Below, one piece after another: positions 1 to 64,000 of a DNA stretch of 64,000 nucleotides. Numbering within the stretch: position 1 is the stretch's first letter; every line of letters starts with the position of its first letter. Both the position numbers and the translations under genes were made by a program. Below the pieces are notes generated by a model. That model saw only the letters and a program-made list of their open reading frames with translations. It made no database searches and had not been told where the DNA came from. The DNA is from a virus: the IMG/VR virus record IMGVR_UViG_3300031603_000002, positions 1-64,000 of that record; one strand, written 5' to 3'.

Positions 1-462
1 AAGGCACTCAACCGAAACGGTATCCCATTACAGATTGTTAAGCGAAAACTCCCGGTGATCAACGTTGAGATTGCAAACATCCTTCAGGGGATAACTGGTT
101 TCACCGTTGAGTTGACAGTAGACGAATCTGCCGGTATGGACATCATTCTAAATTACGGCGATTCCAAACGAGTAATTGAGTGTTGCAGTGGTATGGAAAA
201 GATGATGTCTTCACTAGCAATTCGAACAGCGCTGGTCAGGGTTTCAAGTTTACCAAAAGCTGATGTCCTGATTATTGATGAAGGTTTCGGTGCACTTGAC
301 GCAACAAATGTAGAGGCATGTACAACGCTGCTCAGGAGTTTAACAAAGACATTCAGATTGATTTTAATAATATCACACGTCGACACAGTGAAAGACGTCG
401 TTGACAACATCATTGAGATTTCAACAACCAAGGGCCATGATGCTCAGGTCAAATTTTTATAG
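1..462 (+). CDS. C-terminal part of SbcC/Rad50-like recombination ATPase (T4 gp46-like), 5' truncated by window
   Basis: Signature-like CSGMEK, Walker B/D-loop LIIDEGFGALD, H-loop IISH; frame is open from the window start. Confidence 0.85.
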   Translation, partial: KALNRNGIPLQIVKRKLPVINVEIANILQGITGFTVELTVDESAGMDIILNYGDSKRVIECCSGMEKMMSSLAIRTALVRVSSLPKADVLIIDEGFGALDATNVEACTTLLRSLTKTFRLILIISHVDTVKDVVDNIIEISTTKGHDAQVKFL

Positions 463-468
463 GAAAAA

Positions 469-1311
469 ATGCAGCAAAATCTAACAAACAAAAAAGAAGC
501 AATTACCAGTATCCTTACAGCACCGCTCGAGTTTGATGAAGGGGTTGCATTCTACAACGCCGGTTTGATGAAGCACAGCGTCGCAAAACGACAAGCAGAT
601 CAGGAAGGAATCTATGACGGACTGTTTGGGGCATTCGAGCGTACCTGGGGAGCGCTACACAGTTTCAACGCTATGGAAGATCATAAGAACGACGTAATTC
701 TTGAAATGGGTTGTGCAGAAATACCGATTTACAATGCATACAAAATGCAGCGAACATATCCAAACTACATCGGGGTTGATATCCGTCGCGACTATCTCAT
801 CTCATCGAAGTTCAAGAACAGAAAAAATGTGTTGGCATTATGCGCTGACATTACCAAGCCACTTCCAATTAAGCCCGGAACGATTTCTGCGGTTGTGCTA
901 AGCGAGACAGTGGAGCATCTTTCATACGAACAAAACCTGTTGTTCTTCAAAGAGGCATTTCGTTTGTTGAAACCAGGCGGGAAGGTTCTGATCTCATCAC
1001 CCATGAATACCGAAGATCGTGAATTCCACAACGTTGAGAAGGAAAAGAATCTCGGGCATGTTTTCTTCTGGGCAGCAGAAAAATTTGAAGAAGAGATGCT
1101 AAAAATCGGGTTCAATGACGTAGACAAACAATGGGGTTACTCGATTTCGACAAAAATAAGAGTGGCAGAAATTAAGAAAGCCCTTCCTCCTGCAGTCGGG
1201 AAGTTCATTGAGGATATTAGTAGGATGTACGGTTCTAGGGTTGCCAGAGCCGTGGCGTTGTCTGCTCCCGGTGTTACAAACGGTGGGTGTCGTTTTACAC
1301 TTACAAAATGA
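469..1311 (+). CDS. Class I SAM-dependent methyltransferase
   Basis: ILEMGCA, YIGVDI, ADITKPLP, SETVEHL, EAFRLLKPGGKV motifs. Confidence 0.8.
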   Translation: MQQNLTNKKEAITSILTAPLEFDEGVAFYNAGLMKHSVAKRQADQEGIYDGLFGAFERTWGALHSFNAMEDHKNDVILEMGCAEIPIYNAYKMQRTYPNYIGVDIRRDYLISSKFKNRKNVLALCADITKPLPIKPGTISAVVLSETVEHLSYEQNLLFFKEAFRLLKPGGKVLISSPMNTEDREFHNVEKEKNLGHVFFWAAEKFEEEMLKIGFNDVDKQWGYSISTKIRVAEIKKALPPAVGKFIEDISRMYGSRVARAVALSAPGVTNGGCRFTLTK

Positions 1312-1541
1312 AAAAGCAGGGTACGTTCAGTGGTAGTTATCGTTTAGTCCTACCAGACATCGTTAGAGTTTATGTTTGTCCCGTTTGTGAGCACCTACTC
1401 CGGGATGATAAAGATTTCGAATCATATCATGATAAAGACGCATGTACCAATTGCGTAGATACTTATTACTACATAAATGCTAAACGGTGGAAAACCGGAT
1501 GGCGTCCATGCAGAAATGAGGTAAGAAAAAATGAACTTTGA
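1308..1541 (+). CDS. Small CxxC...CxxC zinc-binding protein
   Basis: CPVC and CTNC; ATG overlaps the upstream TGA. Confidence 0.6.
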   Translation: MKKQGTFSGSYRLVLPDIVRVYVCPVCEHLLRDDKDFESYHDKDACTNCVDTYYYINAKRWKTGWRPCRNEVRKNEL

Positions 1542-1905
1542 AGAAGTGAATGCCCTTGGCAATCTGATTGATACGACGTTTGGGAAGTCATCTTCGCGAG
1601 ATGGTTCGTATTCGATCAAGTGCAAGCTGGCCGGTGAGAGCCTAGTATTGAATTATACAATGATTGTGCACTTTGCAACCGAGCATGCTCTTCGTGAGCA
1701 GGTCATTCGGTGCACTGATGAGGCAACACAAAGGCTCACCGAGTACCTGAGCTTGCTAAAAAAAGATTTCAAAGCGGAAACCGGCAGTGTGCTGAACACG
1801 ACGAAAGAATCGACAGCTGACAACGTTGAGCTAATTTCAGCGACATCAAATTCACCCAGAAAAATTGCGTATTACAGAATGAACTGGGTACTGAAGGTCA
1901 CGTAG
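1531..1905 (+). CDS. Hypothetical protein directly upstream of terminase
   Basis: 124-aa ORF, tightly packed between neighbours. Confidence 0.6.
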   Translation: MNFEEVNALGNLIDTTFGKSSSRDGSYSIKCKLAGESLVLNYTMIVHFATEHALREQVIRCTDEATQRLTEYLSLLKKDFKAETGSVLNTTKESTADNVELISATSNSPRKIAYYRMNWVLKVT

Positions 1906-3504
1906 GTGGCCCGGGCGACAGCAACCCATGCGAAGGAGATTGTTCGGTGTGGGCAAGATCCTGTTCATTTCATAAACAAATATGCAATGATCCAGACGCC
2001 TATGAAAGGCACGATCAAGTTCGACACGTACGAATTCCAGGATGAATGTGTTCAATCATTTATTGAGCATCGTTTCAATATCATTGTCAAGGCTCGTCAG
2101 CTTGGCCTTTCAACTGTCACAGCGATCTACGCAGTATGGTTGGCTATCTTCTATCGTGACAAGAACATTCTTGTCATTGCTACGAAGCTGGCGACAGCCC
2201 AGAACTTTATCAAGAAGGTGAAGGTTGCATTGGCAGCTTTGCCGAAATGGTTGGTGCTGCCATCTATAACTGAAAAAACAAAACAGATGGTCGCGTTTAG
2301 CAACGGATCACAAATTAAGGCGATTCCAACGTCAGAAGATGCGGGCCGTTCTGAAGCTTTGTCGTTGCTAATCGTTGACGAAGCTGCGTTCATCCGCGAT
2401 TTTGATACGCTGTGGACCGGCCTGTACTTTACGTTGGCGGAAGGTGGGCGTGCTATTATTATTAGCACTCCGAATGGTACGGGCGGAATGTATCATAAGC
2501 TCGTCGAAGATGCTGAAGCGGGTACAAGCGAATTCAACCTCACGAAGCTAATGTGGCACGCTCACCCGAAAAGAGACGATGCATGGTTAGAAAAAGAAGT
2601 CAAGAACATGACCCCACATGCAATTGCACAGGAATTGATGTGTGACTTTGCAGGTTCAGGAAATACGTTCGTCACTGCCGACATCATTGAGAAGCTTCGC
2701 CTACAGGTTGAACAGCCTATTGAAAGATCTGGCGTTAAAAATGAGATCTGGTGGTGGGCATATCCACAACCGGGGGAAGAGTTTGTGATCTCGGCAGACG
2801 TCTCCCGTGGTGATGCAGCAGATTATTCGTCATTCCAGATTCTAAACAAACATACAGCGGAACAGGTTTGTGAATACCGTGGGAAAATAAGACCAGATCA
2901 ATTCGGTATTTTACTTGCTGAGTACGGCAAGAGGTTCAACAACGCACTAATTTGCCCTGAAAATAACACGTTTGGACAAGGAACAATCCTAAAATTAGTT
3001 GAGCTCGGATATAAAAATCTACATTTCAAATCCCTAAAAGACAAGTTTGATTTGATGTATGGCGACCCAACAACAGCTAGTTTAGGAAAAGTTGGATTCG
3101 TAACAAGCGTAAAAACAAGAGGCCCAATCCTTAGACTGCTTGAGGAACGACTGAGAAATAATACACTGAAGGTTCGTTCGTCGCGGTTCGTCGATGAGCT
3201 AAAAACTTTCGTTATGAAGGGTGATAAGCCCAAAGCGAAAAAGGGTGCATTTGATGATGTCCTGATGGCCATGGCCATTGGAAACTCGCTGATTGAGGCC
3301 GGATCAGAACATGCTGTAACGAAGCATGACACATCGAAAGGTATGCTGGCCGGCTTTGGTGTGAACAAAAGACACAAAGACACGCAGCATGAAGTAACTA
3401 ACGTAAACAATGTCAATCCATATATGAATATGCCGAATGGTGCGTATGGAAGCAGGGGACGACCCGAACACATTCCAAAAGAGTTTTCGTGGGTGCTCGG
3501 ATAA
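1906..3504 (+). CDS. Terminase large subunit (T4 gp17-like)
   Basis: KARQLGLST Walker A, LLIVDEAAF Walker B, ISTPNG, nuclease ISADVSRG and FDDVLMA. Confidence 0.95.
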   Translation: MARATATHAKEIVRCGQDPVHFINKYAMIQTPMKGTIKFDTYEFQDECVQSFIEHRFNIIVKARQLGLSTVTAIYAVWLAIFYRDKNILVIATKLATAQNFIKKVKVALAALPKWLVLPSITEKTKQMVAFSNGSQIKAIPTSEDAGRSEALSLLIVDEAAFIRDFDTLWTGLYFTLAEGGRAIIISTPNGTGGMYHKLVEDAEAGTSEFNLTKLMWHAHPKRDDAWLEKEVKNMTPHAIAQELMCDFAGSGNTFVTADIIEKLRLQVEQPIERSGVKNEIWWWAYPQPGEEFVISADVSRGDAADYSSFQILNKHTAEQVCEYRGKIRPDQFGILLAEYGKRFNNALICPENNTFGQGTILKLVELGYKNLHFKSLKDKFDLMYGDPTTASLGKVGFVTSVKTRGPILRLLEERLRNNTLKVRSSRFVDELKTFVMKGDKPKAKKGAFDDVLMAMAIGNSLIEAGSEHAVTKHDTSKGMLAGFGVNKRHKDTQHEVTNVNNVNPYMNMPNGAYGSRGRPEHIPKEFSWVLG

Positions 3505-3556
3505 CAAAATCGAGCTTTGTCATATTATATAATGATATTCATAAGAATGGAGAAAA

Positions 3557-6500
3557 ATGAGTGAAATCAAAGGGTCGTTATTCACCCGCCTAACAAAATT
3601 GTTCAGATCAGGCCCTGTCGTCCGACGCCGCGTCAAGAACGTCTCAGGTCCAAGTGCATCTACCTCGCTCGAAACTTTCCGCAAAGTTCATAGCAACGTT
3701 TATAATAGCACATTGTCTGCATACGGTTCGTATGATAGAATGTCACGCTATTCGGACTTTTCGGAGATGGAGGCTTGTATAGCAGGAGATACACTTATCG
3801 CTACACCAACCGGGTTCGTCGAAATAAAAGAGCTGGCCAAAATGTATGGGGCTGATGAAACATTTATTGTTTATTCATATGACCATGAGAAGAAACAAAT
3901 CGTTCCTGCATTGGCGAAACAAGCTCGTAAAACAGTGACGGACATGTCGTATAAAGTCACATTCGACTCTGGAAAAGAGTTGATTGCAACCCCAGACCAT
4001 CGTGTAATGCGAAGAGACGGGACATATTGCGAAGTGCAAGCCTTAAAGCCGGGCGATTCGATGATGCCTTTCTATAAAAAAGCGCTTTTTGAAAAAGATA
4101 AAAAGAGCAGCAACGGGTACCAATGGATTTATACGATGGACAAGCCAGGCTCATCGATGAACAACGGGTGGATATCTGAGCACCGTGTTATTGCCGCTTG
4201 GGCAGCCGGCCGAAAAATAAATGAAGGTGAGCACGTTCATCACAAGAATTTTGTGAAAAGCGACAACAGACCAGAAAACTTAGTGATAATGGATGCCAAG
4301 GAACATTTGGCGTATCATGCTATAATCTTGAACGGCAAAAAGTGGGATTACGAGAAGAATGGTGATTGGATTGAAGGGTTCAAAAAGCAACATTCAAGAT
4401 TCATGAAAGAAAATAATCCGGCGCAACGAAAAGACATAACTTTTGCGACAATTCTTCAAGTTTGTGATGCGACGGGATATAATTGGTCACAATTGCAAAG
4501 AACGTTAGACTGCTCTGCTAGCGTAATTAACAATCGTCTTCGAGACAACGGTTTCAATAACTTTACATCTTTTGCTAGAGCGTATGGCCCGACGTGGAAA
4601 AATAACGGCTGGGACAACGCAGGTAGCAAAAATCCAAGATATGACGAATCGTTAACCTTTCAAAATGTTTGTGATGCTTATCATCCAGGAATAAAAAACA
4701 AAGAGTGGGAAACGAACCTAAAAACAACGTCAATGAAGATTCTTGGTCGAGTAAAATCAAACGGGTATGACAGCTTGGCTGATTTCCGCGAAAACTTCAA
4801 CAATCATAAAGTCGTAAGCATAGAACCATACGAAGTGATTGACCTTTATGATATGACGGTCGACGGGTACAAAAACTATGCGACGGACAGCATCATCGTT
4901 CACAACACTCCGGAAATTGGTTCCGCGCTAGACATTTACGCTGAAGAAACCGCGAGCTGCGACGATAAAGGAAAGATTCTCCACATTTACTCCGAGAACA
5001 ATCGAATCCAGGAAATCCTTGGAGAATTATTCTACGACATTCTAAACGTTGACTTCAACTTGACAATGTGGGTACGTAACCTTTGTAAGTACGGAGACTT
5101 CTTTATCTTCAACGACATTTCTCCAGAGTTCGGAATCGTGAATGCATATCCTATCGCGATCAGTGAAATCGAAAGAGAGGAGGGGTTTGATCCTGAAGAT
5201 CCAAGCGCCGTCAGGTTCCGCTGGATTACGCAAGGAAATCAAATCCTTGAAAAATGGCAGGTCTCCCATTTCAGACTATTAGGTAATGACGCATTCTTGC
5301 CATATGGTTCATCGGTTCTAGAATCTGCTCGACGAATTTGGCGCCAACTGATTCTTATGGAAGACGCAATGCTTGTCTACAGGATCATCCGTGCACCCGA
5401 GCGCCGAGTTTTCTACATCGATGTGGGTAACATTCCACCGAACGAAATTGAGAATTTCATGGAAGGTGCCGTCTCGAGCCTAAAACGCCAGCCTGCAATC
5501 GACAAGAACAACGGCAAGATGGATTATCGCTACAACCCATACAGCGTTGACGAGGATTATTTCCTTCCAGTTCGAGGCCAAGAATCAGGAACAAGGATCG
5601 ACACGCTTGCTGGTGGTTCCAACGCCGCCGCAATTGAGGATGTCGAGTACATCCAAAAGAAACTGTTCGCAGCACTAAAAATCCCGAGAGCATATCTTGG
5701 ATACGATGAGGACGTAGGTTCCAAGGCAACGTTGGCGATGGAAGACATCAGGTTCTCTCGCACGATTGCAAAAATTCAGAAGACAATCATCGCGGAGTTC
5801 AATACACTGGCAATGATTCACCTTTATTGTCATGGGTTTGCTGAAGAAGATTTGGCTGATTTCGATTTGAAATTGACAAACCCAAGTTCTGTCGCTCAGC
5901 AACAGAAGCTTGAACTGATTCGAACAAGGTTTGATATTGCTAACAGCGCACCTGAGGGTGTTGTTGATAGAAATTACGTCCGCCGCGATGTTTTTGGTTT
6001 AACACCAACACAAATTGAACAAATCAAAGCAGGTCGTATCGCGGATAAGTTGGAAGACATGGAAGTCGAAGCTGCCGGTGAACCAGCTGACGATGCACCT
6101 GCCGGCGGCGATGATGATATGATGGACGACGGTCCTGCCGACAGCGCCGACGACCTATTCGCAGGTGACCACCCAGGTGGGTCTTTGTTAACTGCTCTTC
6201 CAGGAACGGGAAATGAGTTTGAACTTGAGAGTGATGAAGACGATGACATGTTGAATTTGTCAATTGATGATATTGATGCACCTGAAAAAGCTGCAAAGAA
6301 AATCACGAATGTTTTCGGTGGTCCGATCAAGGCAAATAGAAAAGTCAAAGGTGGCGCTGAACAAACGCATATGCCAGACTTTGGAAAGATGGTGAGTGTA
6401 GGCAAGGCTGGTCGTTCACAGGATTCGCTAAACAAACCATTCGATGCGGAATCACTATTTAACCTAGGCGAGTCTGAAGGGCGAACTTCAATTATGGCGC

Positions 6501-6619
6501 CAAAAATGACGCGAAGCTTAGAAAGAATGTTCACATCGATGGGAAACTCGATAAGTAGTAATAGGACAGAACTTTTATCTGAAGATCTGTTGAATGAGAA
6601 TTTGAACGAAGGGGATTGA
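3557..6619 (+). CDS. Portal protein (T4 gp20-like) interrupted by an intein
   Basis: PEIGSALDIYAEE, LMEDAMLVYRIIRAPERRVFYIDVGN, EDYFLPVRG; acidic C-tail. Confidence 0.95.
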   Translation: MSEIKGSLFTRLTKLFRSGPVVRRRVKNVSGPSASTSLETFRKVHSNVYNSTLSAYGSYDRMSRYSDFSEMEACIAGDTLIATPTGFVEIKELAKMYGADETFIVYSYDHEKKQIVPALAKQARKTVTDMSYKVTFDSGKELIATPDHRVMRRDGTYCEVQALKPGDSMMPFYKKALFEKDKKSSNGYQWIYTMDKPGSSMNNGWISEHRVIAAWAAGRKINEGEHVHHKNFVKSDNRPENLVIMDAKEHLAYHAIILNGKKWDYEKNGDWIEGFKKQHSRFMKENNPAQRKDITFATILQVCDATGYNWSQLQRTLDCSASVINNRLRDNGFNNFTSFARAYGPTWKNNGWDNAGSKNPRYDESLTFQNVCDAYHPGIKNKEWETNLKTTSMKILGRVKSNGYDSLADFRENFNNHKVVSIEPYEVIDLYDMTVDGYKNYATDSIIVHNTPEIGSALDIYAEETASCDDKGKILHIYSENNRIQEILGELFYDILNVDFNLTMWVRNLCKYGDFFIFNDISPEFGIVNAYPIAISEIEREEGFDPEDPSAVRFRWITQGNQILEKWQVSHFRLLGNDAFLPYGSSVLESARRIWRQLILMEDAMLVYRIIRAPERRVFYIDVGNIPPNEIENFMEGAVSSLKRQPAIDKNNGKMDYRYNPYSVDEDYFLPVRGQESGTRIDTLAGGSNAAAIEDVEYIQKKLFAALKIPRAYLGYDEDVGSKATLAMEDIRFSRTIAKIQKTIIAEFNTLAMIHLYCHGFAEEDLADFDLKLTNPSSVAQQQKLELIRTRFDIANSAPEGVVDRNYVRRDVFGLTPTQIEQIKAGRIADKLEDMEVEAAGEPADDAPAGGDDDMMDDGPADSADDLFAGDHPGGSLLTALPGTGNEFELESDEDDDMLNLSIDDIDAPEKAAKKITNVFGGPIKANRKVKGGAEQTHMPDFGKMVSVGKAGRSQDSLNKPFDAESLFNLGESEGRTSIMAPKMTRSLERMFTSMGNSISSNRTELLSEDLLNENLNEGD
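3776..4906 (+). mobile_element. Intein (377 aa) with HNH homing endonuclease, in portal
   Basis: Starts CIAGDTLIAT, block B ATPDHRV, HNH VHHKNFVKSDNRPENL, ends YDMTVDGYKNY...IIVHN followed by Thr. Confidence 0.93.
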
Positions 6620-6624
6620 TCATA

Positions 6625-7458
6625 ATGACAAAGCACAACAAAAAACGCAATGTCGGTCTAATACACGAACAACTGATTAGATACGTTGCCAGCTCACTAA
6701 TCGCACGTGACAAGAAATCAGCAGAGAAAGCAATCGCGATTATCACGAAGCACTTCAAGCAAGACTCGGAGCTCTTCCGTGAGTTTCGACTTTTCAATGC
6801 ATTGGTAAATCTGCCGGTTGGTTCACGCCCGTTGGCCGAGCGGATTTTGTTGGAGAGCAAAAAGTCTGCGACAACACACAGCTCTCAGAAACTCCGAAAA
6901 GAGAAGTCAAGTCTAATCAAGGACATCAATCTTGGTCTATCGCAGTCCGCACGGTTTTATGACATCAAAATTGAAAGCTATAGGTTGTACGCAACCGTCC
7001 AGACAATGCTAAATGAGTGGCGCGGTGTAGATTCACTCTCCTTGACGAACAAGGCAAAGTACGAAGAGAAAATTGTGGAATGGTTGGCTCGTCCAACTAC
7101 ACAAGTTTTGAAAGAGACATTTGAGGCCGATCCGCTGGTCCGTAAGTTGATGTTTCAAAAGTTCGAAGAGAAATATAAAGAGCACCTGAGCGAACAACAA
7201 CAGACCGTTTTGGAAGCAGCAATCCTTGGTGACGAAACAAATTTTAGCAATATCATTTGTGAGATCAAGGAGAAGGCGCTTCTCACGGTTGCCGAATTCA
7301 AAAAAACATGCGACAACGATGTACTCCTTGAAAAAATCGATGGCGTGAAGAACAGAATTGAAAGATTGTCAGAAGCAAAATCTGACGACACGGTAGCCAA
7401 GACTTTACACTTGGTGCATTTACTCGATGAAATGGAGACCAAAAATGAGCAAAAGTAG
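6625..7458 (+). CDS. Conserved-looking head-module protein between portal and protease
   Basis: KHNKKRN N-terminus, helical; position only. Confidence 0.6.
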   Translation: MTKHNKKRNVGLIHEQLIRYVASSLIARDKKSAEKAIAIITKHFKQDSELFREFRLFNALVNLPVGSRPLAERILLESKKSATTHSSQKLRKEKSSLIKDINLGLSQSARFYDIKIESYRLYATVQTMLNEWRGVDSLSLTNKAKYEEKIVEWLARPTTQVLKETFEADPLVRKLMFQKFEEKYKEHLSEQQQTVLEAAILGDETNFSNIICEIKEKALLTVAEFKKTCDNDVLLEKIDGVKNRIERLSEAKSDDTVAKTLHLVHLLDEMETKNEQK

Positions 7459-8050
7459 AACGTTACTGACCGAGTGGCTGAAGTTTGATTACACGCCCGA
7501 TCAGATCAAAGAAAGCCGTGAACAACACGGCGGCAAAATTGTGATGAAGGGTATCCTGCAAAAGGCAGATACATTGAATCAAAACGGCCGTTTGTATCCA
7601 GAGTCAATTCTCTCCCGCGAGGTAAGAAATTACCAAAAGTTTATTACTGAAAATCGCGCACTCGGAGAATGTGATCATCCAGATTCATCTGTCGTTGAGC
7701 TAAAAAACTCGTCGCACATCATTCGTAAAGCGTGGATGGATGGGAAAACATGCTATGGTCTTGTTGAACTGTTAGACACGCCCATGGGAAAGATCCTGCA
7801 GAGTCTCGTTGAGTCAGGAGTCACGCTAGGCATCTCTTCACGAGGTGTCGGATCAACAAGCAGAGAAGGCGATTACGATGTTGTCCAGGACGATTTTCAA
7901 CTGATTTGTTGGGACTTCGTTAGCGAGCCATCTACACCGGGCGCTTTCATGATGAAAGAAGGCCGCGATTTCACCCGGGCGGATTTGAACCGTCACTTTA
8001 CGAAATCAGATCGTATTGATAGGGTTTTCAATGACATTTTGGAGTGGTAA
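7445..8050 (+). CDS. Prohead core protease (T4 gp21-like)
   Basis: NQNGRLYP, ALGECDHP, GISSRGVGS, WDFVSEPSTPGA. Confidence 0.93.
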   Translation: MSKSRTLLTEWLKFDYTPDQIKESREQHGGKIVMKGILQKADTLNQNGRLYPESILSREVRNYQKFITENRALGECDHPDSSVVELKNSSHIIRKAWMDGKTCYGLVELLDTPMGKILQSLVESGVTLGISSRGVGSTSREGDYDVVQDDFQLICWDFVSEPSTPGAFMMKEGRDFTRADLNRHFTKSDRIDRVFNDILEW

Positions 8051-8455
8051 ATGAGTCAACACTACGCACCGCCTGGCCACGGAATGGTCAGCGAATATCA
8101 GGCATCCGGCGTGCCGTTTGTCAGTTCATCAGCATCTATGGTAAACACAACAGTCGAAAAGTTCACGTTTCCATACGTGTCAAGGCATATAACCATTTTC
8201 AATTCTGGTTCGACGCCAGTTCGAGTCGGTTTTACTGAAAACGGTGTAAACGCCAATCCGGAAAACTCTAACTATTTTTTGGTCTTGGGAATGAGCAACA
8301 CCCCTAGGTTCGAATTAAAATGCGACGAAATCTTCGTAAGAAAGGACGCCGGAACTGATCCGAACATTGTGTCGGTCATCGCCGGTATGACAAACGTGCC
8401 CAGGAAGAATTTCTTCGTAATGTCTGGTTCGAACGGTGTTGTAGGAGTAGGATAA
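8051..8455 (+). CDS. Hypothetical beta-rich virion protein
   Basis: 134-aa ORF in head module. Confidence 0.55.
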   Translation: MSQHYAPPGHGMVSEYQASGVPFVSSSASMVNTTVEKFTFPYVSRHITIFNSGSTPVRVGFTENGVNANPENSNYFLVLGMSNTPRFELKCDEIFVRKDAGTDPNIVSVIAGMTNVPRKNFFVMSGSNGVVGVG

Positions 8456-9006
8456 TGGCGAAAATGACAAAGGCATCATTAAAAGGTCTCATCAAAGAAT
8501 GTCTCGTTGAGCTTCTAAGCGAAGGACTTGGTGTTCCCCCCATGAGTTTAACAGAGGGGCACCAACGGCGTGCACCAGCCCAAGCGAGACAACGCAAACC
8601 ACAACGTCAACAGAAAAAGGCATCAATTTTTGATCAAATGGATGCGTCGTTTCAGCAGCCTGCCGATACACCCAATCCCGCATCAAATTTGGCATCAATG
8701 GCAACTGATGATGTAATGCTTCAAGGCATCTTGAGTGAGACAGCAAGCACGACGTACATCGATCGAATGAAACATGAAACAAGCGTACCCTCAGTTCCAT
8801 ACATGTCAGCGCCGTCGCTCCCCGGCGCACGAGACGAATATGGAATGGGCCAACAAACAATATCAGAGGCAGCGCATACAAGGCAGCCTCAAGCACCAAC
8901 ACCACATCATGAGGCTGCGGGTCTAGACATTAATGCATTGTTTGGCGATGCTGCTGCAAATTGGGGAGAAGTTTTAGAGCGTTCAACGACCAAAAAACTT
9001 CCATAA
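8455..9006 (+). CDS. Putative prohead core protein with leader MAKMTKASLKGLIKE
   Basis: N-terminus matches the MK(I/M)TxxxLxxLIxE family. Confidence 0.55.
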   Translation: MAKMTKASLKGLIKECLVELLSEGLGVPPMSLTEGHQRRAPAQARQRKPQRQQKKASIFDQMDASFQQPADTPNPASNLASMATDDVMLQGILSETASTTYIDRMKHETSVPSVPYMSAPSLPGARDEYGMGQQTISEAAHTRQPQAPTPHHEAAGLDINALFGDAAANWGEVLERSTTKKLP

Positions 9007-9046
9007 GCATATTTAGACAAGAGCCCACAAGGCGAAGGAGAATTTT

Positions 9047-9325
9047 ATGGCAAAGAAAGTACGACGAATCACCCCTGGCTTCCTGAAGAAGATTATCATT
9101 CAAGAGGCTAGGAAACTAAAACTAGAAACGATTGAGCAAGGTAAGAAGGCAGCTGAGGACGTCAACGCTGACGAAGTTGATGCTGATGCGCTCGCCGGTA
9201 CGCTTGAGCAGGATCTTGATTTTATCAAGGCTCTGAAGATTAAGGAAGCGAAGATGGTTCGCGGTCTCAAGAGGTTGCGTGAGCAGAAATCAAAGTTGCG
9301 TCGCCGAGTCGCTCGCCGAATCTAA
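9047..9325 (+). CDS. Small putative prohead core protein
   Basis: RITPGFLKKIIIQE leader-like segment; AAGGAG RBS; ATATTTA at 9009. Confidence 0.6.
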   Translation: MAKKVRRITPGFLKKIIIQEARKLKLETIEQGKKAAEDVNADEVDADALAGTLEQDLDFIKALKIKEAKMVRGLKRLREQKSKLRRRVARRI

Positions 9326-9354
9326 AACTTTGTTCATGCTAGAAGGAGAACATC

Positions 9355-9930
9355 ATGGCAATTGAAGTCATTAAAAAATCAGAACAGGTCACCATCGAGC
9401 CCGACAAGAAGTTGGGGTACCGAGGTAATCTAAACACAGAAGGTGCAATGGGCAAAGCCAACGCAACCGCTCTAACATCTATTTTTAAGGGCTCACCACT
9501 TCCAGGCTATTCTCCAACGAATATCAAAGTCGGCGGCGAGAAGGATGATATTGATACTTCGGACGCCGCGGCATATCGAAAGTGGTTCATGAGCAACGTT
9601 GTGAAAGGAAAGATCAGTGACGAGGCTTATGGTCTCGGACAATTCCATCTCGACTACAATGATGAGGCAACAAACCTTCCTGACATGAATGGCGTAAAGA
9701 CAGGAGCTGCCGGGCTTCCTGCAACTCCTTTCGTTCCCAATCCTGTTTCTCCTGGGGAAGGAAGTGTCAACCCGTCTACAATGGCTGCGGCACCAGAAGG
9801 GTTTGTTAATAAGCAGACACCGAGCGCGCCGTTCTCAGGAGCCAGCGTTTCGCTGCCATCTGACGGAACGAAAGCAGAGCCCGCCAGAAACCCAACCAAC
9901 ACAGCAAAGCAGATAAAAGACAGACTGTAA
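9355..9930 (+). CDS. Hypothetical Pro/Gly-rich head-module protein
   Basis: AAGGAG RBS, 191 aa. Confidence 0.6.
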   Translation: MAIEVIKKSEQVTIEPDKKLGYRGNLNTEGAMGKANATALTSIFKGSPLPGYSPTNIKVGGEKDDIDTSDAAAYRKWFMSNVVKGKISDEAYGLGQFHLDYNDEATNLPDMNGVKTGAAGLPATPFVPNPVSPGEGSVNPSTMAAAPEGFVNKQTPSAPFSGASVSLPSDGTKAEPARNPTNTAKQIKDRL

Positions 9931-9948
9931 GTCACCGGAATAGTTGAT

Positions 9949-10458
9949 ATGCTTATTAACAAACTCCACGAGGCTATGTCGAAACCTGACGCCAGAACCG
10001 GTTTAGGTTTCGGCATAATGGAACCACAGTTCCATGGTGAGAAAGAGGCTGGCGGATCATTTCCATATACCGAAGACGACCCGTATAAAAATGCTCCGGA
10101 CGCTGACGAAGAAGATGTGGATGCAGTTATAAACAAGGGCGCAGGGTTTATCCCGTCAGACAGTTTCCACATCAGTTCCCGCCCGAATCCGTATTATTTT
10201 TCGGAAGGCTCAGGTAGCTTGTGTACGTTCTTCTGGGACTGTGAACAGGTTATCCTTGAAATGGCAAACTATGATGCTGGTGTGAGTGCTAGTGGTGGTG
10301 TAGCCGGTTCTAATTACAAACGGACAGGTTCATTGAGGGGATGGGCATCAGCTCCACCGGAATCATTTCCTGAAGCAGAAGAAAATTCTGATGACTTTGA
10401 AAATGAAGAGCATATTTATTCAGTGCAAGATTTGGTAAAAAATGAAGACGAAAGTTAG
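9949..10458 (+). CDS. Hypothetical acidic protein
   Basis: 169-aa ORF in head module. Confidence 0.55.
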   Translation: MLINKLHEAMSKPDARTGLGFGIMEPQFHGEKEAGGSFPYTEDDPYKNAPDADEEDVDAVINKGAGFIPSDSFHISSRPNPYYFSEGSGSLCTFFWDCEQVILEMANYDAGVSASGGVAGSNYKRTGSLRGWASAPPESFPEAEENSDDFENEEHIYSVQDLVKNEDES

Positions 10459-10499
10459 TTTTCCAAAGTTACCGAATACTTAGTTGCAAGAGGTTATGG

Positions 10500-12251
10500 A
10501 TGTCAACAGTATATGACGAAGCATTGCTAGACGCGCAAAAAATTCGAGATGCAGCCGAACAAGCTGCACAGGCTCGAATTATGGAAACGATAACTCCACA
10601 AATCAGGGAAATGATCAACAACAGAATTTTGTTCGAACAAGACGAAACTGATGAAGACGAAACTGATGAAGATGATGAAGGCACGATGGGTGACATGGAA
10701 GACGATTACGATCTTGAATCCATGCTCAACGGAATGCCTGATGTCGGAGTTGATTTCGAAGATGCCGCATCGCAAGAGGCAGTTACACAGGCAGGTTCTG
10801 TTTCAGTTCATGCTGCAGGCGACGTGAACATTAACGTATCGGAGTCACACGACGAAATGATGCTAGGTGAAGCCGGCGCAAACGTTCTTGCGTCCCTTAT
10901 TAATAAGGACTTCGTCGCACCGCGTCGTCTCGAAGAGAAAATCGACGACCTATCGAAGCGAGTCAAGAAACTCGGCGATGTGGTGAGCGTACTTCGAGAG
11001 AGCAAATTATCAAACGTTAAAAGAAAACGATTAGAACTAGGTTTTATGTCATGTGTTAAGGACGCGGTGTCCTTGCAGAATGAAGTAAAATCGAGTGGAA
11101 CAGGTCATCGGCGCCTTCATGCAAAGCTGAATTCTACCATTAAGGAGATGAGAGAAATGTCAAGTAAATACAAAAAGAACATTTTCGACTTTCTTTTCGA
11201 GGGCGATGACGCTGAATCGAAGAAGAAAGATGCGAACGACGCCGTGAACGAGCAGGAAGAAACTGGAGAGGACGTTGAAGTTCTTGATGGTGGTCTTGAG
11301 GATTCAGGCGAAGAATTGGATTTGGATGTCGAAGAAGAAGGCGTTCCAACAGGCGACGTTGATGTCGACGCTGCAACCTCCGCACTCCAGAGCCTCGGTT
11401 CTGCTCTTGGTCTCGACCTTGAGATTGTCGGTGAGGAAGGCGGCGGCGAAGAAGACTTCGGTGGCGAAATGGATTATGAGGAAGGTGGCGAAGAAGGATT
11501 CGACGATGTTGAAGACCTGGACGTTGACCTGGAAGAATCAGCATGGTCCGGCCTGAAAGAGTCTGATGACTTGGACGAAGTCTACGAAATCGATGAGTCG
11601 GTTCTTCGTAATGAGCTTTCACGCATGCGTCGTGGTAAGCGAGCACCAGTTCGTGAGTCCGCTGCACGTAAGAAATTGCGTCGAATGGTTCGCGAAGCTG
11701 CTGAAGATGAAGCTGACCAGTTTGGTGACGGTAAGATTCTCGGTGACGTGATTGAAATCGACGAAGACACACTGATCAACGTCCTAGCGGATGAGCTCGG
11801 TACAGTCGCTGAGGGTCGCCGACCAGCGCGTCGTCAACGACGCGCACCTCGAGGTCGCCGACCAGCACCTCGTGCTCACGCACGTGCTATGAAAGAAGCA
11901 AAGACATACAAAACTGCGGCAACCAAGTTGAAGAAACAACTGGTTGAAATGAACATGTTCAACGCGAAGCTCTTGTTTGCTAACAAGTTGCTCCAGAACA
12001 AGGGACTAACCGTAAAACAACAGCGAGCAATTGTTGAGGCGATCGATAATGCCAAGACGCTCCGTGAGGCAAAACTGCTTTACAAATCACTCTCCGAGTC
12101 ACTCACTCGTAGGGGCCAAGGTGGCGAAACACTGAGTGAAGGAAAAAGGACTCTCGGGTCGTCTTCCAGATCAACCCGGTCAGGGCAACCTGCCAAAAGT
12201 GGTGTTGATGCAGGTCGATGGGCAGTCCTAGCAGGTCTTCCCGGCAAATAA
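10500..12251 (+). CDS. Prohead scaffold/core protein (gp22-like role)
   Basis: Immediately upstream of MCP; very acidic, coiled coil, many (L/V)xE sites; ends GRWAVLAGLPGK. Confidence 0.8.
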   Translation: MSTVYDEALLDAQKIRDAAEQAAQARIMETITPQIREMINNRILFEQDETDEDETDEDDEGTMGDMEDDYDLESMLNGMPDVGVDFEDAASQEAVTQAGSVSVHAAGDVNINVSESHDEMMLGEAGANVLASLINKDFVAPRRLEEKIDDLSKRVKKLGDVVSVLRESKLSNVKRKRLELGFMSCVKDAVSLQNEVKSSGTGHRRLHAKLNSTIKEMREMSSKYKKNIFDFLFEGDDAESKKKDANDAVNEQEETGEDVEVLDGGLEDSGEELDLDVEEEGVPTGDVDVDAATSALQSLGSALGLDLEIVGEEGGGEEDFGGEMDYEEGGEEGFDDVEDLDVDLEESAWSGLKESDDLDEVYEIDESVLRNELSRMRRGKRAPVRESAARKKLRRMVREAAEDEADQFGDGKILGDVIEIDEDTLINVLADELGTVAEGRRPARRQRRAPRGRRPAPRAHARAMKEAKTYKTAATKLKKQLVEMNMFNAKLLFANKLLQNKGLTVKQQRAIVEAIDNAKTLREAKLLYKSLSESLTRRGQGGETLSEGKRTLGSSSRSTRSGQPAKSGVDAGRWAVLAGLPGK

Positions 12252-12275
12252 TTTTGCCGAAGTCCATAGACAACA

Positions 12276-12282
12276 ATACTTA
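12276..12282 (+). promoter_or_regulatory. Putative late promoter motif ATA(C/T)TTA (representative copy before MCP)
   Basis: Same 7-mer lies in 16 gene-upstream positions (listed in findings). Confidence 0.7.
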
Positions 12283-12302
12283 AGTTCAAAGGAGAACATA
12301 TA

Positions 12303-14189
12303 ATGTCTACATTTAATCTAGAAATGCTAACCGAGGGGATTCAAAAACGTCACGTCGGAGCACAAAACAAACTACTCATCGAGAAGTGGAACCGTACTGG
12401 TCTTCTTCGCGGGCTTGGCGGCACGAAACGAGAGAACATGGCACGCTTGCTCGAAAGTCAGGCTGGCCAGGTAATCAGGGAGGCATCGTCAATTTCGACT
12501 GGCGGCGCAAACGGAACTTCGTCAGGTGACCTTCGTGGTTTTACAAACATCGCATTCCCATTGGTTCGCCGAGTCTTCGGTGGATTGATTGCGAACGACC
12601 TTGTTTCGATTCAGCCAATGAGCCTTCCTTCCGGACTGCTCTTCTACATGGACTACACTTACGGTGGAGACATGGCGGGTAACGTCGGAGCTGCGGTGCC
12701 TTACGCATCAGGTTCGTCAATCTACAACAGCCCAACCGGCAAAGGCATTCAGTCTGGTTCGCAGGGTGTCGGTGGTCAGTACGACCTAGCCGGTTCAGGT
12801 TTCTCACGTGTGTACGGTGTAACAGCCGCAACAACGTTGCTAACCTCGGGCGCTTTCGGCAGCGGAAACACATTTGTTGTTTCCAAGGCCCTGGCTGCAA
12901 CCGGTTCCGACGGTAAACTGCTACAGTACGATCCGCAGATCACAAACGCAATTGAGAACAACGCCGCTGGACCAGGCGAGAAGGTTGGTAACGGTGTATA
13001 CTCGGCGGTCGTGGTTTCGTTGGCTTCAGGCGGCACACTCTTTGGTGATGCTGACCTTACGTTGTCTAAGGACTTCTCGATGGGGCCAACCAACCCATAC
13101 AAGATTGTTGGTAACGACACCAATGGTAACGCAATCCAGGGTGGTAGCACAGCTAACATTCGTCGATTGAACCAGATGGGTGTGTGGGATGGTAACACAT
13201 TCACGCCTAACGGGCTCGTAAGAGCTGGTGAAGCTGGCGCTGCACTCTTGATGATCGTTTCTGGTGCAAACGTGGCTACTGTCGCGGCGGCATCTGTTAT
13301 ACTTGCTAAGCCATTGGCTGCAGCACTTGATTCGGCAGCGAACACAGGCGACACCTTGGTGATTCCTTCGTTCGAGTCTGATTTCGGAGTCAACCCTTCA
13401 CCGGCAATCCCTGAAATCGACATCAAGATCGAGTCAATCGCTGTTGTTGCTGAAACTCGTAAGTTGCGTGCACGCTGGTCGCCAGAAATGGCACAGGACC
13501 TGAATGCTTACCACAGCCTTGACGCTGAGGTTGAGTTGACACACATCCTGTCCGAGCAGATCGCAATGGAGCTTGACCGAGAAATCTTGAATGACTTGCT
13601 GACACAGGCTGGAGCCGCGCGCTTCTACTGGTCACGTAGTCCAGGCAAGTTCCTCAACAAGCAGACTGGTCAAGAGGTCAACCGTACAAACTCACTGACT
13701 CCTGGTCCGGCATTCACCGGTACAGTACGAGAGTGGTACGAGACTCTTATCGAGACCATCATCGATGTTGCTAACGAGATCCATCGTAAGACACTTCGTG
13801 GTTCGGCTAACTTCATCGTTGTCGGCCCGGATGTTGCAACAATCTTCGAGTCTTCAATCCTGTACAAGCCAAGCTTCTCGCTTGACGCTGACGGACAGGT
13901 TGGCCCGATGGTTATCGGTGCTGAGAAGGTTGGTACCCTGTCGAATCGCTTCTCGGTTTACAAGGACCCTTACTTCCCACGCAACCAGATTCTGGTTGGA
14001 TACAAGGGCGGAAGCTACCTGGAGACAGGATACGTCTACGCTCCTTACGTCCCGTTGATCGTGACTCCTACCATCTTCGCACCCGAAGACTTCACACCTC
14101 GAAAGGGCGTGATGACTCGGTACGGTAAGAAAATGGTGAGAAATGACTTTTATGGCACGGTAACTTGCCTTGACATGAATGTGATATAG
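12303..14189 (+). CDS. Major capsid protein (T4 gp23-like)
   Basis: FPLVRRVF, VSIQPMSLP, ETRKLRARWSPEMAQDLNAYH, YAPYVPL, PRKGVMTRYG. Confidence 0.97.
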   Translation: MSTFNLEMLTEGIQKRHVGAQNKLLIEKWNRTGLLRGLGGTKRENMARLLESQAGQVIREASSISTGGANGTSSGDLRGFTNIAFPLVRRVFGGLIANDLVSIQPMSLPSGLLFYMDYTYGGDMAGNVGAAVPYASGSSIYNSPTGKGIQSGSQGVGGQYDLAGSGFSRVYGVTAATTLLTSGAFGSGNTFVVSKALAATGSDGKLLQYDPQITNAIENNAAGPGEKVGNGVYSAVVVSLASGGTLFGDADLTLSKDFSMGPTNPYKIVGNDTNGNAIQGGSTANIRRLNQMGVWDGNTFTPNGLVRAGEAGAALLMIVSGANVATVAAASVILAKPLAAALDSAANTGDTLVIPSFESDFGVNPSPAIPEIDIKIESIAVVAETRKLRARWSPEMAQDLNAYHSLDAEVELTHILSEQIAMELDREILNDLLTQAGAARFYWSRSPGKFLNKQTGQEVNRTNSLTPGPAFTGTVREWYETLIETIIDVANEIHRKTLRGSANFIVVGPDVATIFESSILYKPSFSLDADGQVGPMVIGAEKVGTLSNRFSVYKDPYFPRNQILVGYKGGSYLETGYVYAPYVPLIVTPTIFAPEDFTPRKGVMTRYGKKMVRNDFYGTVTCLDMNVI

Positions 14190-14224
14190 TTGAATGTCAT
14201 CTAACTTCGGTTAGGTAAGTTCTT

Positions 14225-14258
14225 GAAGGGGTCCCCGGAGCAATCCGGGGGCCTTTTC
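14225..14258 (+). terminator. Rho-independent terminator after MCP
   Basis: GAAGGGGTCCCCGGA-GCAA-TCCGGGGGCCTTTTC hairpin; preceded by a cUUCGg hairpin at 14199-14216. Confidence 0.85.
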
Positions 14259-14276
14259 TATTTAAGTCACATTCAA

Positions 14277-14305
14277 ATGTACATTAGAGCACGTTCAACT
14301 ATAAT
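14277..14305 (+). promoter_or_regulatory. Sigma70-like promoter for endonuclease 1
   Basis: ATGTAC-17 bp-TATAAT, then GGAGG RBS. Confidence 0.5.
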
Positions 14306-14323
14306 TAGATTTGGAGGTACATA

Positions 14324-15109
14324 ATGAGATCTTGCAAAATATGTGGAAAGGAATTTACTAGACTAGCTGCTCATGTCAATCGTTCACATAATGTTGGCTA
14401 TGAAGGATATATGTTGGAATTTGAATATAACGGAATCAATCCAAAATGCAAATGTGGTTGTGGCAACAACACTCCGTTTACACGCTCACATGGGATGGGA
14501 TTTTTAAGCTATATTCATGGGCACTCTGCCAGAATTGAAGGGCGACTGACTGCAGAATCTAAGCGCAAAATCGGCGAAAAGAACAGAAAAAATATGAAAC
14601 GGTATATGACGGAAAATCCTGAGCATGCAAAGAAAAAAGCAAAACAAATGTACTCGGCAATCATACCAGAGGTCCGTAAACGATCTGCGAAAACAAACGC
14701 GGAAAATTGGCAGAAACCGCATATGGCAGAGAAGCGAAAGGAAGCGACAATCCGTGCAATCGAACTCAGCGAGCAAGGCATCATCGGGCCGCAGGCGCCA
14801 TTCAAGACCGAGTGGAAGTTCAACCCGTTCACACAACAAAATGAGTATATGCATTCCGGCTGGGAGTCGCGGTTTCTAGACGAGTGTATCGAACAGGATG
14901 AATCAGTCACTAAAAAGCACGAAATCCGCATCCCATACAATGACCCAAACGGTGTCGAGAGAACCTACGTACCAGACTTCCTGTCAATCTCAGGCTCAAC
15001 ACTCTACGAAGTCAAGGGCCAGGAAAATGACACCGACCCGCTAAAATACCAAGCCGCCATAAGCTGGTGCTCCCAGAACGACAAGAAATTCTGCGTCATC
15101 CGGTTCTAA
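14324..15109 (+). CDS. Free-standing homing endonuclease-like protein (Zn finger, NUMOD-like linker, TnsA-like PD-(D/E)xK)
   Basis: CKIC..H...H, CKCGCG, SGWESRF, RTYVPDFL, LYEVKG. Confidence 0.75.
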   Translation: MRSCKICGKEFTRLAAHVNRSHNVGYEGYMLEFEYNGINPKCKCGCGNNTPFTRSHGMGFLSYIHGHSARIEGRLTAESKRKIGEKNRKNMKRYMTENPEHAKKKAKQMYSAIIPEVRKRSAKTNAENWQKPHMAEKRKEATIRAIELSEQGIIGPQAPFKTEWKFNPFTQQNEYMHSGWESRFLDECIEQDESVTKKHEIRIPYNDPNGVERTYVPDFLSISGSTLYEVKGQENDTDPLKYQAAISWCSQNDKKFCVIRF

Positions 15110-15115
15110 CAGATA
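15088..15115 (+). repeat. 28-bp direct repeat, copy 1
   Basis: ATTCTGCGTCATCCGGTTCTAACAGATA, identical to 15762-15789. Confidence 0.95.
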
Positions 15116-15144
15116 CCTAGTCTATACAAAGGACTGATAACAGA

Positions 15145-15762
15145 ATGAAAAACAGCCAAACATTGACACGATTCATCAACGAAACCCTTGAATCAGACGA
15201 TTATCGTGGAAGTCACCAGGCAGCAGACAGGGAAGGTGGCTGTCCGATGACAGACGTCACTAAAAATGACATTTATCCAGATGATTTCTACACATCAGTC
15301 GGCTCAACATATTACGGTGATGGCCGACGCACAGACTATCAAGTCTGGGCAATGATAAAACGTGTGCACAACAAAAAATGGGCGCAAGTCAAAGTTTATC
15401 GAGCTGTCCCGCATAAGCCGACAAATGATGAAAGAATTTCACAAATAGAAAAAGAGCAAGCAGAAATGCTAAAAACAGGCAAGCTTCCAATGCTTGCTGT
15501 AACTCCACTAAGTCAAAGCCAGTATTACAACAAAAACTACAATGAGTTAGAAACCCTGTTGAAGCAAGATGCTGATGAACCACCCCGCCCGAAACTAAAA
15601 ATAAATCCAGGCGATTGGGTCACGATTTTTAGGCCGTACGCATCAGAACACGGTCGTGCTTCGCTAAACAACGAATACAAAATATTGAGCAAGACAGTTT
15701 TTGCCCGGGACCTGTATACAGAAGGCAACAGCATGTACGAATGGGGCTGGGACCCGGATTGA
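15145..15762 (+). CDS. Putative ADP-ribosyltransferase-fold protein with leader-like N-terminus
   Basis: LTRFINE leader; VKVYRAVP, GDWVT, YEWG resemble the R..S/T..E ART pattern. Confidence 0.5.
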   Translation: MKNSQTLTRFINETLESDDYRGSHQAADREGGCPMTDVTKNDIYPDDFYTSVGSTYYGDGRRTDYQVWAMIKRVHNKKWAQVKVYRAVPHKPTNDERISQIEKEQAEMLKTGKLPMLAVTPLSQSQYYNKNYNELETLLKQDADEPPRPKLKINPGDWVTIFRPYASEHGRASLNNEYKILSKTVFARDLYTEGNSMYEWGWDPD

Positions 15763-15789
15763 TTCTGCGTCATCCGGTTCTAACAGATA
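15762..15789 (+). repeat. 28-bp direct repeat, copy 2
   Basis: Identical to 15088-15115. Confidence 0.95.
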
Positions 15790-15814
15790 TTTAGGAACAT
15801 AAGAGGCCAGTCAC

Positions 15815-16057
15815 ATGAAAATCACAAAAACACAACTCAGAAAATTGATCCGCGAACAAACTGAAGATAAGACCGATCGGGCAGAACAACTATTCAATCA
15901 ACTGGGCAAAGATGCACAAAAAGCGATAGAAAGTTTGCTGGGAAAGAAAGAGTTTTGCCAGGCAGTTGCGAAAGAGATTGAGCTCCACGGCGACCAAGCC
16001 GCGAAGCTGTCTGTAATTAGGGCAATTGCTTTGACACTAATAGGAAGGGCGCAATGA
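15815..16057 (+). CDS. MKIT-leader small protein
   Basis: MKITKTQLRKLIREQ; ATATTTA at 15787. Confidence 0.75.
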   Translation: MKITKTQLRKLIREQTEDKTDRAEQLFNQLGKDAQKAIESLLGKKEFCQAVAKEIELHGDQAAKLSVIRAIALTLIGRAQ

Positions 16058-16176
16058 AAATCACAGAATCACAACTTAGAAATATGGTCAAAGAACAGTC
16101 ACGACGCCCTCGCGTTGAAGTGAAACCCCAGCTTAACGACTACGATGAGCCTCTTCGTGGGTTACAAGCCGCATAA
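16054..16176 (+). CDS. MKIT-leader 40-aa ORF (below track cutoff), possibly frameshifted into 16145-16378
   Basis: Translated by hand: MKITESQLRNMVKEQSRRPRVEVKPQLNDYDEPLRGLQAA*; ATGA overlap with the previous stop. Confidence 0.65.
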   Translation: MKITESQLRNMVKEQSRRPRVEVKPQLNDYDEPLRGLQAA

Positions 16177-16378
16177 GTCGTATGTAAGGGTTTCACCGCC
16201 AGCACGTTTCCCATCAGAAGATTATGCAGCAGAAAGTTTGACGAATAGCGACTTCACCGTAGGCGGCACCCCGGGAACTCGTGAAGAATTCATCCAGTTC
16301 ATGGCGGCAAATGCTGGTAAGGGAATGCTAAACAAACGAGCTCCCAGGAAATACACCAACTTAGATTTCGTAACATAA
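16145..16378 (+). CDS. Hypothetical; possible 3' half of the 16054 gene
   Basis: Overlaps the 16054 ORF in +1 frame; no clear RBS. Confidence 0.4.
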   Translation: MSLFVGYKPHKSYVRVSPPARFPSEDYAAESLTNSDFTVGGTPGTREEFIQFMAANAGKGMLNKRAPRKYTNLDFVT

Positions 16379-16419
16379 TACATCTGGCTCATTCATCGTA
16401 TAATCTCTAAACGGAGGTT

Positions 16420-17124
16420 GTGATGAGCAAACCCATGTTTTTGTTGACGCTTCGCGTTGTAGGTACGGACATTGCGTACTCAACGAAGTTGCGCCCAGTG
16501 ATTAGCAATGTCAAAGCAATCGCTGAAGAAATCCGCAATATTGATTTGGAAAGATTCGTTCAAGGTGCATTGGACCACGGCGGTGGTGCCGATGAATGCG
16601 TCAAAGAATGGAACGCACAATACGCAAAAGTTTTCGGTGGCAACAATCACTGGCCAGTGGGCCATTCCTGGCCGTCACCAGATCGCGGTGATGTTGCTCA
16701 GCAGCGCGCAGAAATGTATGCTAACGAACTGACATACAAGTATGCAAAAGTATCAGGTGCTGAGAATTGGTTCGTCGTATCGACGTATATCGAGCCGTAT
16801 GCGCTGAATCCGGACTGGACAAGACGTGACTTATATGAATATGGCCACATTTTAGGTTGCGGATACAAAACTCGTGATGAAGCCTGGGAAGCCATGAAGT
16901 ATGGTAAACTCGGTGCCCCCGGTACAATCATAGAAAGAAAGGACTTGAAAGCATACACGGAATGCAAAACGCAACAAGAGTACCATAACCTGTTATGCAC
17001 GAAATTTGAAATCCCAGCGATTCCAATTGAAGAGGGTGCAGACGAGCTCATCGACAACATGATGAAGCGCCTCGGGATGAACAAGATAGAATACATAGAC
17101 GAAGACGTAGAGGAAGAAAAATGA
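16420..17124 (+). CDS. Hypothetical protein
   Basis: TATAAT at 16399-16404, GGAGG RBS. Confidence 0.65.
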   Translation: MMSKPMFLLTLRVVGTDIAYSTKLRPVISNVKAIAEEIRNIDLERFVQGALDHGGGADECVKEWNAQYAKVFGGNNHWPVGHSWPSPDRGDVAQQRAEMYANELTYKYAKVSGAENWFVVSTYIEPYALNPDWTRRDLYEYGHILGCGYKTRDEAWEAMKYGKLGAPGTIIERKDLKAYTECKTQQEYHNLLCTKFEIPAIPIEEGADELIDNMMKRLGMNKIEYIDEDVEEEK

Positions 17125-17510
17125 CACCACGAGATTTTGCATACTGGCTACAAGGCTTCTTTGAGGTTGCCGACACAGACGATGTCAAGCCTGAACAGAT
17201 AAGAATGATAAAGGAACATCTATCATTGGTGCTTACAAAAGTAACGCCGACGATGGAGGAACTCAAAGAAGAACCCAAGGTTGATTATCCGCCATTTAGG
17301 ATTTCACAGGATCCGTTTGAGGGCAACCGCTTGATTTGCTCTGCAGTCGCCGACGTAAAATCGACAACAGGACTTCCCACGGAATGGGTTGCTGCATTTC
17401 CATGGGTGAAGACAGATTCTGGCGGAAATGTGGTGAGCAACATGCAACCCTCTTCGCCAATCGGGAAATACGCCGTCGACACAGGAATAAAATGTCAACT
17501 AACATGCTAA
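17121..17510 (+). CDS. Hypothetical phage protein (MTPRDFAYWLQGFFE N-terminus)
   Basis: ATGA overlap with upstream gene; motif familiar from phage ORFs. Confidence 0.6.
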   Translation: MTPRDFAYWLQGFFEVADTDDVKPEQIRMIKEHLSLVLTKVTPTMEELKEEPKVDYPPFRISQDPFEGNRLICSAVADVKSTTGLPTEWVAAFPWVKTDSGGNVVSNMQPSSPIGKYAVDTGIKCQLTC

Positions 17511-18181
17511 ATGAAGATAACAAGGATGATGTTACGGTGACGCAAGAGGTGTTAAGTAAGAAACATCAGCACCTAATCAGCAAATGGAGCCGCACGCAAA
17601 TCCTGGATAATTTGTCCCAGGAAAAAGCCCTCAATTACGCAATCCTTTTTGAGAACCAATCGAATCTTATTATGGGACAGGTTGCTGACATGCACTCGAG
17701 GCATCGATCCTGCCCACGCTGGTGGACACAGGAAGCGTTTGATTTGGCACAACAGAATGTTTTCCAATTGATTAGACGAGTTTTTGACGGTGTCGATTTT
17801 GAATGGAAAGCAATGGAGACTCCGTATAATGAAGCTGCCGGTTGCGCCGAGACATCAAAACTAAGGACGAGGTTCTCTGTGTACGATTATGAACTCGCGG
17901 TGGCAAACGAAAAATTCAGTCGTATGGACGGTCACTTGATTTGGTTTATAAACATGGCTGATCAGTTCGTCGAAGAATTCAATCACATTGTACTTCAGGA
18001 TAAAACGACGCTCGCGACCTATAAGAACTACGACGGCCCAGTAATAAGGCATATTCATACACCATTTCAGGCCGGAAGCATTTCTTATTCGGATTTCTTC
18101 CCACCGGAAAAACGAAACAAAATCTACGGCACCATGTGGCGAGGAATCACAGCTCCTGCAAAAAAAGTTGAGCTCGTGTAA
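17492..18181 (+). CDS. Truncated, diverged MCP paralogue (N-arm/P-domain core)
   Basis: LISKWSRTQIL, FQLIRRVFDG, AETSKLRTRFS, GTMWRG align in order to MCP motifs. Confidence 0.75.
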   Translation: MSTNMLNEDNKDDVTVTQEVLSKKHQHLISKWSRTQILDNLSQEKALNYAILFENQSNLIMGQVADMHSRHRSCPRWWTQEAFDLAQQNVFQLIRRVFDGVDFEWKAMETPYNEAAGCAETSKLRTRFSVYDYELAVANEKFSRMDGHLIWFINMADQFVEEFNHIVLQDKTTLATYKNYDGPVIRHIHTPFQAGSISYSDFFPPEKRNKIYGTMWRGITAPAKKVELV

Positions 18182-18330
18182 GTTTCGTGCTGGTATGATA
18201 AAATATACTCATAAAGCACCCGTCATGATATTTATGATCACGGCAGGTTGGTCACGCGACAATATCTTGTGCTCTGCTTAGGTAACCTACCAACGACGTG
18301 TTTAGAGCGTACAGAAGAGGACACAGGTAC

Positions 18331-18813
18331 ATGAAAATCACAAAAAGAAGCCTAGCGAGGCTTGTTACAGAAGCCAAACGCTTAAATGAAACATCTGATG
18401 GTTCAGAATACCGATATTGGATGTCATCAAAGGTTTGGGGGCTCGATACACTAAAAGAACTTCCAAGTCGACAGGCATCACGAGCCCGCGAAACATTTCC
18501 GGAATATTCCGCGTGGGATCTTTATGATAATGAGAATATACCCGACGATCTTGTAACAAATTTCACAGGCCGGCAACCTTTACCGAGTGTATTCATTATT
18601 TCCGGGAGGAACATTGATATTCTTGTTGACACATCAGGATTTGATTACGCTCGATATTCAGCGAAGATTGGTGATGGCTCCCTGGCAGATGACGATGTGA
18701 CTGATTCAGATGAATATATAACAGGTCGTGAAGATGCCCAGTATGGCGAGCCCCGCGATACATATGCAGGCCCGAGATACCAGTTAGCGTACGACACGTA
18801 CGAGGGCAAATAA
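18331..18813 (+). CDS. MKIT-leader protein
   Basis: MKITKRSLARLVTEAKRLNE; ATATTTA at 18228. Confidence 0.7.
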   Translation: MKITKRSLARLVTEAKRLNETSDGSEYRYWMSSKVWGLDTLKELPSRQASRARETFPEYSAWDLYDNENIPDDLVTNFTGRQPLPSVFIISGRNIDILVDTSGFDYARYSAKIGDGSLADDDVTDSDEYITGREDAQYGEPRDTYAGPRYQLAYDTYEGK

Positions 18814-19784
18814 TGAAACGACGTTATCCGAAACTTGTCGATATTCTTTTTGAGGATGTGACTGATGATATTGCCAAGGCGGCCAAAGGTGGCCCTGGTG
18901 CTGTTCGTTCATTCGTAGACAATTATCCGGATCCTGATGAGCTGAAGGCAGCCCTTGCTGGCACCCATGATAATGTCAAAACTGACGACACGACGAACGT
19001 ATCAGAACCTACAATGAGAAAAATCAGTGATTTCAAGCCAACCCAGAAAGAAATCGATATGATGAAGTCTGCGGCGTTCCCATTGGGAAGTGCAAAGGCT
19101 CTTGCGAAAGCAATTACATCGAACACGACAGATGCACCCGGCTCAATTACAGTCTCAGGCGATGATGTGATCGATGGGCATCACAGATGGTCAGGTGTTT
19201 GGGCAATTAGCGGACAAAGTGGTATGATCGGCGCTGAGGATTTGGATCTCCCCGGAGATACAACTCAGAAACTCGCCGCCGCGCAACTTGCCATCGCAGC
19301 GCATAAGGACGTAAACCAGGACATGCCAACAGCATCTGGCAAGATCGAAAATAACATTCTAGGCAAATCATCAGGCGAAATTGAAAAGATGATGGTGGCA
19401 AACATAGGCCGCCAGGTAGATCGAAGGGCCCCTGGGCCAATGTTAAATGACGAAATGGTTGCAAACTCATCGAAGGATAAGGTTATTGCCAAGTGGGCTG
19501 GATTCAAGCTCGGTGCTGATGCCAATGAAATAAAGGCAAAAATTATCAAGAAGATTTCGGCGAACCTGGCAACTGTGCCAGGTAACCCAAAGGCACCAGC
19601 CCGAGAGGATATGCCTCAACTAGACCACAAATCGATTGGTGGGAAGGCTGCAAAAGCTGCAATTTATGACAAATTGCAAAACGCTGAAATCAATATCAAA
19701 AACCCGCTGAGCCCGCAGAAAGAATCCGCAGAGCAGGATGGAAACCTATTGACAGAGCGCTGGTGCCGATTGGCTAGCTGCTAA
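18813..19784 (+). CDS. ParB/Srx-like domain protein
   Basis: FKPTQKEI...VIDGHHRW; N-terminal LVDILFE; C-terminal ERWCRLAS. Confidence 0.6.
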   Translation: MKRRYPKLVDILFEDVTDDIAKAAKGGPGAVRSFVDNYPDPDELKAALAGTHDNVKTDDTTNVSEPTMRKISDFKPTQKEIDMMKSAAFPLGSAKALAKAITSNTTDAPGSITVSGDDVIDGHHRWSGVWAISGQSGMIGAEDLDLPGDTTQKLAAAQLAIAAHKDVNQDMPTASGKIENNILGKSSGEIEKMMVANIGRQVDRRAPGPMLNDEMVANSSKDKVIAKWAGFKLGADANEIKAKIIKKISANLATVPGNPKAPAREDMPQLDHKSIGGKAAKAAIYDKLQNAEINIKNPLSPQKESAEQDGNLLTERWCRLASC

Positions 19785-20149
19785 GATATATATTTCTGGA
19801 CCTTTTTATATCGATAGCATTTACTCGGATCAGGGACCGGCGAGTTCCTGGCGTTAAATGTAGCACTTGGCATCCTATTTTTATACACGACGTAAAAATC
19901 GTCATCCTTTGCCATCTCAACAAGCTCATCAAGTGACAACATTCCATCTGTGTGCGATGAAACACTGACTGCGATTGCCTGAAGCGGAGCGTCCTCGGCA
20001 TCGTAAAAAACGAGGCATGACGGCAGCATTGATTGCATGACATTCGGTGTTATCATAGTTGTTTTGCCTAGATACATTTCCATATCAACATAAACAGGTT
20101 CTCCTTTGTAGTTCGGAAGTTCAGCCGGCGTGATTATTTTGTATTTCAT
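19781..20149 (-). CDS. Hypothetical protein
   Basis: Likely start MKYKIITP with GAGG RBS; divergent from 20205. Confidence 0.5.
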   Translation of the reverse strand: MKYKIITPAELPNYKGEPVYVDMEMYLGKTTMITPNVMQSMLPSCLVFYDAEDAPLQAIAVSVSSHTDGMLSLDELVEMAKDDDFYVVYKNRMPSATFNARNSPVPDPSKCYRYKKVQKYIS

Positions 20150-20204
20150 GGTTTTATTTCCTCTTGAATCATAGTATAATATTTTCATACAGAGGTAAAA
20201 GAAA

Positions 20205-20711
20205 ATGATAAAACCATATCCAGCTCCAGAACCCACAGTCATGAGGAAAATTCTTGATGGGAACCGACCGGCTGATTATGTCACATATTGGCATCGAATG
20301 CCGGGAAGGTATGTTTTGAAAGAGACAGGCGAGGATTGCGGAGATGAGGAAACACGCCCGCTATTTTATGGCACGGTGACAGAGTGGTATTCGCTTTTAG
20401 GCGAGGCAGTCTACGATGCTTGGTCGAAAATAACAGATAAGGGCCTTACAGGGATGACGTCAGGAATCATCGTGTCCAAGGATATTCAAACAGTCCTTGA
20501 GACAACGCATTGGTACCGCGGAATATATCATTACTGTAGTTGTTGCACAGCCAAAACTGAGTGGCCAGTGATTGGAGTGATTGACGGGATCCCCGTCTAC
20601 GCCAGCGATGAAGTAGGAAAAAAGGTCGTTGTGTTCATGACGGGTTGCGAGAAGTGTGATCTTGAAGCCATCGCCGAGGTAAGAATTAAGGGAATGAGTA
20701 GGATCAGCTAA
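20205..20711 (+). CDS. Stand-alone paralogue of the MCP C-terminal (A-domain) region
   Basis: YWHRMPGRYVLKETG / FYGTVTEWYSLL / IIVSKDIQTVLE versus MCP YWSRSPGKFLNKQTG / FTGTVREWYETL / IVVGPDVATIFE. Confidence 0.8.
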   Translation: MIKPYPAPEPTVMRKILDGNRPADYVTYWHRMPGRYVLKETGEDCGDEETRPLFYGTVTEWYSLLGEAVYDAWSKITDKGLTGMTSGIIVSKDIQTVLETTHWYRGIYHYCSCCTAKTEWPVIGVIDGIPVYASDEVGKKVVVFMTGCEKCDLEAIAEVRIKGMSRIS

Positions 20712-21427
20712 GAGTCGGCGGCAATCGAGCGACCAAATAGCTGACGCAACGTTTTCCACGCAGGCAATTCCATTTGGCTGATGAACTGGTGATTAGTTTT
20801 TATCGCAGTGTCAACGATTGAAAAACGATGTTTTCTGTCACGTAATGATAACATGTTGATCCCTAGCAAAGAGTGTTCAGGGTTTTCGTGAGCTGATTTT
20901 GCAGCGCCCGACATACGGCGCAGCTCCACATCAAGCTTCATTCCAGGAAATTTGTTTAACCTTCTTCTGAAATCATCTTGTTCCCTTCTTTCCCATGCAG
21001 AACCGTCGCTGTACCAGGCGTCTCTATCGAGTTCATCAACCGACATTGATTTGCCCAGAAATTTGAGTTCACCATTCTGTTTGATTTTCTCCCACACATC
21101 GTTTTTGATAAGAACCTCAGTCCCCCAATCATATCGATGTAATCCACCGCTGGCTGAAATTGCCCACTCAGGTACCTGGTATGCATAGACGTTCCCACGA
21201 ATGCCATGATTGGCACGAATACCACGTGGGTTCGTTGACATAAAGATTCCGCCGTCTTCGTTCTTCGGCAGCCAATCCCGATCCCACCCTTTCCCACGCC
21301 TCTCAGGACGAGGCTGCACAGGTCGCTTGTCAATACGATAAAGCGTTCGACTGTTTTTTCTCGCGCCCCGTATCTCTTTGAGGATCGCCCTAACGAATGT
21401 TTCAAGTTGAAGATTATCGTGCGTCAT
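20708..21427 (-). CDS. Putative ADP-ribosyltransferase-fold protein with leader-like N-terminus
   Basis: LETFVRAILKE; TLYR, IFMSTNP, TEVLI (R-S-E pattern); ATATTTA on - strand at 21433-21439. Confidence 0.5.
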   Translation of the reverse strand: MTHDNLQLETFVRAILKEIRGARKNSRTLYRIDKRPVQPRPERRGKGWDRDWLPKNEDGGIFMSTNPRGIRANHGIRGNVYAYQVPEWAISASGGLHRYDWGTEVLIKNDVWEKIKQNGELKFLGKSMSVDELDRDAWYSDGSAWERREQDDFRRRLNKFPGMKLDVELRRMSGAAKSAHENPEHSLLGINMLSLRDRKHRFSIVDTAIKTNHQFISQMELPAWKTLRQLFGRSIAADS

Positions 21428-21501
21428 GCTTATAAATATTTGATATGTTACATTTCGCTCGCAGTAAGATATTTATTTTTGAACTTCAATGGAGAAGAAA
21501 C

Positions 21502-21906
21502 ATGCCTAAAGATACTAAAGCAAAGAACACACCAAAAAAGACAGAATCGAAAGCGACACCAAAAACTGCCACTCCGGTACATACAGCTCCGAAGCCTTCT
21601 GCTCCGAAGTCGGAAACACCAAAAGTTGCTACCGTAGCAAAACCTGTTGTCCCGAAGGCAGTGGCACCGGCGGCACCAGATCCGAAAGTCCGTAACAAGA
21701 AAATTCATGAGGTATGCAAAGATATTATGGACAACGAGTTTTGGGCTCTTTCGCACGCGGAAGCTCACCCAATCGCTATAAAGATGGTTGATGAGAGTGC
21801 AGAGCATATTCGAACCGTTGTGAAATATTTCTCATTCCATGAACGAGAAAAACTGTGCAATGAGTTGGCACAAAAGCATAATCTTACTCGTTCAAAATGG
21901 GTGTAA
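21502..21906 (+). CDS. Protein with Lys/Ala/Pro/Thr-rich disordered N-terminus
   Basis: GGAG RBS; ATATTTA at 21469. Confidence 0.6.
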   Translation: MPKDTKAKNTPKKTESKATPKTATPVHTAPKPSAPKSETPKVATVAKPVVPKAVAPAAPDPKVRNKKIHEVCKDIMDNEFWALSHAEAHPIAIKMVDESAEHIRTVVKYFSFHEREKLCNELAQKHNLTRSKWV

Positions 21907-21959
21907 ACGATTGATGTGGTTTCTGTTGTTTTACGAACCACTCAATACTTATAATAGAA

Positions 21960-22208
21960 ATGCTTAAAGAAAAAACCAGAGCTGATTCAATGCAAGAAAG
22001 CACCGCTAAGAAACCCCGCGAATTCAAAACAACGAGGCAGTTTACCCAGCTTCGAAAGATGATCGAAACGATCACTGATTTTGAAAACCAACAACTTCAA
22101 AAAGCGAAGTTATACGATAAGATCGTAGAAATCTTGGGGTGTGCAGAATCAACCGCCGAAAAAGTTAAGCGAATTGAGCAAGTTATAACAATACAACAGG
22201 CGGCATGA
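21960..22208 (+). CDS. Hypothetical protein
   Basis: ATACTTA at 21945. Confidence 0.5.
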   Translation: MLKEKTRADSMQESTAKKPREFKTTRQFTQLRKMIETITDFENQQLQKAKLYDKIVEILGCAESTAEKVKRIEQVITIQQAA

Positions 22209-22209
22209 T

Positions 22210-22539
22210 ATGGCTGATGGAAAAGACCAAAGCAACTGGAATGAATATTCGAAACTGGTACTAAAGGAATTAGAAACCTTAGCCTCAGGAATTGATGCCC
22301 TTTCGGAAGAAATGAAAGATCTAAAGGTTAGCTTCGCGACGCTGTCCGCCCGCGAGTCAAAGATTGATGAACTCAAGATCTGGAAAGAGAAGGTTGACGA
22401 AGTTGTGTCGCCTGCTCAGCTCAAGATACTCGTCACTAAAGTAGACAAGCATGAAATATTCATGGTTCGCGCGGTGACCGCTTTCACTGTTATCCAAATT
22501 ATAATGGCAGCAGCCATGGCAGCACTCAAGCTTTTATAG
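22210..22539 (+). CDS. Coiled-coil protein with C-terminal membrane anchor (holin/XhlA-like architecture)
   Basis: Heptad pattern, then hydrophobic AVTAFTVIQIIMAAAMAAL. Confidence 0.5.
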   Translation: MADGKDQSNWNEYSKLVLKELETLASGIDALSEEMKDLKVSFATLSARESKIDELKIWKEKVDEVVSPAQLKILVTKVDKHEIFMVRAVTAFTVIQIIMAAAMAALKLL

Positions 22540-22582
22540 CTCGTCGTTTGCCTACGCTGATATTTATAGGTGAGGTCGAATC

Positions 22583-23752
22583 ATGGCGAGTTTCCTAAAT
22601 ACACTAAACCCAACACCGTACGGCATCTTCGATGCTGACTTAGCATTTCAAAGTGAAGCTGACAGCCTCATTCTGTTTGTTAAGCGAAAGCTCGGTGATG
22701 ATGTCCTTAGCGTTGAACTAACGAAAAAAATGATTTGGATGTGCCTGGAAGAGTCACTCTTCGAGTACGGAAAAATTGTAAATGAGTATCAAGCCAAAAG
22801 TCAATTGACAAACTTCTTGGGTATTTCTACGGGTTCGCTGGAAGGTGAGGAACAGAAATACTCCCGCGAAACCTTGGAATTCTTTCTCAGGAAAGCAGAG
22901 CCGTACGCAATGCAGGCTGGTTTGGGTGGTTCATATAACGCAGCATCCGGCTCAATCACATTAGTGAAAGGCCAGCAAGACTACAATATCTATGAGACAC
23001 TCAACGACGCTGCTGGTGATCCACTCGTCGATTCCAGCCTCAATAAGACTGGCGGCAAAATGAAAATCATGGAAGTGTTTCATTTCAACCCACATGCAGC
23101 GTATCGTTTTTTCAACCAGTCATCTGCAACAAATTACCTGGCCAATGAGTTCTCGTTCGAATCTTTCACCCCGGAGACCGTTTTTTACGTGTTGCCTGTA
23201 TTTGAGGACATTTTACGAGGCGGAATGCTTGATTTGTCGAACAGGGTTAGACGATCAAACTACACGTACAAAATTGTAGGCCAAAACATTCGAATATTTC
23301 CTGTACCGTCATCATATGATCCACAGAAGTTGTGGATGAGGGTGATGTTTGAACCTGATCCGACGGATCCAGATATCAATGATCCGTCGATTTATGGCGT
23401 TTCAAACCTATCAAACATTCCGTTTGGCAACATTCAATTCTCTAAAATCAATTCGATTGGTCGTCAATGGGTCCGTCAATATGCCATGGCACTTGCAATG
23501 GAGCTGTTGGGGTGGATTCGTACAAAATTCGCGTCGGTCCCGATTCCTGGCGGCGATCTTAGTCTCAACGGCCAGGAGTTGCTAACACACGGCAGGGAAG
23601 ACCAAGAGAAACTGCAAACATCATTACGAGAAATGCTAGAGTCAACGACATACGAAAAGCTTGTAGAGGTTGAAGCAGCAGCTGTCGAGAGTCTACAAAA
23701 AATATTACGAAGCATCCCAACTCCAAATGGGCGCGCGATTTTCATAGGGTAG
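22583..23752 (+). CDS. Neck protein (gp13-like)
   Basis: KRKLGDDVLSVEL, WVRQYAMALAMELLGWIRTKF...PGGDLSLNG. Confidence 0.8.
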   Translation: MASFLNTLNPTPYGIFDADLAFQSEADSLILFVKRKLGDDVLSVELTKKMIWMCLEESLFEYGKIVNEYQAKSQLTNFLGISTGSLEGEEQKYSRETLEFFLRKAEPYAMQAGLGGSYNAASGSITLVKGQQDYNIYETLNDAAGDPLVDSSLNKTGGKMKIMEVFHFNPHAAYRFFNQSSATNYLANEFSFESFTPETVFYVLPVFEDILRGGMLDLSNRVRRSNYTYKIVGQNIRIFPVPSSYDPQKLWMRVMFEPDPTDPDINDPSIYGVSNLSNIPFGNIQFSKINSIGRQWVRQYAMALAMELLGWIRTKFASVPIPGGDLSLNGQELLTHGREDQEKLQTSLREMLESTTYEKLVEVEAAAVESLQKILRSIPTPNGRAIFIG

Positions 23753-23756
23753 CATC

Positions 23757-24422
23757 ATGGCAAGGTTATTTTTATCGCCGCGGGAAATAGATTACATCAA
23801 TGATGTGAACAAAGAGCTTATCAAGGACGTTGTAGGGCAGAAGATTTATTACTATCCTGTTCGACCTGACATCATGAAAATTCATGACGTTTACGAAGAA
23901 TCTCCGAGCAAGGTATTCGATCCGCCAATTGAGATTGAAGCCCGTGTTGACTACAAGCCCGACGAGAACAGAATCAATCGCTACGGAATCGAAGAGTTTT
24001 ATACGATTGAGGTGTACTTACATTACAGGGATTTGCTGGATCGTGGGATTGAAACGAAAATCGGCGATTACTTTTCATACGATGTGACGTTCTTTGAGGT
24101 AATACAGCACCAATACGAAAACTCAATTTACGGACAAATTGAGCATGTCATGGGTGTTAAACTGATGGGCCGCCAAGCAAGAAAAGGTCAAATGTCACAG
24201 ACACCACACGGTCCGACGTTCGAAGAATATACTGACGACGGCGCCGTCCAGGATACCTTTGTCCAGCAACGCGGATTTGAAGAGAACAGACTAGGCGAAA
24301 CAGGGGATATCCGTTCGTTGCAGCAGAAAGGCGTGCTAACGGCGCCAATCTCAGGACCAGCCGAGGTTTCATCGAAGGGCGATGAGACAGGTGCCGGTTC
24401 TTCCTTTTACGATGAAAGTTAA
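23757..24422 (+). CDS. Head completion/neck protein (gp14-like)
   Basis: GQKIYYYP...VYEES..KVF; follows gp13-like gene. Confidence 0.7.
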   Translation: MARLFLSPREIDYINDVNKELIKDVVGQKIYYYPVRPDIMKIHDVYEESPSKVFDPPIEIEARVDYKPDENRINRYGIEEFYTIEVYLHYRDLLDRGIETKIGDYFSYDVTFFEVIQHQYENSIYGQIEHVMGVKLMGRQARKGQMSQTPHGPTFEEYTDDGAVQDTFVQQRGFEENRLGETGDIRSLQQKGVLTAPISGPAEVSSKGDETGAGSSFYDES

Positions 24423-24424
24423 TT

Positions 24425-25702
24425 ATGTCAACACGTGAACAACTCGAAGCTAACCGAGGTGGTAATCCACCTTTAGCTGGCGACAATACATCAGGTATCA
24501 ACCTAGAGCTCCCAAGCAGCACGATTGAGGACATCGACCGGGCGCTGTTTGATTTATTTGATAAAGATCTTCCGTTGACATACACATACAAAAAAGAGCC
24601 AAAGAAGATCCCTATCGTGTTTGCCTCAGGTGAACGATTCGCACTAATTGCCAGGAAGAAACCTCTTCGCGACAAAGCCGGAGCCCTCATCTTACCTGTC
24701 ATTTCAATAATGCGAACCAACGTTTCTCAAGATAACGAAATGGGAATGGCATCAAACACAGCCGTCCCTCACATTATCAAAAAACGATTATCGAAAAAAG
24801 ATCCAAGATACCAGCGCTTGCTAAATAAAATGGGCATCAAAAACTCTGATGATTTAGCGACCGGTGAAGCGTTCATAAACGATGGAACGGAAGCTCCGTT
24901 AAAGGATGCAAGACCTGGGCGAATAGCGACACGCAGGGGTGAATATGAGCTGTCAGACAATGTTAGGTCTGGAAACTTACTCACGCCCGAGCTCGACAAT
25001 AACATTTTTGAAGTAATTGAGATGCCTCCTCCTACGTTTATTACTGTGACATATGATATTACGATTTGGGCGCAATACGTGCTACAAATGAATGATATTG
25101 TAATGGCGATCATGACAAACGCACAAAATTATGCGCAGAGGACCTTCCGGATTGAGTCTGCTAAGGGATATTCATATGTTGCCTACATGGACGCATCATT
25201 TGATCCAGCAAACAATTTTGATGATTTCACAGACGACGAACGAATAATTCGAACATCATTTACAATGAAGGTTCCAGGCTTTTTGTTGGGAGAAACATAT
25301 CCAGGAGCCCCTAACCGCCTGCGGTCAATCCTGTCTCAACCTCAAATATCGTTTGAAATGGATATGACATCCGTGCAGATTGTAGATGACGTAGTTGTTG
25401 GTTCACCGAGCGGTGATCCCGGTGACTACGTGCTCGACGATTCACGCCAGCTGTTTGCACCATTGCCTGGTGGGGCGGTTGCCGGCCAAGAGTCAGTGAC
25501 ATATAATAATTCAAAAAATCTGAATGCACGATCTCATGACAGGGACGAATCGGCAATGATCGGAGGCAGCGTGAATGATGTAAATGTACGCACTGTCGAA
25601 TCGATTGTCGACCCATTCACCGGGAAAACGACTCGTCAATACAGCGTTGTCAAAACGAGGACAAATAGAAGCGGCGAAACTATTTATCGCGAGATTTTTT
25701 AG
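24425..25702 (+). CDS. Tail completion/sheath stabiliser (gp15-like)
   Basis: KIPIVFASGER, LPVISIMRT, YDITIWAQY..QMNDIV. Confidence 0.7.
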   Translation: MSTREQLEANRGGNPPLAGDNTSGINLELPSSTIEDIDRALFDLFDKDLPLTYTYKKEPKKIPIVFASGERFALIARKKPLRDKAGALILPVISIMRTNVSQDNEMGMASNTAVPHIIKKRLSKKDPRYQRLLNKMGIKNSDDLATGEAFINDGTEAPLKDARPGRIATRRGEYELSDNVRSGNLLTPELDNNIFEVIEMPPPTFITVTYDITIWAQYVLQMNDIVMAIMTNAQNYAQRTFRIESAKGYSYVAYMDASFDPANNFDDFTDDERIIRTSFTMKVPGFLLGETYPGAPNRLRSILSQPQISFEMDMTSVQIVDDVVVGSPSGDPGDYVLDDSRQLFAPLPGGAVAGQESVTYNNSKNLNARSHDRDESAMIGGSVNDVNVRTVESIVDPFTGKTTRQYSVVKTRTNRSGETIYREIF

Positions 25703-25782
25703 TTGCATGAAATATTCGATTTTGCATTCTCGAGGATACTTACAATGGACGCTTCTTGAACATTTGAAGCTAAGGAGAAAAC

Positions 25783-28700
25783 ATGGCTGAGCAAACATTT
25801 CGATCTCCTGGATTTTTCGACCAGGAAATAGACCTATCGGGTCAGCAGGTTGCGCCCTCTGGCGTGCCAGCCGGTGTTGTCGGCACATCTGAGAAGGGAC
25901 CGGCATTCGTTCCGGTCACTGTCGGATCATTCGCTGATTTCGAAACAAAATTTGGGACACTCAACGCAAAACGTTTTGGCCCATACGCTGTTAAGCAATG
26001 GCTTGACAACAGGAACGCACTCACGTACGTAAGATTACTCGGCGCCGGTGCAAATGAGACTGCAACTGATATTTCAAACACCCGAGGGTCAGGAATTGTC
26101 AAGAACGCAGGATTCAGAATCACAGGTAGCGATTCTTTGAACACGGAACTACCGGGTAGCCAAGGGCTTGTCCAGTTTATTGTGGCTCGCCATGATGCGG
26201 TGGCAAACGATGAAACAAACGGCTACCCGATGTTTACTGATAACAGTAGCATCAACAACGCATCATCTATGAATCTCGTTCGTGGAGCAGTTTTGCTCGC
26301 GACGGGCACACGAATGATGGCGTTAGACAACACCGGTACGTATGCAGATCAATCTGCCGCCGGATACAACTCCGCAGTGGTCGGTTCGGTACCATCGAGC
26401 CCACTAACACAAAACAAGTACTTCAAGCTTGTTCTTAGTTCGTCATCTGGAAAAGATTGGTCATATGACGAAGGTTATGATGGCATCAAAATCCTTACGG
26501 CATCACTTGACCCGCACGATGCGAACTACATTGGCAAGATTTTGAACACCGACCCGCTGAAATTTCAAGAGGAGGAGCACCTGCTTTACCTCGATTTTGC
26601 AGTTGAGCATGCACTCGCTCCTGTGATTTCATCTGTTGTACCAACAGTCGCGCTGGTATCAGGTTCTGAAAATAAGAGCACCTCAGCAGGAACCCCTATC
26701 GGGTTTATGCAATTGTACGGGCGGTATGACACACGATACCAGACGCCACGCACAACGAATTTCATCTCGCAGCCATACGGTGATGCGGAGTACGATTTGT
26801 TCAGTTTCGAAACGATTGATGATGGTGTTTACGCCAATGAGAAATTCAAGGTTTCAATCGCTGGTCTTCGTGCGAGCACAAACGAAAAACAGCCACACGG
26901 TCTGTTTGAAGTGCAAATCAGGTCATTCGAGGACAGCGATGGTAATTCGGCAATACTTGAAAGGTACCCGAATTGCTCACTCGATCCCAACTCTGATCGA
27001 TATGTGGCTCGCCTAGTCGGCGATAAAAAGGTTCGATTTGATTGGGACCAGGAATCACCAGATGAGCGTCGCCTCGTTGTGACAGGAAAGTACCCGAACG
27101 TTTCACAGCGTGTTCGAATCGTAATGAACGAGCAAGTTGAACTTGAAAAGGTTCCAAAGACTTCGCTGCCATTCGGTTTCAGGGGGCTTCCTGTTATCAA
27201 GACAACTGACACATTGACAGACGATGCCACGGCACTTCTCGGTCTCAATGGTGAGGTTATTGGTGGTGCAGAAAGGCGCCGCCTCGGTGTTTACCACACG
27301 TCTGGTACATCGGTAATGGCAACCACAGGTTCTATTGTTCCACCACTTCCTTTCCGAGTGAAAGTAACGAAGGGTGCAGTTCAAGGTGTGAGCCCAACAT
27401 TCCTAGGCGATCCAGGTAGCACAGAACGTGTTGATGGTCGATTATACTGGGGTGTGAAGACTGATCCGTTGCCTGTTTCGTCAAGTAACGATTCAACACT
27501 CGGCATCGCTGATGCGGTCCTTCGCTCAAACGAGGGTGCAGGAATCAATCCACTCGTCAGAACATACACGAAGTTCCAAGGCATCACGAAGATGGACAGT
27601 TTGGTCACAGGATCCGGCGCCGACTTCTTTAATGACAACAAATTCACGTTGGCACGAGTTGCTCTATATAATGCTGCAACTCAGCTTTCTGATGTGACAA
27701 CCCAGGTCACCGGTACAGCACGAGAGCACATGCTCCAGGCTGCATACGTAAGAAATGGTCGTCCGAACCCATCCACATACACCGTCACAGACGGCGCAAG
27801 GACAGGAAGAATCACAATGGCGTCGCTGATTGCAACATCATCAGCGCTGTTCAATCGTTTCACTGAGTATCACAAGTTCACTAACGTGTTCTACGGCGGA
27901 TTTGACGGAACAAATATTCTCGACGAAGACCAAGGATACTTCAGGGATAAAGCGTTGTCGTCTGACACCGGTGGTAAAGCCCAGAAATCTCCAGTCGCTT
28001 CTGATCGAATCGGTCTTGCATTGATTGGAACAGACAACCAGGCTGGTGGAGGTCGACTAAACAACAACGTTGCGTCGATTCGAACAGCCGTTGACATCAT
28101 CACGAACCCTGTTTCATCACGAATCAACCTTTTGGCAATTCCTGGTGTCCGTGAGCCATTCGTAACGGATCATGCATCTGACGCTGTAAAGTCATACGGT
28201 CTTGCGCTGTATGTTATGGATGCAGTGGAATTCGATAAGAATTCGAACCGATTGTACGACGATTCTGAAGCTAACTCTGATGTCACCAAGACAATCGACC
28301 AGTTTGAAACACGTGCAATTGATAACAACTACGTCGCGACATACTTCCCAGATGTTACAATCGAAGATAACGTGAACAACCGCGTCGTCCAGGTTCCGCC
28401 GTCTGTTGCTGCAATGGGTGCGCTAGGTTTCAACGACCGTGTCCAACAGGTTTGGTTTGCTCCGGCAGGCTTCAACCGTGGAGCGCTAGGCTTCGTGAAG
28501 AATGTAGAGAATAGGTTGTCGGCAAAGGATAGGGATTCCCTGTACGATGCGAAAATCAACCCAATCGCAACATTCCCGCGAGCTGGCTATGTAATCTTTG
28601 GACAGAAAACACTGCAGGTTGCACAAACGGCACTGAACAGAATCAACACAAGAAGGATGTTGATTGACGTAAAACGAAGGATTCGTTCCATCGCTCAAGG

Positions 28701-28950
28701 TTTGGCATTCGAACAGAATGACGCGACGACTCGAAAGAAGTTCTCCGCTGACTCAATTCGTGAGCTAACATACGTGCAGGCAAGACAGGGAATCGAAGCA
28801 TTCCAGGTTACTTGTGATGAAAGCAATAATACAACTGCGGAGATTAACCAGAACAAGCTTCGTGGTCAAATCAAAGTGAAGCCCACCCGAGCGATTGAGT
28901 TCATCTCGGTTGACTTCATTATTACAAACAATGGCGTAAGTTTTGAATAA
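25783..28950 (+). CDS. Tail sheath protein 1
   Basis: SPGFFDQEIDLS, KGPAFVP, WFAPAGFNRG, INPIATFP, GQKTLQ. Confidence 0.93.
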   Translation: MAEQTFRSPGFFDQEIDLSGQQVAPSGVPAGVVGTSEKGPAFVPVTVGSFADFETKFGTLNAKRFGPYAVKQWLDNRNALTYVRLLGAGANETATDISNTRGSGIVKNAGFRITGSDSLNTELPGSQGLVQFIVARHDAVANDETNGYPMFTDNSSINNASSMNLVRGAVLLATGTRMMALDNTGTYADQSAAGYNSAVVGSVPSSPLTQNKYFKLVLSSSSGKDWSYDEGYDGIKILTASLDPHDANYIGKILNTDPLKFQEEEHLLYLDFAVEHALAPVISSVVPTVALVSGSENKSTSAGTPIGFMQLYGRYDTRYQTPRTTNFISQPYGDAEYDLFSFETIDDGVYANEKFKVSIAGLRASTNEKQPHGLFEVQIRSFEDSDGNSAILERYPNCSLDPNSDRYVARLVGDKKVRFDWDQESPDERRLVVTGKYPNVSQRVRIVMNEQVELEKVPKTSLPFGFRGLPVIKTTDTLTDDATALLGLNGEVIGGAERRRLGVYHTSGTSVMATTGSIVPPLPFRVKVTKGAVQGVSPTFLGDPGSTERVDGRLYWGVKTDPLPVSSSNDSTLGIADAVLRSNEGAGINPLVRTYTKFQGITKMDSLVTGSGADFFNDNKFTLARVALYNAATQLSDVTTQVTGTAREHMLQAAYVRNGRPNPSTYTVTDGARTGRITMASLIATSSALFNRFTEYHKFTNVFYGGFDGTNILDEDQGYFRDKALSSDTGGKAQKSPVASDRIGLALIGTDNQAGGGRLNNNVASIRTAVDIITNPVSSRINLLAIPGVREPFVTDHASDAVKSYGLALYVMDAVEFDKNSNRLYDDSEANSDVTKTIDQFETRAIDNNYVATYFPDVTIEDNVNNRVVQVPPSVAAMGALGFNDRVQQVWFAPAGFNRGALGFVKNVENRLSAKDRDSLYDAKINPIATFPRAGYVIFGQKTLQVAQTALNRINTRRMLIDVKRRIRSIAQGLAFEQNDATTRKKFSADSIRELTYVQARQGIEAFQVTCDESNNTTAEINQNKLRGQIKVKPTRAIEFISVDFIITNNGVSFE

Positions 28951-28976
28951 GACGATACGTAAAGGTAGGAGATAAA

Positions 28977-31900
28977 ATGGCAGAATTCACTTTTCCAGTT
29001 AGTCCGGGTGTAGTGGCGAATGAAATTGACCTTTCAGGACCCACGCAGGTTTCTCCCTCTGGAATTCCTGCAGGTGTTGTAGGAACATCAGTAAGAGGGC
29101 CTGCATTCGTTCCAGTAACTATGGCAACATTTCAAGACTTTATTTCAACATTTGGAAATAGCGACGGCACAAAATTCGGACCGATCGCCATGCGTGAATG
29201 GCTGAGAAATGCCGGTTCAGGTGTGTTTGTTCGTGTCCTTGGCGCCGGTGACGGTTCTGCAAGGCTCTCGACAGGTAACAATCAGGGTAGGGTAACCAAC
29301 GCAGGATTTGTTGTTGGCGAGCGTCTTGTTCAGCCAAACGGTTTAGTTGGTAACAACTCTAAGACCGGCGCTGAGAACTTGCCAGGCGGTGCGCTCGGGC
29401 GTTCATACATGCTGGCAGCTATTATGTCTGAGTCAAACGGTTCAACATACCTTAGCGACGCCGGCATCCAGAAGAACGTCAATGCAACCCCGGTTCTTCG
29501 TGGTATGCTAATGGCGCCTTCTGGTGTTATCCCAGCATTGAGTCACTCACTTGATCCTGCTGGTAACATGGCACCAGCAGCAAACGAAGCATCATACCCA
29601 ACATTCGGTGCAGCCGGAGTTGGCAACGCTGGAGGAAATATTGGTAGCGTTGATGTTAGTAACTCGAAGCAGGAGTTCGTTCTCCTGTTTAACGGTCACA
29701 AAAACAATGCAACATACAAGAATGTTGTTACGGCATCATTCGACCCAAGCGTCCCGAATTATTTTGTGAACGTGCTCAACACGGACCCACTGAAAATCGA
29801 AGATGCTGGACATTATCTATACACGCATTACGACATCGATCCAGCTCTCGCAGTTGCAACCGGTACAAACGTGATCAACCCAACAGTCTGGTTCACAAAC
29901 CATGAGCCCGTTGCTTTACTTTTAACTTCGACCCTAAATCGGGACGTAGGTTCTGCGACATCAGCAACGACCGTCGGCGTACCCAACTTCGAGAACTTCG
30001 AGGATAGGTTTGAGGCAGCATTCAGTCCATTTGTTGTATCACAGAAATTCGGTGGTGCAAACAAGGACTTGTTCAGGTTAACGACATTGTCTGACGGTAT
30101 CATCGGGGCCGGCGAAGTCAAGGTTACAATTGAAAACATCGCGGCTTCATCGAAGGCAAACAACAAGTACGGCACTTTCGATGTGCTGATTCGACGTTTC
30201 ACAGACAACGATTTGAACCCAGCAATCCTGGAATCATTCAGGGGCTTGAGTCTTGATCTATCGTCTGACAACTACGTTGCAAAACGAATCGGTGACCAGC
30301 GAACATACTTCGACTTCGAAGCTGCGACAGGAAATCAAAAGATTGTTGTTGAAGGTGATTACCCAAGCGTTTCAAACTACGTTAGAGTGACACTGAGCAG
30401 CGACTTGAAGAATGACCGATTGGACCCAACGGCGTTGCCAACAGGATTCCGCGGCCTCCATCACTTGGTGACATCTGGCACAACAATCGCAGGAACAGCA
30501 GGCTCAATCCTAACAGGAAGCTTTGCGACATTGCGAGGTTCGGTATCCGCCAGCATTTCATCTGATGTGCTCAAGCGGGTTGTCCAGCCTCCTGTCCCAA
30601 TGCGTGAGTCGATCTCTACAGGCGCATCCCCAAAGAAAAATGTTCAGCAGTCATTCACGTGGGGAATCCAATTCGAAACGAAAACAAGCGTTTCACTTCC
30701 TAACAAGAATGAAAAACTGGATGCATCATTGCTATCTTTCACGAGGTACTTCCCGAAATTCCACACAAGCTGGCAGAACCCACTAGTCGGTGATAATGCT
30801 GGAGCGGCGGACGTGGGCGGAACGATTTTCGATGCTGACCGTTTCAACAATAACTTCTTCTCTCTTGAGAGGGTACAGGTTATTACTGGATCGAACGACA
30901 GACCAGACCCACAACAGTGGGCAGCAGCTTCGTATCGTCGAAACGGAACGCAGGCTTCGGTATTGGATGACCGTGATGGAACCTCGAAGACCAACGTTCG
31001 ATTCTTGGATTCGACAAAGGACTTTGCACACATTCCAAGCCAGAAATACTTGAAGTTCACATTCCCGCTTCAGGGTGGATATGACGGAACCAATGTATTT
31101 GACTCTGCAAAATCAAAGTTCACCGATACAGCGGTTCGCCGTGAAATGGATGACGCAACCTTACAGGGCGGAAAGAACGGACCAACCGTTGCTGCATTGC
31201 GAAAGGCAGTCGACGTGATGGAAGCAAAACAGGACGTCGACATTCAGTTGCTGGCGATCCCTGGCTTGCGCCACTCATCTATAACTGACTACGCGATTGA
31301 ATCAGTCGAACGACGATTTGATGCGTTGTATGTAATGGATATCGAGGAAAAGGATGAAGTCAATACATTTGTAACATCATCTGCTCAGGTAATCAGTGTG
31401 ACGAATACTGTCAACACTTTCCAGTCGAGAGCTTTGGATTCATCGTTTGCGGCGGCATACTTCCCAGACGTGGTGATTCAGGACGTTGCAACCAAGACGA
31501 ACGTGAAAGCACCGTCTTCGGCTGTTGTTCTTGGTGCAATGGCATTGAATGACGCAATTGGTCATCCTTGGTTCGCACCTGCAGGCTTCTCACGAGGTGC
31601 TTTGCAGAGCGCACTGTACCCAACAGTTGAGCTCCTGCAATCAAATCGAGATGCACTTTACAGTGCTGACGTTAACCCAATCATTGGCGATGTGCAGGCA
31701 AATTCTGGAGTAACCGTATTCGGCCAGAAAACATTGCTTGCAGCACAAAGTGCACTCGACCGTGTGAACGTCCGACGTTTGCTAATCGACATTCGTAGAA
31801 AGGTCCGAGATGTGGCACGAACATTCTTGTTTGAGCCAAACCAGGCATCCACGATCGCATCGTTTGAAGCGAGGGTGCAGCCAATCTTGGCAGCTGTCCA

Positions 31901-32060
31901 GTCACAAGGTGGACTGGATAGGTTTAAGGTTAAGATTGACGCATCTACCACAACACAGGCTGACATCGAGAACAACACCATCCGTGGCAAAATCTTCTTG
32001 CAGCCAACAAAATCAATCGAGTTCGTCTCGCTTGACTTCGTGGTAAGCAACAACATATAG
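28977..32060 (+). CDS. Tail sheath protein 2
   Basis: SPGVVANEIDLS, RGPAFVP, WFAPAGFSRG, LDRVNVRRLL. Confidence 0.93.
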   Translation: MAEFTFPVSPGVVANEIDLSGPTQVSPSGIPAGVVGTSVRGPAFVPVTMATFQDFISTFGNSDGTKFGPIAMREWLRNAGSGVFVRVLGAGDGSARLSTGNNQGRVTNAGFVVGERLVQPNGLVGNNSKTGAENLPGGALGRSYMLAAIMSESNGSTYLSDAGIQKNVNATPVLRGMLMAPSGVIPALSHSLDPAGNMAPAANEASYPTFGAAGVGNAGGNIGSVDVSNSKQEFVLLFNGHKNNATYKNVVTASFDPSVPNYFVNVLNTDPLKIEDAGHYLYTHYDIDPALAVATGTNVINPTVWFTNHEPVALLLTSTLNRDVGSATSATTVGVPNFENFEDRFEAAFSPFVVSQKFGGANKDLFRLTTLSDGIIGAGEVKVTIENIAASSKANNKYGTFDVLIRRFTDNDLNPAILESFRGLSLDLSSDNYVAKRIGDQRTYFDFEAATGNQKIVVEGDYPSVSNYVRVTLSSDLKNDRLDPTALPTGFRGLHHLVTSGTTIAGTAGSILTGSFATLRGSVSASISSDVLKRVVQPPVPMRESISTGASPKKNVQQSFTWGIQFETKTSVSLPNKNEKLDASLLSFTRYFPKFHTSWQNPLVGDNAGAADVGGTIFDADRFNNNFFSLERVQVITGSNDRPDPQQWAAASYRRNGTQASVLDDRDGTSKTNVRFLDSTKDFAHIPSQKYLKFTFPLQGGYDGTNVFDSAKSKFTDTAVRREMDDATLQGGKNGPTVAALRKAVDVMEAKQDVDIQLLAIPGLRHSSITDYAIESVERRFDALYVMDIEEKDEVNTFVTSSAQVISVTNTVNTFQSRALDSSFAAAYFPDVVIQDVATKTNVKAPSSAVVLGAMALNDAIGHPWFAPAGFSRGALQSALYPTVELLQSNRDALYSADVNPIIGDVQANSGVTVFGQKTLLAAQSALDRVNVRRLLIDIRRKVRDVARTFLFEPNQASTIASFEARVQPILAAVQSQGGLDRFKVKIDASTTTQADIENNTIRGKIFLQPTKSIEFVSLDFVVSNNI

Positions 32061-32069
32061 GAATAGCAC

Positions 32070-32330
32070 GTGAAAATCACACAGAAACAATTGCGTAGGT
32101 TGATCAAGGAACAAACCGACGACTGGTACGAGCCAGGCGACGGGAAATGGGATGACTACGATGATGATGAAGAATTAGCAAGTGTGATTGACGAAGATCC
32201 TACTGACATGGCCCAAATCCTGTTACGAAACAATCGCAACTGGAAACAGGGTCGAAACGCGGACGAAGTATATATTATGACAGGCGAAGCCGAGGGCATC
32301 ACGGTCAAGGTTATGAGGAGAGGACGATGA
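32070..32330 (+). CDS. MKIT-leader small protein
   Basis: MKITQKQLRRLIKEQ (GTG start). Confidence 0.75.
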   Translation: MKITQKQLRRLIKEQTDDWYEPGDGKWDDYDDDEELASVIDEDPTDMAQILLRNNRNWKQGRNADEVYIMTGEAEGITVKVMRRGR

Positions 32331-32542
32331 AAATCACAAAACGGCAATTACAAAAACTTATTCAAGAACAACACGATCCAGAGCGTCTCGGCATGGAACC
32401 GGGGGAGGAGCTTGAGGAGCAGTTTGCAAATGCGATTGCAGAGGCTGTATCCGAAGGAATGGACCGCTACGATATAAAGCTGGCCTTCGATAATGCATGG
32501 GATTATGTTGAAGCAACACTCACGCACACCCCGGGATACTAA
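32327..32542 (+). CDS. MKIT-leader small protein
   Basis: MKITKRQLQKLIQEQ. Confidence 0.75.
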   Translation: MKITKRQLQKLIQEQHDPERLGMEPGEELEEQFANAIAEAVSEGMDRYDIKLAFDNAWDYVEATLTHTPGY

Positions 32543-32545
32543 ACA

Positions 32546-32809
32546 ATGAAAATCACGCAGAAACAATTGCGTCGGCTTATCAAAGAAGAAAGAACACTTC
32601 TTTCCGAAATGAACCCTAACGGAACAATTTCTGATGATGAGGACCAGGCACGAGATGATCTTATGGCAGCTGTCGAAATACAGGTCGATGAGCTTGTACA
32701 ATATATTGAAGAGCAAGCGTGGAAAATCGGCGGAGACTTTAGAGGTCCAGGAATCAGATATCAGGCATTGAAGATTCTCAATAAAAGAGTTCAAAGGAGA
32801 TCACTATGA
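32546..32809 (+). CDS. MKIT-leader small protein
   Basis: MKITQKQLRRLIKEERTLLSE. Confidence 0.75.
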   Translation: MKITQKQLRRLIKEERTLLSEMNPNGTISDDEDQARDDLMAAVEIQVDELVQYIEEQAWKIGGDFRGPGIRYQALKILNKRVQRRSL

Positions 32810-33303
32810 AAATCACACGCAGACAAATCAGAAATTTGATTAGCGAGCAGTCAGACAACGGTTTTTCAGTTGGCGACACAGTCGTTGCAACAATTTTCGG
32901 CAAGGCCAAAAAGGGAAAAATCACAGAAATGCATGGCATGGGTGACATGGCAAGCGTAGATTTTGGAAACGGAGACGTTTATGGAATTATGCTGAACAGG
33001 CTAAAACCTTCGAAACGGGTTAACGAGCAGAACTACGGCCGCGGTCAGAACTATGGGTACTCACCCACTGGTCGTCCACCTCGCAAACGCGGATTTAATC
33101 AGGCTAGCTCGGCATCAATGTCAGCGGCAAAATCATTGCGTGCAAAATTCAAACGACGATACCCTGACGCACAGATAAAAATTGATGGCAGAAACGGGTG
33201 GATCATCGTAAATGGAAAGAATGTCGTAAACATGGGTGCCAACGGCGCCAGCAATTATGACGAAATGGCAGAAAAAATGGAAGCTGCGTTATCAGGATTC
33301 TAG
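32806..33303 (+). CDS. MKIT-leader protein with SH3/KOW-like module
   Basis: MKITRRQIRNLISEQ; FSVGDTV...GKITE...VDF. Confidence 0.7.
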   Translation: MKITRRQIRNLISEQSDNGFSVGDTVVATIFGKAKKGKITEMHGMGDMASVDFGNGDVYGIMLNRLKPSKRVNEQNYGRGQNYGYSPTGRPPRKRGFNQASSASMSAAKSLRAKFKRRYPDAQIKIDGRNGWIIVNGKNVVNMGANGASNYDEMAEKMEAALSGF

Positions 33304-33357
33304 GTTTACCATACTTAGACTTGCAATATAGCGAAGCCTCAGTCTTAGGAGATTAAA

Positions 33358-33846
33358 ATGGCAGAAACACTATCAGTAACGGACATGCTTCCGAATAAAT
33401 TTGAACCAAAACGCCAGTTTAGGTGGGTCCTTGCTGTTGAGGGTATTGATGCCTTTATCGTAAAGACCGCTTCACGACCAAACATCGCGATTGAAGAGCT
33501 GGAAATCCCGTATATCAATCACAAACGATATGTGGCAGGCAAGGCGACATTCGAAACGCTTTCAATTACATTGCACGACCCAATTGCTCCGTCAGGCGCT
33601 CAGCAGGTTATGGAATGGATTCGAACACACTTCGAGTCGGTCTCAGGTCGAGCAGGCTATGCAGATTTCTACAAGCGCGACATTCAGTTGAAGATGCTTG
33701 ATCCTGTCGGCACAGTCGTTGAACTGTGGGATATCCGTGGTGCATTCTTGACTGCAGCTGATTTCGGTACGCTTGATTACAGTACATCAGACGCTTCAGA
33801 AATCGCATTGACGGTCCGGTATGATAATGCCGTGCTTCAATATTGA
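33358..33846 (+). CDS. Tail tube protein (gp19-like)
   Basis: FEPKRQFRW, RYVAGKATF, DPIAPSGAQQVMEW, LDPVGTVVELW. Confidence 0.9.
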   Translation: MAETLSVTDMLPNKFEPKRQFRWVLAVEGIDAFIVKTASRPNIAIEELEIPYINHKRYVAGKATFETLSITLHDPIAPSGAQQVMEWIRTHFESVSGRAGYADFYKRDIQLKMLDPVGTVVELWDIRGAFLTAADFGTLDYSTSDASEIALTVRYDNAVLQY

Positions 33847-33868
33847 TGTAACGTTACGATAACGAGAT

Positions 33869-33897
33869 TTTACATAATCCCTTCCTGTTGGTATACT
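33869..33897 (+). promoter_or_regulatory. Sigma70-like promoter for endonuclease 2
   Basis: TTTACA-17 bp-TATACT. Confidence 0.6.
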
Positions 33898-33917
33898 AAT
33901 ATCATAGGGGAGGGGTT

Positions 33918-34721
33918 ATGTTTTTATGCCCAAATTGTAATTACAAAACTGAAAAAATCAACTCGTTACGTGTTCATGCACAAAAAGTGCATAAACTTTC
34001 AAGCGAATCAATTTATCTGTCAACGGTTATTGGAGGCACACGGCCTACGTGTGCGTGTGGCTGTGAATCAAAGACAAAATTCCACGGCATCACAAAAGGT
34101 TATTCAAAGTTTTGCCCGGGTCATCAAGCAAGGATCAAAAACAATTGGGGACATAATGAAAATGCAAAGAAGAAAAGCCAGCAAATACGAAGAGGAATGT
34201 TGAAATCTGGAGAAATGGTCGTGTGGAATAAAGGCTTGACGAAGAATGATGACGAAAGACTTCTCAAGGCCGGAATATCAGTTGCAAAAACTTGGACTCC
34301 AGAAAAACGAGAAAAGTATAGCAAAATAATGTCAAAAAACAGGTTGGCTGGGATCATTCCATCCTTGACAGGATCAGCACACCCGCAATGGAAAGGTGGG
34401 ACATCAACAATCGGTGCTTTATGTCATTCAAACAATCGATTATACAGCGAATGGAAATATCCAAAACTCGCAGCAGCAAAATTCAAATGCGAAAGATGCT
34501 CAAGCACCACAAAATTGCATGTTCATCATGATAAAGAAAAAATGGCTGCGATCATAAAGGGGCTCCGGAGCGACATTGATGACCTTGTCTTGACACCAAA
34601 GCAAAATCAAGCAATCGTTGAAAAAGTGATTGATTACCACACATCACAAAAAGTGTCCGGAATCGTCCTGTGTAAGGTTTGCCATGGGCATGAACATCCA
34701 TCTTTGAATTTTGACAACTAG
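33918..34721 (+). CDS. Free-standing HNH homing endonuclease-like protein
   Basis: CPNC..H...H, CACGC, VWNKGLT, HPQWKGG, CERC...LHVHH...LCKVCH. Confidence 0.8.
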   Translation: MFLCPNCNYKTEKINSLRVHAQKVHKLSSESIYLSTVIGGTRPTCACGCESKTKFHGITKGYSKFCPGHQARIKNNWGHNENAKKKSQQIRRGMLKSGEMVVWNKGLTKNDDERLLKAGISVAKTWTPEKREKYSKIMSKNRLAGIIPSLTGSAHPQWKGGTSTIGALCHSNNRLYSEWKYPKLAAAKFKCERCSSTTKLHVHHDKEKMAAIIKGLRSDIDDLVLTPKQNQAIVEKVIDYHTSQKVSGIVLCKVCHGHEHPSLNFDN

Positions 34722-34847
34722 CTCAATCATGTCAATCATCTAACAACCCCAGTCGTCCATCCAGCCACCGGAAACTCATTCAATACATACTACACCACTT
34801 TATTAGTTACGGACGTCCAGAACCCATCATGCGTGATAATTAGTGAT

Positions 34848-35636
34848 ATGAACATCTCATCAATAAGAGCATTTGTCCGCACCACTCTCCTACAAGAAAA
34901 AGCTTCAACGGCAGAAATGGCCTCGAATGACAATTTAGCGCTGGCAACATATAAAGACCGTGACGAGTATGGCGACATTTCATATGTCCTTTTCGATAGA
35001 AATTTGTTCATTCATTTTTTCATACAAGAAGTCAAGGCAATTGCGAAAGACGATGGCATATCAATCTCTGACATAATAAGAGACGAGTTTGATGATGTCT
35101 TATCTGACTTATCTGCTAGAATGGCGGAACACGCAGTTTCGTTCGTCCTAGGCACAATTGACATAGAGAAGGCATGGGACGGGCCGAGTAACGACGCCAG
35201 TATGGTACATGCTCCGGCGGCCTCAAAAGGTTATGGCCCGTTGATGTACGATATAGCCATGGCAGACGCCGGCGAGCTCATGCCTGATCGTCAACCCGAT
35301 GTGTCGAAATCTGCACAGAGCGTTTGGAAATATTACAAAAACAAAAGAAGCGACGTCGTATCAACACCCCTAGACAACATTCGTAATCCGCAGACACCAC
35401 AAAAAACAGACGATGCCTCTGTTCATAAAAAAGGCAAAGAGAATTTTGGTAACTTCTTGGATTCATCGTACCATCTTAAGGGTAAGGGTCCTGACGTTGC
35501 TGGAATGACTGCATCATTTAAACAACTCGAGGCGTATGTTGGCAAGAAGCTAAACATAACTCCGTACACCCTCCATGACATTTTGTGGACTTCTGCCGAG
35601 GCTTTTTACGACATCAGGCACGACACAGAAAACTAA
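34848..35636 (+). CDS. Putative GNAT-like acetyltransferase with leader-like N-terminus
   Basis: IRAFVRTTLLQE; SKGYGPLMYDIAM, DR..VSKSAQSVWKYY. Confidence 0.5.
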   Translation: MNISSIRAFVRTTLLQEKASTAEMASNDNLALATYKDRDEYGDISYVLFDRNLFIHFFIQEVKAIAKDDGISISDIIRDEFDDVLSDLSARMAEHAVSFVLGTIDIEKAWDGPSNDASMVHAPAASKGYGPLMYDIAMADAGELMPDRQPDVSKSAQSVWKYYKNKRSDVVSTPLDNIRNPQTPQKTDDASVHKKGKENFGNFLDSSYHLKGKGPDVAGMTASFKQLEAYVGKKLNITPYTLHDILWTSAEAFYDIRHDTEN

Positions 35637-35723
35637 CTCACGCGACTTTCACACACTTATACTTATGTTTACAAGCGTGCATACAGGGCTACAGTATGTA
35701 TGTGACAATTACAGGAGTAATAC

Positions 35724-36578
35724 GTGAGCAATAAAAGAGAAGGGAACCATGTTTTCGATGCCCAGCGAGCGCAAGCCAGCGGAATGCAGACAAGAAATGT
35801 GATGAGGGAAGATTTTGGAATGGAAATTCCAGTTGATGCCGCACCACTACCATCACAGGGAAAAATCTACCCAGAAGGTTCGGCGGCACACAATTGTGAA
35901 ACGCTTGAAATCAGGGCTATGACGGCAAAGGACGAGGACATTCTAACCAGTCGTGCTCTCCTCAAGAAGGGCACGGTTATCACGGCACTTCTTCGTTCAT
36001 GCCTGGTAAACAAAGCAGTCAGGGTTGATCAGCTCATCTCAGGCGATCGTAATGCGCTAATGGTTGCGGTCAGGATTACAGGATACGGCTCTGATTACGA
36101 GGTCGATATCCCATGTCCAGAGTGTGACCAACACCAAAAGCAAACGTTCAGTCTCGCTGAGCTTCCTATCAAGCGACTAGAAATCGAACCATCAGAACCA
36201 GGCGAGAACAAATTCACCTTCACATTGCCAGTTAGCAAGAAGGTCGTAACGTTCAGGTTCCTAACAGGCGCCGACGAACAGAATATTTCCCTAACGGCAG
36301 AGCGAAAGAGAAAGAAGAAGCTATCGGGTGATCTCGACAGCATGGTGACTAGTCGACTCCAAGCGGCCGTTGTTGCCGTTGATAACATTGAAGACCGTTC
36401 AAAGCTCGCAATGTTTGTGAATAACATGCCGGCTCGAGACAGTCGGGCACTTCGCAAGTTCATGAATGATAATGAGCCGGGTATCGAGATGAAGTGCGTT
36501 ATGACTTGTGAAAGCTGCTATGAGTCTTCGGAGGTAGACCTGCCCATCGGCACTTCGTTTTTTTGGCCTGACGCCTAA
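35724..36578 (+). CDS. Baseplate hub/tail assembly chaperone (gp26-like)
   Basis: LPSQG..YP, MTAKDEDILT, GDRNALMVAVRITGYG, two CxxC; ends FFWPDA. Confidence 0.8.
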   Translation: MSNKREGNHVFDAQRAQASGMQTRNVMREDFGMEIPVDAAPLPSQGKIYPEGSAAHNCETLEIRAMTAKDEDILTSRALLKKGTVITALLRSCLVNKAVRVDQLISGDRNALMVAVRITGYGSDYEVDIPCPECDQHQKQTFSLAELPIKRLEIEPSEPGENKFTFTLPVSKKVVTFRFLTGADEQNISLTAERKRKKKLSGDLDSMVTSRLQAAVVAVDNIEDRSKLAMFVNNMPARDSRALRKFMNDNEPGIEMKCVMTCESCYESSEVDLPIGTSFFWPDA

Positions 36579-36813
36579 TGACAAAGAGGTCTACCTCGAG
36601 CCTATATTTTCATTGATGTATTACATGGGCTTTACGTTTTATGATGCCATGAATTTGCCGATTTGGCAGCGTAAATGGTTCGTACAAAGATTCATCACGG
36701 AAATTGAGTCAAGCAACACATCAAAAAGCGTGACCGACAATGCTCCGGACCAAAGAGCGCTAATGGGGCGCCAGAGAGAACAGGTACCGGCAAGATTACG
36801 TAGATTCACCTAA
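36559..36813 (+). CDS. Frameshift extension of the tail chaperone
   Basis: +1 frame open from the T7 run: FFGLTPNDKEVYLEPIFSLMYYMGF...LPIWQRKWF. Confidence 0.65.
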   Translation, partial: FFGLTPNDKEVYLEPIFSLMYYMGFTFYDAMNLPIWQRKWFVQRFITEIESSNTSKSVTDNAPDQRALMGRQREQVPARLRRFT

Positions 36814-36848
36814 CTTTTTCGAAGTCATATTTAGTATAGAGGTGTGGC

Positions 36849-39800
36849 ATGGCAGAAGAAGGCTCAGTCCAACTACAAATACAGAATCAAATGAACGAAG
36901 CCGTGAAGGCTCGTTCTACTTTGCTTAACACTCAAACTAAGATTTTGTCGACGCAACTTGATTTGGTTGTCAAAATGCGTAATGCTTTGAAAGGTGAAGG
37001 CCTCAAAGAGGCACAGAAGGCAATTGATGATGTAAACAAAGCTTTGGATGCCAACATCATTGCCAGCGAAAAAGCCGCTGAAGGTAACCGTGATCTAGGA
37101 ACCGCAGCCGCAGAAACTGGCCAAAAGCTGGAGAAGACAAAAGAGTCCCTTGTCACCGGCAAAAAGGTTTTCGGTGTGTTTGCTGATGCAATGTCAGCTG
37201 GTATCAGCACAATGACAAATGTTGGGAGTTCAATCCTCAACATCGCCGGCGCTATTGGTAAGTTAGGAATCACAATACTATCGACGCCATTCAAAATATT
37301 TGATGCATTTGTTGAAACAGCACAGACACTTCCAAGAAACACGGCGATTGTTGATGCCCTAGAGGACATCCGCGACGCATTCGGTGATATTGCAACAGGA
37401 CCAGGAAAAGCTGTTGCAAGCCAACTGGGCACGATTAGCAAATCAGCAAGGAATCTGGCTGGGACTGGGTTGAGCGTTACTCGAGTTTTCGGTTTCGGCG
37501 CAGAGGGAATCGCAGGAGCGCTCAAGGCTGTAAACGAATTGGCCCAAGGCACCGGTGAATCGTTCACACGATTGAAAGGGGTTTTCCAAGAGTCCGGCTT
37601 ACAGCTCACGATGATGCAAAAAGGCTTGGGCGTCACGGCCGAGAACATGGGCCAGTTGATGAATATCGCTGAACTCCGTGGTGAAGATGTTGGCAAATCG
37701 CTCGAGGAATTCTCAAAAATAACATTGCAAACGGCTGACGAATTTGGAATGGGCGTTAAAACCATGGCCAAAGGAATGGCAGAACTTAATGTAGAAGTCT
37801 CGACGTTTGGTCACCTGGGCCCGAAAGCATTTGCACCGATGGTTGTGTATGCAAAGAAATTGGGTATCGAGGTGAAGCAACTGTCAGGAACAATGAAGAA
37901 ATTCTCAGGGTTCTCTGACACAGCAAAAGCTGCATCAGAATTGGCTCAAGGTTTCGGTATGAACATCGATGCTATGAAATTGATGGCTGCGCAGAATCCT
38001 GCCAAGAAAATTGATATGTTGAGGAAGTCATTTTTCAACGCAGGCAACGACATTTCGAAGATGAGTTACCAGCAACGACAATACCTCGAGCAAACAACCG
38101 GTCTTGAAGGAACAGCGTTGGAAGCTGCGTTCTCACTGGACAAACAAGGCCTGTCATACGAGAACATTGAAAAACAGGCAAATAAAGCCGGCAAGCGGCA
38201 AATTACACAAAAGAAAGTAATGCAAGATCTCGGTAAGCAAATCAAGAAACTCAATCATTTGATGAACGTCGAAAAATATGCCGGCTTCTTTGATGCGTTC
38301 ATCAAAGGCTTTGGCGTTGGGCTTCTGAAGGCTGGCGGAATGCGCGGCGCCCTGAAAAATATCCAGAAGGTACTTCTGAAGGTGCACGTCGCCGGCCGTC
38401 AAGTTGCAAAAATGTTCGTGAAATATTTCCCCGGTGTACAGACGATGCTGTCGGCGATAGGCGAATTGTTTGATCCTGCAAAGATAGACGGATTCACTGA
38501 CGGCATAAAGCATGCATTCAAAACACTATTCCAATCGAAAAATGGGTGGGGTCAGTTCTTCACTGACATTGAAAATGTATTTGAAGAACGTGCTGGTGTG
38601 GGCGGAAGCATACTAAAAAAGCTAAAATCCGGATTCAACAAGTTCGCAACTTTCATTTTGAAGGGCGTAACCTCAGGTATATCAGCAGCTGTCGGGCAAA
38701 TAGGCGAAAAAGTATTGCCAGCGATACAAAAATTCCTTGATGGTCTGGCATCTGACCTGGCCAAAGAAGAGAATAAAGGAAAAGGTCTGTTATCGGTGTT
38801 GTTCCAGAAAGCATCATCATCAGACATAACTAAAAAGTTTGGGCCGCTGATGGAGCCGGTGCTTGGTGCTTTACAAAAAGCGTTTACGACATTGGCACCT
38901 AAGGTCGGCAAAATACTCGAGACAGCTTGGCCGCTTATTAAGCCCTATGTCATGAAACTCGCCGGCGTCATGGCACTTTCATTCGCCGCAGGATTCGCAA
39001 AAAGCCTCATAGGCGGAATTGCATCCATCGGTATGTCTGTCATCGGCGCGAATATTTGGGGCGGAGCTAAAAAAAGTGTCGAGAAGGCATCTGGAAAAGA
39101 AGGGCTTGTCCTGCAATCAACGATTCGCGACAAGCTGGATCTCCATGTCAACTCAGCAATAAATAAAATCGATAATACTAAAATTGGCAAAAAGCTACTT
39201 GAAAAATTCGATCGTGTAGCGCTGAAATTCGGCCCGAAAATTGCCGCAGTTGGGACAAAATTAATACCGATTGCAGGCTGGGCAATTGCAATAGGCGACG
39301 CCGCGTTGAGCATAAACAGTCAAATGGACAAAATGGAGGGCAGCTTACAAAAAGATTATGGGAAGCTCGAAGGTACAATTGGCGCTGGCTCAGCAGGCAT
39401 GCTCGCTGCATTGACATTGGGATTGCTTCCTGACACGATTTATAAAACGTTCGGCGAAGGTACTGCATCAATCGTAAAGTCTATGCGCGATATGAGCAAA
39501 AAAATTGGTATGGAGAATATATTTGAGACGTACCTGAAGGGCATCCGCGGCCAGATAAAAATATTCCAGGGTCTCGGAGATGTACTCGTCGGCATATTCG
39601 AAGGTGATACAGATCGGATCGGCACTGGATTAATCAGAATGTTTGATGGGCTTATGACAAGCCTCACGCTGTTCCCGAAGATGCTGTTTAGTGCAGTCAT
39701 CGATTTGGGTCCAACGATTATCAAGGGTTTCTACCGCGCGCTGGAATTTATGTTTTTGGACATTCCGATCGGCATATTCGACATTGTTGTGGGCGCAGTA

Positions 39801-40964
39801 AATGGTTTCGTCGCCCTGGTCTCCGGAGACGGCAAGGGGTTCAGTGGCACCGTCGGTGCAATCGGTGATGCACTCGCGAACATGTTTAGCAGTCCTTTGG
39901 GCTTGCTGCAAGCAGCGCTGGAGGAAACTGCGAACAATTTCATGGAGCAGGGCAAAAGGATTTTCCTTAAGATCAAGCTTGTTGTGGCCAAAGGGCTGAA
40001 CGTGATCGGCCAAGTTTCAGATGCAGACGTCAAGGCTGCGAAGATCAATCTCGCCACATTCAATGATGGCGTTAAAGAATCTACAGAAAAAAAGCTTAAA
40101 ATTATTGAAGTTGCAAAAAAAGATAGCGAAAATAAAATTAAGCAAATGGGCAAATATAAAGACACCAGCTGGCTTGATATGATAGGTGCCCCTTTGGATG
40201 CAATGAAAAAAATGGAGGCTGCAAAAATATCAGCAGCTGAAAAGAAGAATTATGAAAAAATGTCTGCAGCACGCAGAATGGTTTCACAGATTGATGACAT
40301 AAAAGATATAGAAAAAAAGCTAGCTGCTGCCACAAAAAAATTAGCAAAAATTAACATCAAGAAACTAAAAAAGGATGTAAAATACTCAGTCGAAAAGCTT
40401 GGGCAGATATTTTCCGAAATCGCGACAGTTTTAGATGCTGGTAAGCTAAACGAAACAGCAAAAATAATCGCCCCGGCGTACGACACTTTTTCTTTGGCCA
40501 TCGACCAGACACTGGTTCCTATTATGAAGCTCAATGATAAATTCATAGCGCTGAAAACAGGTATGTTGGGAATTACAGACAGCACCGGTATAGCCGTAAA
40601 GGCGATGCGTAAAGCACCGTTTACAAGGCTCACAAAAGAGCTACCGCATATGGAGGCAGCAATTCTCGGTATTGACAAGGTGGTCTCGTCTGTCAATACT
40701 GCAGGCGGCAAGCTAACAAACGAAAATATCTCAAAGATGCAACCCGTTCTTGATGCTATAAAGGGTTTCAAAGGCGGTAAGATTGAAGTTTCACATAACC
40801 TGCCCAATACTAAAATAGAGCTTACTGTGAATATAGACAGCAAGAAGCTCGCCGAAGCACTTGTGGCTGTCGACCTAGGCAAAACACCAGCATCAACAAG
40901 CCCTAACGACAGAACGTATTTAAGCACACAAAAAGGCCAAACGAAATTACCTGGAAGTAAATGA
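36849..40964 (+). CDS. Tape measure protein
   Basis: 1371 aa, helical and Ala/Gly/Lys-rich; follows chaperone. Confidence 0.8.
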   Translation: MAEEGSVQLQIQNQMNEAVKARSTLLNTQTKILSTQLDLVVKMRNALKGEGLKEAQKAIDDVNKALDANIIASEKAAEGNRDLGTAAAETGQKLEKTKESLVTGKKVFGVFADAMSAGISTMTNVGSSILNIAGAIGKLGITILSTPFKIFDAFVETAQTLPRNTAIVDALEDIRDAFGDIATGPGKAVASQLGTISKSARNLAGTGLSVTRVFGFGAEGIAGALKAVNELAQGTGESFTRLKGVFQESGLQLTMMQKGLGVTAENMGQLMNIAELRGEDVGKSLEEFSKITLQTADEFGMGVKTMAKGMAELNVEVSTFGHLGPKAFAPMVVYAKKLGIEVKQLSGTMKKFSGFSDTAKAASELAQGFGMNIDAMKLMAAQNPAKKIDMLRKSFFNAGNDISKMSYQQRQYLEQTTGLEGTALEAAFSLDKQGLSYENIEKQANKAGKRQITQKKVMQDLGKQIKKLNHLMNVEKYAGFFDAFIKGFGVGLLKAGGMRGALKNIQKVLLKVHVAGRQVAKMFVKYFPGVQTMLSAIGELFDPAKIDGFTDGIKHAFKTLFQSKNGWGQFFTDIENVFEERAGVGGSILKKLKSGFNKFATFILKGVTSGISAAVGQIGEKVLPAIQKFLDGLASDLAKEENKGKGLLSVLFQKASSSDITKKFGPLMEPVLGALQKAFTTLAPKVGKILETAWPLIKPYVMKLAGVMALSFAAGFAKSLIGGIASIGMSVIGANIWGGAKKSVEKASGKEGLVLQSTIRDKLDLHVNSAINKIDNTKIGKKLLEKFDRVALKFGPKIAAVGTKLIPIAGWAIAIGDAALSINSQMDKMEGSLQKDYGKLEGTIGAGSAGMLAALTLGLLPDTIYKTFGEGTASIVKSMRDMSKKIGMENIFETYLKGIRGQIKIFQGLGDVLVGIFEGDTDRIGTGLIRMFDGLMTSLTLFPKMLFSAVIDLGPTIIKGFYRALEFMFLDIPIGIFDIVVGAVNGFVALVSGDGKGFSGTVGAIGDALANMFSSPLGLLQAALEETANNFMEQGKRIFLKIKLVVAKGLNVIGQVSDADVKAAKINLATFNDGVKESTEKKLKIIEVAKKDSENKIKQMGKYKDTSWLDMIGAPLDAMKKMEAAKISAAEKKNYEKMSAARRMVSQIDDIKDIEKKLAAATKKLAKINIKKLKKDVKYSVEKLGQIFSEIATVLDAGKLNETAKIIAPAYDTFSLAIDQTLVPIMKLNDKFIALKTGMLGITDSTGIAVKAMRKAPFTRLTKELPHMEAAILGIDKVVSSVNTAGGKLTNENISKMQPVLDAIKGFKGGKIEVSHNLPNTKIELTVNIDSKKLAEALVAVDLGKTPASTSPNDRTYLSTQKGQTKLPGSK

Positions 40965-41158
40965 AAACCGACGATGAAAAAATTGATGCAGTCAAAAAAT
41001 GGCTTGTAACTGAATCCGCAACTGGAAATGAGCTAGCGGCGGTATACTCATCTTTGCTAACATCGGCAAACACAGAAATTACGTCGCACTATTATCTTAT
41101 GCTCCACGATATGTTAGAATCATTCAAGAAAGTTGCGGCATCTTTCAAGGACAAGTAA
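40961..41158 (+). CDS. Small hypothetical protein
   Basis: Overlap-coupled 65-aa ORF. Confidence 0.5.
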   Translation: MKTDDEKIDAVKKWLVTESATGNELAAVYSSLLTSANTEITSHYYLMLHDMLESFKKVAASFKDK

Positions 41159-44100
41159 ATGTCAAAAAACACATTCGAGCAAATCGCAGCACAGCAACTG
41201 ACAGATCCTGCGTATGACCCGCAATCAGATGATAAGAAGAGTCTGGAGGGCGTCCCGGTCACGGAGCCCAATCAGGCAGACCTCAGTTCGTCGGGCATAA
41301 CTGTACTCGGTTCATATCTCAATAGCTATACAACGTCTGGCCGGCGACAAAACGGAACAGGCAACGAATTCTATCCATCATGGGAGGCGTCAGAAGCACC
41401 TTCGCTGAATCGCCCAACAGGAAAAAAAGAGATTCAAAAAGAAGGCAAATCATTCCTGCAACAAGACGATAATGCAAAGATTTCATCCGATGCCTTTTTC
41501 GACACGAAAGATTTAGAAGATCTCCTGAGCAAAGATGGAAGCAAAGAAAGCCCGTCGGGCAATGAGCTACTCCGCTCGGTTGAGGGGAACGACCACCCGT
41601 TAGTTAGGGCTGTCCTGGACAAGCTTACCAAAGATAACGTGTACACCCCTGAAAAGCATACACAGTTCATCAAGGACAACGGAACGACCAACGAAGAAAT
41701 CGCGACACGAGGACTGTTCACAATACAACGCGATCTGGGATCATTTATCCTGGATGGGAAACAAGGAAAAAATGAGTCGTCGGGTCGCCGCGTTCAAGTT
41801 TCAGACATGTCGAAGATGGCACTCGCATTGCTTGCCCAGAGTGTAGGAAACTACACCGCCGCCGGTTCAATCATGGAAAACGGTACGATATCGTTTCTTT
41901 CGAGGAACCTTGCCAACCCTGTTGAGCAATTGGGAATTCAGGGAGTAAGTGTCGATCGCCTAAGACTGTCCGGGCTTTATAGCTCGAACCCAGACATCCG
42001 TAGGCTCATCGATGGTGCCAAAGGCCAGAATGATCTGATAACAACACAGAATCAAACAAATCTCAACAATCGCGGCATATCATCAGATGGTGGAACCGAT
42101 CCAAAGCTCCAGTCATCAGCATATAACAGCGTGTCACATTCACAATTGAACTCATTCATGGCACCATTCGGTGGCCTAGTAGGCAGCGCAGGAATGCTGA
42201 CAATTGCCATCGAGGGTGTTTTAGGATTACTCGCGATCTCACTATTACTTTCAGCATTACCTAAAGGAGAAACAAAGGACTACATCGATCCCGAGAGTCC
42301 ATGGCTGTACGGGTTAGGCTCACATAGGAAAAATGAAACGACAGGAGCAACGACGATACTTTATGATCTGTTGCGAATCACAGACACAGACTACGATTTC
42401 AAAAGTTGCGTCGAGACTGGAATTTTATTGCTGCTGGGTTTCAACCCGTCAGTGGGAAAAACCGGTCTTAAAGCGGCGCTTTCAAACCCGGCAAGCCTGG
42501 GTGTATTTGCAGCCAACCTGGCGCTGACTCCGTCATACTACGCAAACCTATTTCGACAAATCACTCGTGATACGAATGATGTTGTTGCAGGTTTCAGAGA
42601 AATCGGAGGAACATACTCAAGCGGTCTAACATCAATAGCAGCAGCAATAGACAAACTGGTGAACTCAAAAGCATACCAATTTGTGATGATGGCTGCAGGT
42701 GTGGGAGATGCGGCCTTAAAATCGATAAACGGCCAACTCGATATGGGCACTACAAATGTGTTGCTTCAAAACCAAGACATCGTACCGGAACAGCTTGAAG
42801 ATAAATCTTCGAAAAGCTTCAGGGCGCTTGGTGATTGGCGTCGGCATGTCTCTAGGTGGTCAGGAGGCCGGAACCCGTTGTCATTGCATACTTTCCCCGC
42901 CGCGATTGTTCGACAAACTGAAACCGCAGGTAAGCACACCGCGATTAGATCATACAAAAAGCCAAGTCGGGATGAGGTAGAATCGATTGAAAATGATCTG
43001 GATGCTGAGTACATGCCATTCTATTTTCATGATTTGAGAACACACGAAATTATATCATTACCTGCGTTCATCACACAGTTTGATGAAAGCTTTAATGTAA
43101 CATACAACTCAAACATCGGGTATGGACGACAAGATCCTGTTCGAATCTATGATAACACAGAGCGTTCTATGAGCTTCGGTTTCAAACTTGTTGCATTCAA
43201 CAAAGAGGACTTTGATGAGATGTGGTTTATGGTTAACAAATTAGTCGCTATGTGTTATCCGCAGTACTCCAAAGGCCGCGAACGACAGTTTTCAGAAAAT
43301 GAAACAGAATATAAGTTCACACAACCATTTTCACAAGTACCGGCCGCAAGCCCAATGATTCGTTTACGTCTAGGTGATGTACTGAAATCGAATTATAGCC
43401 TAAGCTCGGCAAAGAAACTGTTTGGCGATCTGTCGATTGAGGCAGCCACCGAACGAAATGAATACGAAGTTGCAAAAGCAAACAATATTGAGAAGGCGAG
43501 GAAGAAGTTTGAAGCTGACAAACTCGGCACAATGTTCGAATATGGTAAACTCAAAGATCCTACTAAAACATTCCCATACGCAAGTCTCGGCGGAAGACGG
43601 AAAGCTACATGGCCAGACTATGCAGTTGTCAATTTTGTGCCAGCATCATTCGCCGGCAAGTTTAATTTAGGTTCTATCATTCCAGGCACGAAAGATAATC
43701 AGCGCGACGTAATTGCGAAGTCAACAACAGGATCTGGTAGGTATATCATAAAGGTTACTGCTGCCGACATCGCGTTTGACGTTGCATCTGCAAAAAAAGC
43801 AATATCAGCAGACGTCGAGGCCGCGAAGGCGAAGCTTGATGCAAAACTAAAACTAATACGTGCGCCGACAAATACGCAGCAGTCTGACTTCTTCAGGCCA
43901 GAAAATAATGCAATCATAAGATCATTCAATTCAACACGAGGTAAAGGTCTTGCAGGCGTTATCACATCATTGGCATTCGATTACGGAACGTACCCGTACG
44001 AGATAACCCCAGGAAGTAGGGCACCAAAAATGATCGATGTATCACTTGGCTTTGCGCCAATTCATGACTTGCCACTTGGGTTGGACTATAAGGGCGAATT

Positions 44101-44305
44101 ACGGGCGCCATCACACCCAGTCGGCGGTATCGCCGGCGATTTTGGTGATGTGTACGATGATGTGCCGCCATCAGCTGCAGATTTGGAAAGCGTAAGCTCG
44201 CAAATATCAGATCTGTTCGGCTCCAATACAGTAGCTGGCCAGGAAACAATGGAGCGTTTATCAAAGATCGCAAAAGGCCCGAATGACAAATCGAAGGGGG
44301 CATAA
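41159..44305 (+). CDS. Baseplate/tail-tube initiator-like protein
   Basis: MPFYFHDLR, YGRQDPVRIYDNTERSMSF, SPMIRLRLGD, GVITSL; position after TMP. Confidence 0.65.
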   Translation: MSKNTFEQIAAQQLTDPAYDPQSDDKKSLEGVPVTEPNQADLSSSGITVLGSYLNSYTTSGRRQNGTGNEFYPSWEASEAPSLNRPTGKKEIQKEGKSFLQQDDNAKISSDAFFDTKDLEDLLSKDGSKESPSGNELLRSVEGNDHPLVRAVLDKLTKDNVYTPEKHTQFIKDNGTTNEEIATRGLFTIQRDLGSFILDGKQGKNESSGRRVQVSDMSKMALALLAQSVGNYTAAGSIMENGTISFLSRNLANPVEQLGIQGVSVDRLRLSGLYSSNPDIRRLIDGAKGQNDLITTQNQTNLNNRGISSDGGTDPKLQSSAYNSVSHSQLNSFMAPFGGLVGSAGMLTIAIEGVLGLLAISLLLSALPKGETKDYIDPESPWLYGLGSHRKNETTGATTILYDLLRITDTDYDFKSCVETGILLLLGFNPSVGKTGLKAALSNPASLGVFAANLALTPSYYANLFRQITRDTNDVVAGFREIGGTYSSGLTSIAAAIDKLVNSKAYQFVMMAAGVGDAALKSINGQLDMGTTNVLLQNQDIVPEQLEDKSSKSFRALGDWRRHVSRWSGGRNPLSLHTFPAAIVRQTETAGKHTAIRSYKKPSRDEVESIENDLDAEYMPFYFHDLRTHEIISLPAFITQFDESFNVTYNSNIGYGRQDPVRIYDNTERSMSFGFKLVAFNKEDFDEMWFMVNKLVAMCYPQYSKGRERQFSENETEYKFTQPFSQVPAASPMIRLRLGDVLKSNYSLSSAKKLFGDLSIEAATERNEYEVAKANNIEKARKKFEADKLGTMFEYGKLKDPTKTFPYASLGGRRKATWPDYAVVNFVPASFAGKFNLGSIIPGTKDNQRDVIAKSTTGSGRYIIKVTAADIAFDVASAKKAISADVEAAKAKLDAKLKLIRAPTNTQQSDFFRPENNAIIRSFNSTRGKGLAGVITSLAFDYGTYPYEITPGSRAPKMIDVSLGFAPIHDLPLGLDYKGELRAPSHPVGGIAGDFGDVYDDVPPSAADLESVSSQISDLFGSNTVAGQETMERLSKIAKGPNDKSKGA

Positions 44306-44602
44306 ATGGCATCAATAAACAGATATGAAAATGACAAGCTGGTGTCAGCCGGCAAGCTTTTAGGGACTAACGCCGCGATAATAAAACTCAGAAATGCGAT
44401 TTCAGCGGGCACAATACAAACGACGGCGACAGTGTTAAGAGGCGCTCAGCGCCTCGACGTAATTGCCCACGATAGTTATGGAGACGGTCGGCTTTGGTGG
44501 GTTATTGCGGCGGCATCAGGTATAGGTTGGTGGCTTCAGGCCCCCGCGGGCACTCGGATCGTAATCCCAAGCGATATCAGCGCGGTTTTAGAGGTAATCT
44601 AA
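44306..44602 (+). CDS. LysM-like baseplate protein (gp53/tail X type)
   Basis: RLDVIAHDSYGDGRLWWVIAAAS. Confidence 0.8.
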   Translation: MASINRYENDKLVSAGKLLGTNAAIIKLRNAISAGTIQTTATVLRGAQRLDVIAHDSYGDGRLWWVIAAASGIGWWLQAPAGTRIVIPSDISAVLEVI

Positions 44603-47559
44603 TGGCAGTTCGAACAGCGAGAAAAATATACAATGACTTAGCACGATACTTCGGACTGCGCGAGCAGGATGCATTTCTGTCTGCAATTGAAAGCTCATCG
44701 GCGAAATCAACAAATTCAACACGTCAAACCAGCAAGGACATATTCTTTCAGGAGATTTTTGGTGACGGTGTCGAGTTCATGTCAGACGCTGAAATCTATA
44801 AGCTGCTAAGTAGCTACGGCAAAAATGCAAAAATCGATGTTTGCGTGACGCCAGCAGATGAGCAAGGCAGTATACCAGACGATGTATTGAATTTGCCGGG
44901 TAAAGATCAGGGGTGGGGTAAACCAAAAGAAAAGCATTACGGAATATACACAGATCTTATCCAGACATCGAAAGTGGCTGAGCATTCATCGACTGTTTAC
45001 CAGGTTTTCCCGGCTGCTCGAGGACATGACATTGCAGACACCGAAATCATCACACTGTTTCTGAGCAACTTGACATCACTAGAAATGTCTCGTGCAGTGC
45101 CGTACATCGACATCGCAGTGTCGACGGCTGTAGGGGAAGCCGGCGTTGATAAAGACACCGGAAACTTCGTGCAAGACGCACATTTTTCACTGGGTAGGTT
45201 TTTAGGTGCTGGTAAGTCTGAAAAGGCTCTCCGAGGCAAGTTTTTGGGTGAGGTTGGAACTGCTGACACGTTTGCGTCTAGCAAGCAATCAAATTTGCAA
45301 GCTGTTTCGTCAATGGAGGTTTTTACGTCTCCACAAACAATGGTGAACGCCGATAGAACATATGAGGCAGGTGAATCGAGGCCAATTGATAAGTTCCGGC
45401 CGTTTTTGAGTCTTGATGGGATAGAAATTAGCATTGTACCAACAGCGTTTGGAACTATTTCTCATAAGTCTGCGAAGCTGAATATGAAACTGTTCGACAG
45501 AGGCCGCCTGCAGGATATTGCCCCACTAGTTTCACCACAACGAAAAGGAAACATACAGTTTTATATCACATACGGCTGGTCGCACCCAGACGGCCAGTTT
45601 ATACAAAGGGATGCCGATGCATCACAGGCAAAAATGGGCGACCTGATAAATGCAATGCGTATATCAGAGGCATATATTGTAACAAACAGCTCGTTTGAAT
45701 TTGAAAGTGACGGAACTGTGGCGATCAGCGTTGACTTGGCAATGGTAGGTACAGGCGCTGCGTCGGCAACAGACATCCTAAGTGTTGCCGACAACGAAAG
45801 CGTTGCTAGCGTGATGTCTGTTATGCACGCAATTCAGAAAAAGATGCGAGACATTCAAAAAAGGATGCCGAACGTTAGCATTCCCCAAATCGTCATGGGC
45901 ATAAGCCCAGAGAACGTTCTAAACCTTACGAAGAAGGATAAAAAAGCCCTGCATAAGGCATCCGCGAAGCTCAGAAAATCAGGAACAAGCCTAAAAGACA
46001 TCAGCGCCGAGCTTGTCAAGTTAATCGGTGTCAGATCCCGTGGTAAGCAGTCATTGTTAAGTCGTGCTGAAAAAACAGTGCAAGATAATATCAATGATCA
46101 TATCGACTACCTTCGTTCAACCCCAGATCCATTTCTTCGACCGACTAAGCTCGGCGTTACATCATCGAAACTAAGTGGTAGGCACCTCACCAAGGCCGGC
46201 AAGCTTAACCAAAACAAGAAATCAAAAGCTGGAAAGCAGTCGTATATCTCATTTGGAAAGCTGATGACGCACTTTTTGACGCCAGTGTTCTCATCAGACA
46301 ATAATGATTTGCAGTTGGTTTTTACGCCATTCAACAGTTCAGCCGGGGCGATGTATGATCACAATATTTCGCAGTTCCCAATTGACATTGACGATTTACG
46401 AAAATATCTCGTTGCCGAAGCGAAAAAGAAGACAAAAATCTCAGCGTATGAATTACTGCAGTTTGTAGAGAAGTACTTTTTGTCATTTCAAGGAAATAGC
46501 GCGTATGGTCTATCAGGGATTTACAGGCCTGACAAGCGAGATGATAAAACCCATGCCGCTGTGTATAGAAGGGAGATTGACAGGATACTAAGCAAAAAAG
46601 GAAACAGAAAATCGTTCAACAATAAGCTCCATGAGAATTTGCGAAACATTTATGAAATGAAACGAATCAGGCCAACGTTTAGACCACCACATGTGACAAT
46701 GAATATTGTGACAAGAAAGAGTTCCGACAACTCAGGAAAGAACATCACCCGGGTGACATTTTTTGATGCCGCCGCTGGCCAGGTTATGCCGATCATAGAC
46801 ACATTCAACAAAGCAGCTCGATTAGGTCACTTCGTAAATGATTCGCTTAATGGTCCTGCAAACGAAAGAGGGGCGAGGCACAGCGAAACGTCAGCCGCAA
46901 CATACAAAACTCTCCGTGATAGAAAACTTACGGCTTCACTTGCTGACCATCTCGACGGCGGCACAAAGAAAATTGATGACATCATCGAGGAAATAAAAAG
47001 GATATCGAAGGCTGATAAACTCCCGTTCCCACCAAAGAAAGAAATTGAACTAAGGGAGCGCCTCAACGCAACAGAGGTTTTCAATTTCAAAAAGGCAAAA
47101 AACAACATCAAAGAACTGTTTTTTGAGTTTGCCCCGAGTCTTATATATGGATCAGCAGGATCTGGTATCCTGTCGGCGAATTTGGCATCTCAACAAAATG
47201 ATGCCCTCCTGTCAATCGCGCTAACGAAGGCAATAACTGGAAAAGATGGAGTCGGAGCAAAGGAAGATATGTCACTCCCACTGATGGTTCACCCTACGAC
47301 ACTGAGGCTGGAAACATTTGGATGCCCGTATTTCCGGATGGCGCAGAAGTTTTTTGTTGACATGGGAACGAATACATCTGCTGACAATTTTTATGCAGTA
47401 ACAAGTGTGAGCCACACAATCAACCGAGGCGAGTTCAAAACAAACGTCGATATGATTCAAACTGATGCATACGGATCGTTTGTCCATGTAGACAGCGAAA
47501 TTGAAGATACGATCATCACTGTCGAAATTGCGAATGCATCGCAACGAAAAAAGTCCTGA
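44602..47559 (+). CDS. Baseplate hub-like protein
   Basis: ITYGWSHP; C-terminal FGCPYF...YAVTSVSHTI.RGEFKT. Confidence 0.6.
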   Translation: MAVRTARKIYNDLARYFGLREQDAFLSAIESSSAKSTNSTRQTSKDIFFQEIFGDGVEFMSDAEIYKLLSSYGKNAKIDVCVTPADEQGSIPDDVLNLPGKDQGWGKPKEKHYGIYTDLIQTSKVAEHSSTVYQVFPAARGHDIADTEIITLFLSNLTSLEMSRAVPYIDIAVSTAVGEAGVDKDTGNFVQDAHFSLGRFLGAGKSEKALRGKFLGEVGTADTFASSKQSNLQAVSSMEVFTSPQTMVNADRTYEAGESRPIDKFRPFLSLDGIEISIVPTAFGTISHKSAKLNMKLFDRGRLQDIAPLVSPQRKGNIQFYITYGWSHPDGQFIQRDADASQAKMGDLINAMRISEAYIVTNSSFEFESDGTVAISVDLAMVGTGAASATDILSVADNESVASVMSVMHAIQKKMRDIQKRMPNVSIPQIVMGISPENVLNLTKKDKKALHKASAKLRKSGTSLKDISAELVKLIGVRSRGKQSLLSRAEKTVQDNINDHIDYLRSTPDPFLRPTKLGVTSSKLSGRHLTKAGKLNQNKKSKAGKQSYISFGKLMTHFLTPVFSSDNNDLQLVFTPFNSSAGAMYDHNISQFPIDIDDLRKYLVAEAKKKTKISAYELLQFVEKYFLSFQGNSAYGLSGIYRPDKRDDKTHAAVYRREIDRILSKKGNRKSFNNKLHENLRNIYEMKRIRPTFRPPHVTMNIVTRKSSDNSGKNITRVTFFDAAAGQVMPIIDTFNKAARLGHFVNDSLNGPANERGARHSETSAATYKTLRDRKLTASLADHLDGGTKKIDDIIEEIKRISKADKLPFPPKKEIELRERLNATEVFNFKKAKNNIKELFFEFAPSLIYGSAGSGILSANLASQQNDALLSIALTKAITGKDGVGAKEDMSLPLMVHPTTLRLETFGCPYFRMAQKFFVDMGTNTSADNFYAVTSVSHTINRGEFKTNVDMIQTDAYGSFVHVDSEIEDTIITVEIANASQRKKS

Positions 47560-47590
47560 AAATCTGGCATAACTTTGTTAGTATTACTAC

Positions 47591-48706
47591 ATGGATTTAT
47601 GCCTCCAAATCAAAAATGAGCTTCTTAGGGTCGGCAATGTTGCAGAAGATCTTGACGGGATTCTGACGCTTGATATGCTCGAGGAATTTCTATCGATCGT
47701 CGACAATGAAAAGTACCAATTCGTTGGTGACGAAACACTTGCCATGACGAACATCCTCACAAGCGATTCATCATTGTGGCCCGTCATGATTGCAAAAAAG
47801 AAGCGGGATGAGATTGTCGCGGCTGCTCTTCGGGCAATGAAGCAAGCGATGAGTTTCGATGAAAACCAAACGTACTTGTCAACATGGCTGCAGGTTCGGG
47901 GTTTCCTTGACAGTTTGCACAGGATCTACACGGTTCCGAAGCCATGGAGCACAATCCGCCAAGAATCACAAATCATGAAAGGGAATGCATTCAAGGCATC
48001 AATTTTGACCGGAATTCTTCCAAGGGTGAAGTACTCAACGGCGGGTTCTGCAACGGGTCGCCTGACGATTACCAAGGGGCCGAATTTTCTTGTCGCCCCT
48101 GCAAAATCACGAAAAGCTCTCCGGGCGTCAAATGAAGAATCAGACATAGCAATTATTGATTTCACGTCCATGGAGCCACGAGTTGCCCTAATGCTATTGA
48201 AACATGATATCGGAGACATGGATGTGTATGAGCATCTTATGGATGCCTGTGATATTTCGACAAGACCAGTAGCCAAGCTCGCGACGATCTCAGCATTATA
48301 TGGAGCGTCAGCACGTAGCCTCATAGAAACAGTAAAGTCAAAAAGTAAGGCGACATCAGTCGTGGCAAACGTCAAGGCATTTTTTGATGTGTCGAGCCTA
48401 GAGGAAATGCTAGAAGAACAAGCCAGACAAGGATTGGTCAGGAACTTTTTCGGGAGACCGCTCTTCGACGCGACAAAAACGGAAAGAGTAAGGGTTAACC
48501 ACTACATTCAATCAACCGCTGCCGAATTGGCAGTATTACTATTCGCGAAGCTGTGTGACGCGGTACCTTCCTTAAAGCCTCAATTGGTGATTCATGATGC
48601 TTTAGTAGCTGAGGTTCCAAAGCACGACATTGAAAAATTGAAATCCGCTCTGAGGAATCTTCAGTTTGAAAACACAAAGTTTCCATCGACGCTGGCTATT
48701 GTTTGA
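47591..48706 (+). CDS. Short family A DNA polymerase-like protein
   Basis: TGRL, motif A DFTSMEPRV, motif B RPVAKLATISALYG, NHYIQSTA, motif C IHDA. Confidence 0.8.
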   Translation: MDLCLQIKNELLRVGNVAEDLDGILTLDMLEEFLSIVDNEKYQFVGDETLAMTNILTSDSSLWPVMIAKKKRDEIVAAALRAMKQAMSFDENQTYLSTWLQVRGFLDSLHRIYTVPKPWSTIRQESQIMKGNAFKASILTGILPRVKYSTAGSATGRLTITKGPNFLVAPAKSRKALRASNEESDIAIIDFTSMEPRVALMLLKHDIGDMDVYEHLMDACDISTRPVAKLATISALYGASARSLIETVKSKSKATSVVANVKAFFDVSSLEEMLEEQARQGLVRNFFGRPLFDATKTERVRVNHYIQSTAAELAVLLFAKLCDAVPSLKPQLVIHDALVAEVPKHDIEKLKSALRNLQFENTKFPSTLAIV

Positions 48707-48732
48707 TATTTATTATGTGGAAAGGTGATACA

Positions 48733-49230
48733 ATGAACGACAAACTTGATGCGATGCTTTTAGAAGCGGTTAAAGATTTTCTACATGAGGAAAAAGCCAG
48801 TAAGAGTAAGGTGGACTATCGGGGAGCGTATGGCACCGGCGGTGCCTTTAGCAAAGAGATCGCGTTTACTAAAGGCCGGGCTGAAACTGATCCAAAAGGC
48901 CTATTACGCGATCTCGGTATAACTCAAAAAGCAGAAGGAAAGACTGACGCAATCAAAGCGGCATCTATCTTGCAACAAGCAATTCGGGCAAACGAGACCA
49001 TGGCTGAGGCCTTCGGTGACGTCAAAAGAACGATGACGAAGACTTCAAAAGGTAAAGACATTGAAGGTTTTAGCATTTCGTTTGATGACGATTTGAAACA
49101 ACGTGATGCAACGAAATATCTCGTCATCACCTTACGTGCTGCGGAGAATGGTGGCGTGCTGCACCTCGACAAGGGCATCAGTTTTGCTAGTGCTAAATTG
49201 GTTTCAAAACCAACAATTTACTCAAAGTAA
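48733..49230 (+). CDS. Hypothetical protein with leader-like N-terminus
   Basis: LDAMLLEAVKDFLHE; ATATTTA at 48706. Confidence 0.6.
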   Translation: MNDKLDAMLLEAVKDFLHEEKASKSKVDYRGAYGTGGAFSKEIAFTKGRAETDPKGLLRDLGITQKAEGKTDAIKAASILQQAIRANETMAEAFGDVKRTMTKTSKGKDIEGFSISFDDDLKQRDATKYLVITLRAAENGGVLHLDKGISFASAKLVSKPTIYSK

Positions 49231-49259
49231 TTGAAAATATTCCGCTATATGACTATAAT
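49231..49259 (+). promoter_or_regulatory. Sigma70-like promoter
   Basis: TTGAAA-17 bp-TATAAT. Confidence 0.65.
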
Positions 49260-49265
49260 GTTATC

Positions 49266-49838
49266 ATGGAAAATTTTGAAGAACTAAAACAAACGTATAG
49301 CATGTATTTGACACTTCTCGAGAAGTTCTTTCCCGAATCCGTCGATGCAATTAAAGGCATCGAAGCAGATCTTGGAGAACGATTATTTCTTGCGCCGAGA
49401 GACATAACCCCAGATTTGGGCGGGGTTCCAGGGGGATTAATATCGTTTTCACTGAATGTGGCTAAGCGGACGAAGATATTTCATGAAACTGTCAATCATA
49501 GATCGTTGGTGAGGGTTGCCTTACTTCATGAACTGGGTCGTGTCGGTGGTCCTCACGCTGATTTGTTTGTGACGGAAACGTCTGATTGGCACCGAGAAAA
49601 ACTGAATCGCAACTACAAATACAATGAAGCATGTCCAAAAATGTCGTCATCTCATAGAACGCTATTCTACATAGCGAAGTATGGTTTCAAGGTGACGGTG
49701 GACGAGTGGGTTGCCATCTTGACATCGGCCGGGTTTCAATATGACGAGAACCGTTTTTACGCGAATGAGAACCTACCATTGGCCAGCGCGCTACAAATGT
49801 GCCGCACGTTAGAGTTCAATGAAATGAAACAAAAGTGA
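49266..49838 (+). CDS. HD-fold-like protein with degenerate metal ligands
   Basis: GGLISFSLNV and ALLHELGRVG versus the usual GGLxxHSLxV and LLHDLGK. Confidence 0.55.
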   Translation: MENFEELKQTYSMYLTLLEKFFPESVDAIKGIEADLGERLFLAPRDITPDLGGVPGGLISFSLNVAKRTKIFHETVNHRSLVRVALLHELGRVGGPHADLFVTETSDWHREKLNRNYKYNEACPKMSSSHRTLFYIAKYGFKVTVDEWVAILTSAGFQYDENRFYANENLPLASALQMCRTLEFNEMKQK

Positions 49839-49880
49839 ATATAATGTTGTCAAAACGAATGCAACAGGATATTTAGATAC

Positions 49881-50147
49881 ATGAAGAATAACAAGGAAAA
49901 GAGCCTTTGGGAAGTTGTAAAGTGGATGCATGAAATCTATGATAAGGGTGAGGACGATGATCCATCGACTGAATTGCTCGTAGAACCAGACGCATCGACT
50001 GAAAATGAGGAAGATGCCCAAGAGCAAAGCGTTGCAGCCGGTGTAGCCGGTGTCACGACTCCGCTGGGAACAGACTCAGCATATCCAGACAAGAAGTCCG
50101 CAGTCGCGGCATCCGGTGGCAACGCAAAAGCACCAAACACTAAATAA
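49881..50147 (+). CDS. Small acidic protein
   Basis: ATATTTA at 49869; EQSVAAGVAGVTTPLG. Confidence 0.55.
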   Translation: MKNNKEKSLWEVVKWMHEIYDKGEDDDPSTELLVEPDASTENEEDAQEQSVAAGVAGVTTPLGTDSAYPDKKSAVAASGGNAKAPNTK

Positions 50148-50244
50148 ATATTTGAACAACAGCAACAAAAACAATAAGATATAACATACAAATTTGACAA
50201 ATTGCAAATTGTGGAAGCCTAATTTATAAACTTGGAGGTTTAAG

Positions 50245-51033
50245 ATGGCAGTTAATTTAGAAGCACTACGTAAGAAGTTGGCCCAATTGAATGGTGAGGG
50301 CTCTCGAAAGAATGCGTTCTGGCGACCTGAGAAGGGTAAGGAGTCCGTTGTACGACTCATCTCTTTTCCAGACAACGACGGACAACCGTTTAAAGAACTT
50401 TGGTTCTACTACAACATCGGAAGCAATCGCGGCCTGTTGTCACCGAACCAGTATGGTAAGCCTGACCCAATTCAGGAGCTAATCAACAAGCTACGTGCCC
50501 AGGACACAAAGGAAGGTTACGAGCTTTGCAAGAAGCTATACCCGAAAATGCGTTCATACGTCCCAGTCATCGTTCGTGGTGAAGAGGACAAGGGCGTTCG
50601 TTTGTGGGGCTTCGGAAAGCAGGTTTACCAGGACTTGATTACCACAATGCTTGATTCTGACTTTGGCGATATTACAGACCCGAAGAACGGATTTGACATC
50701 AAGGTCACCGTGACCCAGCCTGCTGGTCAGCAGTACGCGAAGACGACTCCTCGAGCTCGTCCAGTTCGCTCGCCGTTGAGTGAGGACAAGAAGCAAGCGA
50801 AGGAATGGCTCGACGCCATCCCGAACCTTGATGACCTGTTCACCTTGAAAAGCTACGATGAGTTGGAAAACATCATCAACGCGTGGTTGGAGAACCCAGA
50901 CGACGATGCGCCCTCGGCTCCTCGTCATTCCCCAAAGAAAGCCGACGAGTCAGAGGAAAAAGCAGGTGATGCTGCTAAGCCTTCGACGTTCCAAGAGTTG
51001 GACGACGCTTTCGCTGATTTAGACAAGATGTAA
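50245..51033 (+). CDS. ssDNA-binding protein (T4 gp32-like)
   Basis: FWRP, VRL, GVRLWGFGK, FGDITDPKNGFDI; acidic C-tail LDDAFADL. Confidence 0.85.
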   Translation: MAVNLEALRKKLAQLNGEGSRKNAFWRPEKGKESVVRLISFPDNDGQPFKELWFYYNIGSNRGLLSPNQYGKPDPIQELINKLRAQDTKEGYELCKKLYPKMRSYVPVIVRGEEDKGVRLWGFGKQVYQDLITTMLDSDFGDITDPKNGFDIKVTVTQPAGQQYAKTTPRARPVRSPLSEDKKQAKEWLDAIPNLDDLFTLKSYDELENIINAWLENPDDDAPSAPRHSPKKADESEEKAGDAAKPSTFQELDDAFADLDKM

Positions 51034-51053
51034 ATGACTGTGTAAGGTCAGCG

Positions 51054-51097
51054 ACAAAGCGGGGACGGCATTTATTGTCATCCCCGCTTTGTTCTTT
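51054..51097 (+). terminator. Terminator-like hairpin after SSB
   Basis: ACAAAGCGGGGA...TCCCCGCTTTGT followed by TCTTT. Confidence 0.75.
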
Positions 51098-51136
51098 GGA
51101 GGTAAAAATACTAATATTACATACATGGAGAAAATT

Positions 51137-52390
51137 ATGGTAGTAAAAAAGAAAGTAACGCCAAGAAAGAAACCAGCGCCACGAAAAAAGAAAGTCGCTA
51201 AGAAAGACGAGTTGACCGAGGACTTTACAAAAGACCTGATTGCCTCGCTAAACAAAGAATTTGGTTCAAAGGTTGCGTATAATCTAGGCACCGAAATTTC
51301 TCCTACACATGTAAAGCGGTGGATTCCAACAGGATCACGCCAGATTGATTACATGGTCGCAAACCGCCGCCATGGCGGGCTTCCAGAAGGTCGTATTATC
51401 GAAATTTTCGGTCCGCCTTCGATCGGCAAGTCACACATCGCAACCCAGATTGCAAGGTCAACTCAAGAAATGGGCGGGCTGGCTGTATATATTGACACCG
51501 AGAACGCAACCTCAGTTGAGAATCTGGCAATGCTCGGTATCGATATTTCAAAACGATTCGTTTATGTTGACCAACACTGTACAGAAGACGTCTTGAAAAC
51601 CGCAGAGTCCACGATCTTGAAAGCGAAAGCTATGAAAAAAGACGTGCCGATTACAATAATCTGGGATTCTGTCGCAGCATGTTCCCCAAGGGAAGAACTT
51701 GACGGTGATTACGACAAAAACTCAATTGGACTTCAAGCAAGAGCTATCTCAAAGGGCATGCGCAAAATCACAGGTGTCATTGGAAGCCAAAATGTCCTCC
51801 TTGTTTGCCTGAATCAAACGAGAACGAAAATCGGTGTGATGTTTGGTGACCCAACGACGACTCCAGGTGGTGCCGCGATCCCATTCCATTCGTCAGTAAG
51901 GATCAGGCTCGGTGCCGGTCAACAAATCAAAGCCAAAAATGGAGATGTGATCGGCATCCACGTGTGGGCAAAGACAATCAAAAACAAGGTTGCCATGCCC
52001 TTCCGGAAAGTCAAATTCGAAATCCACTTTGGTAAGGGCATTTTTGAACATGAGCAGATTTTTGATGTGTTGCGGAAACACGGCCCTGAAGATATTGATG
52101 GGAAAACGATATCAGTCAGCGGAGCCGGCGCAAGCAAAGATTTCATTGTCACCGACACAGAAACCGGCGAAGTCCTTATCGAAAAGAAGTTCTACAAATC
52201 GAAATTCAACAAACTCCTAGATAGCGATGAATATGGTCCGTACCTCGCAGATTTGTTCGACAAGGTTTACGTGAAAACAATAGCGAACCCATATGACATG
52301 GAAATCGACGAGAACTCATATGAAGAGGTAAGTGCCTTAGCGGATGAGCTAGGAGCCATCGACGCCGATGTCCTAGAGGAAATTGCATAA
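51137..52390 (+). CDS. recA: RecA/UvsX recombinase
   Basis: GGLPEGRIIEIFGPPSIGKS, YIDTE, WDSVAA, LNQTR, TTPGG. Confidence 0.92.
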   Translation: MVVKKKVTPRKKPAPRKKKVAKKDELTEDFTKDLIASLNKEFGSKVAYNLGTEISPTHVKRWIPTGSRQIDYMVANRRHGGLPEGRIIEIFGPPSIGKSHIATQIARSTQEMGGLAVYIDTENATSVENLAMLGIDISKRFVYVDQHCTEDVLKTAESTILKAKAMKKDVPITIIWDSVAACSPREELDGDYDKNSIGLQARAISKGMRKITGVIGSQNVLLVCLNQTRTKIGVMFGDPTTTPGGAAIPFHSSVRIRLGAGQQIKAKNGDVIGIHVWAKTIKNKVAMPFRKVKFEIHFGKGIFEHEQIFDVLRKHGPEDIDGKTISVSGAGASKDFIVTDTETGEVLIEKKFYKSKFNKLLDSDEYGPYLADLFDKVYVKTIANPYDMEIDENSYEEVSALADELGAIDADVLEEIA

Positions 52391-52391
52391 G

Positions 52392-53357
52392 ATGAATCAG
52401 CCTGCCCACCAAGATCGTCCAGTTTTGATTATCGACTTCATGAACATGTTCATCAGGCATTTCAAAGCCAACCCGTCAATGGCATCCACCGGAGAACCAG
52501 TCGGCGGAGTTATGGGCTTTCTTGGTGGTTTGGGACGGTTGTGCGAAACATACAATCCAAAAAAGGTAATCGTTGTTTTCGAGTCAGGCGGAAGCCAAAG
52601 AAAACGAGCAATTTCAGCGTCGTATAAGAACGGTCGAAAGGCACCGAAAATGAATCGGTACTACGGCGATGACATTCCAACGACACCTGAGAATTTTGCC
52701 ATGCAAGTTCTGTTTATTACCCGTGCATTGAAATGTTTGCCGGTGACACAGGTGTACGTCTCAGGCTGCGAAGCAGACGACGTTATAGGTTACCTAGGCC
52801 GGTACCATTTCAAGACGTCCAGGGTCATTCTGGTGTCTTCAGACAAGGATTTCTATCAGCTCATCGATGAACGAGTGCAACAATGGTCGCCCGGACAGAA
52901 AAAGTTGATTACAGAACAGGCTGTTATAGACAAGTTTGGTGTTTCTCCACAGAATTTTTGTTCAGCGAGGGTGTTCATCGGGGATCCGAGTGACAACGTT
53001 TCTGGTGTGAAAGGTGTAGGCTTCAAGAATATGGCAAAGTGGTTCCCGCAACTGGGTGGATCCGAGTTCATTAGTCATAACGATGTTGTTGATAGCGCCA
53101 TCGAATTGGCGAAAACAAAGGCAGCCAAAACGATTCATCGGATTGCTGAATCTAGAGATTTGGCGCTGAAAAACTGGAGACTGATTTACCTGGATACATC
53201 TCAACTATCAGGAGACCAGATTCAAAAGGTAAATCATCAGATTGAAAATGAGGGTGAGGGAAACAAGATGCAGTTGATGCGTCAGTTAATCCAATCGGGC
53301 ATGCAAAAATTTGATATTGATCGACACTTCGCCGCGATTATGTCAATTCGACGCTAG
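52392..53357 (+). CDS. 5'-3' exonuclease / T4 RNase H-like flap nuclease
   Basis: LIIDFMN, YKNGR, EADDVIG, SSDKDFYQL, GDPSDNVSGVKGVG. Confidence 0.9.
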   Translation: MNQPAHQDRPVLIIDFMNMFIRHFKANPSMASTGEPVGGVMGFLGGLGRLCETYNPKKVIVVFESGGSQRKRAISASYKNGRKAPKMNRYYGDDIPTTPENFAMQVLFITRALKCLPVTQVYVSGCEADDVIGYLGRYHFKTSRVILVSSDKDFYQLIDERVQQWSPGQKKLITEQAVIDKFGVSPQNFCSARVFIGDPSDNVSGVKGVGFKNMAKWFPQLGGSEFISHNDVVDSAIELAKTKAAKTIHRIAESRDLALKNWRLIYLDTSQLSGDQIQKVNHQIENEGEGNKMQLMRQLIQSGMQKFDIDRHFAAIMSIRR

Positions 53358-53686
53358 CCAGAATATTCTGTGCCCCATTCTTCAACAGCAGCCTGGACCC
53401 GCTGAACAGGGACGCCTTCATCTTCGGCGACTTGTTCAATTGCATACTTCTCAGCGTTATAACCAGGTGCACCGTAAGCAATGTATTCACCAACATATTG
53501 AGCGAGGTTAAAGTCAGAAGCCTTAGGTGGTCGACTCTGTTGTGGTCTCCGGCGTGGCGTTGAAGCCCCGGGAACCATACGTTGTTCACCATTGTGATCT
53601 GTGTACCAATCAAGCGTTGAATCTCGAATATCAGCCAGTCCGGCTTCACGAATGAGTTTTGTTAGTCGTTTTTTTGTAATTTTCAT
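53354..53686 (-). CDS. MKIT-leader small protein
   Basis: MKITKKRLTKLIREA. Confidence 0.75.
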   Translation of the reverse strand: MKITKKRLTKLIREAGLADIRDSTLDWYTDHNGEQRMVPGASTPRRRPQQSRPPKASDFNLAQYVGEYIAYGAPGYNAEKYAIEQVAEDEGVPVQRVQAAVEEWGTEYSG

Positions 53687-53985
53687 TCTGTCCCGCTTAT
53701 TAGGTCACGCGTGTTGACTGTAAAGAGTCTGTCTCTACGAAGGTCATACACTTCTGTTCGCGATCCATCATCGCTTGTGCGTCCCACTTCAATTTCAGTT
53801 CCTGCGAGCAGCCACGCTGTTCGTCCTGATGAGCGATTTTGCAGTCCGCCCTGGTTGAGCCATAAAACATCACCGGTCAGGACTTCGCGACTACCAGGCC
53901 CTAGACCGTAATCTTCGAGCTCTGATTGGTGCAAATCAGCATATTCTCGAATGAGCCTTGTCAGGCCATTTTTTGTCATTTTCAT
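53683..53985 (-). CDS. MKMT-leader small protein, SH3-like tail
   Basis: MKMTKNGLTRLIREY; AAGGA RBS; ATATTTA on - strand at 54009-54015. Confidence 0.75.
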   Translation of the reverse strand: MKMTKNGLTRLIREYADLHQSELEDYGLGPGSREVLTGDVLWLNQGGLQNRSSGRTAWLLAGTEIEVGRTSDDGSRTEVYDLRRDRLFTVNTRDLISGTE

Positions 53986-54116
53986 AGGTTATCCTTTTCT
54001 TCTTTCTATAAATATCTGCACAACACACCAGCGAAAATAAACATGTAAATACGGGTTTGCTTTCCTATTATTTATGCATACGAACGTGTCGGAGTTAGGC
54101 ACCAAAGAGGCAATAA

Positions 54117-55562
54117 GTGGCGGAATCGAAAAACAACTTCATGCAGAACATCATCGACAACGCAAACAATGTACCATATTTTGCCCAACATGGAAAATCA
54201 TTTCAAGAGAAAATCTTTCAGGGCCTAATTTTTGACATTCCATGGGCATCTCAAATGGTTGAGGTCATGCGCCCGAACTTTTTTGATGTTGAGTATCTCC
54301 AGTTTCTAACTGAAAAATACTTCATGTATCACCAGAAATACAAGTGCTTTCCGACATTGGGTTTACTCGTCAACGTCATCCGCGATGAGTTGTCCGACGG
54401 CGAAGATGACATTCTACGTGACCAAATTATCGAGTTCTTGCTTCGTGTCAAGGCCAACCGCAACCCAGGAGACATCGCTTACGTCAAAGATAAATCGCTA
54501 GACTTCTGTAAGCGACAAGCATTCAAGGCTGCGTTGGAAAAGTCTGTCACGTTGATTGAGGGCGATGGGTTCGAAGAAGTCATGGTGTTGATGAAGGACG
54601 CTATTTCGTTGGGAATGCCTCACACAGTCGGCCATGATTTTTTTGAAGATATCGAAGCGAGGTTTCTGAAAATAAACAGAAACGCTATCCCAACAGGATT
54701 TCCAATCCTAGATGCGAAGGACATACTCAGCGGTGGTCTCGGAAGAGGCGAAATTGGAATTATCGTTGCCAACACAGGCGTGGGAAAATCACATTGGCTT
54801 GTTGCATTGGGCGCAAATGCAATGCGTGCGAAAAAGAATGTACTGCATTATACATTCGAACTGTCAGAAACTAAAGTCGGAATCAGATATGACAGCAATT
54901 TATGCGGAATACCTTCAAATGATGTACAGGACAATATTGAATTAGTCAAGGGTGTATACGACAAAAAGGGTCTCGGACGACTAATCATCAAAGAGTACCC
55001 GACAGGAAGCGCGACAGTTCAAACGTTGCGCAACCACATCGAAAAACTCGCGATGAAAGGCTTCAAACCTGACATCGTCCTCGTAGACTATGCTGACATC
55101 ATGCGGTCAGACAGGAAATCGAGCGAGCTTCGACATGAGCTAAAATTCATTTATGAAGAACTAAGAAACCTTGCCATGGAATTAGACATTCCAGTTTGGA
55201 CAGCATCACAAGCGAACAAAGACAGCGCGCAATCGGACGTCGTAGGCCTCGAAAACATGTCAGAGGCATATGGCAAAGCCATGGTTGCAGACGTTGTCAT
55301 AAGCATATCAAGAAAAGCAGCCGAAAAAGATCTCGGCGTTGGGCGTCTTTTCATTGCAAAAAACAGAGCAGGAAGAGATGGCATACTTTTTCCAATCTCA
55401 ATTGACACAGCAATGTCAATGTTTGAAATACTTGATGACAAGTCTTTAACATTGTCAGAAACAATAAGACAATCAGACAGCAGCGCAAAAGCAACACTAA
55501 TGGATGCGTGGAAAAAAGTAAAAAGTGACGGCGAGCCGTGGAAGACAGAAGGAGTGAATTGA
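54117..55562 (+). CDS. Replicative DnaB-like helicase (gp41-like)
   Basis: IPTGF, ANTGVGKS, LVDYAD, WTASQAN, IAKNRAG. Confidence 0.92.
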   Translation: MAESKNNFMQNIIDNANNVPYFAQHGKSFQEKIFQGLIFDIPWASQMVEVMRPNFFDVEYLQFLTEKYFMYHQKYKCFPTLGLLVNVIRDELSDGEDDILRDQIIEFLLRVKANRNPGDIAYVKDKSLDFCKRQAFKAALEKSVTLIEGDGFEEVMVLMKDAISLGMPHTVGHDFFEDIEARFLKINRNAIPTGFPILDAKDILSGGLGRGEIGIIVANTGVGKSHWLVALGANAMRAKKNVLHYTFELSETKVGIRYDSNLCGIPSNDVQDNIELVKGVYDKKGLGRLIIKEYPTGSATVQTLRNHIEKLAMKGFKPDIVLVDYADIMRSDRKSSELRHELKFIYEELRNLAMELDIPVWTASQANKDSAQSDVVGLENMSEAYGKAMVADVVISISRKAAEKDLGVGRLFIAKNRAGRDGILFPISIDTAMSMFEILDDKSLTLSETIRQSDSSAKATLMDAWKKVKSDGEPWKTEGVN

Positions 55563-55564
55563 TA

Positions 55565-58030
55565 ATGTATACGAAAGAGGAGGTGTTAGCAGCATCACGA
55601 AAATATTTCAGCGGTGATGAGCTTGCTGCAACGGTCTTTACGACCAAATATGCGCTGACAGACAAATATGGTGCCATCTGGGAAAACACGCCAGATGGTA
55701 TGCATCAACGATTAGCAAAAGAATTCGCAAGAATCGAAAGAAAATATCCCAACCCAATGAATGAATCTGAAATATTCAGGTTGCTTTCATCATGGGAGGT
55801 TGTTCCACAAGGTTCACCGATGTCAGGCATTGGAAACGACCACCAGCTCCAGTCACTTTCAAACTGTTTCGTCATTGGTGCTCCAGAGGATTCATACGCA
55901 GGCATTCTCCACACAGATCAGCAGCAAGTCCAGATAATGAAGCGTCGTGGGGGCGTTGGGTTTGACATTTCAAACCTTCGACCGAAGGGAATGGTTACAT
56001 CCAATGCAGCCAGGACAACGGACGGTCTTGCAATCTTCATGGAACGCTTCTCCAACTCGACAAGAGAAGTTGCTCAAGGAGGGCGGCGTGGTGCACTGAT
56101 GATTTCAATCGATATTCGCCACCCTGAGATCGAAACATTCATCAACATTAAGCGAAACCTCGATAAAGTCACCGGCGCCAATATTTCAATTCGCCTAACA
56201 GATGAGTTCATGCTGGCAGCAGCCAGCAACAAGAATTACACACAACAATGGCCAGTAGACTCAGCTAATCCTGAATGTGCAAAATCTGTCAGCGCCCGAA
56301 AAATCTGGGACATGATTATTGATTCGGCATGGACAATGGCTGAGCCGGGTGTTCTGTTCTGGGACAACGTAATTAAGAGCTCAATTCCAGATTGCTACGC
56401 CGACTTGGGTTTCAAAACAGAATCATGCAACCCGTGTGCGGAGCTGGTTCTTTGTCGAGATGATAGTTGCAGATTGTTGCTCATCAACCTCGCCAAGTTC
56501 ATCAAGGGCGCATTCACCGGTAATGCTCGCTTCGAGTGGGACCGTTTTTCAAAGGTGGTCCAGCAATCGCAACGTCTCATGGACGACCTGATTGATTTGG
56601 AGATTGAAAGCGTTGACAAAATCATCGCCAAAATCAAGGCTGATCCAGAGGATGAAAGTGTCAAGGCTATTGAGTTAGATTTGTGGGAGCGAATCAAGAA
56701 GAAGGCACTCCTGGGACGAAGAACAGGATTGGGTGTCACCGCAGTTGGTGACGCTGTTGCAATGCTGGGCGTGAAATACGGATCCAACAAATCGATCAAG
56801 GTCATCGGGGAAATCTACAAGGCACTTGGTGTTAATGCTCACATCTCATCATGCAAGCTGGCCAAAGAGCGTGGCGCATTTCCGATTTTCGATGCAGCAC
56901 GTGAAACAGATCTTCCGTACTTGGTACGACTATTGGCTTCAAACAAAGAGCTTGCCAGCTTGTACAAGAAATATGGTCGCAGAAATATTGCGTTGACAAC
57001 AACAGCGCCGGCGGGTTCTGTTTCGACAATGACACAGACAACTTCAGGGATCGAGCCGGTCTTCATGCTCAAGTACCGCCGCCGAAGGAAAATCACCCAT
57101 GGGGAGAATCTCAAGGCTGATTTTGTTGATGCGATGGGTGATGAGTGGGTCGAGTACGATGTTTACCATCACATGCTTAAAAAGTGGATGGATGTGACAG
57201 GTGACGACAACATCGAGAACTCACCGTATTGGGGCGCAACGGCTCCTGAGTTGGATTGGGTACAACGTGTGAAAATCCAAGCAGAGGCCCAGAAGTGGGT
57301 TGACCATGGAATTTCGTCGACGTGCAATCTACCAGCAGACGTTTCAAAGGAAACAGTTCGCAAGATTTACGAGGCTGCCTGGAAATCAGGATGTAAGGGT
57401 TTCACTGTTTATCGAGATGGTTGCCGAACGGGTGTGTTGGTTTCTGCAGATGATAAGAACGATAGTGCACACAAGGACGACTTTTTCCCAGCGGTCAGCG
57501 CCCCGAAACGCCCTGACTCGCTTGAATGTGAGATTCGTCACGCATCGATCAAAGGAGAAAAGTGGGTGATTCTTGTTGGGATGTACAAAGGTCGTCCCTA
57601 CGAGTTGATGGCAGGACTTAGTTCCTCAATTGAGATCCCTGGAAAGTATAAGACCGGTCAAATCATCAAGCGCCCACGAAAGACAAAGAACAGCATTTAC
57701 GATTTAAGCTTCGGTGAGGAAGGTTCACAGATTGTTATCAAGGACATTGTGAAAATGTTTGATAATCCGTTGCACGCGGCATTTACTAGAACGATCTCAT
57801 TGGCCCTCAGGCATGGGGCGGATGTTAAATATATTGTTGAACAATTGAATAAATCAGGCGAAATTGATTTCACGAGTTTCAACAAGGTCGTATCAAGAAT
57901 CCTAAAGAAATATATCCAGGACGGCGAGGTCGTGAGCGGTTCAAAGGAGTGCGATGCCTGCGGTGACAATGCTCTGGTGTATCAGGAAGGCTGCGTGACA
58001 TGTTCATCTTGCGGAAACTCAAAATGTTGA
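55565..58030 (+). CDS. nrdJ: Class II (B12-dependent) ribonucleotide reductase
   Basis: SLSNCF, RRGGVG, NPCAE, RRTGLG, TAPAGS..M..TTSGIEP, C-terminal Zn ribbon; no small subunit gene alongside. Confidence 0.88.
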   Translation: MYTKEEVLAASRKYFSGDELAATVFTTKYALTDKYGAIWENTPDGMHQRLAKEFARIERKYPNPMNESEIFRLLSSWEVVPQGSPMSGIGNDHQLQSLSNCFVIGAPEDSYAGILHTDQQQVQIMKRRGGVGFDISNLRPKGMVTSNAARTTDGLAIFMERFSNSTREVAQGGRRGALMISIDIRHPEIETFINIKRNLDKVTGANISIRLTDEFMLAAASNKNYTQQWPVDSANPECAKSVSARKIWDMIIDSAWTMAEPGVLFWDNVIKSSIPDCYADLGFKTESCNPCAELVLCRDDSCRLLLINLAKFIKGAFTGNARFEWDRFSKVVQQSQRLMDDLIDLEIESVDKIIAKIKADPEDESVKAIELDLWERIKKKALLGRRTGLGVTAVGDAVAMLGVKYGSNKSIKVIGEIYKALGVNAHISSCKLAKERGAFPIFDAARETDLPYLVRLLASNKELASLYKKYGRRNIALTTTAPAGSVSTMTQTTSGIEPVFMLKYRRRRKITHGENLKADFVDAMGDEWVEYDVYHHMLKKWMDVTGDDNIENSPYWGATAPELDWVQRVKIQAEAQKWVDHGISSTCNLPADVSKETVRKIYEAAWKSGCKGFTVYRDGCRTGVLVSADDKNDSAHKDDFFPAVSAPKRPDSLECEIRHASIKGEKWVILVGMYKGRPYELMAGLSSSIEIPGKYKTGQIIKRPRKTKNSIYDLSFGEEGSQIVIKDIVKMFDNPLHAAFTRTISLALRHGADVKYIVEQLNKSGEIDFTSFNKVVSRILKKYIQDGEVVSGSKECDACGDNALVYQEGCVTCSSCGNSKC

Positions 58031-58085
58031 GTATATTTTTGTATACATATTGCTAAAGAAACAATGAACGAAGAGAAATCATTGC

Positions 58086-58730
58086 ATGAGAAATAGAAAC
58101 AACGACCCAACGTTCAAAAAAATCCTGAACACGATGCTCAATCATACAGAAGAAGTCGTCCGGAATACAGCGAAATACATTAGAAAACGGGGCACGCCCG
58201 TGTATGTCGTCGGTGAAGATGTCACCCCTGAGATCCCATACATCATTAATGGGATCAAATCCGCATACCAACTAACATACAAAGATTTGATTCCGTTTTC
58301 TGGTGCGACGCTGTGCAATGAAATATTTCTATCTAAAGCGCTGTTTCACCAAAACGACAGCTTCAAAGTGGAAGATTTGAAACATGTGATCTGCGACGAC
58401 GGCTATAAAATAGATCCTGTTATCGAGCTACAAACGATTGCAGTAATCGTCCACGAGGTAAACCACATAATAAACAGACAATATGTCACAGGCTCTCACT
58501 TCACACCAACATTTGAAGATTACGTTGTGTCTTTCGATGCAAAATCAAAATATGAACAGGCTCAACTCAGGGCAAAAGACGAATATCACGCATACTCTTC
58601 AGCACAGGGTGTACTTTACGGGATGTCAGACAACAACATCAAAAAAACAATCCGTCGGGAAGCCCTTTGGGGGTGTGCAATTGATGAATCAAGTTTTGCC
58701 TTTGACTGGAACACAACAAATGAACGATAA
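58086..58730 (+). CDS. Putative zinc metallopeptidase-like protein
   Basis: IVHEVNH plus downstream DEYHAY. Confidence 0.5.
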   Translation: MRNRNNDPTFKKILNTMLNHTEEVVRNTAKYIRKRGTPVYVVGEDVTPEIPYIINGIKSAYQLTYKDLIPFSGATLCNEIFLSKALFHQNDSFKVEDLKHVICDDGYKIDPVIELQTIAVIVHEVNHIINRQYVTGSHFTPTFEDYVVSFDAKSKYEQAQLRAKDEYHAYSSAQGVLYGMSDNNIKKTIRREALWGCAIDESSFAFDWNTTNER

Positions 58731-58911
58731 AGAAGTACGAAAAGAGCTCGAGCACATCATGGGCAAAATATCCATAAAAGACCAGCTTCTTGCGTGGCAC
58801 AGAAAAACCCATGATGACTATGAAGGGTTCGACAATTACAACGATTACATCAAGTACGGTGGAATGTTTGTGCCAGTCGAACCACCGAAAAAACAGGAGG
58901 AAACGAAATGA
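58720..58911 (+). CDS. Small hypothetical protein
   Basis: Probable start MNDKEVRK. Confidence 0.5.
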   Translation: MNDKEVRKELEHIMGKISIKDQLLAWHRKTHDDYEGFDNYNDYIKYGGMFVPVEPPKKQEETK

Positions 58912-59459
58912 ACACAGAAGAAGAAAATGAAGCCCTTAGGGTTGAAGAAGCGCGACTAGTCAAAGAGCTCAAAGAGTTTTCAGACTTGGCCGCAGCAGAA
59001 GAGGCGAAAGATAGGGCGGCGTTTGAATCAGGCGATGAGAAGTATAAACTGATCGCAGCATGCGAATATGGCGAGCATTGCCTGGAGATTGTTCCGCCTC
59101 CAAGAACGTCACGCCTTGTATACCTGACAGAAAAAGAGTCTGATGAAGCGATAAAATCAGGTAAGATCTCAGCGTGTACTACGCCAGACGGTAAGTACAT
59201 CGATGCAACTGTAGACGATGACCTGGAAAAGTTTCAACAATTGGTTGATGAACTCTTTGGGCATGTATATTCAATGGGCCGTAACCTTGGAATGGGTAAC
59301 CGTGATCGTAAACTTGAGGCTCACGAACTTATGGCCGCTCTTGACGGCACACGTAACCTAGGTCGCGATCTTGCGGATGACATCATGGAAAAACGCGGAG
59401 ATTTCAGCGAGTTGTGCAGTCGGATTTTAGGTTGGGGTTGGTTTGAAGCCGGAAAGTAA
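58908..59459 (+). CDS. Hypothetical protein
   Basis: GGAGG RBS, ATGA overlap. Confidence 0.6.
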   Translation: MNTEEENEALRVEEARLVKELKEFSDLAAAEEAKDRAAFESGDEKYKLIAACEYGEHCLEIVPPPRTSRLVYLTEKESDEAIKSGKISACTTPDGKYIDATVDDDLEKFQQLVDELFGHVYSMGRNLGMGNRDRKLEAHELMAALDGTRNLGRDLADDIMEKRGDFSELCSRILGWGWFEAGK

Positions 59460-59488
59460 ATGAACACCTGACGCTCATCCCATATAAT
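59460..59488 (+). promoter_or_regulatory. Sigma70-like promoter for the distal small-ORF operon
   Basis: ATGAAC-17 bp-TATAAT. Confidence 0.5.
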
Positions 59489-59508
59489 GTAAGCAAGAAA
59501 GGGGTGCT

Positions 59509-59721
59509 ATGGTTGCCAGGTATACAACGAAATTTGTGTATATTGTGATGTATACGACATTCACGAAGGATGGATTTCCTGAAACGAAAATCCTCCGCGT
59601 TTGCAAGAATGAAGACGCAGCAATCCGCTTTAGTAAGAAGTGTCAATGGGGTGTACCTGAACACGCCGCGAATTACTCCGTAGACACGCACATGGTATAT
59701 GATGAAACGTATGATGAATAA
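59509..59721 (+). CDS. Small hypothetical protein
   Basis: AAGGGG RBS. Confidence 0.55.
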   Translation: MVARYTTKFVYIVMYTTFTKDGFPETKILRVCKNEDAAIRFSKKCQWGVPEHAANYSVDTHMVYDETYDE

Positions 59722-59747
59722 GCGCCGAGTCTACGAAATAGACATCA

Positions 59748-59942
59748 ATGAAATCCCCAGCCGCTACGACATATTATCATACATGGAAGGTGTGTCCCCA
59801 TGCAATGCGCTTGGTGAAAGAAGCCGATGAAGCAGAGCAAAATAAAGAATACGAAGATGCATGCGACCGACTAGATGAACTTTCAAGAAACAGAGGCTGG
59901 AATGATCCAACCGCAAACACACCGGATTACAATGGCGAATAA
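59748..59942 (+). CDS. Small hypothetical protein
   Basis: Fills the gap before dam; start uncertain. Confidence 0.45.
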   Translation: MKSPAATTYYHTWKVCPHAMRLVKEADEAEQNKEYEDACDRLDELSRNRGWNDPTANTPDYNGE

Positions 59943-60789
59943 GACAATTTTCAAATATGCTGGTAATAAAGCCAAAGTTATGGCCAAGATTTCCCCGTAT
60001 TTCAAGTGGGATGGTGTGACGGCATACTTCGAACCCTTCTGTGGGACATTAGGCTCAGCACTCAACGTCGAAATCCCGGAAGAGGTCACGAATGTGATGC
60101 TCTCAGACGAGAACTGGGAAGTTATCAATGTCCATAAAATGTTCATCAGGCAACCCGGGCTCCTCGAAGAAAAAGTGAACGCCCTTCCGTTTGGCGAAGA
60201 TGCATACTACGAAATCCGGAACAAGGATCGTGAAGAGGTCCACTTCGAGGAAAGAACGAAAGACATCGACCAGGCAGCCAGAACACTTTATCTGAACAAG
60301 AATTGTTTCAATGGCCTGATGCGATACAACCCGAAGAAAGGGTATTTCAATGTTCCATGGAACCATGCCAAAAAGAAAGCCGTTGTCAACCTGACCGGTA
60401 AAGACATGCAATATGCCCGCGATTTCTTGGCATCAGAACGTGTTTGTGTTAAGTGGTTGGGTTTTGAGCAGCATTTCGATGGGTTCGGGAAGGGCGATTT
60501 GGTCTATTGTGACCCGCCGTATATCAGCATCAAAAACCCAAAGCAAGAGTTCGTTGGCTTTGTTGGCAACTTTGATAGGGATAAACAATCTGACCTTGCA
60601 AAGGCGGGAGTTGATGCCCACAAACGTGGCGCTAAGGTTTATATCTCAAATTCTGACTGTCCGGCATCACGCGGCCTTTATGCTTTTTACGGGTATAGGA
60701 TTGTTGAGGTAAAAAATGTCCAAAGAAGCTTGTCGTCCAAGGGCACATCGCGTAAGAAAGTCGGTGAAATCCTCGCAATATTGGACTAA
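59932..60789 (+). CDS. dam: DNA adenine methyltransferase (Dam/D12 family)
   Basis: KYAGNK, YFEPFCG, LYLNKNCFNGLMRYN, VYCDPPY, ISNS. Confidence 0.88.
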   Translation: MANKTIFKYAGNKAKVMAKISPYFKWDGVTAYFEPFCGTLGSALNVEIPEEVTNVMLSDENWEVINVHKMFIRQPGLLEEKVNALPFGEDAYYEIRNKDREEVHFEERTKDIDQAARTLYLNKNCFNGLMRYNPKKGYFNVPWNHAKKKAVVNLTGKDMQYARDFLASERVCVKWLGFEQHFDGFGKGDLVYCDPPYISIKNPKQEFVGFVGNFDRDKQSDLAKAGVDAHKRGAKVYISNSDCPASRGLYAFYGYRIVEVKNVQRSLSSKGTSRKKVGEILAILD

Positions 60790-60792
60790 ACA

Positions 60793-61260
60793 ATGACTAA
60801 CGAAGAAAGATTTGCCAAAGCAAGGGCTCGAATTGGCCCGTCAACTCATCCGGCCCCTCCTAAAGTTTTGCCTCAAATCGGTGAGCCCACCGAGAACATC
60901 AAGTCAGACGACAAAGTGTTGATACGTCCATTTCCATGGAAACTGAAAGCAGATTGGAGTGGAGGCAGGTATGGTTTCAGGCATCAACCATGCCATTATA
61001 TTTGGCTTAAGGGAACTGTTGTCGACCACGAGTCATTTCCAATCTCCAACGGAGTGTTTGTTCAATTCGACAAGAACCAAAACGAATTTGCCGTTGCTGA
61101 AGACTACGAACGCTGGAATAACTGCCCACTGTTTTTCACATGGGAGCAGGTTTCAAAAGGGATCAAGCATTTGTATACACAACATGGGTTCAAGCAAGGT
61201 GATGTTGTAAGACGTAAAAACGCGGATGAAACTGAAATCAAGGAGAAAAGCGAATGCTAG
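60793..61260 (+). CDS. Hypothetical protein
   Basis: 155-aa ORF, operon packing. Confidence 0.55.
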   Translation: MTNEERFAKARARIGPSTHPAPPKVLPQIGEPTENIKSDDKVLIRPFPWKLKADWSGGRYGFRHQPCHYIWLKGTVVDHESFPISNGVFVQFDKNQNEFAVAEDYERWNNCPLFFTWEQVSKGIKHLYTQHGFKQGDVVRRKNADETEIKEKSEC

Positions 61261-61466
61261 GACCACCTGTTTGCGATAAATGCGAACTGATTATGCAACC
61301 AACGACTGATCAGACATCCCCTGATATTCATCATTATGTCTGCCCAAAATGCACGACCCAAAACTGTCACACGTTCAGCAATCGACCAATACTAACACGT
61401 CAAAACTATCGTAAGATTGTGGCTGACACGTTCCACTTTCTGGAGAAGCATGCTGAAGGAAAATGA
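61254..61466 (+). CDS. Small zinc-ribbon protein
   Basis: CDKC...CPKC; AAGGAG RBS. Confidence 0.6.
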   Translation: MLGPPVCDKCELIMQPTTDQTSPDIHHYVCPKCTTQNCHTFSNRPILTRQNYRKIVADTFHFLEKHAEGK

Positions 61467-61782
61467 GTGCCTCGAGGAAGATGAGTTCAAAACCGGAGAT
61501 TTGATTTGGACGATAGGAATCAATTCACCGTATATGCAGTATACATCGTTTTCGGCCTTACTCATTGATGCTGAAAACAAAATATTACTTTTCGAGTGCA
61601 AGAAAAAGAAATGGAAAAACCGATTCTACAAAACAGAACAGGAAGCAAAAGACGCGGTCGATGCTAAGCGTCGGAGTATGTATATGAGTGCCAAAGACAT
61701 ATGTTCTGTTCAGCCTATGACATTACCCAAGAGTGAAATATTTCACCTCCCATATGAATACAAATACAACGAGGATGACTAA
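61450..61782 (+). CDS. Small protein ending in an MCP-derived (Gol-region) peptide
   Basis: AKDICSVQPMTLPKSEIFHLPYEY versus MCP ANDLVSIQPMSLPSGLLFYMDYTY. Confidence 0.7.
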   Translation: MLKENECLEEDEFKTGDLIWTIGINSPYMQYTSFSALLIDAENKILLFECKKKKWKNRFYKTEQEAKDAVDAKRRSMYMSAKDICSVQPMTLPKSEIFHLPYEYKYNEDD

Positions 61783-62074
61783 AGTGCAAAAGTTCTATAC
61801 GGTATGGGAAAACACGAATCCTGATGAACTCGAAGACAGCATTATGTCTATCATTTCATATAAAACGCAGACTGAAGTTGCCCAACTGCGAAAACAATCG
61901 CCGAGAGCGGTCAGCAACAGGCATTGTGAAGCCGATTGGTATTTCAGGCCAGTCGCACCAGATGATGAAACAATCGCCGAAATGTTCGGGGATAATTGGA
62001 AATATGAAACAGCTGCCGGCTTTAAGACCGACGAGGCTTTCACAGAGTGGAATAGGGGAAAAGAATGTTTGTAA
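61775..62074 (+). CDS. Hypothetical protein
   Basis: Probable start MTKVQK. Confidence 0.5.
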   Translation: MTKVQKFYTVWENTNPDELEDSIMSIISYKTQTEVAQLRKQSPRAVSNRHCEADWYFRPVAPDDETIAEMFGDNWKYETAAGFKTDEAFTEWNRGKECL

Positions 62075-62688
62075 AGAAGGTAGTGAGTAACTTGTTGAAG
62101 TCTGAAGCTGCGCTCAAGAACGAGCCAGTGATTGTGTACGTCAACAAGTTTAATGAGGAAGCAGCTAAGAAGTTCTCCGAGGACATGGCAAAAGCCCAGG
62201 GAACCGGTCAACCTGTTATTCCTATCGTTATTGATAGTTATGGTGGCGCTGTATATTCGCTGATGTCCATGGTGTCAGCAATCAAAGCATCAGAAGTTCC
62301 GGTCGCTACAATTGTACTTGGAAAAGCAATGTCGTGTGGTACTGTTTTAGCTTCATGTGGTGCTGAAGGCATGCGATTTTGTTCGCCTGACGCAACATAT
62401 TTGATTCATGATGTTTCGTCATGGGCTGTCGGCAAGGTTGAAGAAATGAAAGTCAGCACCAAAGAATCCGACCGACTAGACAAGAAGTTGTACACCCTGA
62501 TGGCACGTAACTGTGGGCAGAAGGACAATTACTTCAAAAAGCTCAGTCGTAAGAAGAAGGGCGCCGACTGGTTCTTCACACCAAAAGAAGCAAAGAAGCA
62601 CAATATGGCAAACCATATCTGCATTCCAAAAATGACAGTCAGCGTCGATGTCAACTTCAAGTTTCACAACTGCGATGAGGGTGAATAA
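62065..62688 (+). CDS. clpP: ClpP-like serine protease
   Basis: IDSYGGAV, GKAMSCG (catalytic Ser), YLIHD, DWFFTPKEA. Confidence 0.85.
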   Translation: MFVKKVVSNLLKSEAALKNEPVIVYVNKFNEEAAKKFSEDMAKAQGTGQPVIPIVIDSYGGAVYSLMSMVSAIKASEVPVATIVLGKAMSCGTVLASCGAEGMRFCSPDATYLIHDVSSWAVGKVEEMKVSTKESDRLDKKLYTLMARNCGQKDNYFKKLSRKKKGADWFFTPKEAKKHNMANHICIPKMTVSVDVNFKFHNCDEGE

Positions 62689-62691
62689 GTC

Positions 62692-63108
62692 ATGGATATC
62701 CCCGGGTTTGAAATTAAGGTAAACGTTCCGCCAAAGCCTCGAAAGCTAAGAACGAAATGGGCCAGCGAACCAATCACGGACACACCCGAGGGGCTATCAG
62801 AAACTCTGAAAAAAGATACTATAAGAGATATAATATCTCAACAGATAGCTGACGAAATTGATGCTGAGATTGCAGCTGATTTCGCTGAAAAACTTGGTAC
62901 ACTCCACGTGCGATTTGAGGTCGTCCCGAGAAAGGGTATGATGGTGAATTACTGCCATCCTATGAACGAAGAGAAGATGCCAGGATTGATTCTGCGCGAA
63001 TGGGATCCAAACGTCAAGAACTCTGGACAAATCCTGCTTGGTGGTGGAACCAAATTCGCTTTCGCAAGTGATGACAACGCTGAGCAATGGTTCGAGGAAG
63101 TTAAATGA
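62692..63108 (+). CDS. Fusion of MCP spine-helix fragment and small beta-barrel domain
   Basis: RKLRTKW...IISQQIADEIDAEI versus MCP RKLRARW...ILSEQIAMELDREI. Confidence 0.7.
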   Translation: MDIPGFEIKVNVPPKPRKLRTKWASEPITDTPEGLSETLKKDTIRDIISQQIADEIDAEIAADFAEKLGTLHVRFEVVPRKGMMVNYCHPMNEEKMPGLILREWDPNVKNSGQILLGGGTKFAFASDDNAEQWFEEVK

Positions 63109-63383
63109 ACCCAATGATGCCCAAGAAACCATGGTACAGCGGTCAAGGAATGAGAGTAAACCATGCAAGCGTAAAACTTACGCAGGTCCCGAAAGCAGGC
63201 GATTTGATAAAGTATGTGTTTACGCCTGCAGGTGGGATCGTGAGGTTTGGACTATGTATACAACCACAGATACATGACGGTGTAGGAAGTTTGCTAATAA
63301 ATGGCGAAGTCTGGACATTTTCAGATCACCCGACATGTCAGATTGCCTGGTTTGATGTCGTTAACAACAAGGAGATAATATGA
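63105..63383 (+). CDS. Small beta-barrel protein, paralogue of the 62692 C-terminus
   Basis: VPKAGDLIKY...GL...GSLL...WFDVV versus VPRKGMMVNY...GL...GQIL...WFEEV. Confidence 0.6.
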   Translation: MNPMMPKKPWYSGQGMRVNHASVKLTQVPKAGDLIKYVFTPAGGIVRFGLCIQPQIHDGVGSLLINGEVWTFSDHPTCQIAWFDVVNNKEII

Positions 63384-63613
63384 TTAAGAATGAACAATGC
63401 TATAGGTGCGCTTCACTTCTGGATGAAAAACAAACATGCTCAGGATCTGGATTCACATTGAACTGTGCCTCATGTCATAAATGCCACGGTAAGGGCGGTA
63501 AGCCTATCTGCATCACATGTGGAAAATGCGCGTCGTGCGGAAACTATCGGATTAAGTTTAGGTCGCTCAGCCAAGGCGCTCGCCAACTGAAGATAAAACG
63601 ATGCGAATGTTGA
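63380..63613 (+). CDS. Cys-rich small protein
   Basis: Multiple CxxC; AAGGAG RBS. Confidence 0.55.
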   Translation: MIKNEQCYRCASLLDEKQTCSGSGFTLNCASCHKCHGKGGKPICITCGKCASCGNYRIKFRSLSQGARQLKIKRCEC

Positions 63614-63623
63614 TGGCGATATA

Positions 63624-64000
63624 ATGAAATACGGTATGACGGGCTCACGAAAAGGCATGTCACATGAACAATATCAAAAGTTTTTTGCGCTGTTAGAACG
63701 GTACCCGAAGCTTAACCATTTGATTCATGGCGACTGTCATGGTGCTGATACAGAGGCACACATGCTTGCTGTTGAAAAAGGCCATGAAGTTACAATCCGA
63801 CCGTGCGATTTCCCAGGAGCAAGAGCTCACTCGCATGCATCTACAATTCATGAAGAAAAACGCCCGTTAGTAAGGAACCACGACATCGTCGACGAAAGTG
63901 AAATGATGTTTGCGTTCCCAGCTCAGTGGAAAGAACAGTGGCGTGGCTCCGGGACCTGGGCAACAATTCGGTATGCAAAAAAAGCTGGGAAAATGCTCTG
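63624..64000 (+). CDS. SLOG/YspA-like nucleotide-binding protein, 3' truncated by window
   Basis: Translated by hand: MKYGMTGSRKG...LIHGDCHGAD...PLVRNHDIVD...SGTWATIRYA. Confidence 0.7.
   Translation, partial: MKYGMTGSRKGMSHEQYQKFFALLERYPKLNHLIHGDCHGADTEAHMLAVEKGHEVTIRPCDFPGARAHSHASTIHEEKRPLVRNHDIVDESEMMFAFPAQWKEQWRGSGTWATIRYAKKAGKML

Follow-up and report, generated by a model that had tools for sequence, protein, structure and literature searches.

A conserved 14-residue N-terminal leader, probably a capsid-targeting propeptide, on diverse proteins of an uncultured T4-like jumbo phage

A leader of 14 residues stands at the N-terminus of otherwise unrelated proteins in an uncultured phage. 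It probably acts as a capsid-targeting propeptide like those of T4, which would load the attached cargo into the prohead and be cut off by the S77 protease. The DNA is that of IMG/VR virus record IMGVR_UViG_3300031603_000002, and the window, i.e. the whole stretch analyzed, comprises positions 1-64,000 of a 96.6-kb contig. The window represents the structural region of a jumbo phage distantly related to T4; its head genes encode a portal resembling gp20, an S77 prohead protease resembling gp21, and a capsid protein resembling gp23. The link of the leader to head morphogenesis is supported by several independent results, all obtained from sequence.

The leader family and its genes

A preliminary description of the window had claimed ten near-identical N-termini, and we found all of them in place, at 8455, 15815, 16054, 18331, 32070 (GTG start), 32327, 32546, 32806, 53686(-), and 53985(-). 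A six-frame regular-expression search with xK(I/M)TxxxLxxLIxE gave these 10 matches in the window; over the whole 96.6-kb contig there were 12, with 67384 and 85742 as the additional positions. All 12 were at ORF starts, and no internal copy of the strict motif was found by this search of the contig. A leader HMM recovered 11 ORF starts at 20-38 bits, versus a background of at most 8.6 bits; the leader of 8455 scored only 8.6 bits because of its MAK offset. As had also been claimed, the sequences are unrelated past the Glu, the best cargo pair in an all-against-all BLASTP having E=0.19. The strict leader-cargo genes of the window are the following.

15815..16057, plus strand: leader-cargo gene, 80 aa, MKITKTQLRKLIRE then Q; leader HMM match; ATATTTA 28 nt upstream
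16054..16176, plus strand: truncated leader cassette, 40 aa; the orthologue in the close relative G001 is a single 117-aa ORF
18331..18813, plus strand: leader-cargo gene, 160 aa, acidic, MKITKRSLARLVTE then A; leader HMM match
32070..33303, plus strand: four leader-cargo genes in tandem (32070, GTG start; 32327; 32546; 32806); leader HMM match
53354..53985, minus strand: two leader-cargo genes, 53985 with MKMTKNGLTRLIRE then Y and 53686 with MKITKKRLTKLIRE then A; leader HMM match

The leader listed at 16054 is indeed present, but the gene is a disrupted cassette, since the close relative has an intact ORF. The rest of its cargo is encoded at 16145-16378 in a different reading frame, and 83% nucleotide identity to G001 resumes at 16158. 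The protein of 18331 matched no Pfam or PHROG family. The four-gene array has sheath 2 on one side and the tail tube on the other; G001 has two genes only at this place, and its alignment is interrupted from +41 of the 32070 leader to the first nucleotide (+1) of that of 32546. Similarly, a G001 homology block begins precisely at the ATG of 15815, and another block has its limit at +41 of the leader of 53985, a gene with ATATTTA 30 nt upstream.

The clade consensus of the leader is MKITKRQLRRIIKE. Its C-terminus reads (L/I)I(K/R)E, with Glu at position 14 in 123 of 138 proteins and Ile or Val at position 12 (P3) in 135, and conservation ends abruptly at Glu14. The leader is basic (net charge about +4) with a heptad-like hydrophobic spacing, and a low-confidence AF2 model of 32806 has it as a helix (residues 5-13) followed by a linker. 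A Sec, Tat, or lipoprotein signal peptide was rejected, because this needs, behind a basic N-region, a hydrophobic core of at least 7 residues, while MKITKRQLRRIIKE has at most 2 consecutive hydrophobic ones.

The preliminary description had also listed looser leaders ending in Glu. As a class these were borne out: in genes that do not belong to the strict family, the pattern hydrophobic-xx-hydrophobic-hydrophobic-x-Glu was enriched about 3-fold within the 22 N-terminal residues (8/110 genes, against a rate of 2.4% for internal windows; p=0.005). A 318-kb relative, tested likewise, gave 35/444 versus 2.5%, an excess that may partly be due to unfiltered strict leaders. Among the single cases, 9047 (listed with the head genes below) was confirmed by its conservation in the clade, while 34848 does not fit the pattern. 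Taken singly, 15145, 18813, 21427(-), and 48733 are uncertain candidates.

15145..15762, plus strand: looser candidate, 205 aa, MKNSQTLTRFINE then TLE; fits the enriched pattern; phrog_2579, E=3.9e-30
18813..19784, plus strand: looser candidate, 323 aa, MKRRYPKLVDILFE then D; fits the enriched pattern
20708..21427, minus strand: looser candidate, 239 aa, MTHDNLQLETFVRAILKE then I; fits the enriched pattern; ATATTTA 12 nt upstream
48733..49230, plus strand: looser candidate, 165 aa, MNDKLDAMLLE then AVKDFLHEE; fits the enriched pattern; ATATTTA 27 nt upstream of the ATG
34848..35636, plus strand: looser candidate, 262 aa, MNISSIRAFVRTTLLQE then K; weakest of the set, no pattern match

Head genes, relatives, and cassette turnover

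Further evidence for a role in head assembly came from the head module itself.

7427..8050, plus strand: prohead protease of the T4 gp21 type (Peptidase_S77); PF03420, E=5.8e-25; phrog_207, E=4.7e-51
8455..9006, plus strand: conserved head-module protein with leader MAKMTKASLKGLIKE then CLVELLSEGL; between the protease and capsid genes
9047..9325, plus strand: second conserved head-module protein, offset leader MAKKVRRITPGFLKKIIIQE then A; ATATTTA 38 nt upstream
10500..12251, plus strand: scaffold-like protein (gp22 position, acidic, helical); conserved through the clade
12303..14189, plus strand: major capsid protein (MCP), gp23 type; PF07068, E=1.5e-77

In an alignment, the conserved His, Ser, and Asp blocks of the protease (LGECDHP, GISSRGVGS, and WDFV) match those of T4 gp21 (LGELNHP, GVSSRGLGS, and VDAV), and this protease is presumably the enzyme that would remove the leader. 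Homologues of 8455 have the same N-terminus at the same locus in relatives with 60-92% MCP identity, and the 9047 family keeps (R/K)K-x-T-P-xx-L-K-K-xx-x-E-E clade-wide, 4-8 residues from the N-terminus, also in relatives with few or no cargo leaders. The best non-family match of the leader HMM (14.2 bits) was an internal site of the scaffold-like protein, RKKLRRMVRE then A (residues 390-399, nt 11667-11696). The predicted maturation site of the MCP, QVIRE60/A61 (VIRE60, nt 12471-12482), aligns with FLTE65/A66 of T4 gp23, and [VLIM][LI][KR]E is present at this site in all clade MCPs listed (69 of the 82 aligned). T4 gp23 loses 65 residues, and such proteases all cut after Glu (PMC9026906, PMC5694885).

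The relatives contain 11-35 leader genes per genome. Up to about 27 stand in tandem in one array, and some ORFs join several leader-cargo units in frame. The 138 leader proteins fell into 106 cargo clusters, and the leader matches 8,542 database clusters (50% identity). Cassette gains and losses between close relatives have their breakpoints within leader DNA, and 6 of the 52 homology-block ends between two close relatives lie inside leaders. The idea that the family is expanded and modular, already put forward from the window, is thus strongly supported by the gene numbers, the cluster numbers, and this turnover. Contigs retrieved solely by the leader DNA pattern had 7-35 leader genes each and PF03420 in 4/5; the fifth is a 43% fragment. 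The leader family was not found in any phage of the GenBank collection, and T4 had zero matches to the leader HMM.

The cargos are 25-210 residues long, and none has a recognizable function. D+E exceeds K+R in the cargos of 9 of the 12 strict leader proteins of the contig, with the same tendency in G001. Hydrophobic-hydrophobic-x-Glu was not depleted in the cargos (observed 50, expected 49), whereas proteins that have to withstand the protease could be expected to avoid it, though this test has low power. A homologue of one cargo bears a different, T4-like leader, MNSFKELFTE.

ATA(T/C)TTA precedes the MCP, scaffold, adaptor, sheath, and tube genes by 22-47 nt and leader genes by 24-30 nt, at a spacing like that before the MCP gene; leader genes lacking their own copy lie within structural operons. 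The motif may be a promoter with late timing. In the long arrays of other genomes the promoter-like motif was not seen before each gene. This last point, the acidic cargos, the undepleted cleavage motif, and the lack of homology to the T4 capsid-targeting sequence (CTS) were counted against a propeptide.

Level of selection and alternative explanations

Selection on the leader acts on the peptide, because the invariant residues use synonymous codons freely: all six Leu codons are in use at position 8 and three Ile codons at position 12, and the third positions of invariant residues hold 0.1-0.5 bit (0.12 bit for Leu8) versus 2.0 bits at the second positions. It is therefore very improbable that the repeat is a recombination or translation-initiation cassette conserved for its DNA or RNA, with the likeness of the peptides as a by-product. 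This explanation would account for the strong conservation of the first 12 nt (ATGAAAATCACA) and for the block ends inside leaders, but recombination at leaders is better read as following from the coding sequence that they share. This explanation also does not agree with the 30 nt upstream, where conservation is at most 0.5 bit per column and almost absent except for a run of purines some 8-11 nt ahead of the start codon, at the expected position of a ribosome-binding site. A DNA-level mobile regulatory cassette, such as the T4-type promoter and stem-loop repeats, was rejected on the same grounds of unconserved flanks (at most 0.5 bit per column) and free synonymous sites.

Two explanations that accept a selected peptide are also unlikely. 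The leader could be a tag for another shared partner, e.g. a RiPP or radical-SAM modifying enzyme, a chaperone, or a sorting machine, since a conserved leader with hypervariable bodies and many precursors per genome is also the design of RiPPs. Radical-SAM genes occur in 3/5 leader-rich genomes; yet those of G001 lie at a distance from the arrays, and neither the complete 293-kb genome G005, which has 29 leader genes, nor G009 has a match to PF04055, the radical-SAM class being the only one covered by this co-occurrence test. The size of the cargos is not peptide-like, and such a tag leaves unexplained both the leaders on head-module proteins and the match to the MCP cleavage site. We give a similarly low probability to a leader that stays on the protein as a working part, a basic amphipathic helix whose shared binding partner could be nucleic acid, a host complex, or other leaders. 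The charge, the hydrophobic spacing, the low-confidence helix and linker of the AF2 model, and the undepleted cleavage motifs would all fit with this, but a permanent helix does not account for the abrupt end of conservation at Glu14, for last four residues that copy the MCP maturation motif, or for the cargo homologue with the T4-like leader, and the head-module context and putative late-type promoters agree rather with a role in assembly.

The probable explanation is the capsid-targeting propeptide. The leader-cargo proteins would be made late, alongside the head proteins, and the basic leader, tentatively predicted to be helical, would bring the attached cargo into the prohead core during assembly. 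Cleavage after Glu14 would then fall to the S77 gp21-like protease, which would use for it the hydrophobic-hydrophobic-(K/R)-Glu motif of MCP maturation. The freed cargos would remain in the head and exit with the DNA, or in part undergo degradation, as core proteins do. All cassettes have their first 42 nt in common, and leaders could thereby recombine with one another, so that cassettes are added, deleted, and swapped and close relatives come to have different arrays. Counted against a propeptide as well is that a near-invariant stretch of 14 residues over thousands of clusters exceeds what a cleavage site needs, so that a conserved receptor has to be postulated. The reading of the leader as a packaging signal, proposed in the preliminary description, is partly supported, namely by the protease, the MCP-like site, the copies on head proteins, the shared motif, and the co-occurrence with the protease; core binding, cleavage, retention in the virion, injection, and an effector role are parts of it that we infer.

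Relation to known systems and meaning

The closest known system is that of T4, in which the CTS of the internal proteins IPI, IPII, and IPIII and the propeptides of Alt and gp24, all removed by gp21, are likewise short N-terminal tags (10-20 residues) on unrelated proteins. The tags in the T4 record, MKTYQEFIAE in IPII and IPIII and MAKINELLRE in gp24, resemble the leader in build; in both phages the tag ends in hydrophobic-x-Glu, the motif of the S77 protease that also trims the capsid protein, and related tags are found on head proteins. The leader is, however, longer and different (14 residues, MKITKRQLRRIIKE, versus MKTYQEFIAE). Its T4-like build without any T4 HMM match suggests that it is CTS-like in its proposed working, not a relative of the CTS in sequence. 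Leader phages also differ from T4 in having 11-35 tagged genes per genome rather than 3-5, mostly acidic cargos where T4 IPI-III are basic (K+R > D+E), and multi-unit in-frame leader-cargo fusions. In T-even phages the set of internal proteins is diverse and the CTS alone is conserved (PMC3012670, PMC9026906), so that the idea of diverse cargo behind a conserved CTS is already in print for these phages.

The giant phages phiKZ, 201phi2-1, and SPN3US have a gp21-related protease that cuts many of their head-internal proteins after Glu, and a role in bringing proteins into the prohead is ascribed to the propeptides; the SPN3US paralogues gp53 and gp54 have an identical 15-residue N-terminus (PMC5694885). 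The motif there is (S/A/G)-x-E or A-x-E, with a small P3, whereas P3 and P4 of the leader are Ile, Leu, or Val. Moreover, those propeptides mostly exceed 100 residues and do not form a common tag, while here a 14-residue tag is found on more than 100 unrelated cargos. A propeptide of the phiKZ/SPN3US type was rejected in view of this short length and of Ile or Val at P3 in 135/138.

A short terminal peptide, usually a C-terminal one, suffices to load heterologous cargo into encapsulins, whose shells have the HK97 fold. Neither these peptides nor the packaging signal of P1 DarB are known to be removed by a maturation protease or to be expanded into large gene arrays. The DarB signal is N-terminal, and there too a short terminal peptide suffices to load heterologous cargo into an HK97-fold shell (PMC9024508).

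The leader family is thus most likely a variant of the T4 CTS/internal-protein system. As the principle is already established for T4, the gain is one of scale, diversity, and predictive use, not of a new mechanism. If the tag works as proposed, sequence alone would mark proteins carried in the head and delivered at infection, a class that is very hard to identify when no host is in culture and that probably includes many anti-defense and host-takeover factors. Thousands of candidate injected proteins would then be available from the ocean virome. It would also provide a second well-defined targeting peptide for engineered protein delivery via T4-like capsids, and a natural example of a cargo repertoire turned over by recombination inside the tag. 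More tentatively, the tag could be the plug-in delivery system of an uncultured, abundant marine clade of T4-like jumbo phages, the injected cargos forming a fast-evolving arsenal for the first minute of infection, for example as acidic DNA mimics or anti-defense proteins. In this reading one invariant tag, recognized by the prohead core and cut by the head protease, would serve thousands of unrelated cargo families, with up to about 35 in a genome.

The leader family and the phage that carries it

The preliminary description listed ten proteins that share a near-identical N-terminus of about 14 residues, xK(I/M)TxxxLxxLIxE (starts at 8455, 15815, 16054, 18331, 32070, 32327, 32546 and 32806, and, on the minus strand, at 53686 and 53985), and all ten were found at these positions. 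The window covers the first two thirds of a viral contig of 96.6 kb. A regular expression of the motif, searched in all six frames, gave 10 matches in the window and 12 in the contig, and all 12 lay at ORF starts. With a profile of the first 15 residues, 11 ORF starts scored 20-38 bits, against at most 8.6 bits elsewhere; the best outsider was an internal site of the scaffold-like protein (14.2 bits). The claim that the sequences following the Glu (the cargos) are unrelated was borne out by an all-against-all BLASTP, in which no E-value fell below 0.19. One cassette, 16054-16378 (+), is broken: the leader and 26 residues are followed by a stop, and the remainder of the cargo lies in another frame at 16145-16378. 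Its orthologue in G001, a close IMG/VR relative, is intact (a single 117-aa ORF, 150128-149775).

Looser amphipathic N-termini ending in Glu had also been proposed at 9047, 15145, 18813, 21427, 34848 and 48733. They held as a class, and 9047 is a genuine relative; 15145, 18813, 21427 and 48733 are individually uncertain, and 34848 falls outside the test pattern. Genes outside the strict family showed a roughly threefold excess of hydrophobic-xx-hydrophobic-hydrophobic-x-Glu in their first 22 residues relative to internal windows (p = 0.005). The same test gave p = 6e-9 in G001, where unfiltered strict leaders may account for part of the excess.

The following genes identify the phage:

1906-3504, large terminase
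3557-6619 (+), portal of the T4 gp20 type, split by an intein with an HNH nuclease
7427-8050, prohead protease, S77 (T4 gp21-type)
12303-14189, major capsid protein (MCP), gp23-type

The window also encodes a head-tail adaptor, two tail-sheath paralogues, a tail tube and a baseplate hub. The best MCP matches were from a 484-kb uncultured phage (48% identity), Flavobacterium phage immuto and Rhodothermus phage RM378, and IMG/VR held at least 600 MCP relatives. G001 (318 kb, estimated 93% complete) has an MCP with 92% identity and is collinear with the contig at 78-86% nucleotide identity. This gene set and these relatives assign the window to a T4-like jumbo phage whose clade is abundant and uncultured. 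The GenBank phage collection contained neither a near DNA match to the window nor a relative of cargo 32546.

Several neighboring features were recorded. In the portal gene, Intein_splicing and HNH_3 (HNH homing endonuclease) matches span residues 88-450, and the Portal_T4 match begins at residue 448. Directly 3' of the MCP gene, 14324-15109 (+) is endonuclease-like (phrog_15427), with a zinc-ribbon-like N-terminus (MRSCKICGKEF); in T4 this position is occupied by the homing endonuclease segD. The sheath paralogues are adjacent (25783-28950, about 1,050 aa, and 28977-32060, about 1,030 aa, both +), each with a phrog_23 match; T4 has one sheath gene. Between portal and protease, the product of 6616-7458 (+) has the N-terminus MTKHNKKRNVGLIHEQLIRY, conserved in immuto (MRIKHSKYKNTGLIYELLVKQI) and Microcystis phage Mel-JY01, and the L-I-x-E within it may be another protease site. 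The NCBI source label of P0008, the G001 orthologue of 15815-16057, is a MAG of 'Bacteroidetes Order II. Incertae sedis'. This label and the likeness of the MCP to those of RM378 and immuto hint that the host is a marine member of Bacteroidota or Rhodothermota.

Spread of the leader and turnover of its cargos

G001 contains about 30 leader ORFs. To avoid circularity, we also queried IMG/VR with nothing but a degenerate DNA pattern of the leader. In the large contigs thus retrieved, many leader genes stand in tandem arrays, which contain up to about 27 members.

Large IMG/VR contigs retrieved through the leader DNA pattern
G005, 293 kb, complete, with terminal repeats: 29 leader genes
G006, 190 kb, complete: 11 leader genes
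G007, 242 kb, 57% complete: 27 leader genes
G008, 77 kb, 43% complete: 7 leader genes
G009, 202 kb, 73% complete: 35 leader genes

The consensus of 138 non-redundant leader proteins is MKITKRQLRRIIKE. Glu14 is present in 123 of them, and conservation collapses beyond it, the next residue being E, A, Q or S; one third have a second hydrophobic-hydrophobic-x-Glu at most 12 residues further on, in the form EEKAKLLxE. Their cargos fell into 106 BLASTP clusters (83 singletons), nearly every cargo being distinct within each genome. That the family is an expanded one was upheld beyond the contig: the leader profile matched 8,542 clusters at E≤0.001 among 1.84 billion representative proteins. No cargo family was found in Pfam or PHROGs for the leader proteins of the window and the ten largest of G001, and the ESM Atlas yielded no more than unnamed clusters, with scores below 0.8. 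A database search with cargo 32806 returned five relatives only; its AF2 model (pLDDT 59.7) had no Foldseek match to viral models at E≤0.001, and only generic small-barrel matches were obtained. Leader strings such as LRRIIKE and MKITKRQL were absent from the literature text searched.

In a comparison of the contig with G001, 6 of 52 homology-block ends lay no more than 50 nt into a leader gene, where 0.39 would be expected (p = 3e-6). The array 32070-33303 has four genes versus two in G001; homology is lost at +41 of the 32070 leader and starts again at +1 of the 32546 leader. There is one cassette versus three at the 67384 locus, and two versus six downstream of the MCP gene. The block ends inside leaders and the differences in cassette number therefore indicate that recombination between leader copies gains and loses cargos. 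Public data contain hundreds of proteins (P0001-P0058, P0124-P0268) in which two to four leader-cargo units are fused in one frame. The internal leaders keep their Met in 112 of 157 copies and are preceded by E/G/K-rich residues (e.g. EGKM) resembling a translated in-frame ribosome-binding site and start codon. P0123 is homologous to 32806 (32806-33303) in the SH3-like cargo domain but has a different, T4 CTS-like N-terminus, MNSFKELFTE, which shows that tag and cargo are separable. In P0122, the MKIT leader is joined straight to the C-terminal domain only.

Links to head assembly and a promoter-like motif

The protease is clearly related to T4 gp21, and the conserved His, Ser and Asp blocks of the two can be aligned. 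In T4, 65 residues are removed from gp23, and T4-type proteases cleave after Glu (PMC9026906, PMC5694885). The T4 gp23 site FLTE65/A66 aligns onto QVIRE60/A61 of the window MCP, and every clade MCP shown, 69 of the 82 aligned, keeps [VLIM][LI][KR]E at this site. The last four residues of the leader, (L/I)-I-(K/R)-E, have the form of this predicted maturation site. Between the protease and MCP genes, 8455 starts with the leader and 9047 with a shifted copy; both motifs persist in relatives whose MCP identity is as low as 60%, even where a genome has few cargo leaders or none. The acidic scaffold-like protein, in the gp22 position, has an internal RKKLRRMVRE/A. Of the five contigs retrieved by the leader pattern alone, four encode PF03420, the family of the gp21-type protease, and the one without it is the 43% fragment (G008). 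Depletion of hydrophobic-hydrophobic-x-Glu would be expected if cargos must survive the protease; we counted 50 versus 49 expected, in a test of low power.

A promoter-like motif, ATA(T/C)TTA, shows a strong strand bias in the contig, with 23 copies on the plus strand, which carries most genes, and 6 on the minus strand; 17 of the 29 copies are followed by a start codon at a distance of 12-47 nt.

ATA(T/C)TTA copies: window 9009, 10476, 12276, 15787, 22560, 25736, 33311, 36827, 49869 and others; G001 throughout

It precedes the MCP gene by 27 nt, the scaffold gene by 24, the adaptor gene by 23, and also the sheath and tube genes (47). Leader genes 15815, 53985, 67384 and 85742 have it at 27-30 nt, the remaining leader genes of the contig being inside head or sheath operons, and twelve leader genes of G001 have it at 24-29 nt. 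In other genomes, genes of the long arrays were not individually preceded by it. Two spacing classes were apparent, 22-47 nt before structural and leader genes and exactly 12 nt before many small genes of G001. The latter are Cys-rich and zinc-ribbon-like (e.g. MKTCPKCG..., MSTCKICKKKF...) and could represent mobile nuclease cassettes, each with a promoter of its own.

Function of the leader and comparison with known systems

The codons of 137 leaders from seven genomes were analyzed. All six Leu codons are used at the invariant Leu8, and three codons each at Ile11 and Ile12; the information content is 0.1-0.5 bit at third positions and 2.0 bits at second positions. Almost no information is present in the 30 nt preceding the leaders, except for a purine-rich stretch some 8-11 nt ahead of the start codon, the expected place of a ribosome-binding site. 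The codon usage shows that the leader is under selection as a peptide and not as DNA; a DNA-level cassette is contradicted by the same data and was rejected. We also rejected the idea that the leader tags its proteins for a radical-SAM modifying enzyme, since none is encoded in the complete genome with 29 leaders. A permanent functional helix is a rival explanation, but it accounts neither for the sharp stop of conservation at Glu14 nor for the likeness to the MCP site. By analogy with T4, the leader is likely to be a targeting and cleavage tag. Its N-terminal residues would bind the prohead core, and its last residues would form the protease site, two roles that have been mapped within the tag of T4 IPIII (PMC9026906). 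After shell assembly, the protease would cleave past Glu14 and free the cargo inside the head, from which it would exit with the DNA. We are less sure of this retention and injection, because some acidic cargos could, like T4 gp67 and gp68, serve as dispensable core filler.

Literature searches on the capsid targeting sequence (CTS), jumbo phages and prohead protease returned T4, phiKZ/SPN3US and P1 work only. T-even phages have diverse internal proteins in which the CTS alone is conserved, so that the principle is already published (PMC3012670). The T4 tags (MKTYQEFIAE in IPII and IPIII, MKTFKEF... in IPI, MAKINELLRE in gp24), as given in the T4 record, have the same build as the leader, but the leader is not related to the CTS in sequence, and most cargos are acidic, unlike the T4 internal proteins. 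Giant phiKZ-like phages process many head proteins, but their propeptides are long and have a different motif (PMC5694885), whereas the leader is short. The new elements here are a tag that is different, longer and almost without variation, the scale of its use (11-35 genes per genome and thousands of cargo clusters), and its occurrence in tandem arrays, with breakpoints inside leaders and multi-unit fusions.

Follow-up and report, generated by a model that had tools for sequence, protein, structure and literature searches.

The 64,000-nucleotide stretch of DNA analysed here (the window) comes from an uncultured T4-like jumbo phage, IMGVR_UViG_3300031603_000002 (G000), and holds a gene for a major capsid protein (MCP) together with scattered small genes that resemble parts of it (Table 1). 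The resident MCP, P0001, matches the Pfam family Gp23 (PF07068, HK97 fold; 1.5e-77) and the T4 gp23 structures (E ~5e-30) and is, judged by sequence, the template that every fragment resembles. The fragment genes, each a different conserved piece of the MCP, are small and intact, and number five in this phage and seven in G001, a 318-kb, 93%-complete relative with ~84% nucleotide identity.

Table 1. Positions of the capsid protein gene, the MCP-like fragments and neighbouring features.
Feature	Position	Strand	Description
Resident MCP (P0001)	12303-14189	+	628 aa, T4 gp23 type, with a ~240-aa insertion domain
P0002	17492-18181	+	229 aa; MCP-like start (MST.N)
TATAAT hexamer	20175-20180	+	25 nt before P0003; consensus match only
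P0003	20205-20711	+	168 aa; Cys-rich insert (CSCC...CxxC)
P0004	61450-61782	+	110 aa; lineage-specific N-terminal carrier domain and MCP-like C-terminal tail
Small ORF	61733-62074	+	113 aa, no known family; between P0004 and the ClpP-like gene
ClpP-family serine protease gene	62065-62688	+	directly before P0005, in the same tightly packed operon
P0005	62692-63108	+	138 aa; MCP-like, then an unrelated ~45-aa C-terminal part
P0006	contig 75543-75866		fifth fragment, just outside the window

The initial annotation had proposed that four intact ORFs of the window resemble parts of the MCP, and BLASTP against the MCP agrees for P0002 (E 4e-8 over MCP 18-95, with MCP 382-436 also matched, weakly, at E 0.03), P0003 (E 7e-16 over MCP 442-522), P0004 (E 2e-6 over MCP 97-120) and P0005 (E 1e-7 over MCP 369-478). 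All four frames are intact, and a plausible Shine-Dalgarno sequence precedes each. The profile comparison with gp23 that the annotation had named as a check gives the same answer, with hhalign scores against the MCP of 97.5% (E 7e-12) for the P0002 family and 94.6% (E 6.7e-8) for the P0005 family; against Pfam Gp23, P0004 reaches 25.7 bits (cut-off 24.4; aa 67-107 on profile positions 6-47), and P0005, at 17.9 bits, stays under the cut-off. The four are real; the set as first drawn was too small, the fifth fragment lying beyond the window. When an HMM built from 77 clade MCPs was run over all 3,984 ORFs of 35 aa or more from both phages, it returned the two MCPs and the five plus seven fragment ORFs and nothing else (E 3e-16 for P0003, 7e-8 for P0006, 2e-6 for P0002, 4e-4 for P0005 and 8e-3 for P0004), and three rounds with shuffled ORFs gave no match at E <= 0.01.

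Which parts of the capsid protein are represented? The fragments cover MCP 16-110 (P0002), 427-575 (P0003), 97-120 (P0004), 369-440 plus short pieces (P0005) and 565-591 (P0006), on a map anchored to T4 by A455 of the P-domain sheet, equivalent to MCP P584, and by the spine helix 292-307, equivalent to MCP 414-429 (PMC9546572). The retained segments are those that do not vary among the clade MCPs, and the variable insertion domain is never kept. Identity to the MCP by BLASTP is 27-46%, the P0006 tail excepted, and no nucleotide-level similarity was found between the fragment genes and the MCP gene. Every clade MCP stands at an equal distance from the fragments, which do not follow the MCP of their own phage; P0003, for example, is 44% identical to the MCP of clade member L017 and 34% identical to the resident one. 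We considered the fragments as capsid subunits and rejected this, as no ORF has a complete HK97 protomer (N-arm, E-loop/insertion linkers, P domain and A domain); they are homologous to MCP parts, but not capsid subunits. P0002, P0003 (by sequence alignment) and P0005 are collinear deletion derivatives of an MCP. In G001, where paralogue families amount to 71 pairs, no large structural protein other than the MCP has several small partial paralogues. The fragments form a family that is specific to this lineage and maintained by selection, its members being built from sub-domains of the resident gp23-type MCP.

Two of the fragments lie near the head genes. P0002, 3 kb downstream of the MCP gene, aligns through residues 18-111 (nt 17543-17824) with the MCP propeptide and N-arm; further collinear matches to the spine helix and C-terminal strands are only suggestive, and the protein may be propeptide and N-arm, possibly with P-domain elements. 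Its orthologue in G001 is 75% identical (dN/dS 0.11), and a second P0002 paralogue sits there at 303567-304097. P0003 would correspond to the MCP A domain (MCP ~427-575 and the last strand) and is predicted to keep the counterpart of the T4 gp24-bypass interface helix (T4 anchors from gp23 structures; PMC9546572). Its orthologues are 85% (G001; dN/dS 0.09) and 89% (L112; dN/dS 0.07) identical, and a paralogue, P0003b, present in G001 and L113, has a dN of 0.27 vs 0.02-0.04 in flanking genes.

The remaining fragments are surrounded by DNA methyltransferase, ligase-like and nucleotide-metabolism genes and not by head genes. In P0004, the tail (aa 67-107, nt 61648-61770) resembles the MCP N-arm and pre-insertion strand and bears a 'DIC.VQPM' block, which corresponds to the Gol peptide of T4, and the orthologue in G001 is 72% identical (dN/dS 0.10). 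P0005 matches the MCP post-insertion strand and P-domain spine helix (residues 3-73, nt 62698-62910, on MCP 369-440) and then makes short collinear matches to MCP ~540-552 and ~597-607; its G001 orthologue is 68% identical (dN/dS 0.09), and residues 74-92 are 100% conserved between both phages. The fusion of two fragments to unrelated small domains, as initially described, is located in the N-terminal ~66 aa of P0004 and the C-terminal ~45 aa of P0005. Between these two genes, the small ORF is fast-evolving (55% identity, dN/dS 0.40), and the product of the next gene matches Pfam CLP_protease (PF00574) at 1.5e-25 and 90.6 bits (cut-off 20.2) over profile positions 11-179 of 182; it scores below the NCBIfam ClpP equivalog cut-offs and is therefore a divergent ClpP member, in which Ser (AMSCG), His (LIHD) and Asp (GADWF) stand in plausible contexts as read by eye. 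A separate T4-type prohead protease gene lies at 7427-8050 (phrog_207). The order P0004, small ORF, ClpP-like gene, P0005 is kept in G001 and L109, also where G001 was assembled independently from a second sample. Outside the window, P0006 shares the N-terminal carrier domain of P0004 (BLASTP 2e-6), a domain that forms only two clusters among 1.84 billion representative proteins, and the two proteins are one carrier with a different MCP beta-strand peptide grafted C-terminally. Four members of the P0006 family, with N-domains 41-61% identical, have the tail G..VYAPYVPL..TP.L.V without variation; this MCP-like peptide is the most conserved part of the family and is 61-69% identical to the MCP.

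All five fragments have syntenic intact orthologues in G001, which carries the two additional paralogues as well. Four of them have dN/dS values of 0.09-0.11 and the fifth 0.40 (the values near 0.1 being measured at dS ~1 or more), against a genome median of 0.075, so these genes are not decaying; neutral decay, a check named at the outset, is contradicted by this purifying selection. The fragments evolve faster than neighbouring genes, with orthologues 36-85% identical vs a genome median of 89%. Their distribution is narrow. Among 80 clade loci, P0002 and P0003 have orthologues in the closest relative only, and a second full-length MCP in tandem occurs in 2. The MCP stands alone, with no fragments found, in five partial genomes with MCPs 65-68% identical, an absence whose weight is limited by the 38-76% completeness of the more distant relatives' genomes. 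L112, whose MCP is 95.6% identical, is without the P0002 cassette, and its MCP-proximal region is shorter. The fragment set thus occurs only in a narrow sub-lineage of a diverse clade that comprises >600 MCP loci from the same kinds of samples.

When might the fragments be expressed? The late-type motif ATA[CT]TTA is real: 8 and 7 copies stand a short way ahead of genes where ~0.4 would be expected in each case, and the MCP gene has its own copy, ATACTTA at 12276. A motif scan bears out the earlier remark that no such motif directly precedes any fragment; P0002 and P0003 lie downstream of copies at 15787 and 18228. The argument for early expression from TATAAT-type promoters fares worse: sigma-70-type matches show no enrichment over shuffles (11 vs 14.1 and 10 vs 10.3), which leaves that argument without statistical support, and P0002 follows a late-type motif. 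Among the individual matches, the TATAAT before P0003 would sit in a divergent intergenic region of ~55 nt if the minus-strand neighbour starts at 20149, and a 10-of-12 promoter-type match lies at 59461-59488. With P0002 and P0003 in the head-gene neighbourhood and after late-type motifs, late co-expression with the MCP is possible.

Several explanations for the fragments can be weighed. That they are non-functional debris of MCP duplications, homing-endonuclease activity or assembly artefacts is very improbable: endonuclease-like genes do adjoin the MCP gene and sit inside the portal ORF, and the MCP-proximal region is an indel hotspot, but the selection analysis already contradicts this reading, as do the frames, intact in two to three diverged phages, the agreement of independent assemblies, the missing nucleotide-level similarity to the MCP gene and the ribosome-binding site at each ORF. 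They might instead be folding units exapted from partial MCP duplications, with a present function unrelated to MCP mimicry, for example as adaptors or substrates of the adjacent ClpP-like protease. The low identity to the MCP outside the P0006 tail, the non-MCP parts in each protein, the ClpP-family gene between P0004 and P0005 in 3/3 assemblies and the general richness of jumbo phages in paralogue families would suit such a history, as would the C-terminal position of the grafted peptides, protease and PDZ-type recognition often being at C-termini. Yet it would be a strange coincidence for exactly the invariant MCP blocks to have been retained independently five to seven times, with nothing similar for any other structural protein, and in the P0006 family it is the MCP-like peptide that is most constrained, and we consider exaptation unlikely. 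Less likely again is that dominant-negative MCP pieces cap or mis-pair with the subunits of co-infecting related phages and so poison their head assembly. The accessory distribution, the fast evolution, the size and diversity of the clade and a likeness to other clade MCPs that equals or exceeds the likeness to the resident one all lean that way, but the copied segments are invariant clade-wide, the resident MCP included, and therefore the poison would strike its producer as well unless its timing, or something else, gave protection.

A stronger, though still rather doubtful, competitor is a role in head assembly or maturation, in which the MCP-like elements dock accessories onto MCP, scaffold, prohead protease or portal; possible roles are those of assembly-timing regulators, helpers for chaperonin-dependent folding of the P domain, and minor head or vertex components. 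P0002 retains the MCP N-terminus and propeptide, in T4 the part that contacts the scaffolding core, and is sited just past the MCP gene after a late-type motif. Three pieces complement each other on the MCP map without overlapping: the P0004 tail supplies the pre-insertion strand, P0005 the post-insertion strand, the spine helix and a strand of the hairpin, and the P0006 tail the second hairpin strand. Jointly they make up one HK97 P domain, so that fold complementation is possible and they could act as a split P domain. P0004 and P0005 share an operon, the T4 gp31-bypass mutations fall in exactly the P-domain elements copied here, and G001 offers no gp24-type second full-length MCP. On the other side, some or all fragments are missing in relatives with 65-96% identical MCPs, so that the fragments are not needed for building this capsid; P0004, P0005 and P0006 lie away from the head genes; and the fragments evolve much faster than structural genes and do not co-vary with their own MCP.

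We favour, tentatively, a role in host-phage conflict over one in head assembly, with the fragments acting as MCP mimics. Accessory distribution, fast evolution, copy-number expansion and the retention of invariant MCP blocks fit a conflict-type role, and in one family (P0006) constraint is strongest on the grafted peptide itself. The fragments would display the unvarying core and the interface elements of MCP that has not yet assembled, stripped of shell-building ability, and would vie with the MCP for whatever binds it in monomeric or nascent form. The likeliest of these binding factors would be host immune sensors that recognise the MCP (Avs7/8/10, Dsr1, CapRel-type or Lit/EF-Tu-type), toward which the fragments could serve as non-activating decoys or as caps masking the sensed interface of MCP monomers; the binding partners, expression time and protective effect are what we infer. 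For other Avs targets, conserved sub-segments are 'necessary and sufficient' as triggers, and by analogy an isolated MCP domain could activate a sensor instead of blocking it. Structure models of the fragments are poor (pLDDT 44 and 51) and leave MCP-domain-like folding unconfirmed. The capsid-mimic idea of the initial annotation is thus partly supported: the gp23 matches and the purifying selection, two of the three checks that might have refuted it, did not do so, and the conflict-like evolution fits it. Its reasoning from early expression has no such support, and its variant of poisoned competitors becomes less likely, since the segments kept in the fragments occur unchanged in the resident MCP. 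A more specific version, which we hold a shade more doubtful than mimicry as such, is a multi-epitope self-capsid mimic system directed against immune receptors for unassembled MCP or against EF-Tu/Lit-type surveillance, in which some pieces (P0004 tail, P0005 and P0006 tail) may form a P-domain-like particle.

How do the fragments compare with known systems? The T4 vertex protein gp24 likewise derives from duplication of the MCP gene in T4-type phage and is kept under selection, but it is a complete HK97-fold subunit that forms pentamers, whereas each fragment holds about a quarter of an MCP or less, has an incomplete fold and belongs to a dispersed set that is accessory in the clade; the gp24 type, a full-length MCP paralogue that usually adjoins gene 23, was considered for the fragments and rejected, neither G000 nor the 93%-complete G001 having a second full-length MCP. 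The T4 Gol peptide offers a closer parallel, as the P0004 tail appears to carry the equivalent block (RR...A.DIC.VQPM..P), with a match to the T4 block that is, by eye, no poorer than that to the resident MCP. In T4 this block is the most conserved region of gp23 and binds EF-Tu (PMC3014915). The T4 peptide, which engages domains II-III of EF-Tu and licenses cleavage by Lit, is, however, part of gp23 and activates host suicide, whereas P0004 would display its predicted equivalent C-terminally on a separate small protein.

Mimicry is an established means of counter-defence, as with the phage DNA mimics Ocr and Arn, the ICP1 antitoxin mimic Gp145 and the poxvirus pseudosubstrate K3L, and what we propose for the fragments is similar in kind: the viral protein resembles what a host factor normally binds and so occupies that factor. 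To our knowledge, the known phage mimics imitate DNA or host proteins; the fragments, in contrast, would copy a structural protein of the phage itself, each version representing a different sub-domain, with a function read from sequence. The small T4 proteins Srd and Srh, which resemble fragments of host sigma factors and are thought to be partial mimics, are like the fragments in being small phage ORFs with a recognisable piece of a much larger protein, and unlike them in copying host proteins and in forming no multi-member set that covers one fold. Our literature searches found no comparable gene set of capsid-protein pieces and, a November 2026 review of phage countermeasures included, no mimic of a phage's own structural protein; that review names many systems triggered by the MCP but no decoy of it (PMC13728456). 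If the proposal is true, this would be the first counter-defence that imitates a phage's own structural PAMP. MCP-sensing immunity (Avs7/8/10, Dsr1, CapRel SJ46, and the triggers of Thoeris and CBASS) belongs to the host and is no relative of the fragments, but it supplies the selection under which MCP mimics would pay off: Avs7, Avs8 and Avs10 bind monomeric MCP at the hexon-/penton-forming capsomer interface of its A domain (PMC13581612), and it is this A domain that P0003 appears to match.

Every one of the four open reading frames (ORFs) that the initial annotation had described as fragments of the gp23-type major capsid protein (MCP) resembles a different part of that protein, with a significant pairwise BLASTP match in each case (see the table), and tblastn of the whole contig with the MCP as query adds a fifth, P0006, whose C-terminal 27 residues share 67% identity with MCP 565–591. 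When a profile hidden Markov model (HMM) built from 77 MCPs of the clade was run against all 3,984 ORFs with a minimum length of 35 aa in this contig (G000) and its closest relative (G001), it matched the two MCPs, five ORFs in G000, seven in G001 and nothing else; shuffled ORF sets yielded no match at E <= 0.01. Profile–profile comparison with gp23-type MCP agrees: the P0002 family scores 97.5% (E 7e-12) and the P0005 family 94.6% (E 6.7e-8). When all G001 genes were compared with one another, no large structural protein other than the MCP had several small partial paralogues; the phenomenon is therefore MCP-specific and not a general fragmentation of the genome. The MCP gene and the fragments have no similarity at the nucleotide level, so the fragments are old and diverged, not recent conversion tracts; this rules out recent gene conversion as well as any use of the fragments as recombination cassettes. 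Searches of NCBIfam, PHROGs and Pfam returned nothing for the fragments except Gp23, a PDB profile search with the P0002 family returned nothing, tblastn of P0002, P0003, P0004 and P0006 found nothing in 50,697 phage records, and word-index protein searches with P0003 and with a P0004/P0006 alignment recovered close relatives only. An ESM Atlas search yielded no more than weak leads, to small SH3-like viral proteins. A weak match of P0004 to PHROG 12830, a 128-aa family annotated as 'major head protein', is a hint that sequenced phages contain free-standing pieces of the gp23 N-terminus; our literature search found no study of them.

The phage is a jumbo T4-like virus and G000 (a single contig of 96.6 kb, 46% G+C, the window being its first 64 kb) a fragment of the genome, because it is collinear, at ~84% nucleotide identity, with the 318-kb G001 contig, which is 93% complete. 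The window carries a T4-type head and tail module. Its MCP belongs to a clade of >600 IMG/VR loci (60–92% MCP identity among the best 80) that is without representatives among isolates, the nearest isolate MCPs being only ~48% identical. The insertion domain of the MCP, at ~240 residues (model region ~170–340), is much larger than that of T4. Residues ~130–285 of the portal ORF, ahead of the portal-domain match at 583–850, form an HNH-endonuclease-like segment; this segment may represent an intein or a homing endonuclease fused to the portal. Two genes of ~1,030–1,055 aa lie next to each other and represent a very large late gene duplicated in tandem, with 33% full-length identity between their G001 orthologues.

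Features of the capsid-fragment system and its surroundings (coordinates are those of G000 unless another contig is named; orthologue columns refer to G001)
Feature	Location	Strand	Pairwise BLASTP or other match	MCP part represented	Orthologue aa identity	Orthologue dN/dS
Large terminase	1906-3504
Portal ORF, 1,020 aa, HNH-like insert	3557-6619	+
T4-type prohead protease	7427-8050
Putative scaffold	10500-12251
MCP, gp23-type, 628 aa	12303-14189		Pfam Gp23 1.5e-77
P0002	17492-18181		E 4e-8, MCP 18-95	N-terminus (MST.N), propeptide, N-arm; MCP 16-110	75%	0.11
P0003	20205-20711		E 7e-16, MCP 442-522	Spine-helix end through A domain, including interface helix, and last strand; MCP ~427-575	85%	0.09
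P0004	61450-61782	+	E 2e-6, MCP 97-120	Tail: N-arm/'VQPM' block, T4 Gol region equivalent; MCP 97-120	72%	0.10
P0005	62692-63108	+	E 1e-7, MCP 369-478	Strand returning from insertion domain and spine helix; MCP 369-440	68%	0.09
P0006, 107 aa (outside window)	75543-75866 (= L001:11543-11866)	+		Tail: P-domain strand into P loop; MCP 565-591	36%	0.40
P0003b (P0003-type paralogue)	G001 (IMGVR_UViG_3300022902_000004) 209348-209836	+
P0002b (P0002-type paralogue)	G001 (IMGVR_UViG_3300022902_000004) 303567-304097	-
P0003b orthologue	L113:8837-9325		63% identity to P0003b
ClpP-family gene	62065-62688	+
Indel hotspot	14324-17510 (cf. L112:1047-1951)
ORF opposite P0003	19781-20242	-
Very large adjacent genes	25783-28950, 28977-32060	+
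ATA[CT]TTA sites (examples)	9009, 10476, 12276, 15787, 22560, 25736, 33311, 36827, 49869

That the fragments are intact but diverged is borne out by G001, which has syntenic intact orthologues of all five. Their Nei–Gojobori dN/dS values, set against a reference median of 0.075 over 101 gene pairs at dS ~1, exclude neutral decay, and with it non-functionality of the fragments. L109, in which the G001 phage was assembled independently from a different sample (99.98% identical), keeps the order P0004, orf, ClpP-like gene, P0005, and L112, a relative whose MCP is 95.6% identical, has a P0003 orthologue at 89% identity with a dN/dS of 0.07. A Shine–Dalgarno sequence is present at each fragment ORF.

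To locate the copied segments, we mapped the MCP onto T4 gp23 by HMMER alignment to PDB chains and cross-checked the map against residues named in PMC9546572: T4 H282, M284, D285 and D287 correspond to MCP 404–409, spine-helix residues 292, 306 and 307 to MCP 414–429, P-loop residues 457, 460 and 461 to MCP 588–592, and the A-domain interface helix with gp24-bypass sites 381 and 387 to MCP 508–518. None of the fragments copies the variable insertion domain; the copied blocks are those invariant across 36 clade MCPs. P0002 also aligns collinearly, but more weakly, with the spine helix and the C-terminal strands, matches that are individually non-significant, and its second MCP-like stretch (118–175) reaches an HMM i-E of only 120 and 0.2% against P0005 in hhalign. 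P0003 bears a Cys-rich insert. Beyond its main segment, P0005 has short collinear matches to MCP ~540–552 and 597–607 and ends in an unrelated ~45-residue tail; its residues 74–92 do not differ between the G000 and G001 phages. P0004 and P0006 share a small N-terminal carrier domain (BLASTP 2e-6). The earlier description of two fragments as fused to unrelated small domains thus fits P0004, through the carrier domain, and P0005, through its tail; the C-terminal part of P0005 is not detectably the same as the carrier domain (hhalign 0.2%), so that two SH3-like proteins have support rather than three. Across four P0006-family members, identity is only 41–61% in the N-domain, whereas the tail, G..VYAPYVPL..TP.L.V, is invariant, so the grafted peptide is the constrained part. 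The AlphaFold2 model of the MCP has a pLDDT of 51 overall, with confidence confined to the insertion domain (170–340, 75–89) and the HK97 core below 50, and a P0003 model with MCP rows in its alignment has a pLDDT of 44.

The distribution of the fragments is patchy. For example, among the best 80 of the >600 clade loci, orthologues of P0002 and P0003 within 10 kb of the MCP occur only in the closest relative, and in five partial genomes (MCPs 65–68% identical, 38–76% complete), searched with the full-length MCP in four of the five and with P0005 and P0006 family profiles in all, the only match was the MCP itself. An exhaustive HMMER search with the carrier-domain profile found 2 clusters among 1.84 billion representative proteins. 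The paralogues P0002b and P0003b lie in parts of G001 beyond the coverage of the G000 contig. Genes flanking P0003b are 93–97% identical (BLASTP) between G001 and L113, and P0003b itself has a dN of 0.27 as against 0.02–0.04 for these neighbours, i.e. it evolves ~10 times faster, at a dN/dS of 0.18. The fragments are equidistant from all 78 clade MCPs (27–44% identity), the resident MCP not being the nearest, and the idea that they track their own phage's MCP was rejected on these grounds.

P0002 and P0003 lie 3–6 kb past the MCP, sharing a variable region with an endonuclease-like gene and a ParB-like gene, and P0006 is surrounded by nucleotide-metabolism-type genes. Just downstream of the MCP is an indel hotspot with several small ORFs, a gene that matches the ParB C-terminal domain, and a TnsA/restriction-fold endonuclease-like gene for which identity between the two phages compared is only 49.5%; it is here that L112 lacks ~3.5 kb, P0002 included. 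The ATA[CT]TTA motif of the structural genes is, as noted initially, genuine: it is enriched ~20-fold in the 80 nt upstream of genes, stands 12–50 nt before the MCP and many further structural genes, and looks like a late promoter. It does not directly precede any fragment, but same-strand sites at 15787 and 18228 lie upstream of P0002 and P0003. The TATAAT-type promoters that had been placed ahead of the fragments fared less well, as sigma-70 matches are no commoner than in shuffles; a terminator scan likewise did no better than shuffles. A TATAAT at 20175–20180 nevertheless precedes P0003, in a short divergent intergenic region. The minus-strand ORF opposite P0003 more likely starts at 20149 (GAGGA, 9-nt spacer, ATG) than at 20242, which leaves a 55-nt divergent intergenic region common to P0003; opposite-strand genes flank both P0003 and P0003b. 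A second motif class, GTGTAAA-N~17-TATAAT, precedes four genes (64035, 68533, 76816 and 94808), all outside the window.

What, then, are the fragments for? The choice lies mainly between conflict-related mimicry and a role in assembly. We tentatively favour the former, in which the fragments would be mimics aimed at factors that bind unassembled MCP, acting as a decoy or an interface cap, because of their patchy accessory distribution, their copy-number expansion, their evolution at a far higher rate than structural genes or neighbours, the absence of co-variation with their own MCP, and the position of three of the five among non-structural genes. Extra, non-assembling copies would saturate or mask the ligand site of an MCP sensor. 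We consider it rather improbable that the fragments instead poison related phages, as the producer's MCP has the copied segments in identical form.

A part in head assembly, including a split P domain and an interaction of P0002 with the scaffold through its propeptide, is a serious rival, though it strikes us as somewhat unlikely. The HK97 P domain consists of a pre-E-loop/insertion strand, a post-insertion strand, the spine helix and a C-terminal hairpin. On the MCP map the P0004 tail, P0005 and the P0006 tail cover these elements without overlap, and the three could thus form one P-domain-like unit by fold complementation. Against an assembly role stands L112, which lacks a ~3.5-kb cassette holding P0002 despite its nearly identical MCP; P0002 is therefore dispensable for building the capsid. 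An exapted function other than mimicry seems unlikely to us; it might be tied to the ClpP-like protease, whose gene, extra to the prohead protease, is flanked by P0004 and P0005 in a tightly packed plus-strand operon downstream of a DNA methyltransferase. This ClpP-family gene is divergent, with apparent Ser/His/Asp residues.

Either way, the fragments offer a clean and testable example of a viral structural protein whose sub-domains were exapted. Few triggers of bacterial immunity are commoner than capsid proteins (Avs7/8/10, Dsr1, CapRel, Thoeris, CBASS and Lit). To our knowledge, the sole phage escape route described to date is mutation of the MCP, which is unavailable for invariant core elements; non-assembling copies of such elements suggest another, in which the sensor's ligand site is saturated or masked. 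Decoys, if confirmed, would constitute a new class of anti-defence proteins and ready-made probes of the MCP surfaces that are sensed. P-domain folding in T4 depends on gp31/GroEL. Should the fragments prove to act in assembly, they would show the HK97 fold taken apart by nature into modules that are stable independently and peptides that act as strand donors, and would inform P-domain folding and capsomer interfaces.

MCP paralogues of full length (gp24) are already known, as are anti-defence proteins that work by mimicry. The literature searched described no phage with a conserved set of several genes that copy sub-domains or grafted peptides of its own capsid protein, and a November 2026 review includes no MCP-mimic counter-measure (PMC13728456). 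An MCP-binding target for the mimics is plausible because of the literature on Gol, EF-Tu and MCP-triggered systems, CapRel, Thoeris and CBASS among them. No part of gp23 is more conserved than the T4 Gol block, which binds EF-Tu (PMC3014915); the tail of P0004 copies the equivalent block.

Follow-up and report, generated by a model that had tools for sequence, protein, structure and literature searches.

What is a gene that resembles only parts of the major capsid protein (MCP) doing in the head module of a phage that also carries a full-length MCP gene? The gene in question, referred to here as the mini gene, lies between the MCP gene and the genes of the neck adaptor and sheath. The stretch of DNA analysed (the window) covers the initial 64 kb of an IMG/VR viral contig of 96.6 kb. 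CheckV puts the completeness of this contig at 28%, which makes it a fragment from a huge uncultured T4-like phage. A relative (G001) of 318 kb, which is 93% complete, has a gene order matching that of the window.

A T4-type late module is present in the window, and the coordinates of its genes and of the other features discussed are collected in Table 1. The MCP and the head-tail adaptor are separated by a stretch of accessory genes, and endonuclease-like genes occur downstream of the MCP. The resident MCP aligns to the T4 gp23 structures 5vf3, 6uzc and 7vrt. Among public phage records its nearest equivalents are the MCPs of Flavobacterium phage immuto and of an uncultured phage of 484 kb (48-49% identity), and MCPs 60-92% identical to it occur on at least 80 IMG/VR contigs. 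The 583-aa ORF was considered as a diverged vertex paralogue and rejected, as it has no similarity to the MCP.

Table 1. Features of the window, and members of the mini family found elsewhere.
Feature	Position	Strand	Length	Basis or remark
Large terminase	1906-3504			
Portal	3557-6619			
gp21-like prohead protease	7427-8050			
583-aa ORF	10500-12251		583 aa	
gp23-family MCP, parent-type gene	12303-14189	+	628 aa	Pfam PF07068 1.5e-77, PHROG 138
ATATTTA, candidate late-promoter motif	15787..15793	+		heads an uninterrupted + strand run of ORFs, 15815-18181, that ends with mini
Shine-Dalgarno-like AGGAA	17483..17487	+		5-9 nt before the mini ATG; read from sequence
mini gene (P0001), domain-reduced MCP derivative	17492..18181	+	229 aa	ORF, translation, orthologue
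mini aa 2-112, MCP propeptide and N-arm equivalent (MCP 5-109)	17495..17827	+		hhalign, BLASTP, dN/dS
mini aa 117-175, strand and spine-helix region equivalent (MCP 381-436)	17840..18016	+		Smith-Waterman, MAFFT
mini aa 186-218, probable C-terminal P-domain segment equivalent (MCP 576-610)	18047..18145	+		hhalign; weak
MCP-fragment gene: A-domain piece (MCP ~425-525), then conserved Cys cluster	20205..20711	+	168 aa	
Head-tail adaptor	22583-23752			
Sheath	25783-28950			
MCP-fragment gene: C-terminal tail copies conserved N-arm/Gol-equivalent stretch (MCP ~87-117)	61417..61782	+	121 aa	
MCP-fragment gene: N-terminus copies MCP ~370-432	62692..63108	+	138 aa	
P0008, mini family member			205 aa	48% identical to mini
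P0009, most distant mini family member			175 aa	~30% identical to mini (29% also given)
P0013, second paralogue in G001			176 aa	G001 profile search, E 1.9e-14

A preliminary description, made from the sequence alone, had presented the ORF as colinear with the MCP through a series of short matches, and these proved to be of unequal strength. Those at the N-terminus (LISKWSRTQIL, ILFENQ and LIRRVFDG) are robust. BLASTP aligns mini aa 21-101 with MCP 18-95 (E 4e-8), and hhalign of the mini family with a 78-MCP profile (E 1.3e-11, probability 97%) extends the alignment to aa 2; the very first residues are also alike (MSTNMLNE in mini, MSTFNLE in the MCP). When the HMM of the mini family is run on the 80 related loci, all of their MCPs are hit at the N-terminus. 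The next block, AETSKLRTRFS...MADQFVEEF, was likewise supported, as Smith-Waterman alignment of mini aa 119-175 with MCP 382-436 gives a score of 50 (z 4.7) and the ungapped alignment of P0009 with MCP 381-425 a score of 62 (z 7.0), neither being reached in 500 shuffles. All three MAFFT modes put the block at this position of the MCP. Taken by itself the block is marginal in hhalign (7 of 100 column shuffles), and P0004 alone and P0008 alone fall below significance against the MCP.

The C-terminal matches HTPF/YAPY and GTMWRG/GVMTRYG did not hold with four family members (21 of 100 shuffles; pairwise p 0.2-0.4) and found weak support only once P0013, whose tail aligns to MCP 586-610, was included. 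With this five-member profile the best hhalign match of the tail is to MCP 576-610, with a score of 21, an E of 0.015 and 1 of 100 shuffles, suggesting that the block, weak but colinear, is probably real. A rival pairing from pairwise alignment, RNKIYGTM/RNDFYGTV, is likely spurious, as the profile alignment, which also recovers the HTPF/YAPY pairing, favours GTMWRG/GVMTRYG instead.

In a joint alignment of the mini family with 47 MCPs, the columns K31, W32, T35, L38, E54, Q56, F83, R95, R96, L124, R125, S129 and N209 are invariant, and the motifs KW..T..L, E.Q, RR and LR...S are common to both. The mini family thus preserves residues that do not vary in the MCPs, and this implies that both bind a common partner. 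By these alignments, mini encodes a domain-reduced descendant of a gp23-type MCP. Retained are the N-terminal region in its entirety, the spine-helix region and, probably, the strands of the P-domain at the C-terminus.

Three parts of the MCP, at about 110-380, 437-575 and 611-628, have no counterpart in mini. These were assigned to domains by HMMER alignment of the MCP to T4 gp23, together with the published domain description of gp23 (PMC9546572), and the assignment therefore derives from two alignments and not from a structural superposition. On this mapping the first gap would be the I-domain with its two linkers and adjoining strands, the second the A-domain, and the third the part after the AP linker. 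The I-domain linkers of gp23 are the functional equivalent of the HK97 E-loop (PMC9546572). The robust N-terminal homology stops at the equivalent of gp23 L106, which is the first ordered residue in the unexpanded T4 head (PMC9546572). The loss of the insertion domain (the E-loop equivalent) and of the A-domain, as initially described, was borne out. The deletions had also been said to look domain-precise; when mapped on T4 gp23 they appear to be roughly domain-wise.

Mini is a real gene under purifying selection, which is strongest on its MCP-like N-terminus. The ORF is as originally described. It starts with the ATG at 17492, is preceded by AGGAA, and overlaps the preceding ORF (17121-17510) by 19 nt in a geometry typical of translational coupling. 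Its orthologue in G001 (P0004, L008:8001-8690) is also 229 aa long and aligns without gaps at 75% identity. Between the two, dN/dS is 0.11 at a dS of ~1.5 (Nei-Gojobori), with no indel or stop, and pN is lower than pS in the annotated frame only. Along the protein, dN/dS falls from 0.40 over aa 1-20 to 0.03 over aa 21-112 and then rises to 0.15 (aa 113-175) and 0.17 (aa 176-229), and the most constrained part of the protein is thus the MCP-like N-terminus.

Homologues were sought among 5.8 billion clustered proteins and in a full HMMER pass over 1.84 billion representatives, and these protein searches added P0004, P0008 and P0009 to the family. With P0013 it has five known members, all intact, with identities down to 24-31%. 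None of the five matched Pfam or PHROG, and searches with P0001, P0004, P0008 and P0009 gave nothing for PF07068 or PHROG even at E <= 1, the threshold of the Gp23 model not being reached. There was no match for mini by tblastn against 50,697 phage records, nor by megablast of its locus, and the ESM Atlas gave no usable match. The literature searched likewise describes no counterpart of the family.

The gene is patchily distributed and lineage-restricted, and it evolves faster than the core head genes, the two orthologues sharing 75% identity as opposed to 92-98% for the latter. It is absent from 78 of the 80 related MCP loci, and no mini-type gene was detected in four other partial genomes of the clade; mini is therefore not needed to build this type of capsid. 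In G001 the second paralogue, P0013, lies outside the head module. It adjoins a homing endonuclease and is surrounded by genes of nucleotide and NAD metabolism, namely an adenylosuccinate-synthetase-like gene, NAMPT and a NUDIX/cytidyltransferase-like gene.

The preliminary description had further proposed that mini is a selected, folded module rather than debris. The selection half of this proposal is upheld by the dN/dS value, the lack of indels and the five members, all of them intact, and the folded half is not. AlphaFold2 gave a mean pLDDT of 45 with the four-member family alignment; a second run on 51 rows, MCPs among them, gave 46. Only aa 21-60, which form two N-terminal helices, reach a pLDDT of 70-79; a long helix is also predicted at aa 147-175, without confident packing. 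Foldseek of the model against the PDB returned no HK97-fold match but only noise (E above 2), and a PDB sequence search with the family profile gave nothing below E 0.37. An unfolded prediction, which the preliminary description had named as speaking against its own proposal, was thus obtained in part. By themselves, an N-arm, a spine helix and two strands are not expected to form a stable structure. Helices that lack a confident tertiary fold would fit, without proving, a protein that becomes ordered only on a partner, and for such a protein a low-confidence model is not proof of disorder.

Mini had been described as a 'mini-capsid', but in the window it does not stand alone. At least four MCP-fragment genes are present, mini among them, each with a different piece of the MCP, and two of them carry their piece as a tail on an unrelated small domain. 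The A-domain piece in the 168-aa product matches MCP 442-522 by BLASTP (E 7e-16) and the MCP HMM at 1.2e-15. It is represented elsewhere only by close relatives (80-89%), its orthologue being 85% identical with a dN/dS of 0.09, and the C-terminal half of the protein has no significant similarity to the MCP. The other two genes flank a ClpP-type protease gene (62065-62688), the 138-aa ORF following directly after it. The 121-aa product matches PF07068 at 1.2e-5 over profile positions 6-47 and is conserved in G001 at 72%. The 138-aa product matches PF07068 at 2e-3, the G001 MCP by tblastn at 1.7e-4 and MCPs by BLASTP at 6e-5, and its orthologue is 69% identical. All three genes are conserved in G001, which has a further small ORF with a piece of MCP 578-600. 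Among the 80 related loci, small MCP-like ORFs were seen only in the lineage of mini.

In trees, the mini clade and the A-domain-piece clade are each sister to the whole clade of 78 MCPs, on long stems and with weak support for the placement. Neither clade therefore stems from a recent copying of the resident MCP, an origin that was rejected for mini because it branches outside the MCP clade. Tandem duplication of the whole MCP gene recurs in the clade, with pairs that are 88% (L044) and 76% (L083) identical, and is a plausible source; G001, at its 93% completeness, has no second full-length MCP paralogue. It is conceivable, though somewhat doubtful, that huge T4-like phages keep a toolkit cut from their own MCP as capsid mimics, which would blind host sensors or control assembly in trans. 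In the lineage of mini such a toolkit would consist of the N-arm/P-domain mini, the A-domain piece and short MCP peptides on small carrier domains, with mini imitating the N-terminus that binds scaffold or host factors.

The context of mini suggests when it may be expressed. The motif ATA(C/T)TTA is enriched in the window, with 20 copies against 9.7 +/- 3.4 expected and none of 100 shuffles reaching 20, and copies of it precede the MCP, adaptor, sheath and other structural genes by 15-100 nt. As one copy heads the run of ORFs that mini closes, and the next is at 18228 with none between 15793 and 18228, mini is probably transcribed with the late genes. The T4 late promoter TATAAATA is not enriched in the window, and scans for sigma-70 promoters and terminators were uninformative.

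Seven ORFs in the window, including those at 15815 and 18331 that flank mini, begin with a leader, MKITxxxLxxLIxE, which is reminiscent of the capsid-targeting sequences of T4 that are cleaved after Glu (PMC3012670). Mini does not have this leader of the putative cargo, its N-terminus being MCP-like. An I-L-x-E-N motif is conserved in the mini family and, like the position of the gene, is a hint that mini may be a prohead scaffold or core component; the I/L-x-E site at the likely position of the maturation cut in the MCP is not.

We tentatively propose, at somewhat less than even odds, that mini is an accessory prohead or capsid-interior protein that docks through its MCP-type N-terminus. In T4 the N-terminal region of gp23 is inside the immature shell and probably contacts the gp22 core, it holds the head-length mutations A66D, A94V and G97S, and its first 65 residues are removed by gp21 (PMC9546572). 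Proteins of this general location are known from the jumbo phage phiKZ, in which eight minor proteins line the capsid interior (PMC13250141). Because the A-domain and E-loop contacts are gone, mini would be incapable of tiling into capsomers. It would most likely act through its N-terminal region by binding a partner of the MCP N-terminus, since this is the part kept under the tightest constraint with MCP-invariant residues. Made late, together with the leader-bearing head cargo, it would dock on that partner, which may be the scaffold core and/or the protease, with its P-domain remnant possibly lying against the MCP shell, and would be either packaged or turned over at maturation. It is the late, head-module setting of mini for which this reading is favoured. 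Counting against it are the absence of the gene from most related loci, the faster evolution, the location of P0013 outside the head module, the unconserved cleavage site and the missing leader.

Other explanations must be weighed against the proposed interior role. That mini is simply a decaying, functionless remnant of a duplicated MCP gene would be in keeping with the recurrent tandem duplications, the endonuclease-like genes downstream of the MCP and the lack of a confident AlphaFold fold. A remnant should not, however, keep a dN/dS of 0.11 at a dS of ~1.5 with no indel or stop, remain intact in five members down to 24-31% identity, and retain a start codon, a ribosome-binding site and the geometry of translational coupling, and this explanation, already disfavoured, is very improbable indeed. 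The fragment genes raise instead the idea that mini and the A-domain-piece gene together rebuild a reduced HK97-like subunit for a special position in the capsid. Their MCP parts are complementary (5-109, 381-436 and 576-610 in mini; ~425-525 and beyond in the other), the genes are 2 kb apart and both conserved in G001, both branch at the same place on long stems, and G001 lacks a second full-length MCP paralogue whereas its relatives repeatedly duplicate theirs. The E-loop/I-domain linkers that tie subunits together are, however, missing from both pieces, and with the P-domain tail placed in mini the division does not follow the linear order of the MCP in any simple way. Furthermore, the mini family reaches members at 48% and 29% identity while the A-domain piece has only its 80-89% relatives, and half of the latter protein has no significant MCP similarity, all of which makes a two-piece subunit improbable.

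Two further explanations look to the host. As fusion proteins that carry the N-terminus of T4 gp23 are directed to GroEL (PMC3012670), and the ~100 N-terminal residues (the first quarter) of gp23 bind EF-Tu through the Gol region (PMC3014915), the MCP-type N-terminus of mini, its most constrained part, could by analogy engage GroEL or EF-Tu and so prime or titrate them for the abundant 628-aa MCP. No Cpn10-type co-chaperonin was found in G000 or G001, which would suit such a helper. The argument is extrapolated from T4 and E. coli, however; it does not explain why the spine helix and P-domain tail are retained, and most relatives make the same MCP without a mini gene, so that a folding or translation helper is a poor prospect. 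What speaks for a mimicry or decoy role is the patchy distribution and faster evolution of the gene, the existence of a whole set of fragments, and the fact that P0013 lies away from the structural genes. In this explanation the set of MCP fragments would imitate surfaces or peptides of the MCP and occupy host sensors or factors that recognise capsids without triggering them, the targets envisaged being Lit/Gol-EF-Tu-like systems, CapRel-like proteins and MCP-sensing Avs. The genome pair holds yet more fragments than the window, from different pieces of the MCP, and the tail of the 121-aa product copies the stretch equivalent to Gol, the gp23 peptide that binds EF-Tu and activates Lit (PMC3014915). 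P0013 lies near NAMPT and the NUDIX/cytidyltransferase-like gene, and Avs proteins that sense the MCP have been reported (bioRxiv 10.64898/2026.01.04.697583). A mimic of an activating ligand should nevertheless set the sensor off, unless its binding is non-activating, and no phage decoy derived from the phage's own MCP was found in the literature searched. Most of the Gol core (VQPM..P.G), present in P0005, is gone from mini. Avs sensors recognise folded core folds (bioRxiv 10.64898/2026.01.04.697583), and no such fold is predicted for mini. It also sits in the head module, and a decoy role thus seems unlikely, if by no means negligible.

The relation of mini to known proteins can be set out by what it shares with them and where it departs. 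Its homology to the gp23-type resident MCP covers the N-terminal ~110 residues, the spine-helix region and probably the P-domain strands, the N-terminal region of T4 gp23 itself being the cleaved 65-residue piece plus aa 66-105. At 229 aa, as opposed to the 628 aa of the resident MCP, mini has neither the E-loop-equivalent linkers, the insertion domain nor the A-domain, and no HK97 fold is predicted for it. The T4 vertex protein gp24 (PDB 1yue) is also the product of a second MCP-descended gene downstream of the MCP in the head module. It is, however, a whole-length paralogue of gp23 that forms pentamers of complete HK97-fold subunits, whereas mini is without the domains of capsomer contact and, by its size and its missing A-domain and linkers, is no vertex protein of the gp24 type. 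With T4 gp22, gp67, gp68 and IPI-III, and with the minor interior proteins of phiKZ, mini would share the proposed mode of entry, in which a core-binding N-terminal region leads to the prohead interior (PMC9546572; PMC13250141); there is no sequence relation to these proteins, and mini bears the N-terminus of the MCP itself and not a short leader. The split topoisomerase genes 39 and 60 of T4-like phages (PMC3014915) are another case of separate, conserved fragment genes with mobile-element-like genes nearby. The MCP pieces here differ in being non-linear, with large parts deleted, and their association is putative.

Known capsid paralogues, such as gp24, are whole subunits, whereas mini is a conserved gene with only the scaffold-facing N-terminus and elements of the P-domain. 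If it is an assembly accessory, it would offer a clue to the way in which additional interior proteins are brought into T4-type heads of very large size, and would be a natural probe for the partners of the gp23 N-terminus. If instead it acts as a mimic towards host factors or sensors, a structural protein would have given rise to a new class of counter-defence.

Pieces of the major capsid protein (MCP) recur elsewhere in the window. The A-domain is present as a stand-alone ORF, with minus-strand ORFs on both sides, in which five conserved cysteines are clustered after the A-domain part (C111, C113, C114, C148 and C151), perhaps as a metal site. This ORF is kept in the 318-kb relative (G001), with 85% identity and a dN/dS of 0.09. 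Two further MCP pieces are found in the small ORFs flanking a ClpP-type gene, a second protease gene in the window besides the gp21-like one, and the same layout, with the protease gene between the two MCP-piece ORFs, is kept in G001.

Features of the window and of related contigs (positions are those of the window unless a contig is named)
Feature	Position	Strand	Remarks
Portal gene, 1020 aa	3557-6619	+	residues 583-850 match portal family
TnsA/restriction-endonuclease-like ORF, 261 aa	within 14324-15762	+	directly 3' of MCP
ORF with ParB C-terminal-domain match, 205 aa	within 14324-15762	+	post-MCP stretch
Stand-alone MCP A-domain copy, 168 aa	20205-20711	+	matches MCP 442-522, E 7e-16
Two adjoining ORFs (1055 and 1027 aa)	25783-32060	+	each >1000 aa
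Small ORF flanking ClpP-type gene	61417-61782	+	tail copies MCP ~87-117
ClpP-type protease gene	62065-62688	+	PF00574, 1.5e-25
Small ORF flanking ClpP-type gene	62692-63108	+	head copies MCP ~370-432
MKITxxxLxxLIxE leader ORFs	15815, 18331, 32327, 32546, 32806	+	
MKITxxxLxxLIxE leader ORFs	53686, 53985	-	
ATA(C/T)TTA sites (examples among 20)	12276, 15787, 22560, 25736, 36827		
P0013, 176 aa	L101:5568-6098 (G001:C1:~303.6-304.1 kb)	-	second mini-type paralogue, in 318-kb relative
Tandem full-length MCP genes	L044:9965-13867		pair 88% identical
Tandem full-length MCP genes	L083:7825-11914		pair 76% identical

Seven ORFs of the window share a near-identical N-terminal leader, a candidate capsid-targeting or protease-cleavage signal, and are otherwise unrelated. 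The motif ATA(C/T)TTA, a candidate late promoter distinct from the T4 late promoter TATAAATA, is enriched (20 sites against 9.7 expected) and is placed 15-100 nt ahead of structural genes, those for the MCP, the adaptor and the sheath among them.

Residues ~130-285 of the portal ORF match HNH endonuclease families, a possible endonuclease-like insertion or fusion, and the TnsA-like and ParB-matching ORFs resemble mobile or accessory elements inserted into the head module. The C-terminal third of the 1055-aa ORF, the first of the adjoining pair, matches tail sheath families.

P0013, a second domain-reduced MCP derivative of the mini type in G001, is neighboured by a homing endonuclease, NAMPT and two genes resembling PurZ/adenylosuccinate synthetase and NUDIX/cytidyltransferase, respectively; the window's contig does not carry the counterpart of this region. 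The tandem MCP pairs in the related contigs L044 and L083 are independent, recent capsid-gene duplications within the clade.

What the first reader, a model, noticed from the sequence alone, without database searches (positions are those of the whole stretch)
20205..20711. Stand-alone A-domain-like MCP paralogue, complementary to ORF 17492
Seen: YWHRMPGRYVLKETG, FYGTVTEWYSLL, KITDKGLTG, IIVSKDIQTVLE, VIGVI..IPVY and EVRIKGM track MCP YWSRSPGKFLNKQTG, FTGTVREWYETL, EIHRKTLRG, IVVGPDVATIFE, KVGTL..FSVY and TVTCLDM. This is largely the part that ORF 17492 lacks. Inference: either a split second capsid protein or two single-domain decoys.
Basis: partly seen in the sequence, partly recalled or inferred. 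Interest (0 to 1): 0.78.

Follow-up and report, generated by a model that had tools for sequence, protein, structure and literature searches.

The report
Stand-alone capsid A-domain protein family
A roughly 320-kb T4-like phage carries an intact, selected 168-residue gene that is only the central "A-domain" of its own major capsid protein; it belongs to a widespread, unnamed family in large environmental phages and may act as a capsid mimic.

Summary
ORF 20205-20711 (168 aa) is homologous to residues about 428-566 and 611-628 of the window's gp23-type major capsid protein (MCP, 12303-14189). The pairwise BLASTP E-value is 7e-16. The AlphaFold model has pLDDT 89 and matches T4 gp23 at Z 10.6.

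- **Real gene:** dN/dS is 0.09 against a close relative, and a syntenic orthologue exists in a more distant relative.
- **Family:** it belongs to a large, unnamed family of A-domain-only proteins (130-240 aa). All of them lack the N-arm, E-loop and P-domain hairpin.
- **Origin and rate:** on a tree, all 40 A-only proteins fall outside one clade holding all 32 MCP A-domains. Orthologues are 35% identical where the MCP domain is 88%.
- **What is kept:** motifs that include the helix which forms a subunit interface inside T4 capsomers.

The split-capsid reading is weakly supported. ORF 17492 does lack the A-domain, but 17492-like genes are confined to this lineage, the two genes are not an operon, and the A-only proteins have lost MCP-conserved aromatic residues beside the excised hairpin.

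My best guess (0.35) is a mimic of the capsomer-forming face that decoys or blocks host capsid sensors. An assembly modulator is the main rival. Earlier scan notes concern this same genome only.

The parts
20205..20711 (+). Stand-alone HK97 A-domain protein (168 aa), paralogue of the gp23-type MCP. The P-domain hairpin is replaced by a G-C-x-x-C turn, and there is an extra CSCC in the variable loop.
20150..20204 (.). Divergent intergenic region with a TATAAT-like element and the RBS of ORF 20205. The roughly 50 bases before the ATG are near-identical to relative L003, although synonymous sites there are near saturation.
19781..20149 (-). Divergently transcribed 122-aa gene of unknown function. 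It keeps this position next to the A-only gene in L003 (65% identity) and L125 (42% identity).
20708..21427 (-). Convergent 239-aa gene of unknown function whose stop codon overlaps that of ORF 20205. It is present in L003 and was not detected in L125.
17492..18181 (+). 229-aa MCP paralogue. It keeps the N-terminal arm and the E-loop base plus spine helix, and lacks the insertion domain and the A-domain.
   Evidence: AlphaFold uninformative
12303..14189 (+). Full-length gp23-type major capsid protein (628 aa), the parent fold.
62692..63108 (+). A further MCP-fragment mini-protein (138 aa) matching MCP 369-431, which is the E-loop and spine helix.

Best explanation
ORF 20205 encodes a functional, autonomously folding copy of only the axial (A) domain of the phage's HK97-fold, gp23-type major capsid protein.

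Shown:
- The N-arm, E-loop, spine helix (apart from its last turns) and P-domain are gone.
- The P-domain beta-hairpin has been cut out cleanly and replaced by a short G-C-x-x-C turn.
- The gene belongs to an old, fast-evolving family of A-domain-only proteins in large environmental T4-like phages.

Inferred: the family keeps the elements that line the subunit-subunit interface at the capsomer core. These are WSRxPGxFVNKxTG, FxGTVREWYETLxETIxD and the short [DE][VI]xTILE helix. It has dropped the MCP-conserved segments next to the P-domain. It therefore most likely works as a soluble mimic of the 'penton/hexon-forming' face of unassembled MCP.

The mechanism I commit to is that it occupies host immune sensors that recognise that face, or competes for them, so that newly made MCP does not trigger abortive defence. 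It would be one member of a set of MCP-fragment proteins in this genome.
For: **Identity**
- Sequence, alignment and structure all place it in the MCP A-domain.

**It is a real, selected gene**
- dN/dS is 0.093 against L003, 0.107 between two distant orthologues, and 0.18 for the second paralogue.
- It has its own RBS and a strongly conserved upstream region.

**Family**
- Complete proteins of about 130-240 aa run from just before the YWSR motif to the MCP-like C-terminus ..V.VLDMNII. Many sit on contigs above 100 kb.
- One or two copies lie directly downstream of the MCP in another lineage.
- There are two paralogues in the 93%-complete relative G001.

**Age and rate**
- All 32 MCP A-domains form one clade (SH-aLRT 97), and all 40 A-only proteins fall outside it on long branches.
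- A-only orthologues are 35% identical where the MCP A-domain is 88%; in the closer pair the figures are 85% and 99.4%.

**Retained and lost columns**
- The retained TILE helix aligns to the T4 gp23 helix that carries N381 and A387.
- PMC9546572 places those two residues in the inter-subunit interface of the capsomer.

**Plausible target**

**Context**
- The gene lies in a fast-evolving accessory stretch whose neighbours are 30-42% identical, while the flanking structural genes are 74-87% identical.
- It lacks the ATA(C/T)TTA motif found upstream of the structural genes.
- Other small ORFs of the same genome carry other MCP segments.
Against: - No binding or anti-defence data exist, and no MCP-derived decoy has been described in the literature I searched.
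- A mimic of an immune trigger could itself set off the sensor.
- The host and its defence repertoire are unknown.
- In the L102 lineage the A-only genes sit in the slot directly after the MCP gene, which fits a morphogenetic role equally well.
- The promoter argument is weak. The portal gene also has a TATAAT-like element rather than ATA(C/T)TTA, and the sigma-70 scan is at chance level.
- Mapping of the retained motifs onto the capsomer interface rests on a sequence alignment to T4 gp23, not on coordinates.
Confidence: 0.35

Rival explanations
1. Assembly modulator or shield. The free A-domain binds the capsomer-forming face of newly made MCP, as a neighbouring subunit would. This would hold the very large (628 aa) MCP in a soluble, capped state, or tune the pentamer/hexamer choice or capsid size. 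It could also hide that face until the protein reaches the prohead.
For: - Interface-lining elements are retained.
- In the L101/L102/L105/L107/L112 lineage, one or two A-only genes lie 30-50 nt downstream of the MCP gene, the position gp24 has in T4.
- T4 gp24-bypass mutations show that small A-domain changes switch hexamer and pentamer formation (PMC9546572).
- These phages have MCPs of 590-670 aa and genomes of roughly 320-390 kb.
Against: - The A-only protein changes 5-20 times faster than the MCP surface it would have to fit.
- The complete genomes of the nearest published relatives have only the MCP: LR756508.1, Flavobacterium phage immuto, Microcystis phage Mel-JY01 and LR756511.1.
- Only 8 of the 150 MCP loci examined have an A-only gene within 10 kb.
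- In the window the gene sits outside the head operon.
Confidence: 0.25
2. Split second capsid (vertex) protein. ORF 17492 (N-arm, E-loop base, spine helix, possibly P-strands) and ORF 20205 (A-domain) would reassemble non-covalently into one gp24-like HK97 subunit.
For: - The two have complementary domain content.
- Both are under purifying selection: dN/dS 0.11 and 0.09.
- Both are present in G000, G001 and L004.
- G001 has two A-less and two A-only paralogues.
- No intact gp24-like second full-length MCP was found in G001.
Against: - 17492-like proteins were found only at 75% identity or more, plus one paralogue in G001, while A-only proteins occur in several lineages.
- L125 has the A-only orthologue but no 17492-like gene in the interval between the MCP and the A-only gene.
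- The genes are 2 kb apart, with three genes between them, one on the opposite strand.
- MCP-invariant aromatic residues beside the excised hairpin are lost in A-only proteins.
- The match of the ORF 17492 C-terminus to P-domain strands is not significant (E 7.4), and its model failed (pLDDT 38).
Confidence: 0.07
3. Weapon against competitors. The free A-domain co-assembles with, and poisons, the capsomers of related co-infecting phages, or of satellites that use a similar MCP. The phage's own MCP would be insensitive.
For: - Capsomer-interface elements are retained while the rest evolves fast.
- Paralogues are multiple and divergent.
- The genomic neighbourhood is an accessory, variable one.
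Against: - MCP A-domains in this clade are so conserved (68-99% identity) that discriminating self from non-self would be hard.
- Nothing in the data indicates how the phage's own MCP would be immune.
- There is no precedent in the literature I searched.
Confidence: 0.1
4. Non-functional debris: a decaying partial duplicate of the MCP gene, for example a by-product of homing-endonuclease activity near the capsid gene.
For: - Homing-endonuclease-like genes lie next to the MCP (14324-15109) and next to another fragment gene in G001.
- Several MCP fragments are scattered in the genome.
Against: - dN/dS is 0.09-0.18.
- The frame is intact in all relatives.
- The boundaries are domain-precise in 40 proteins.
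- The isolated domain folds confidently in prediction.
- The family is older than the MCP clade sampled.
Confidence: 0.02

Closest known systems
T4-type major capsid protein gp23 (Pfam PF07068, HK97 fold)
   Same: It shares ancestry and fold with the A-domain. The motifs WSRxPGxFVNKxTG, FxGTVREWYETLxETIxD, TILE and the C-terminal DMNII are shared.
   Different: - It lacks the N-terminal arm, insertion domain, E-loop, spine helix (apart from its last turns) and the whole P-domain.
- It is 168 aa against 628 aa.
- ORF 20205 itself gives no Pfam hit at E <= 0.1.
- It cannot form a shell subunit on its own.
T4 vertex protein gp24 (PDB 1YUE), the classical gp23 paralogue
   Same: It is a diverged MCP paralogue kept alongside the MCP. 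In one lineage the A-only genes occupy the position immediately after the MCP gene. The structural match has Z 8.0.
   Different: gp24 is a complete HK97 subunit (N-arm, P-, A- and I-domains) that forms pentamers. ORF 20205 is one domain only. No full-length second MCP was detected in the 93%-complete relative.
MCP A-domain as the ligand of bacterial STAND sensors Avs7/Avs8/Avs10 (bioRxiv 10.64898/2026.01.04.697583)
   Same: [quoted passage not shown] That is the domain, and probably the face, that this protein preserves.
   Different: No phage-encoded A-domain decoy is described there. Whether this protein binds any sensor is unknown, and the host is unknown.
Phage 'genes in pieces' created by homing-endonuclease insertion (for example split nrdA in Aeromonas phage Aeh1, split gp43 and the topoisomerase genes 39/60 in T4-like phages; from my own knowledge, not checked here)
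   Same: Two separately encoded polypeptides together cover the domains of one ancestral protein, and endonuclease-like genes are nearby.
   Different: - Here the cut is not linear. The A-domain is an excised internal module that has also lost its P-domain hairpin.
- The pieces are not adjacent.
- The A-only piece exists in lineages with no detectable partner.
Small uncharacterised proteins of cultured jumbo phages with a similar predicted fold (BFVD: Erwinia phage Y3 A0A2H4IBH4, Pseudomonas phage Noxifer A0A1Y0SV83, PaBG S5VZG9)
   Same: They are proteins of 106-155 aa whose predicted structures match the ORF 20205 model (Foldseek probability 0.75-1.0, TM on target 0.36-0.59).
   Different: The matches are marginal (E 1e-3 to 6e-2), there is no detectable sequence similarity, and these phages do not have gp23-type MCPs of this clade. 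I did not follow them up.

Membership tests
HK97-fold major capsid protein, gp23 type (PF07068) | A-domain with central beta-sheet and two helices, homologous to the gp23 A-domain | tested here: met
   BLASTP E 7e-16 to the window MCP. VIA-align Z 10.6 to T4 gp23, and all of the top 50 entries are HK97-fold proteins.
HK97-fold major capsid protein, gp23 type (PF07068) | P-domain (spine helix plus long beta-strands) and E-loop, which build inter-capsomer contacts | tested here: not met
   The alignment shows that MCP 1-427 and about 567-610 have no counterpart. The model has only the last turns of the spine helix, at residues 10-18.
HK97-fold major capsid protein, gp23 type (PF07068) | Reaches the Pfam gathering score for PF07068 | tested here: not met
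   No Pfam family at E <= 0.1 for ORF 20205. Some other A-only family members do carry a PF07068 hit.
T4 gp24-type vertex protein | Full-length HK97 subunit able to form pentamers | tested here: not met
   It is 168 aa and consists of the A-domain only. Oligomeric state could not be tested.
Two-piece (split) capsid subunit with ORF 17492 | The partner gene co-occurs wherever the A-only gene occurs | tested here: not met
   L125, L102, L105, L101, L107, L112, L144 and L197 have A-only genes with no 17492-like ORF in the DNA held. Only short N-arm-like fragments turned up elsewhere, in G003 and G004. Most of these records are incomplete, so absence is not proven.
Two-piece (split) capsid subunit with ORF 17492 | Physical complex that recreates the native A/P-domain interface | not testable with these tools
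Stand-alone A-domain family (defined here) | Complete ORF of about 130-240 aa that starts just before YWSRxPG, ends at the MCP-like C-terminus and lacks the P-domain hairpin | tested here: met
   Alignments A1 to A3 and the sequences. ORF 20205 groups with P0001, P0002, P0003 and P0007, which share an invariant G-C-x-x-C.
Anti-defence decoy or mimic of an immune trigger | Binds a host sensor and lowers its activation by the authentic trigger | not testable with these tools
   The host is unknown. There are no PADLOC hits in or around the gene. The only indirect support is from the literature.

The most novel reading that the evidence does not exclude
Huge T4-like phages may encode a modular set of capsid-protein mimics. 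The set would comprise a free A-domain (this gene and its paralogue), A-less N-arm proteins, and small proteins carrying the E-loop/spine helix, the Gol-like segment or a P-domain strand. Together these would blunt the many bacterial immune sensors that detect unassembled major capsid protein (Avs7/8/10, CapRel, Lit and others). That would be a new class of anti-defence in which the phage copies pieces of its own most conserved antigen.
Probability: 0.28. Interest if true: 0.88.

Novelty: new variant of a known kind. Interest (0 to 1): 0.7.

Why it matters
The HK97 fold is the most abundant protein fold in the virosphere, and its A-domain has so far been known only as an insertion inside the P-domain of a complete capsid subunit.

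A widespread family of selected genes coding for the A-domain alone shows that the domain can fold and be useful by itself. That bears on how the fold arose.

Bacterial immune receptors were recently reported to grip exactly the capsomer-forming face of the A-domain. These proteins are therefore concrete, testable candidates for capsid-derived immune decoys, or for a new type of capsid assembly factor in very large phages.

Standard annotation (Pfam, PHROGs, PADLOC) labels ORF 20205 as hypothetical, so the family is currently invisible.

Tried and rejected
- Complex prediction for 17492+20205.
- The look-up of encoding contigs.
- The look-up of sequencing runs.
As a result, no interaction, context-by-identity or expression test could be run.

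**Results that gave nothing usable**
- The AlphaFold model of ORF 17492 from a 6-row alignment was useless (pLDDT 38).
- Pfam, PHROGs and PADLOC gave nothing for ORF 20205, ORF 17492 or their immediate neighbours.
- tblastn of ORF 20205 and of family member P0182 against 50,697 phage records gave no match. blastn of the region also gave nothing. The P0182 result is surprising, because MCPs should match it, so I do not lean on it.
- A profile search of PDB sequences with A1 found nothing.
- The sigma-70 promoter and terminator scan of 17000-22000 was at chance level.
- The ESM Atlas search gave only unnamed or loosely capsid-like clusters below a useful score.
- IMG/VR scans with family profiles mostly returned full-length MCPs.

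**Ideas rejected**
- Intron or intein splitting: the genes have separate RBSs and promoter regions, and one intervening gene is on the opposite strand.
- Silent cassette for gene conversion of the MCP: the A-only protein is only 24% identical to its own MCP across the aligned A-domain, too divergent to recombine, and it is selected as a protein.
- Homology between the two different downstream convergent genes of the two paralogues: none found.
- Packaged cargo: ORF 20205 lacks the MKIT..L..LI.E leader that earlier notes report on other proteins. I checked this only by eye.

Full report
**Setting**

The window is the first 64 kb of a 96.6-kb IMG/VR virus record that CheckV rates 28% complete. 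It carries a T4-like morphogenetic module:
- large terminase (1906-3504);
- a portal with an HNH insertion (3557-6619);
- prohead protease (7427-8050);
- a 628-aa major capsid protein (MCP) at 12303-14189, which matches Pfam Gp23 at E 1.5e-77.

A close relative, G001 (IMGVR_UViG_3300022902_000004), is 318 kb and 93% complete, and its MCP is 92% identical. The phage is therefore a 'jumbo' T4-like phage of about 320 kb. The nearest published MCPs are 44-51% identical over the C-terminal 198 residues. They belong to the uncultured huge phages LR756508.1 and LR756511.1, Flavobacterium phage immuto and Microcystis phage Mel-JY01.

**The observation**

ORF 20205-20711 is an intact 168-codon frame with a GAGG ribosome-binding site. 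The overlapping minus-strand ORF really starts at 20149 (MKYKII..., conserved in relatives). This leaves a 55-nt divergent intergenic region.

- BLASTP aligns residues 28-105 to MCP 442-522 at 36% identity, E 7e-16.
- A multiple alignment with relatives extends the match to the C-terminus. It shows that MCP residues about 567-610 are simply absent.
- The AlphaFold2 model is confident (pLDDT 89.4, pTM 0.85).
- The best structural matches are exclusively HK97-fold capsid and encapsulin proteins. T4 gp23 (7vrt) and the jumbo phage S6 MCP lead at Z 10.6, and gp24 (1YUE) has Z 8.0.

The protein is thus the A-domain of the HK97 fold, preceded by the last turns of the spine helix. The P-domain hairpin has been excised.

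**It is a working gene**

Against the G001 copy (85% amino-acid identity), dN/dS is 0.093 at dS 0.95. Two more distant orthologues give 0.107, and the second paralogue pair gives 0.18. ORF 17492 gives 0.11. Core structural genes nearby give 0.015.

The roughly 50 bases upstream of the start codon are essentially identical between the window and G001, even though synonymous sites are near saturation.

**Orthologues and family**

A search of 1.84 billion representative proteins returned 77 hits. The best were proteins of the same size that align over nearly their whole length: P0001 (80% identity), P0002 (36%), P0003 (34%) and P0007 (28%). After these came full-length MCPs of 550-670 aa that match only in their A-domain.

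P0002 lies on metagenome contig FLOH01001144.1 (locus L125) in conserved synteny, so it is a true orthologue. The order there is MCP, endonuclease-like gene, ParB-like genes, the same divergent 122/139-aa neighbour, the A-only gene, and then the adaptor/neck genes. Between these two phages:
- the MCP is 81.5% identical overall, and its A-domain region is 88% identical;
- the flanking structural genes are 74-87% identical;
- the A-only protein is only 35% identical.

P0003 represents a second paralogue. It sits between a glycosyltransferase gene and a PD-(D/E)XK nuclease gene in both L124 and G001, so G001 has two A-only genes.

Profile searches and inspection of sequences show a large family of complete proteins of 130-240 aa. 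All start a few residues before YWSRxPGKFVNKxTG and end at the MCP-like C-terminus ..V.VLDMNII. Many are on contigs of 50-315 kb, and none has a functional name.

In another lineage (L101, L102, L105, L107, L108, L112; MCP about 59-68% identical to the window's), one or two A-only genes lie 30-50 nt downstream of the MCP gene.

Of the 150 loci that hold a complete MCP with up to 10 kb on each side, 8 have an A-only gene in the same locus. The complete genomes of the four nearest published relatives have only the MCP.

**Origin and rate**

[quoted passage not shown] All 40 A-only proteins lie outside it on long branches. No A-only protein groups with the MCP of its own genome.

A single old origin is therefore not excluded, and recent repeated birth from the resident MCP is unlikely. 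Long-branch effects cannot be ruled out on 158 columns.

**What is kept and what is lost**

Column statistics show that both groups conserve:
- W-S-R-x-P-G-x-F-V-N-K-x-T-G;
- F-x-G-T-V-R-E-W-Y-E-T-L-x-E-T-I-x-D;
- T-I-L-E;
- G-x-L;
- the C-terminal D-M-N-I-I.

Segments that are nearly invariant in MCPs but free to vary in A-only proteins are IHRKTLRGSANF, KDPYF, and the run V-R-x-D-F-Y-G-T-V-T, which flanks the excised hairpin.

In the alignment of the window MCP to T4 gp23, the TILE helix corresponds to the short gp23 helix holding N381 and A387. PMC9546572 states that these gp24-bypass positions lie in the interface between neighbouring subunits within a capsomer.

The family therefore appears to keep the intra-capsomer face and to have given up the contacts towards the P-domain. 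This mapping is an inference from a sequence alignment, because I had no coordinates.

C-x-x-C motifs occur in 8 of the 40 A-only proteins within the aligned columns, and in none of the 32 MCP A-domain regions. The ORF 20205 subgroup has an invariant G-C-[DE]-x-C exactly where the hairpin was removed. ORF 20205 also has CSCC in the variable loop. A small zinc site that stabilises the isolated domain is a reasonable but untested idea.

**ORF 17492 and the split model**

ORF 17492 (229 aa) matches three parts of the MCP:
- the N-terminal arm, MCP 18-95, at E 4e-8 and hhalign probability 96%;
- the E-loop base and spine helix, where CAETSKLRTRFS aligns with VAETRKLRARWS, at E 0.032;
- the P-domain strands, only at noise level.

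It lacks the A-domain, so the two ORFs are indeed complementary.

G001 also has a second A-less paralogue of 176 aa that ends in a clearer P-strand motif. It therefore has two A-less and two A-only genes and no full-length second MCP, which is suggestive of the split model.

Against the split model:
- 17492-like proteins were found only at 75% identity or more, plus that one paralogue.
- L125 has no such gene in the interval between the MCP and the A-only gene.
- The A-only family is much more widely distributed.
- The genes are separated by three others, one of them on the opposite strand.
- The aromatic residues that MCPs conserve at the A/P junction are not kept.

The direct test, a multimer prediction, could not be run, and the ORF 17492 monomer model failed.

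**Wider pattern**

The same genome has further small ORFs that carry single MCP segments:
- 62692-63108 matches the E-loop and spine helix (E 1e-7).
- A 107-aa ORF at G000 75543-75866 ends in YLESGFVYAPYVPLEVTP. It has a counterpart next to the A-only gene in L125.
- There is a weak match of MCP 95-134 at 61684-61800 (E 0.01).

Short N-arm-like fragments also occur in two records of the L102 lineage. Earlier first-stage notes on this same genome had listed these fragments and proposed decoys. I treated the notes as leads and re-derived the matches.

**Mechanism**

The following is shown: this is a selected, autonomously folding A-domain protein from an old, fast-evolving family, and it retains the MCP motifs listed above.

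The following is inferred: it acts through the capsomer-forming face. Two kinds of partner are plausible for that face.
- **The MCP itself.**

Several features tilt me towards a decoy or blocker of capsid sensing, at about 0.35:
- fast evolution;
- multiple divergent paralogues;
- the accessory-region context;
- absence of the ATA(C/T)TTA motif that precedes the structural genes. That motif occurs 20 times against 9.7 expected and never upstream of 20205;
- the company of other MCP-segment proteins.

An assembly modulator or shield is next (0.25), supported by the MCP-adjacent position in another lineage. An anti-competitor poison (0.10), a split vertex subunit (0.07) and debris (0.02) follow.

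**Novelty**

Full-text searches found no description of stand-alone A-domain proteins, or of MCP-derived decoys, in phages. Domain libraries do not recognise ORF 20205.

A structure search of viral models gave marginal matches to small uncharacterised proteins of the cultured jumbo phages Y3, Noxifer and PaBG. These might mean the idea is broader. I did not follow them up.

Noticed in passing
window 3557-6619: The portal gene is 1020 aa. The portal match covers residues 583-850, and several HNH-endonuclease families match residues 130-285. This suggests an endonuclease or intein-like insertion, or a fusion, in the portal N-terminal half.
   Followed up: no
window 14324-15109; L125 3582-5021; L124 6421-7446; L008 260-1144: Zinc-finger/endonuclease-like (homing-endonuclease-like) genes lie directly after the MCP gene and next to another MCP-fragment gene in relatives.
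   Followed up: partly
window 62692-63108; window 61417-61782; G000 75543-75866 (L013 1267-1590): Three more small ORFs carry single MCP segments: the E-loop/spine helix, a weak match to MCP 95-134, and a C-terminal P-domain strand YLESGFVYAPYVPLEVTP on an unrelated N-terminal part.
   Followed up: partly
L008 1231-1761 (G001 about 303.6-304.1 kb): A second A-less MCP paralogue (176 aa) has a clear N-arm and a P-strand/MRYG C-terminus. G001 therefore has two A-less and two A-only genes.
   Followed up: partly
window, 20 sites, e.g. 12276, 10476, 22560, 25736, 33311, 36827: The motif ATA(C/T)TTA occurs 20 times against 9.7 +/- 3.4 expected. It sits 20-40 nt upstream of many structural genes and is a candidate late-promoter element. 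A second class of genes, including 3557, 14324, 16420, 20205 and 49266, has TATAAT instead.
   Followed up: partly
window 18813-19784; L125 6935-7921 and 7928-8878: A ParB/sulfiredoxin-like protein with a DGHHRW motif lies between ORF 17492 and ORF 20205. It is duplicated in tandem in the L125 relative.
   Followed up: no
L102 10598-10680: Two tight GC hairpins (GATCC-TTCG-GGATC and CTCCC-GGTAGA-GGGAG) follow the MCP stop codon, before the first of the two tandem A-only genes. They may be an attenuator or an RNA-stability element.
   Followed up: no
BFVD hits of model m46ad580565d4: Small uncharacterised proteins of the cultured jumbo phages Erwinia Y3 (125 and 129 aa), Pseudomonas Noxifer (138 aa) and PaBG (146 aa) give marginal fold matches to the free A-domain.
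   Followed up: no
P0154, P0175, P0129 (232-237 aa): Some A-only family members carry a shared N-terminal extension of about 100 aa, of unknown nature, in front of the A-domain.
   Followed up: no
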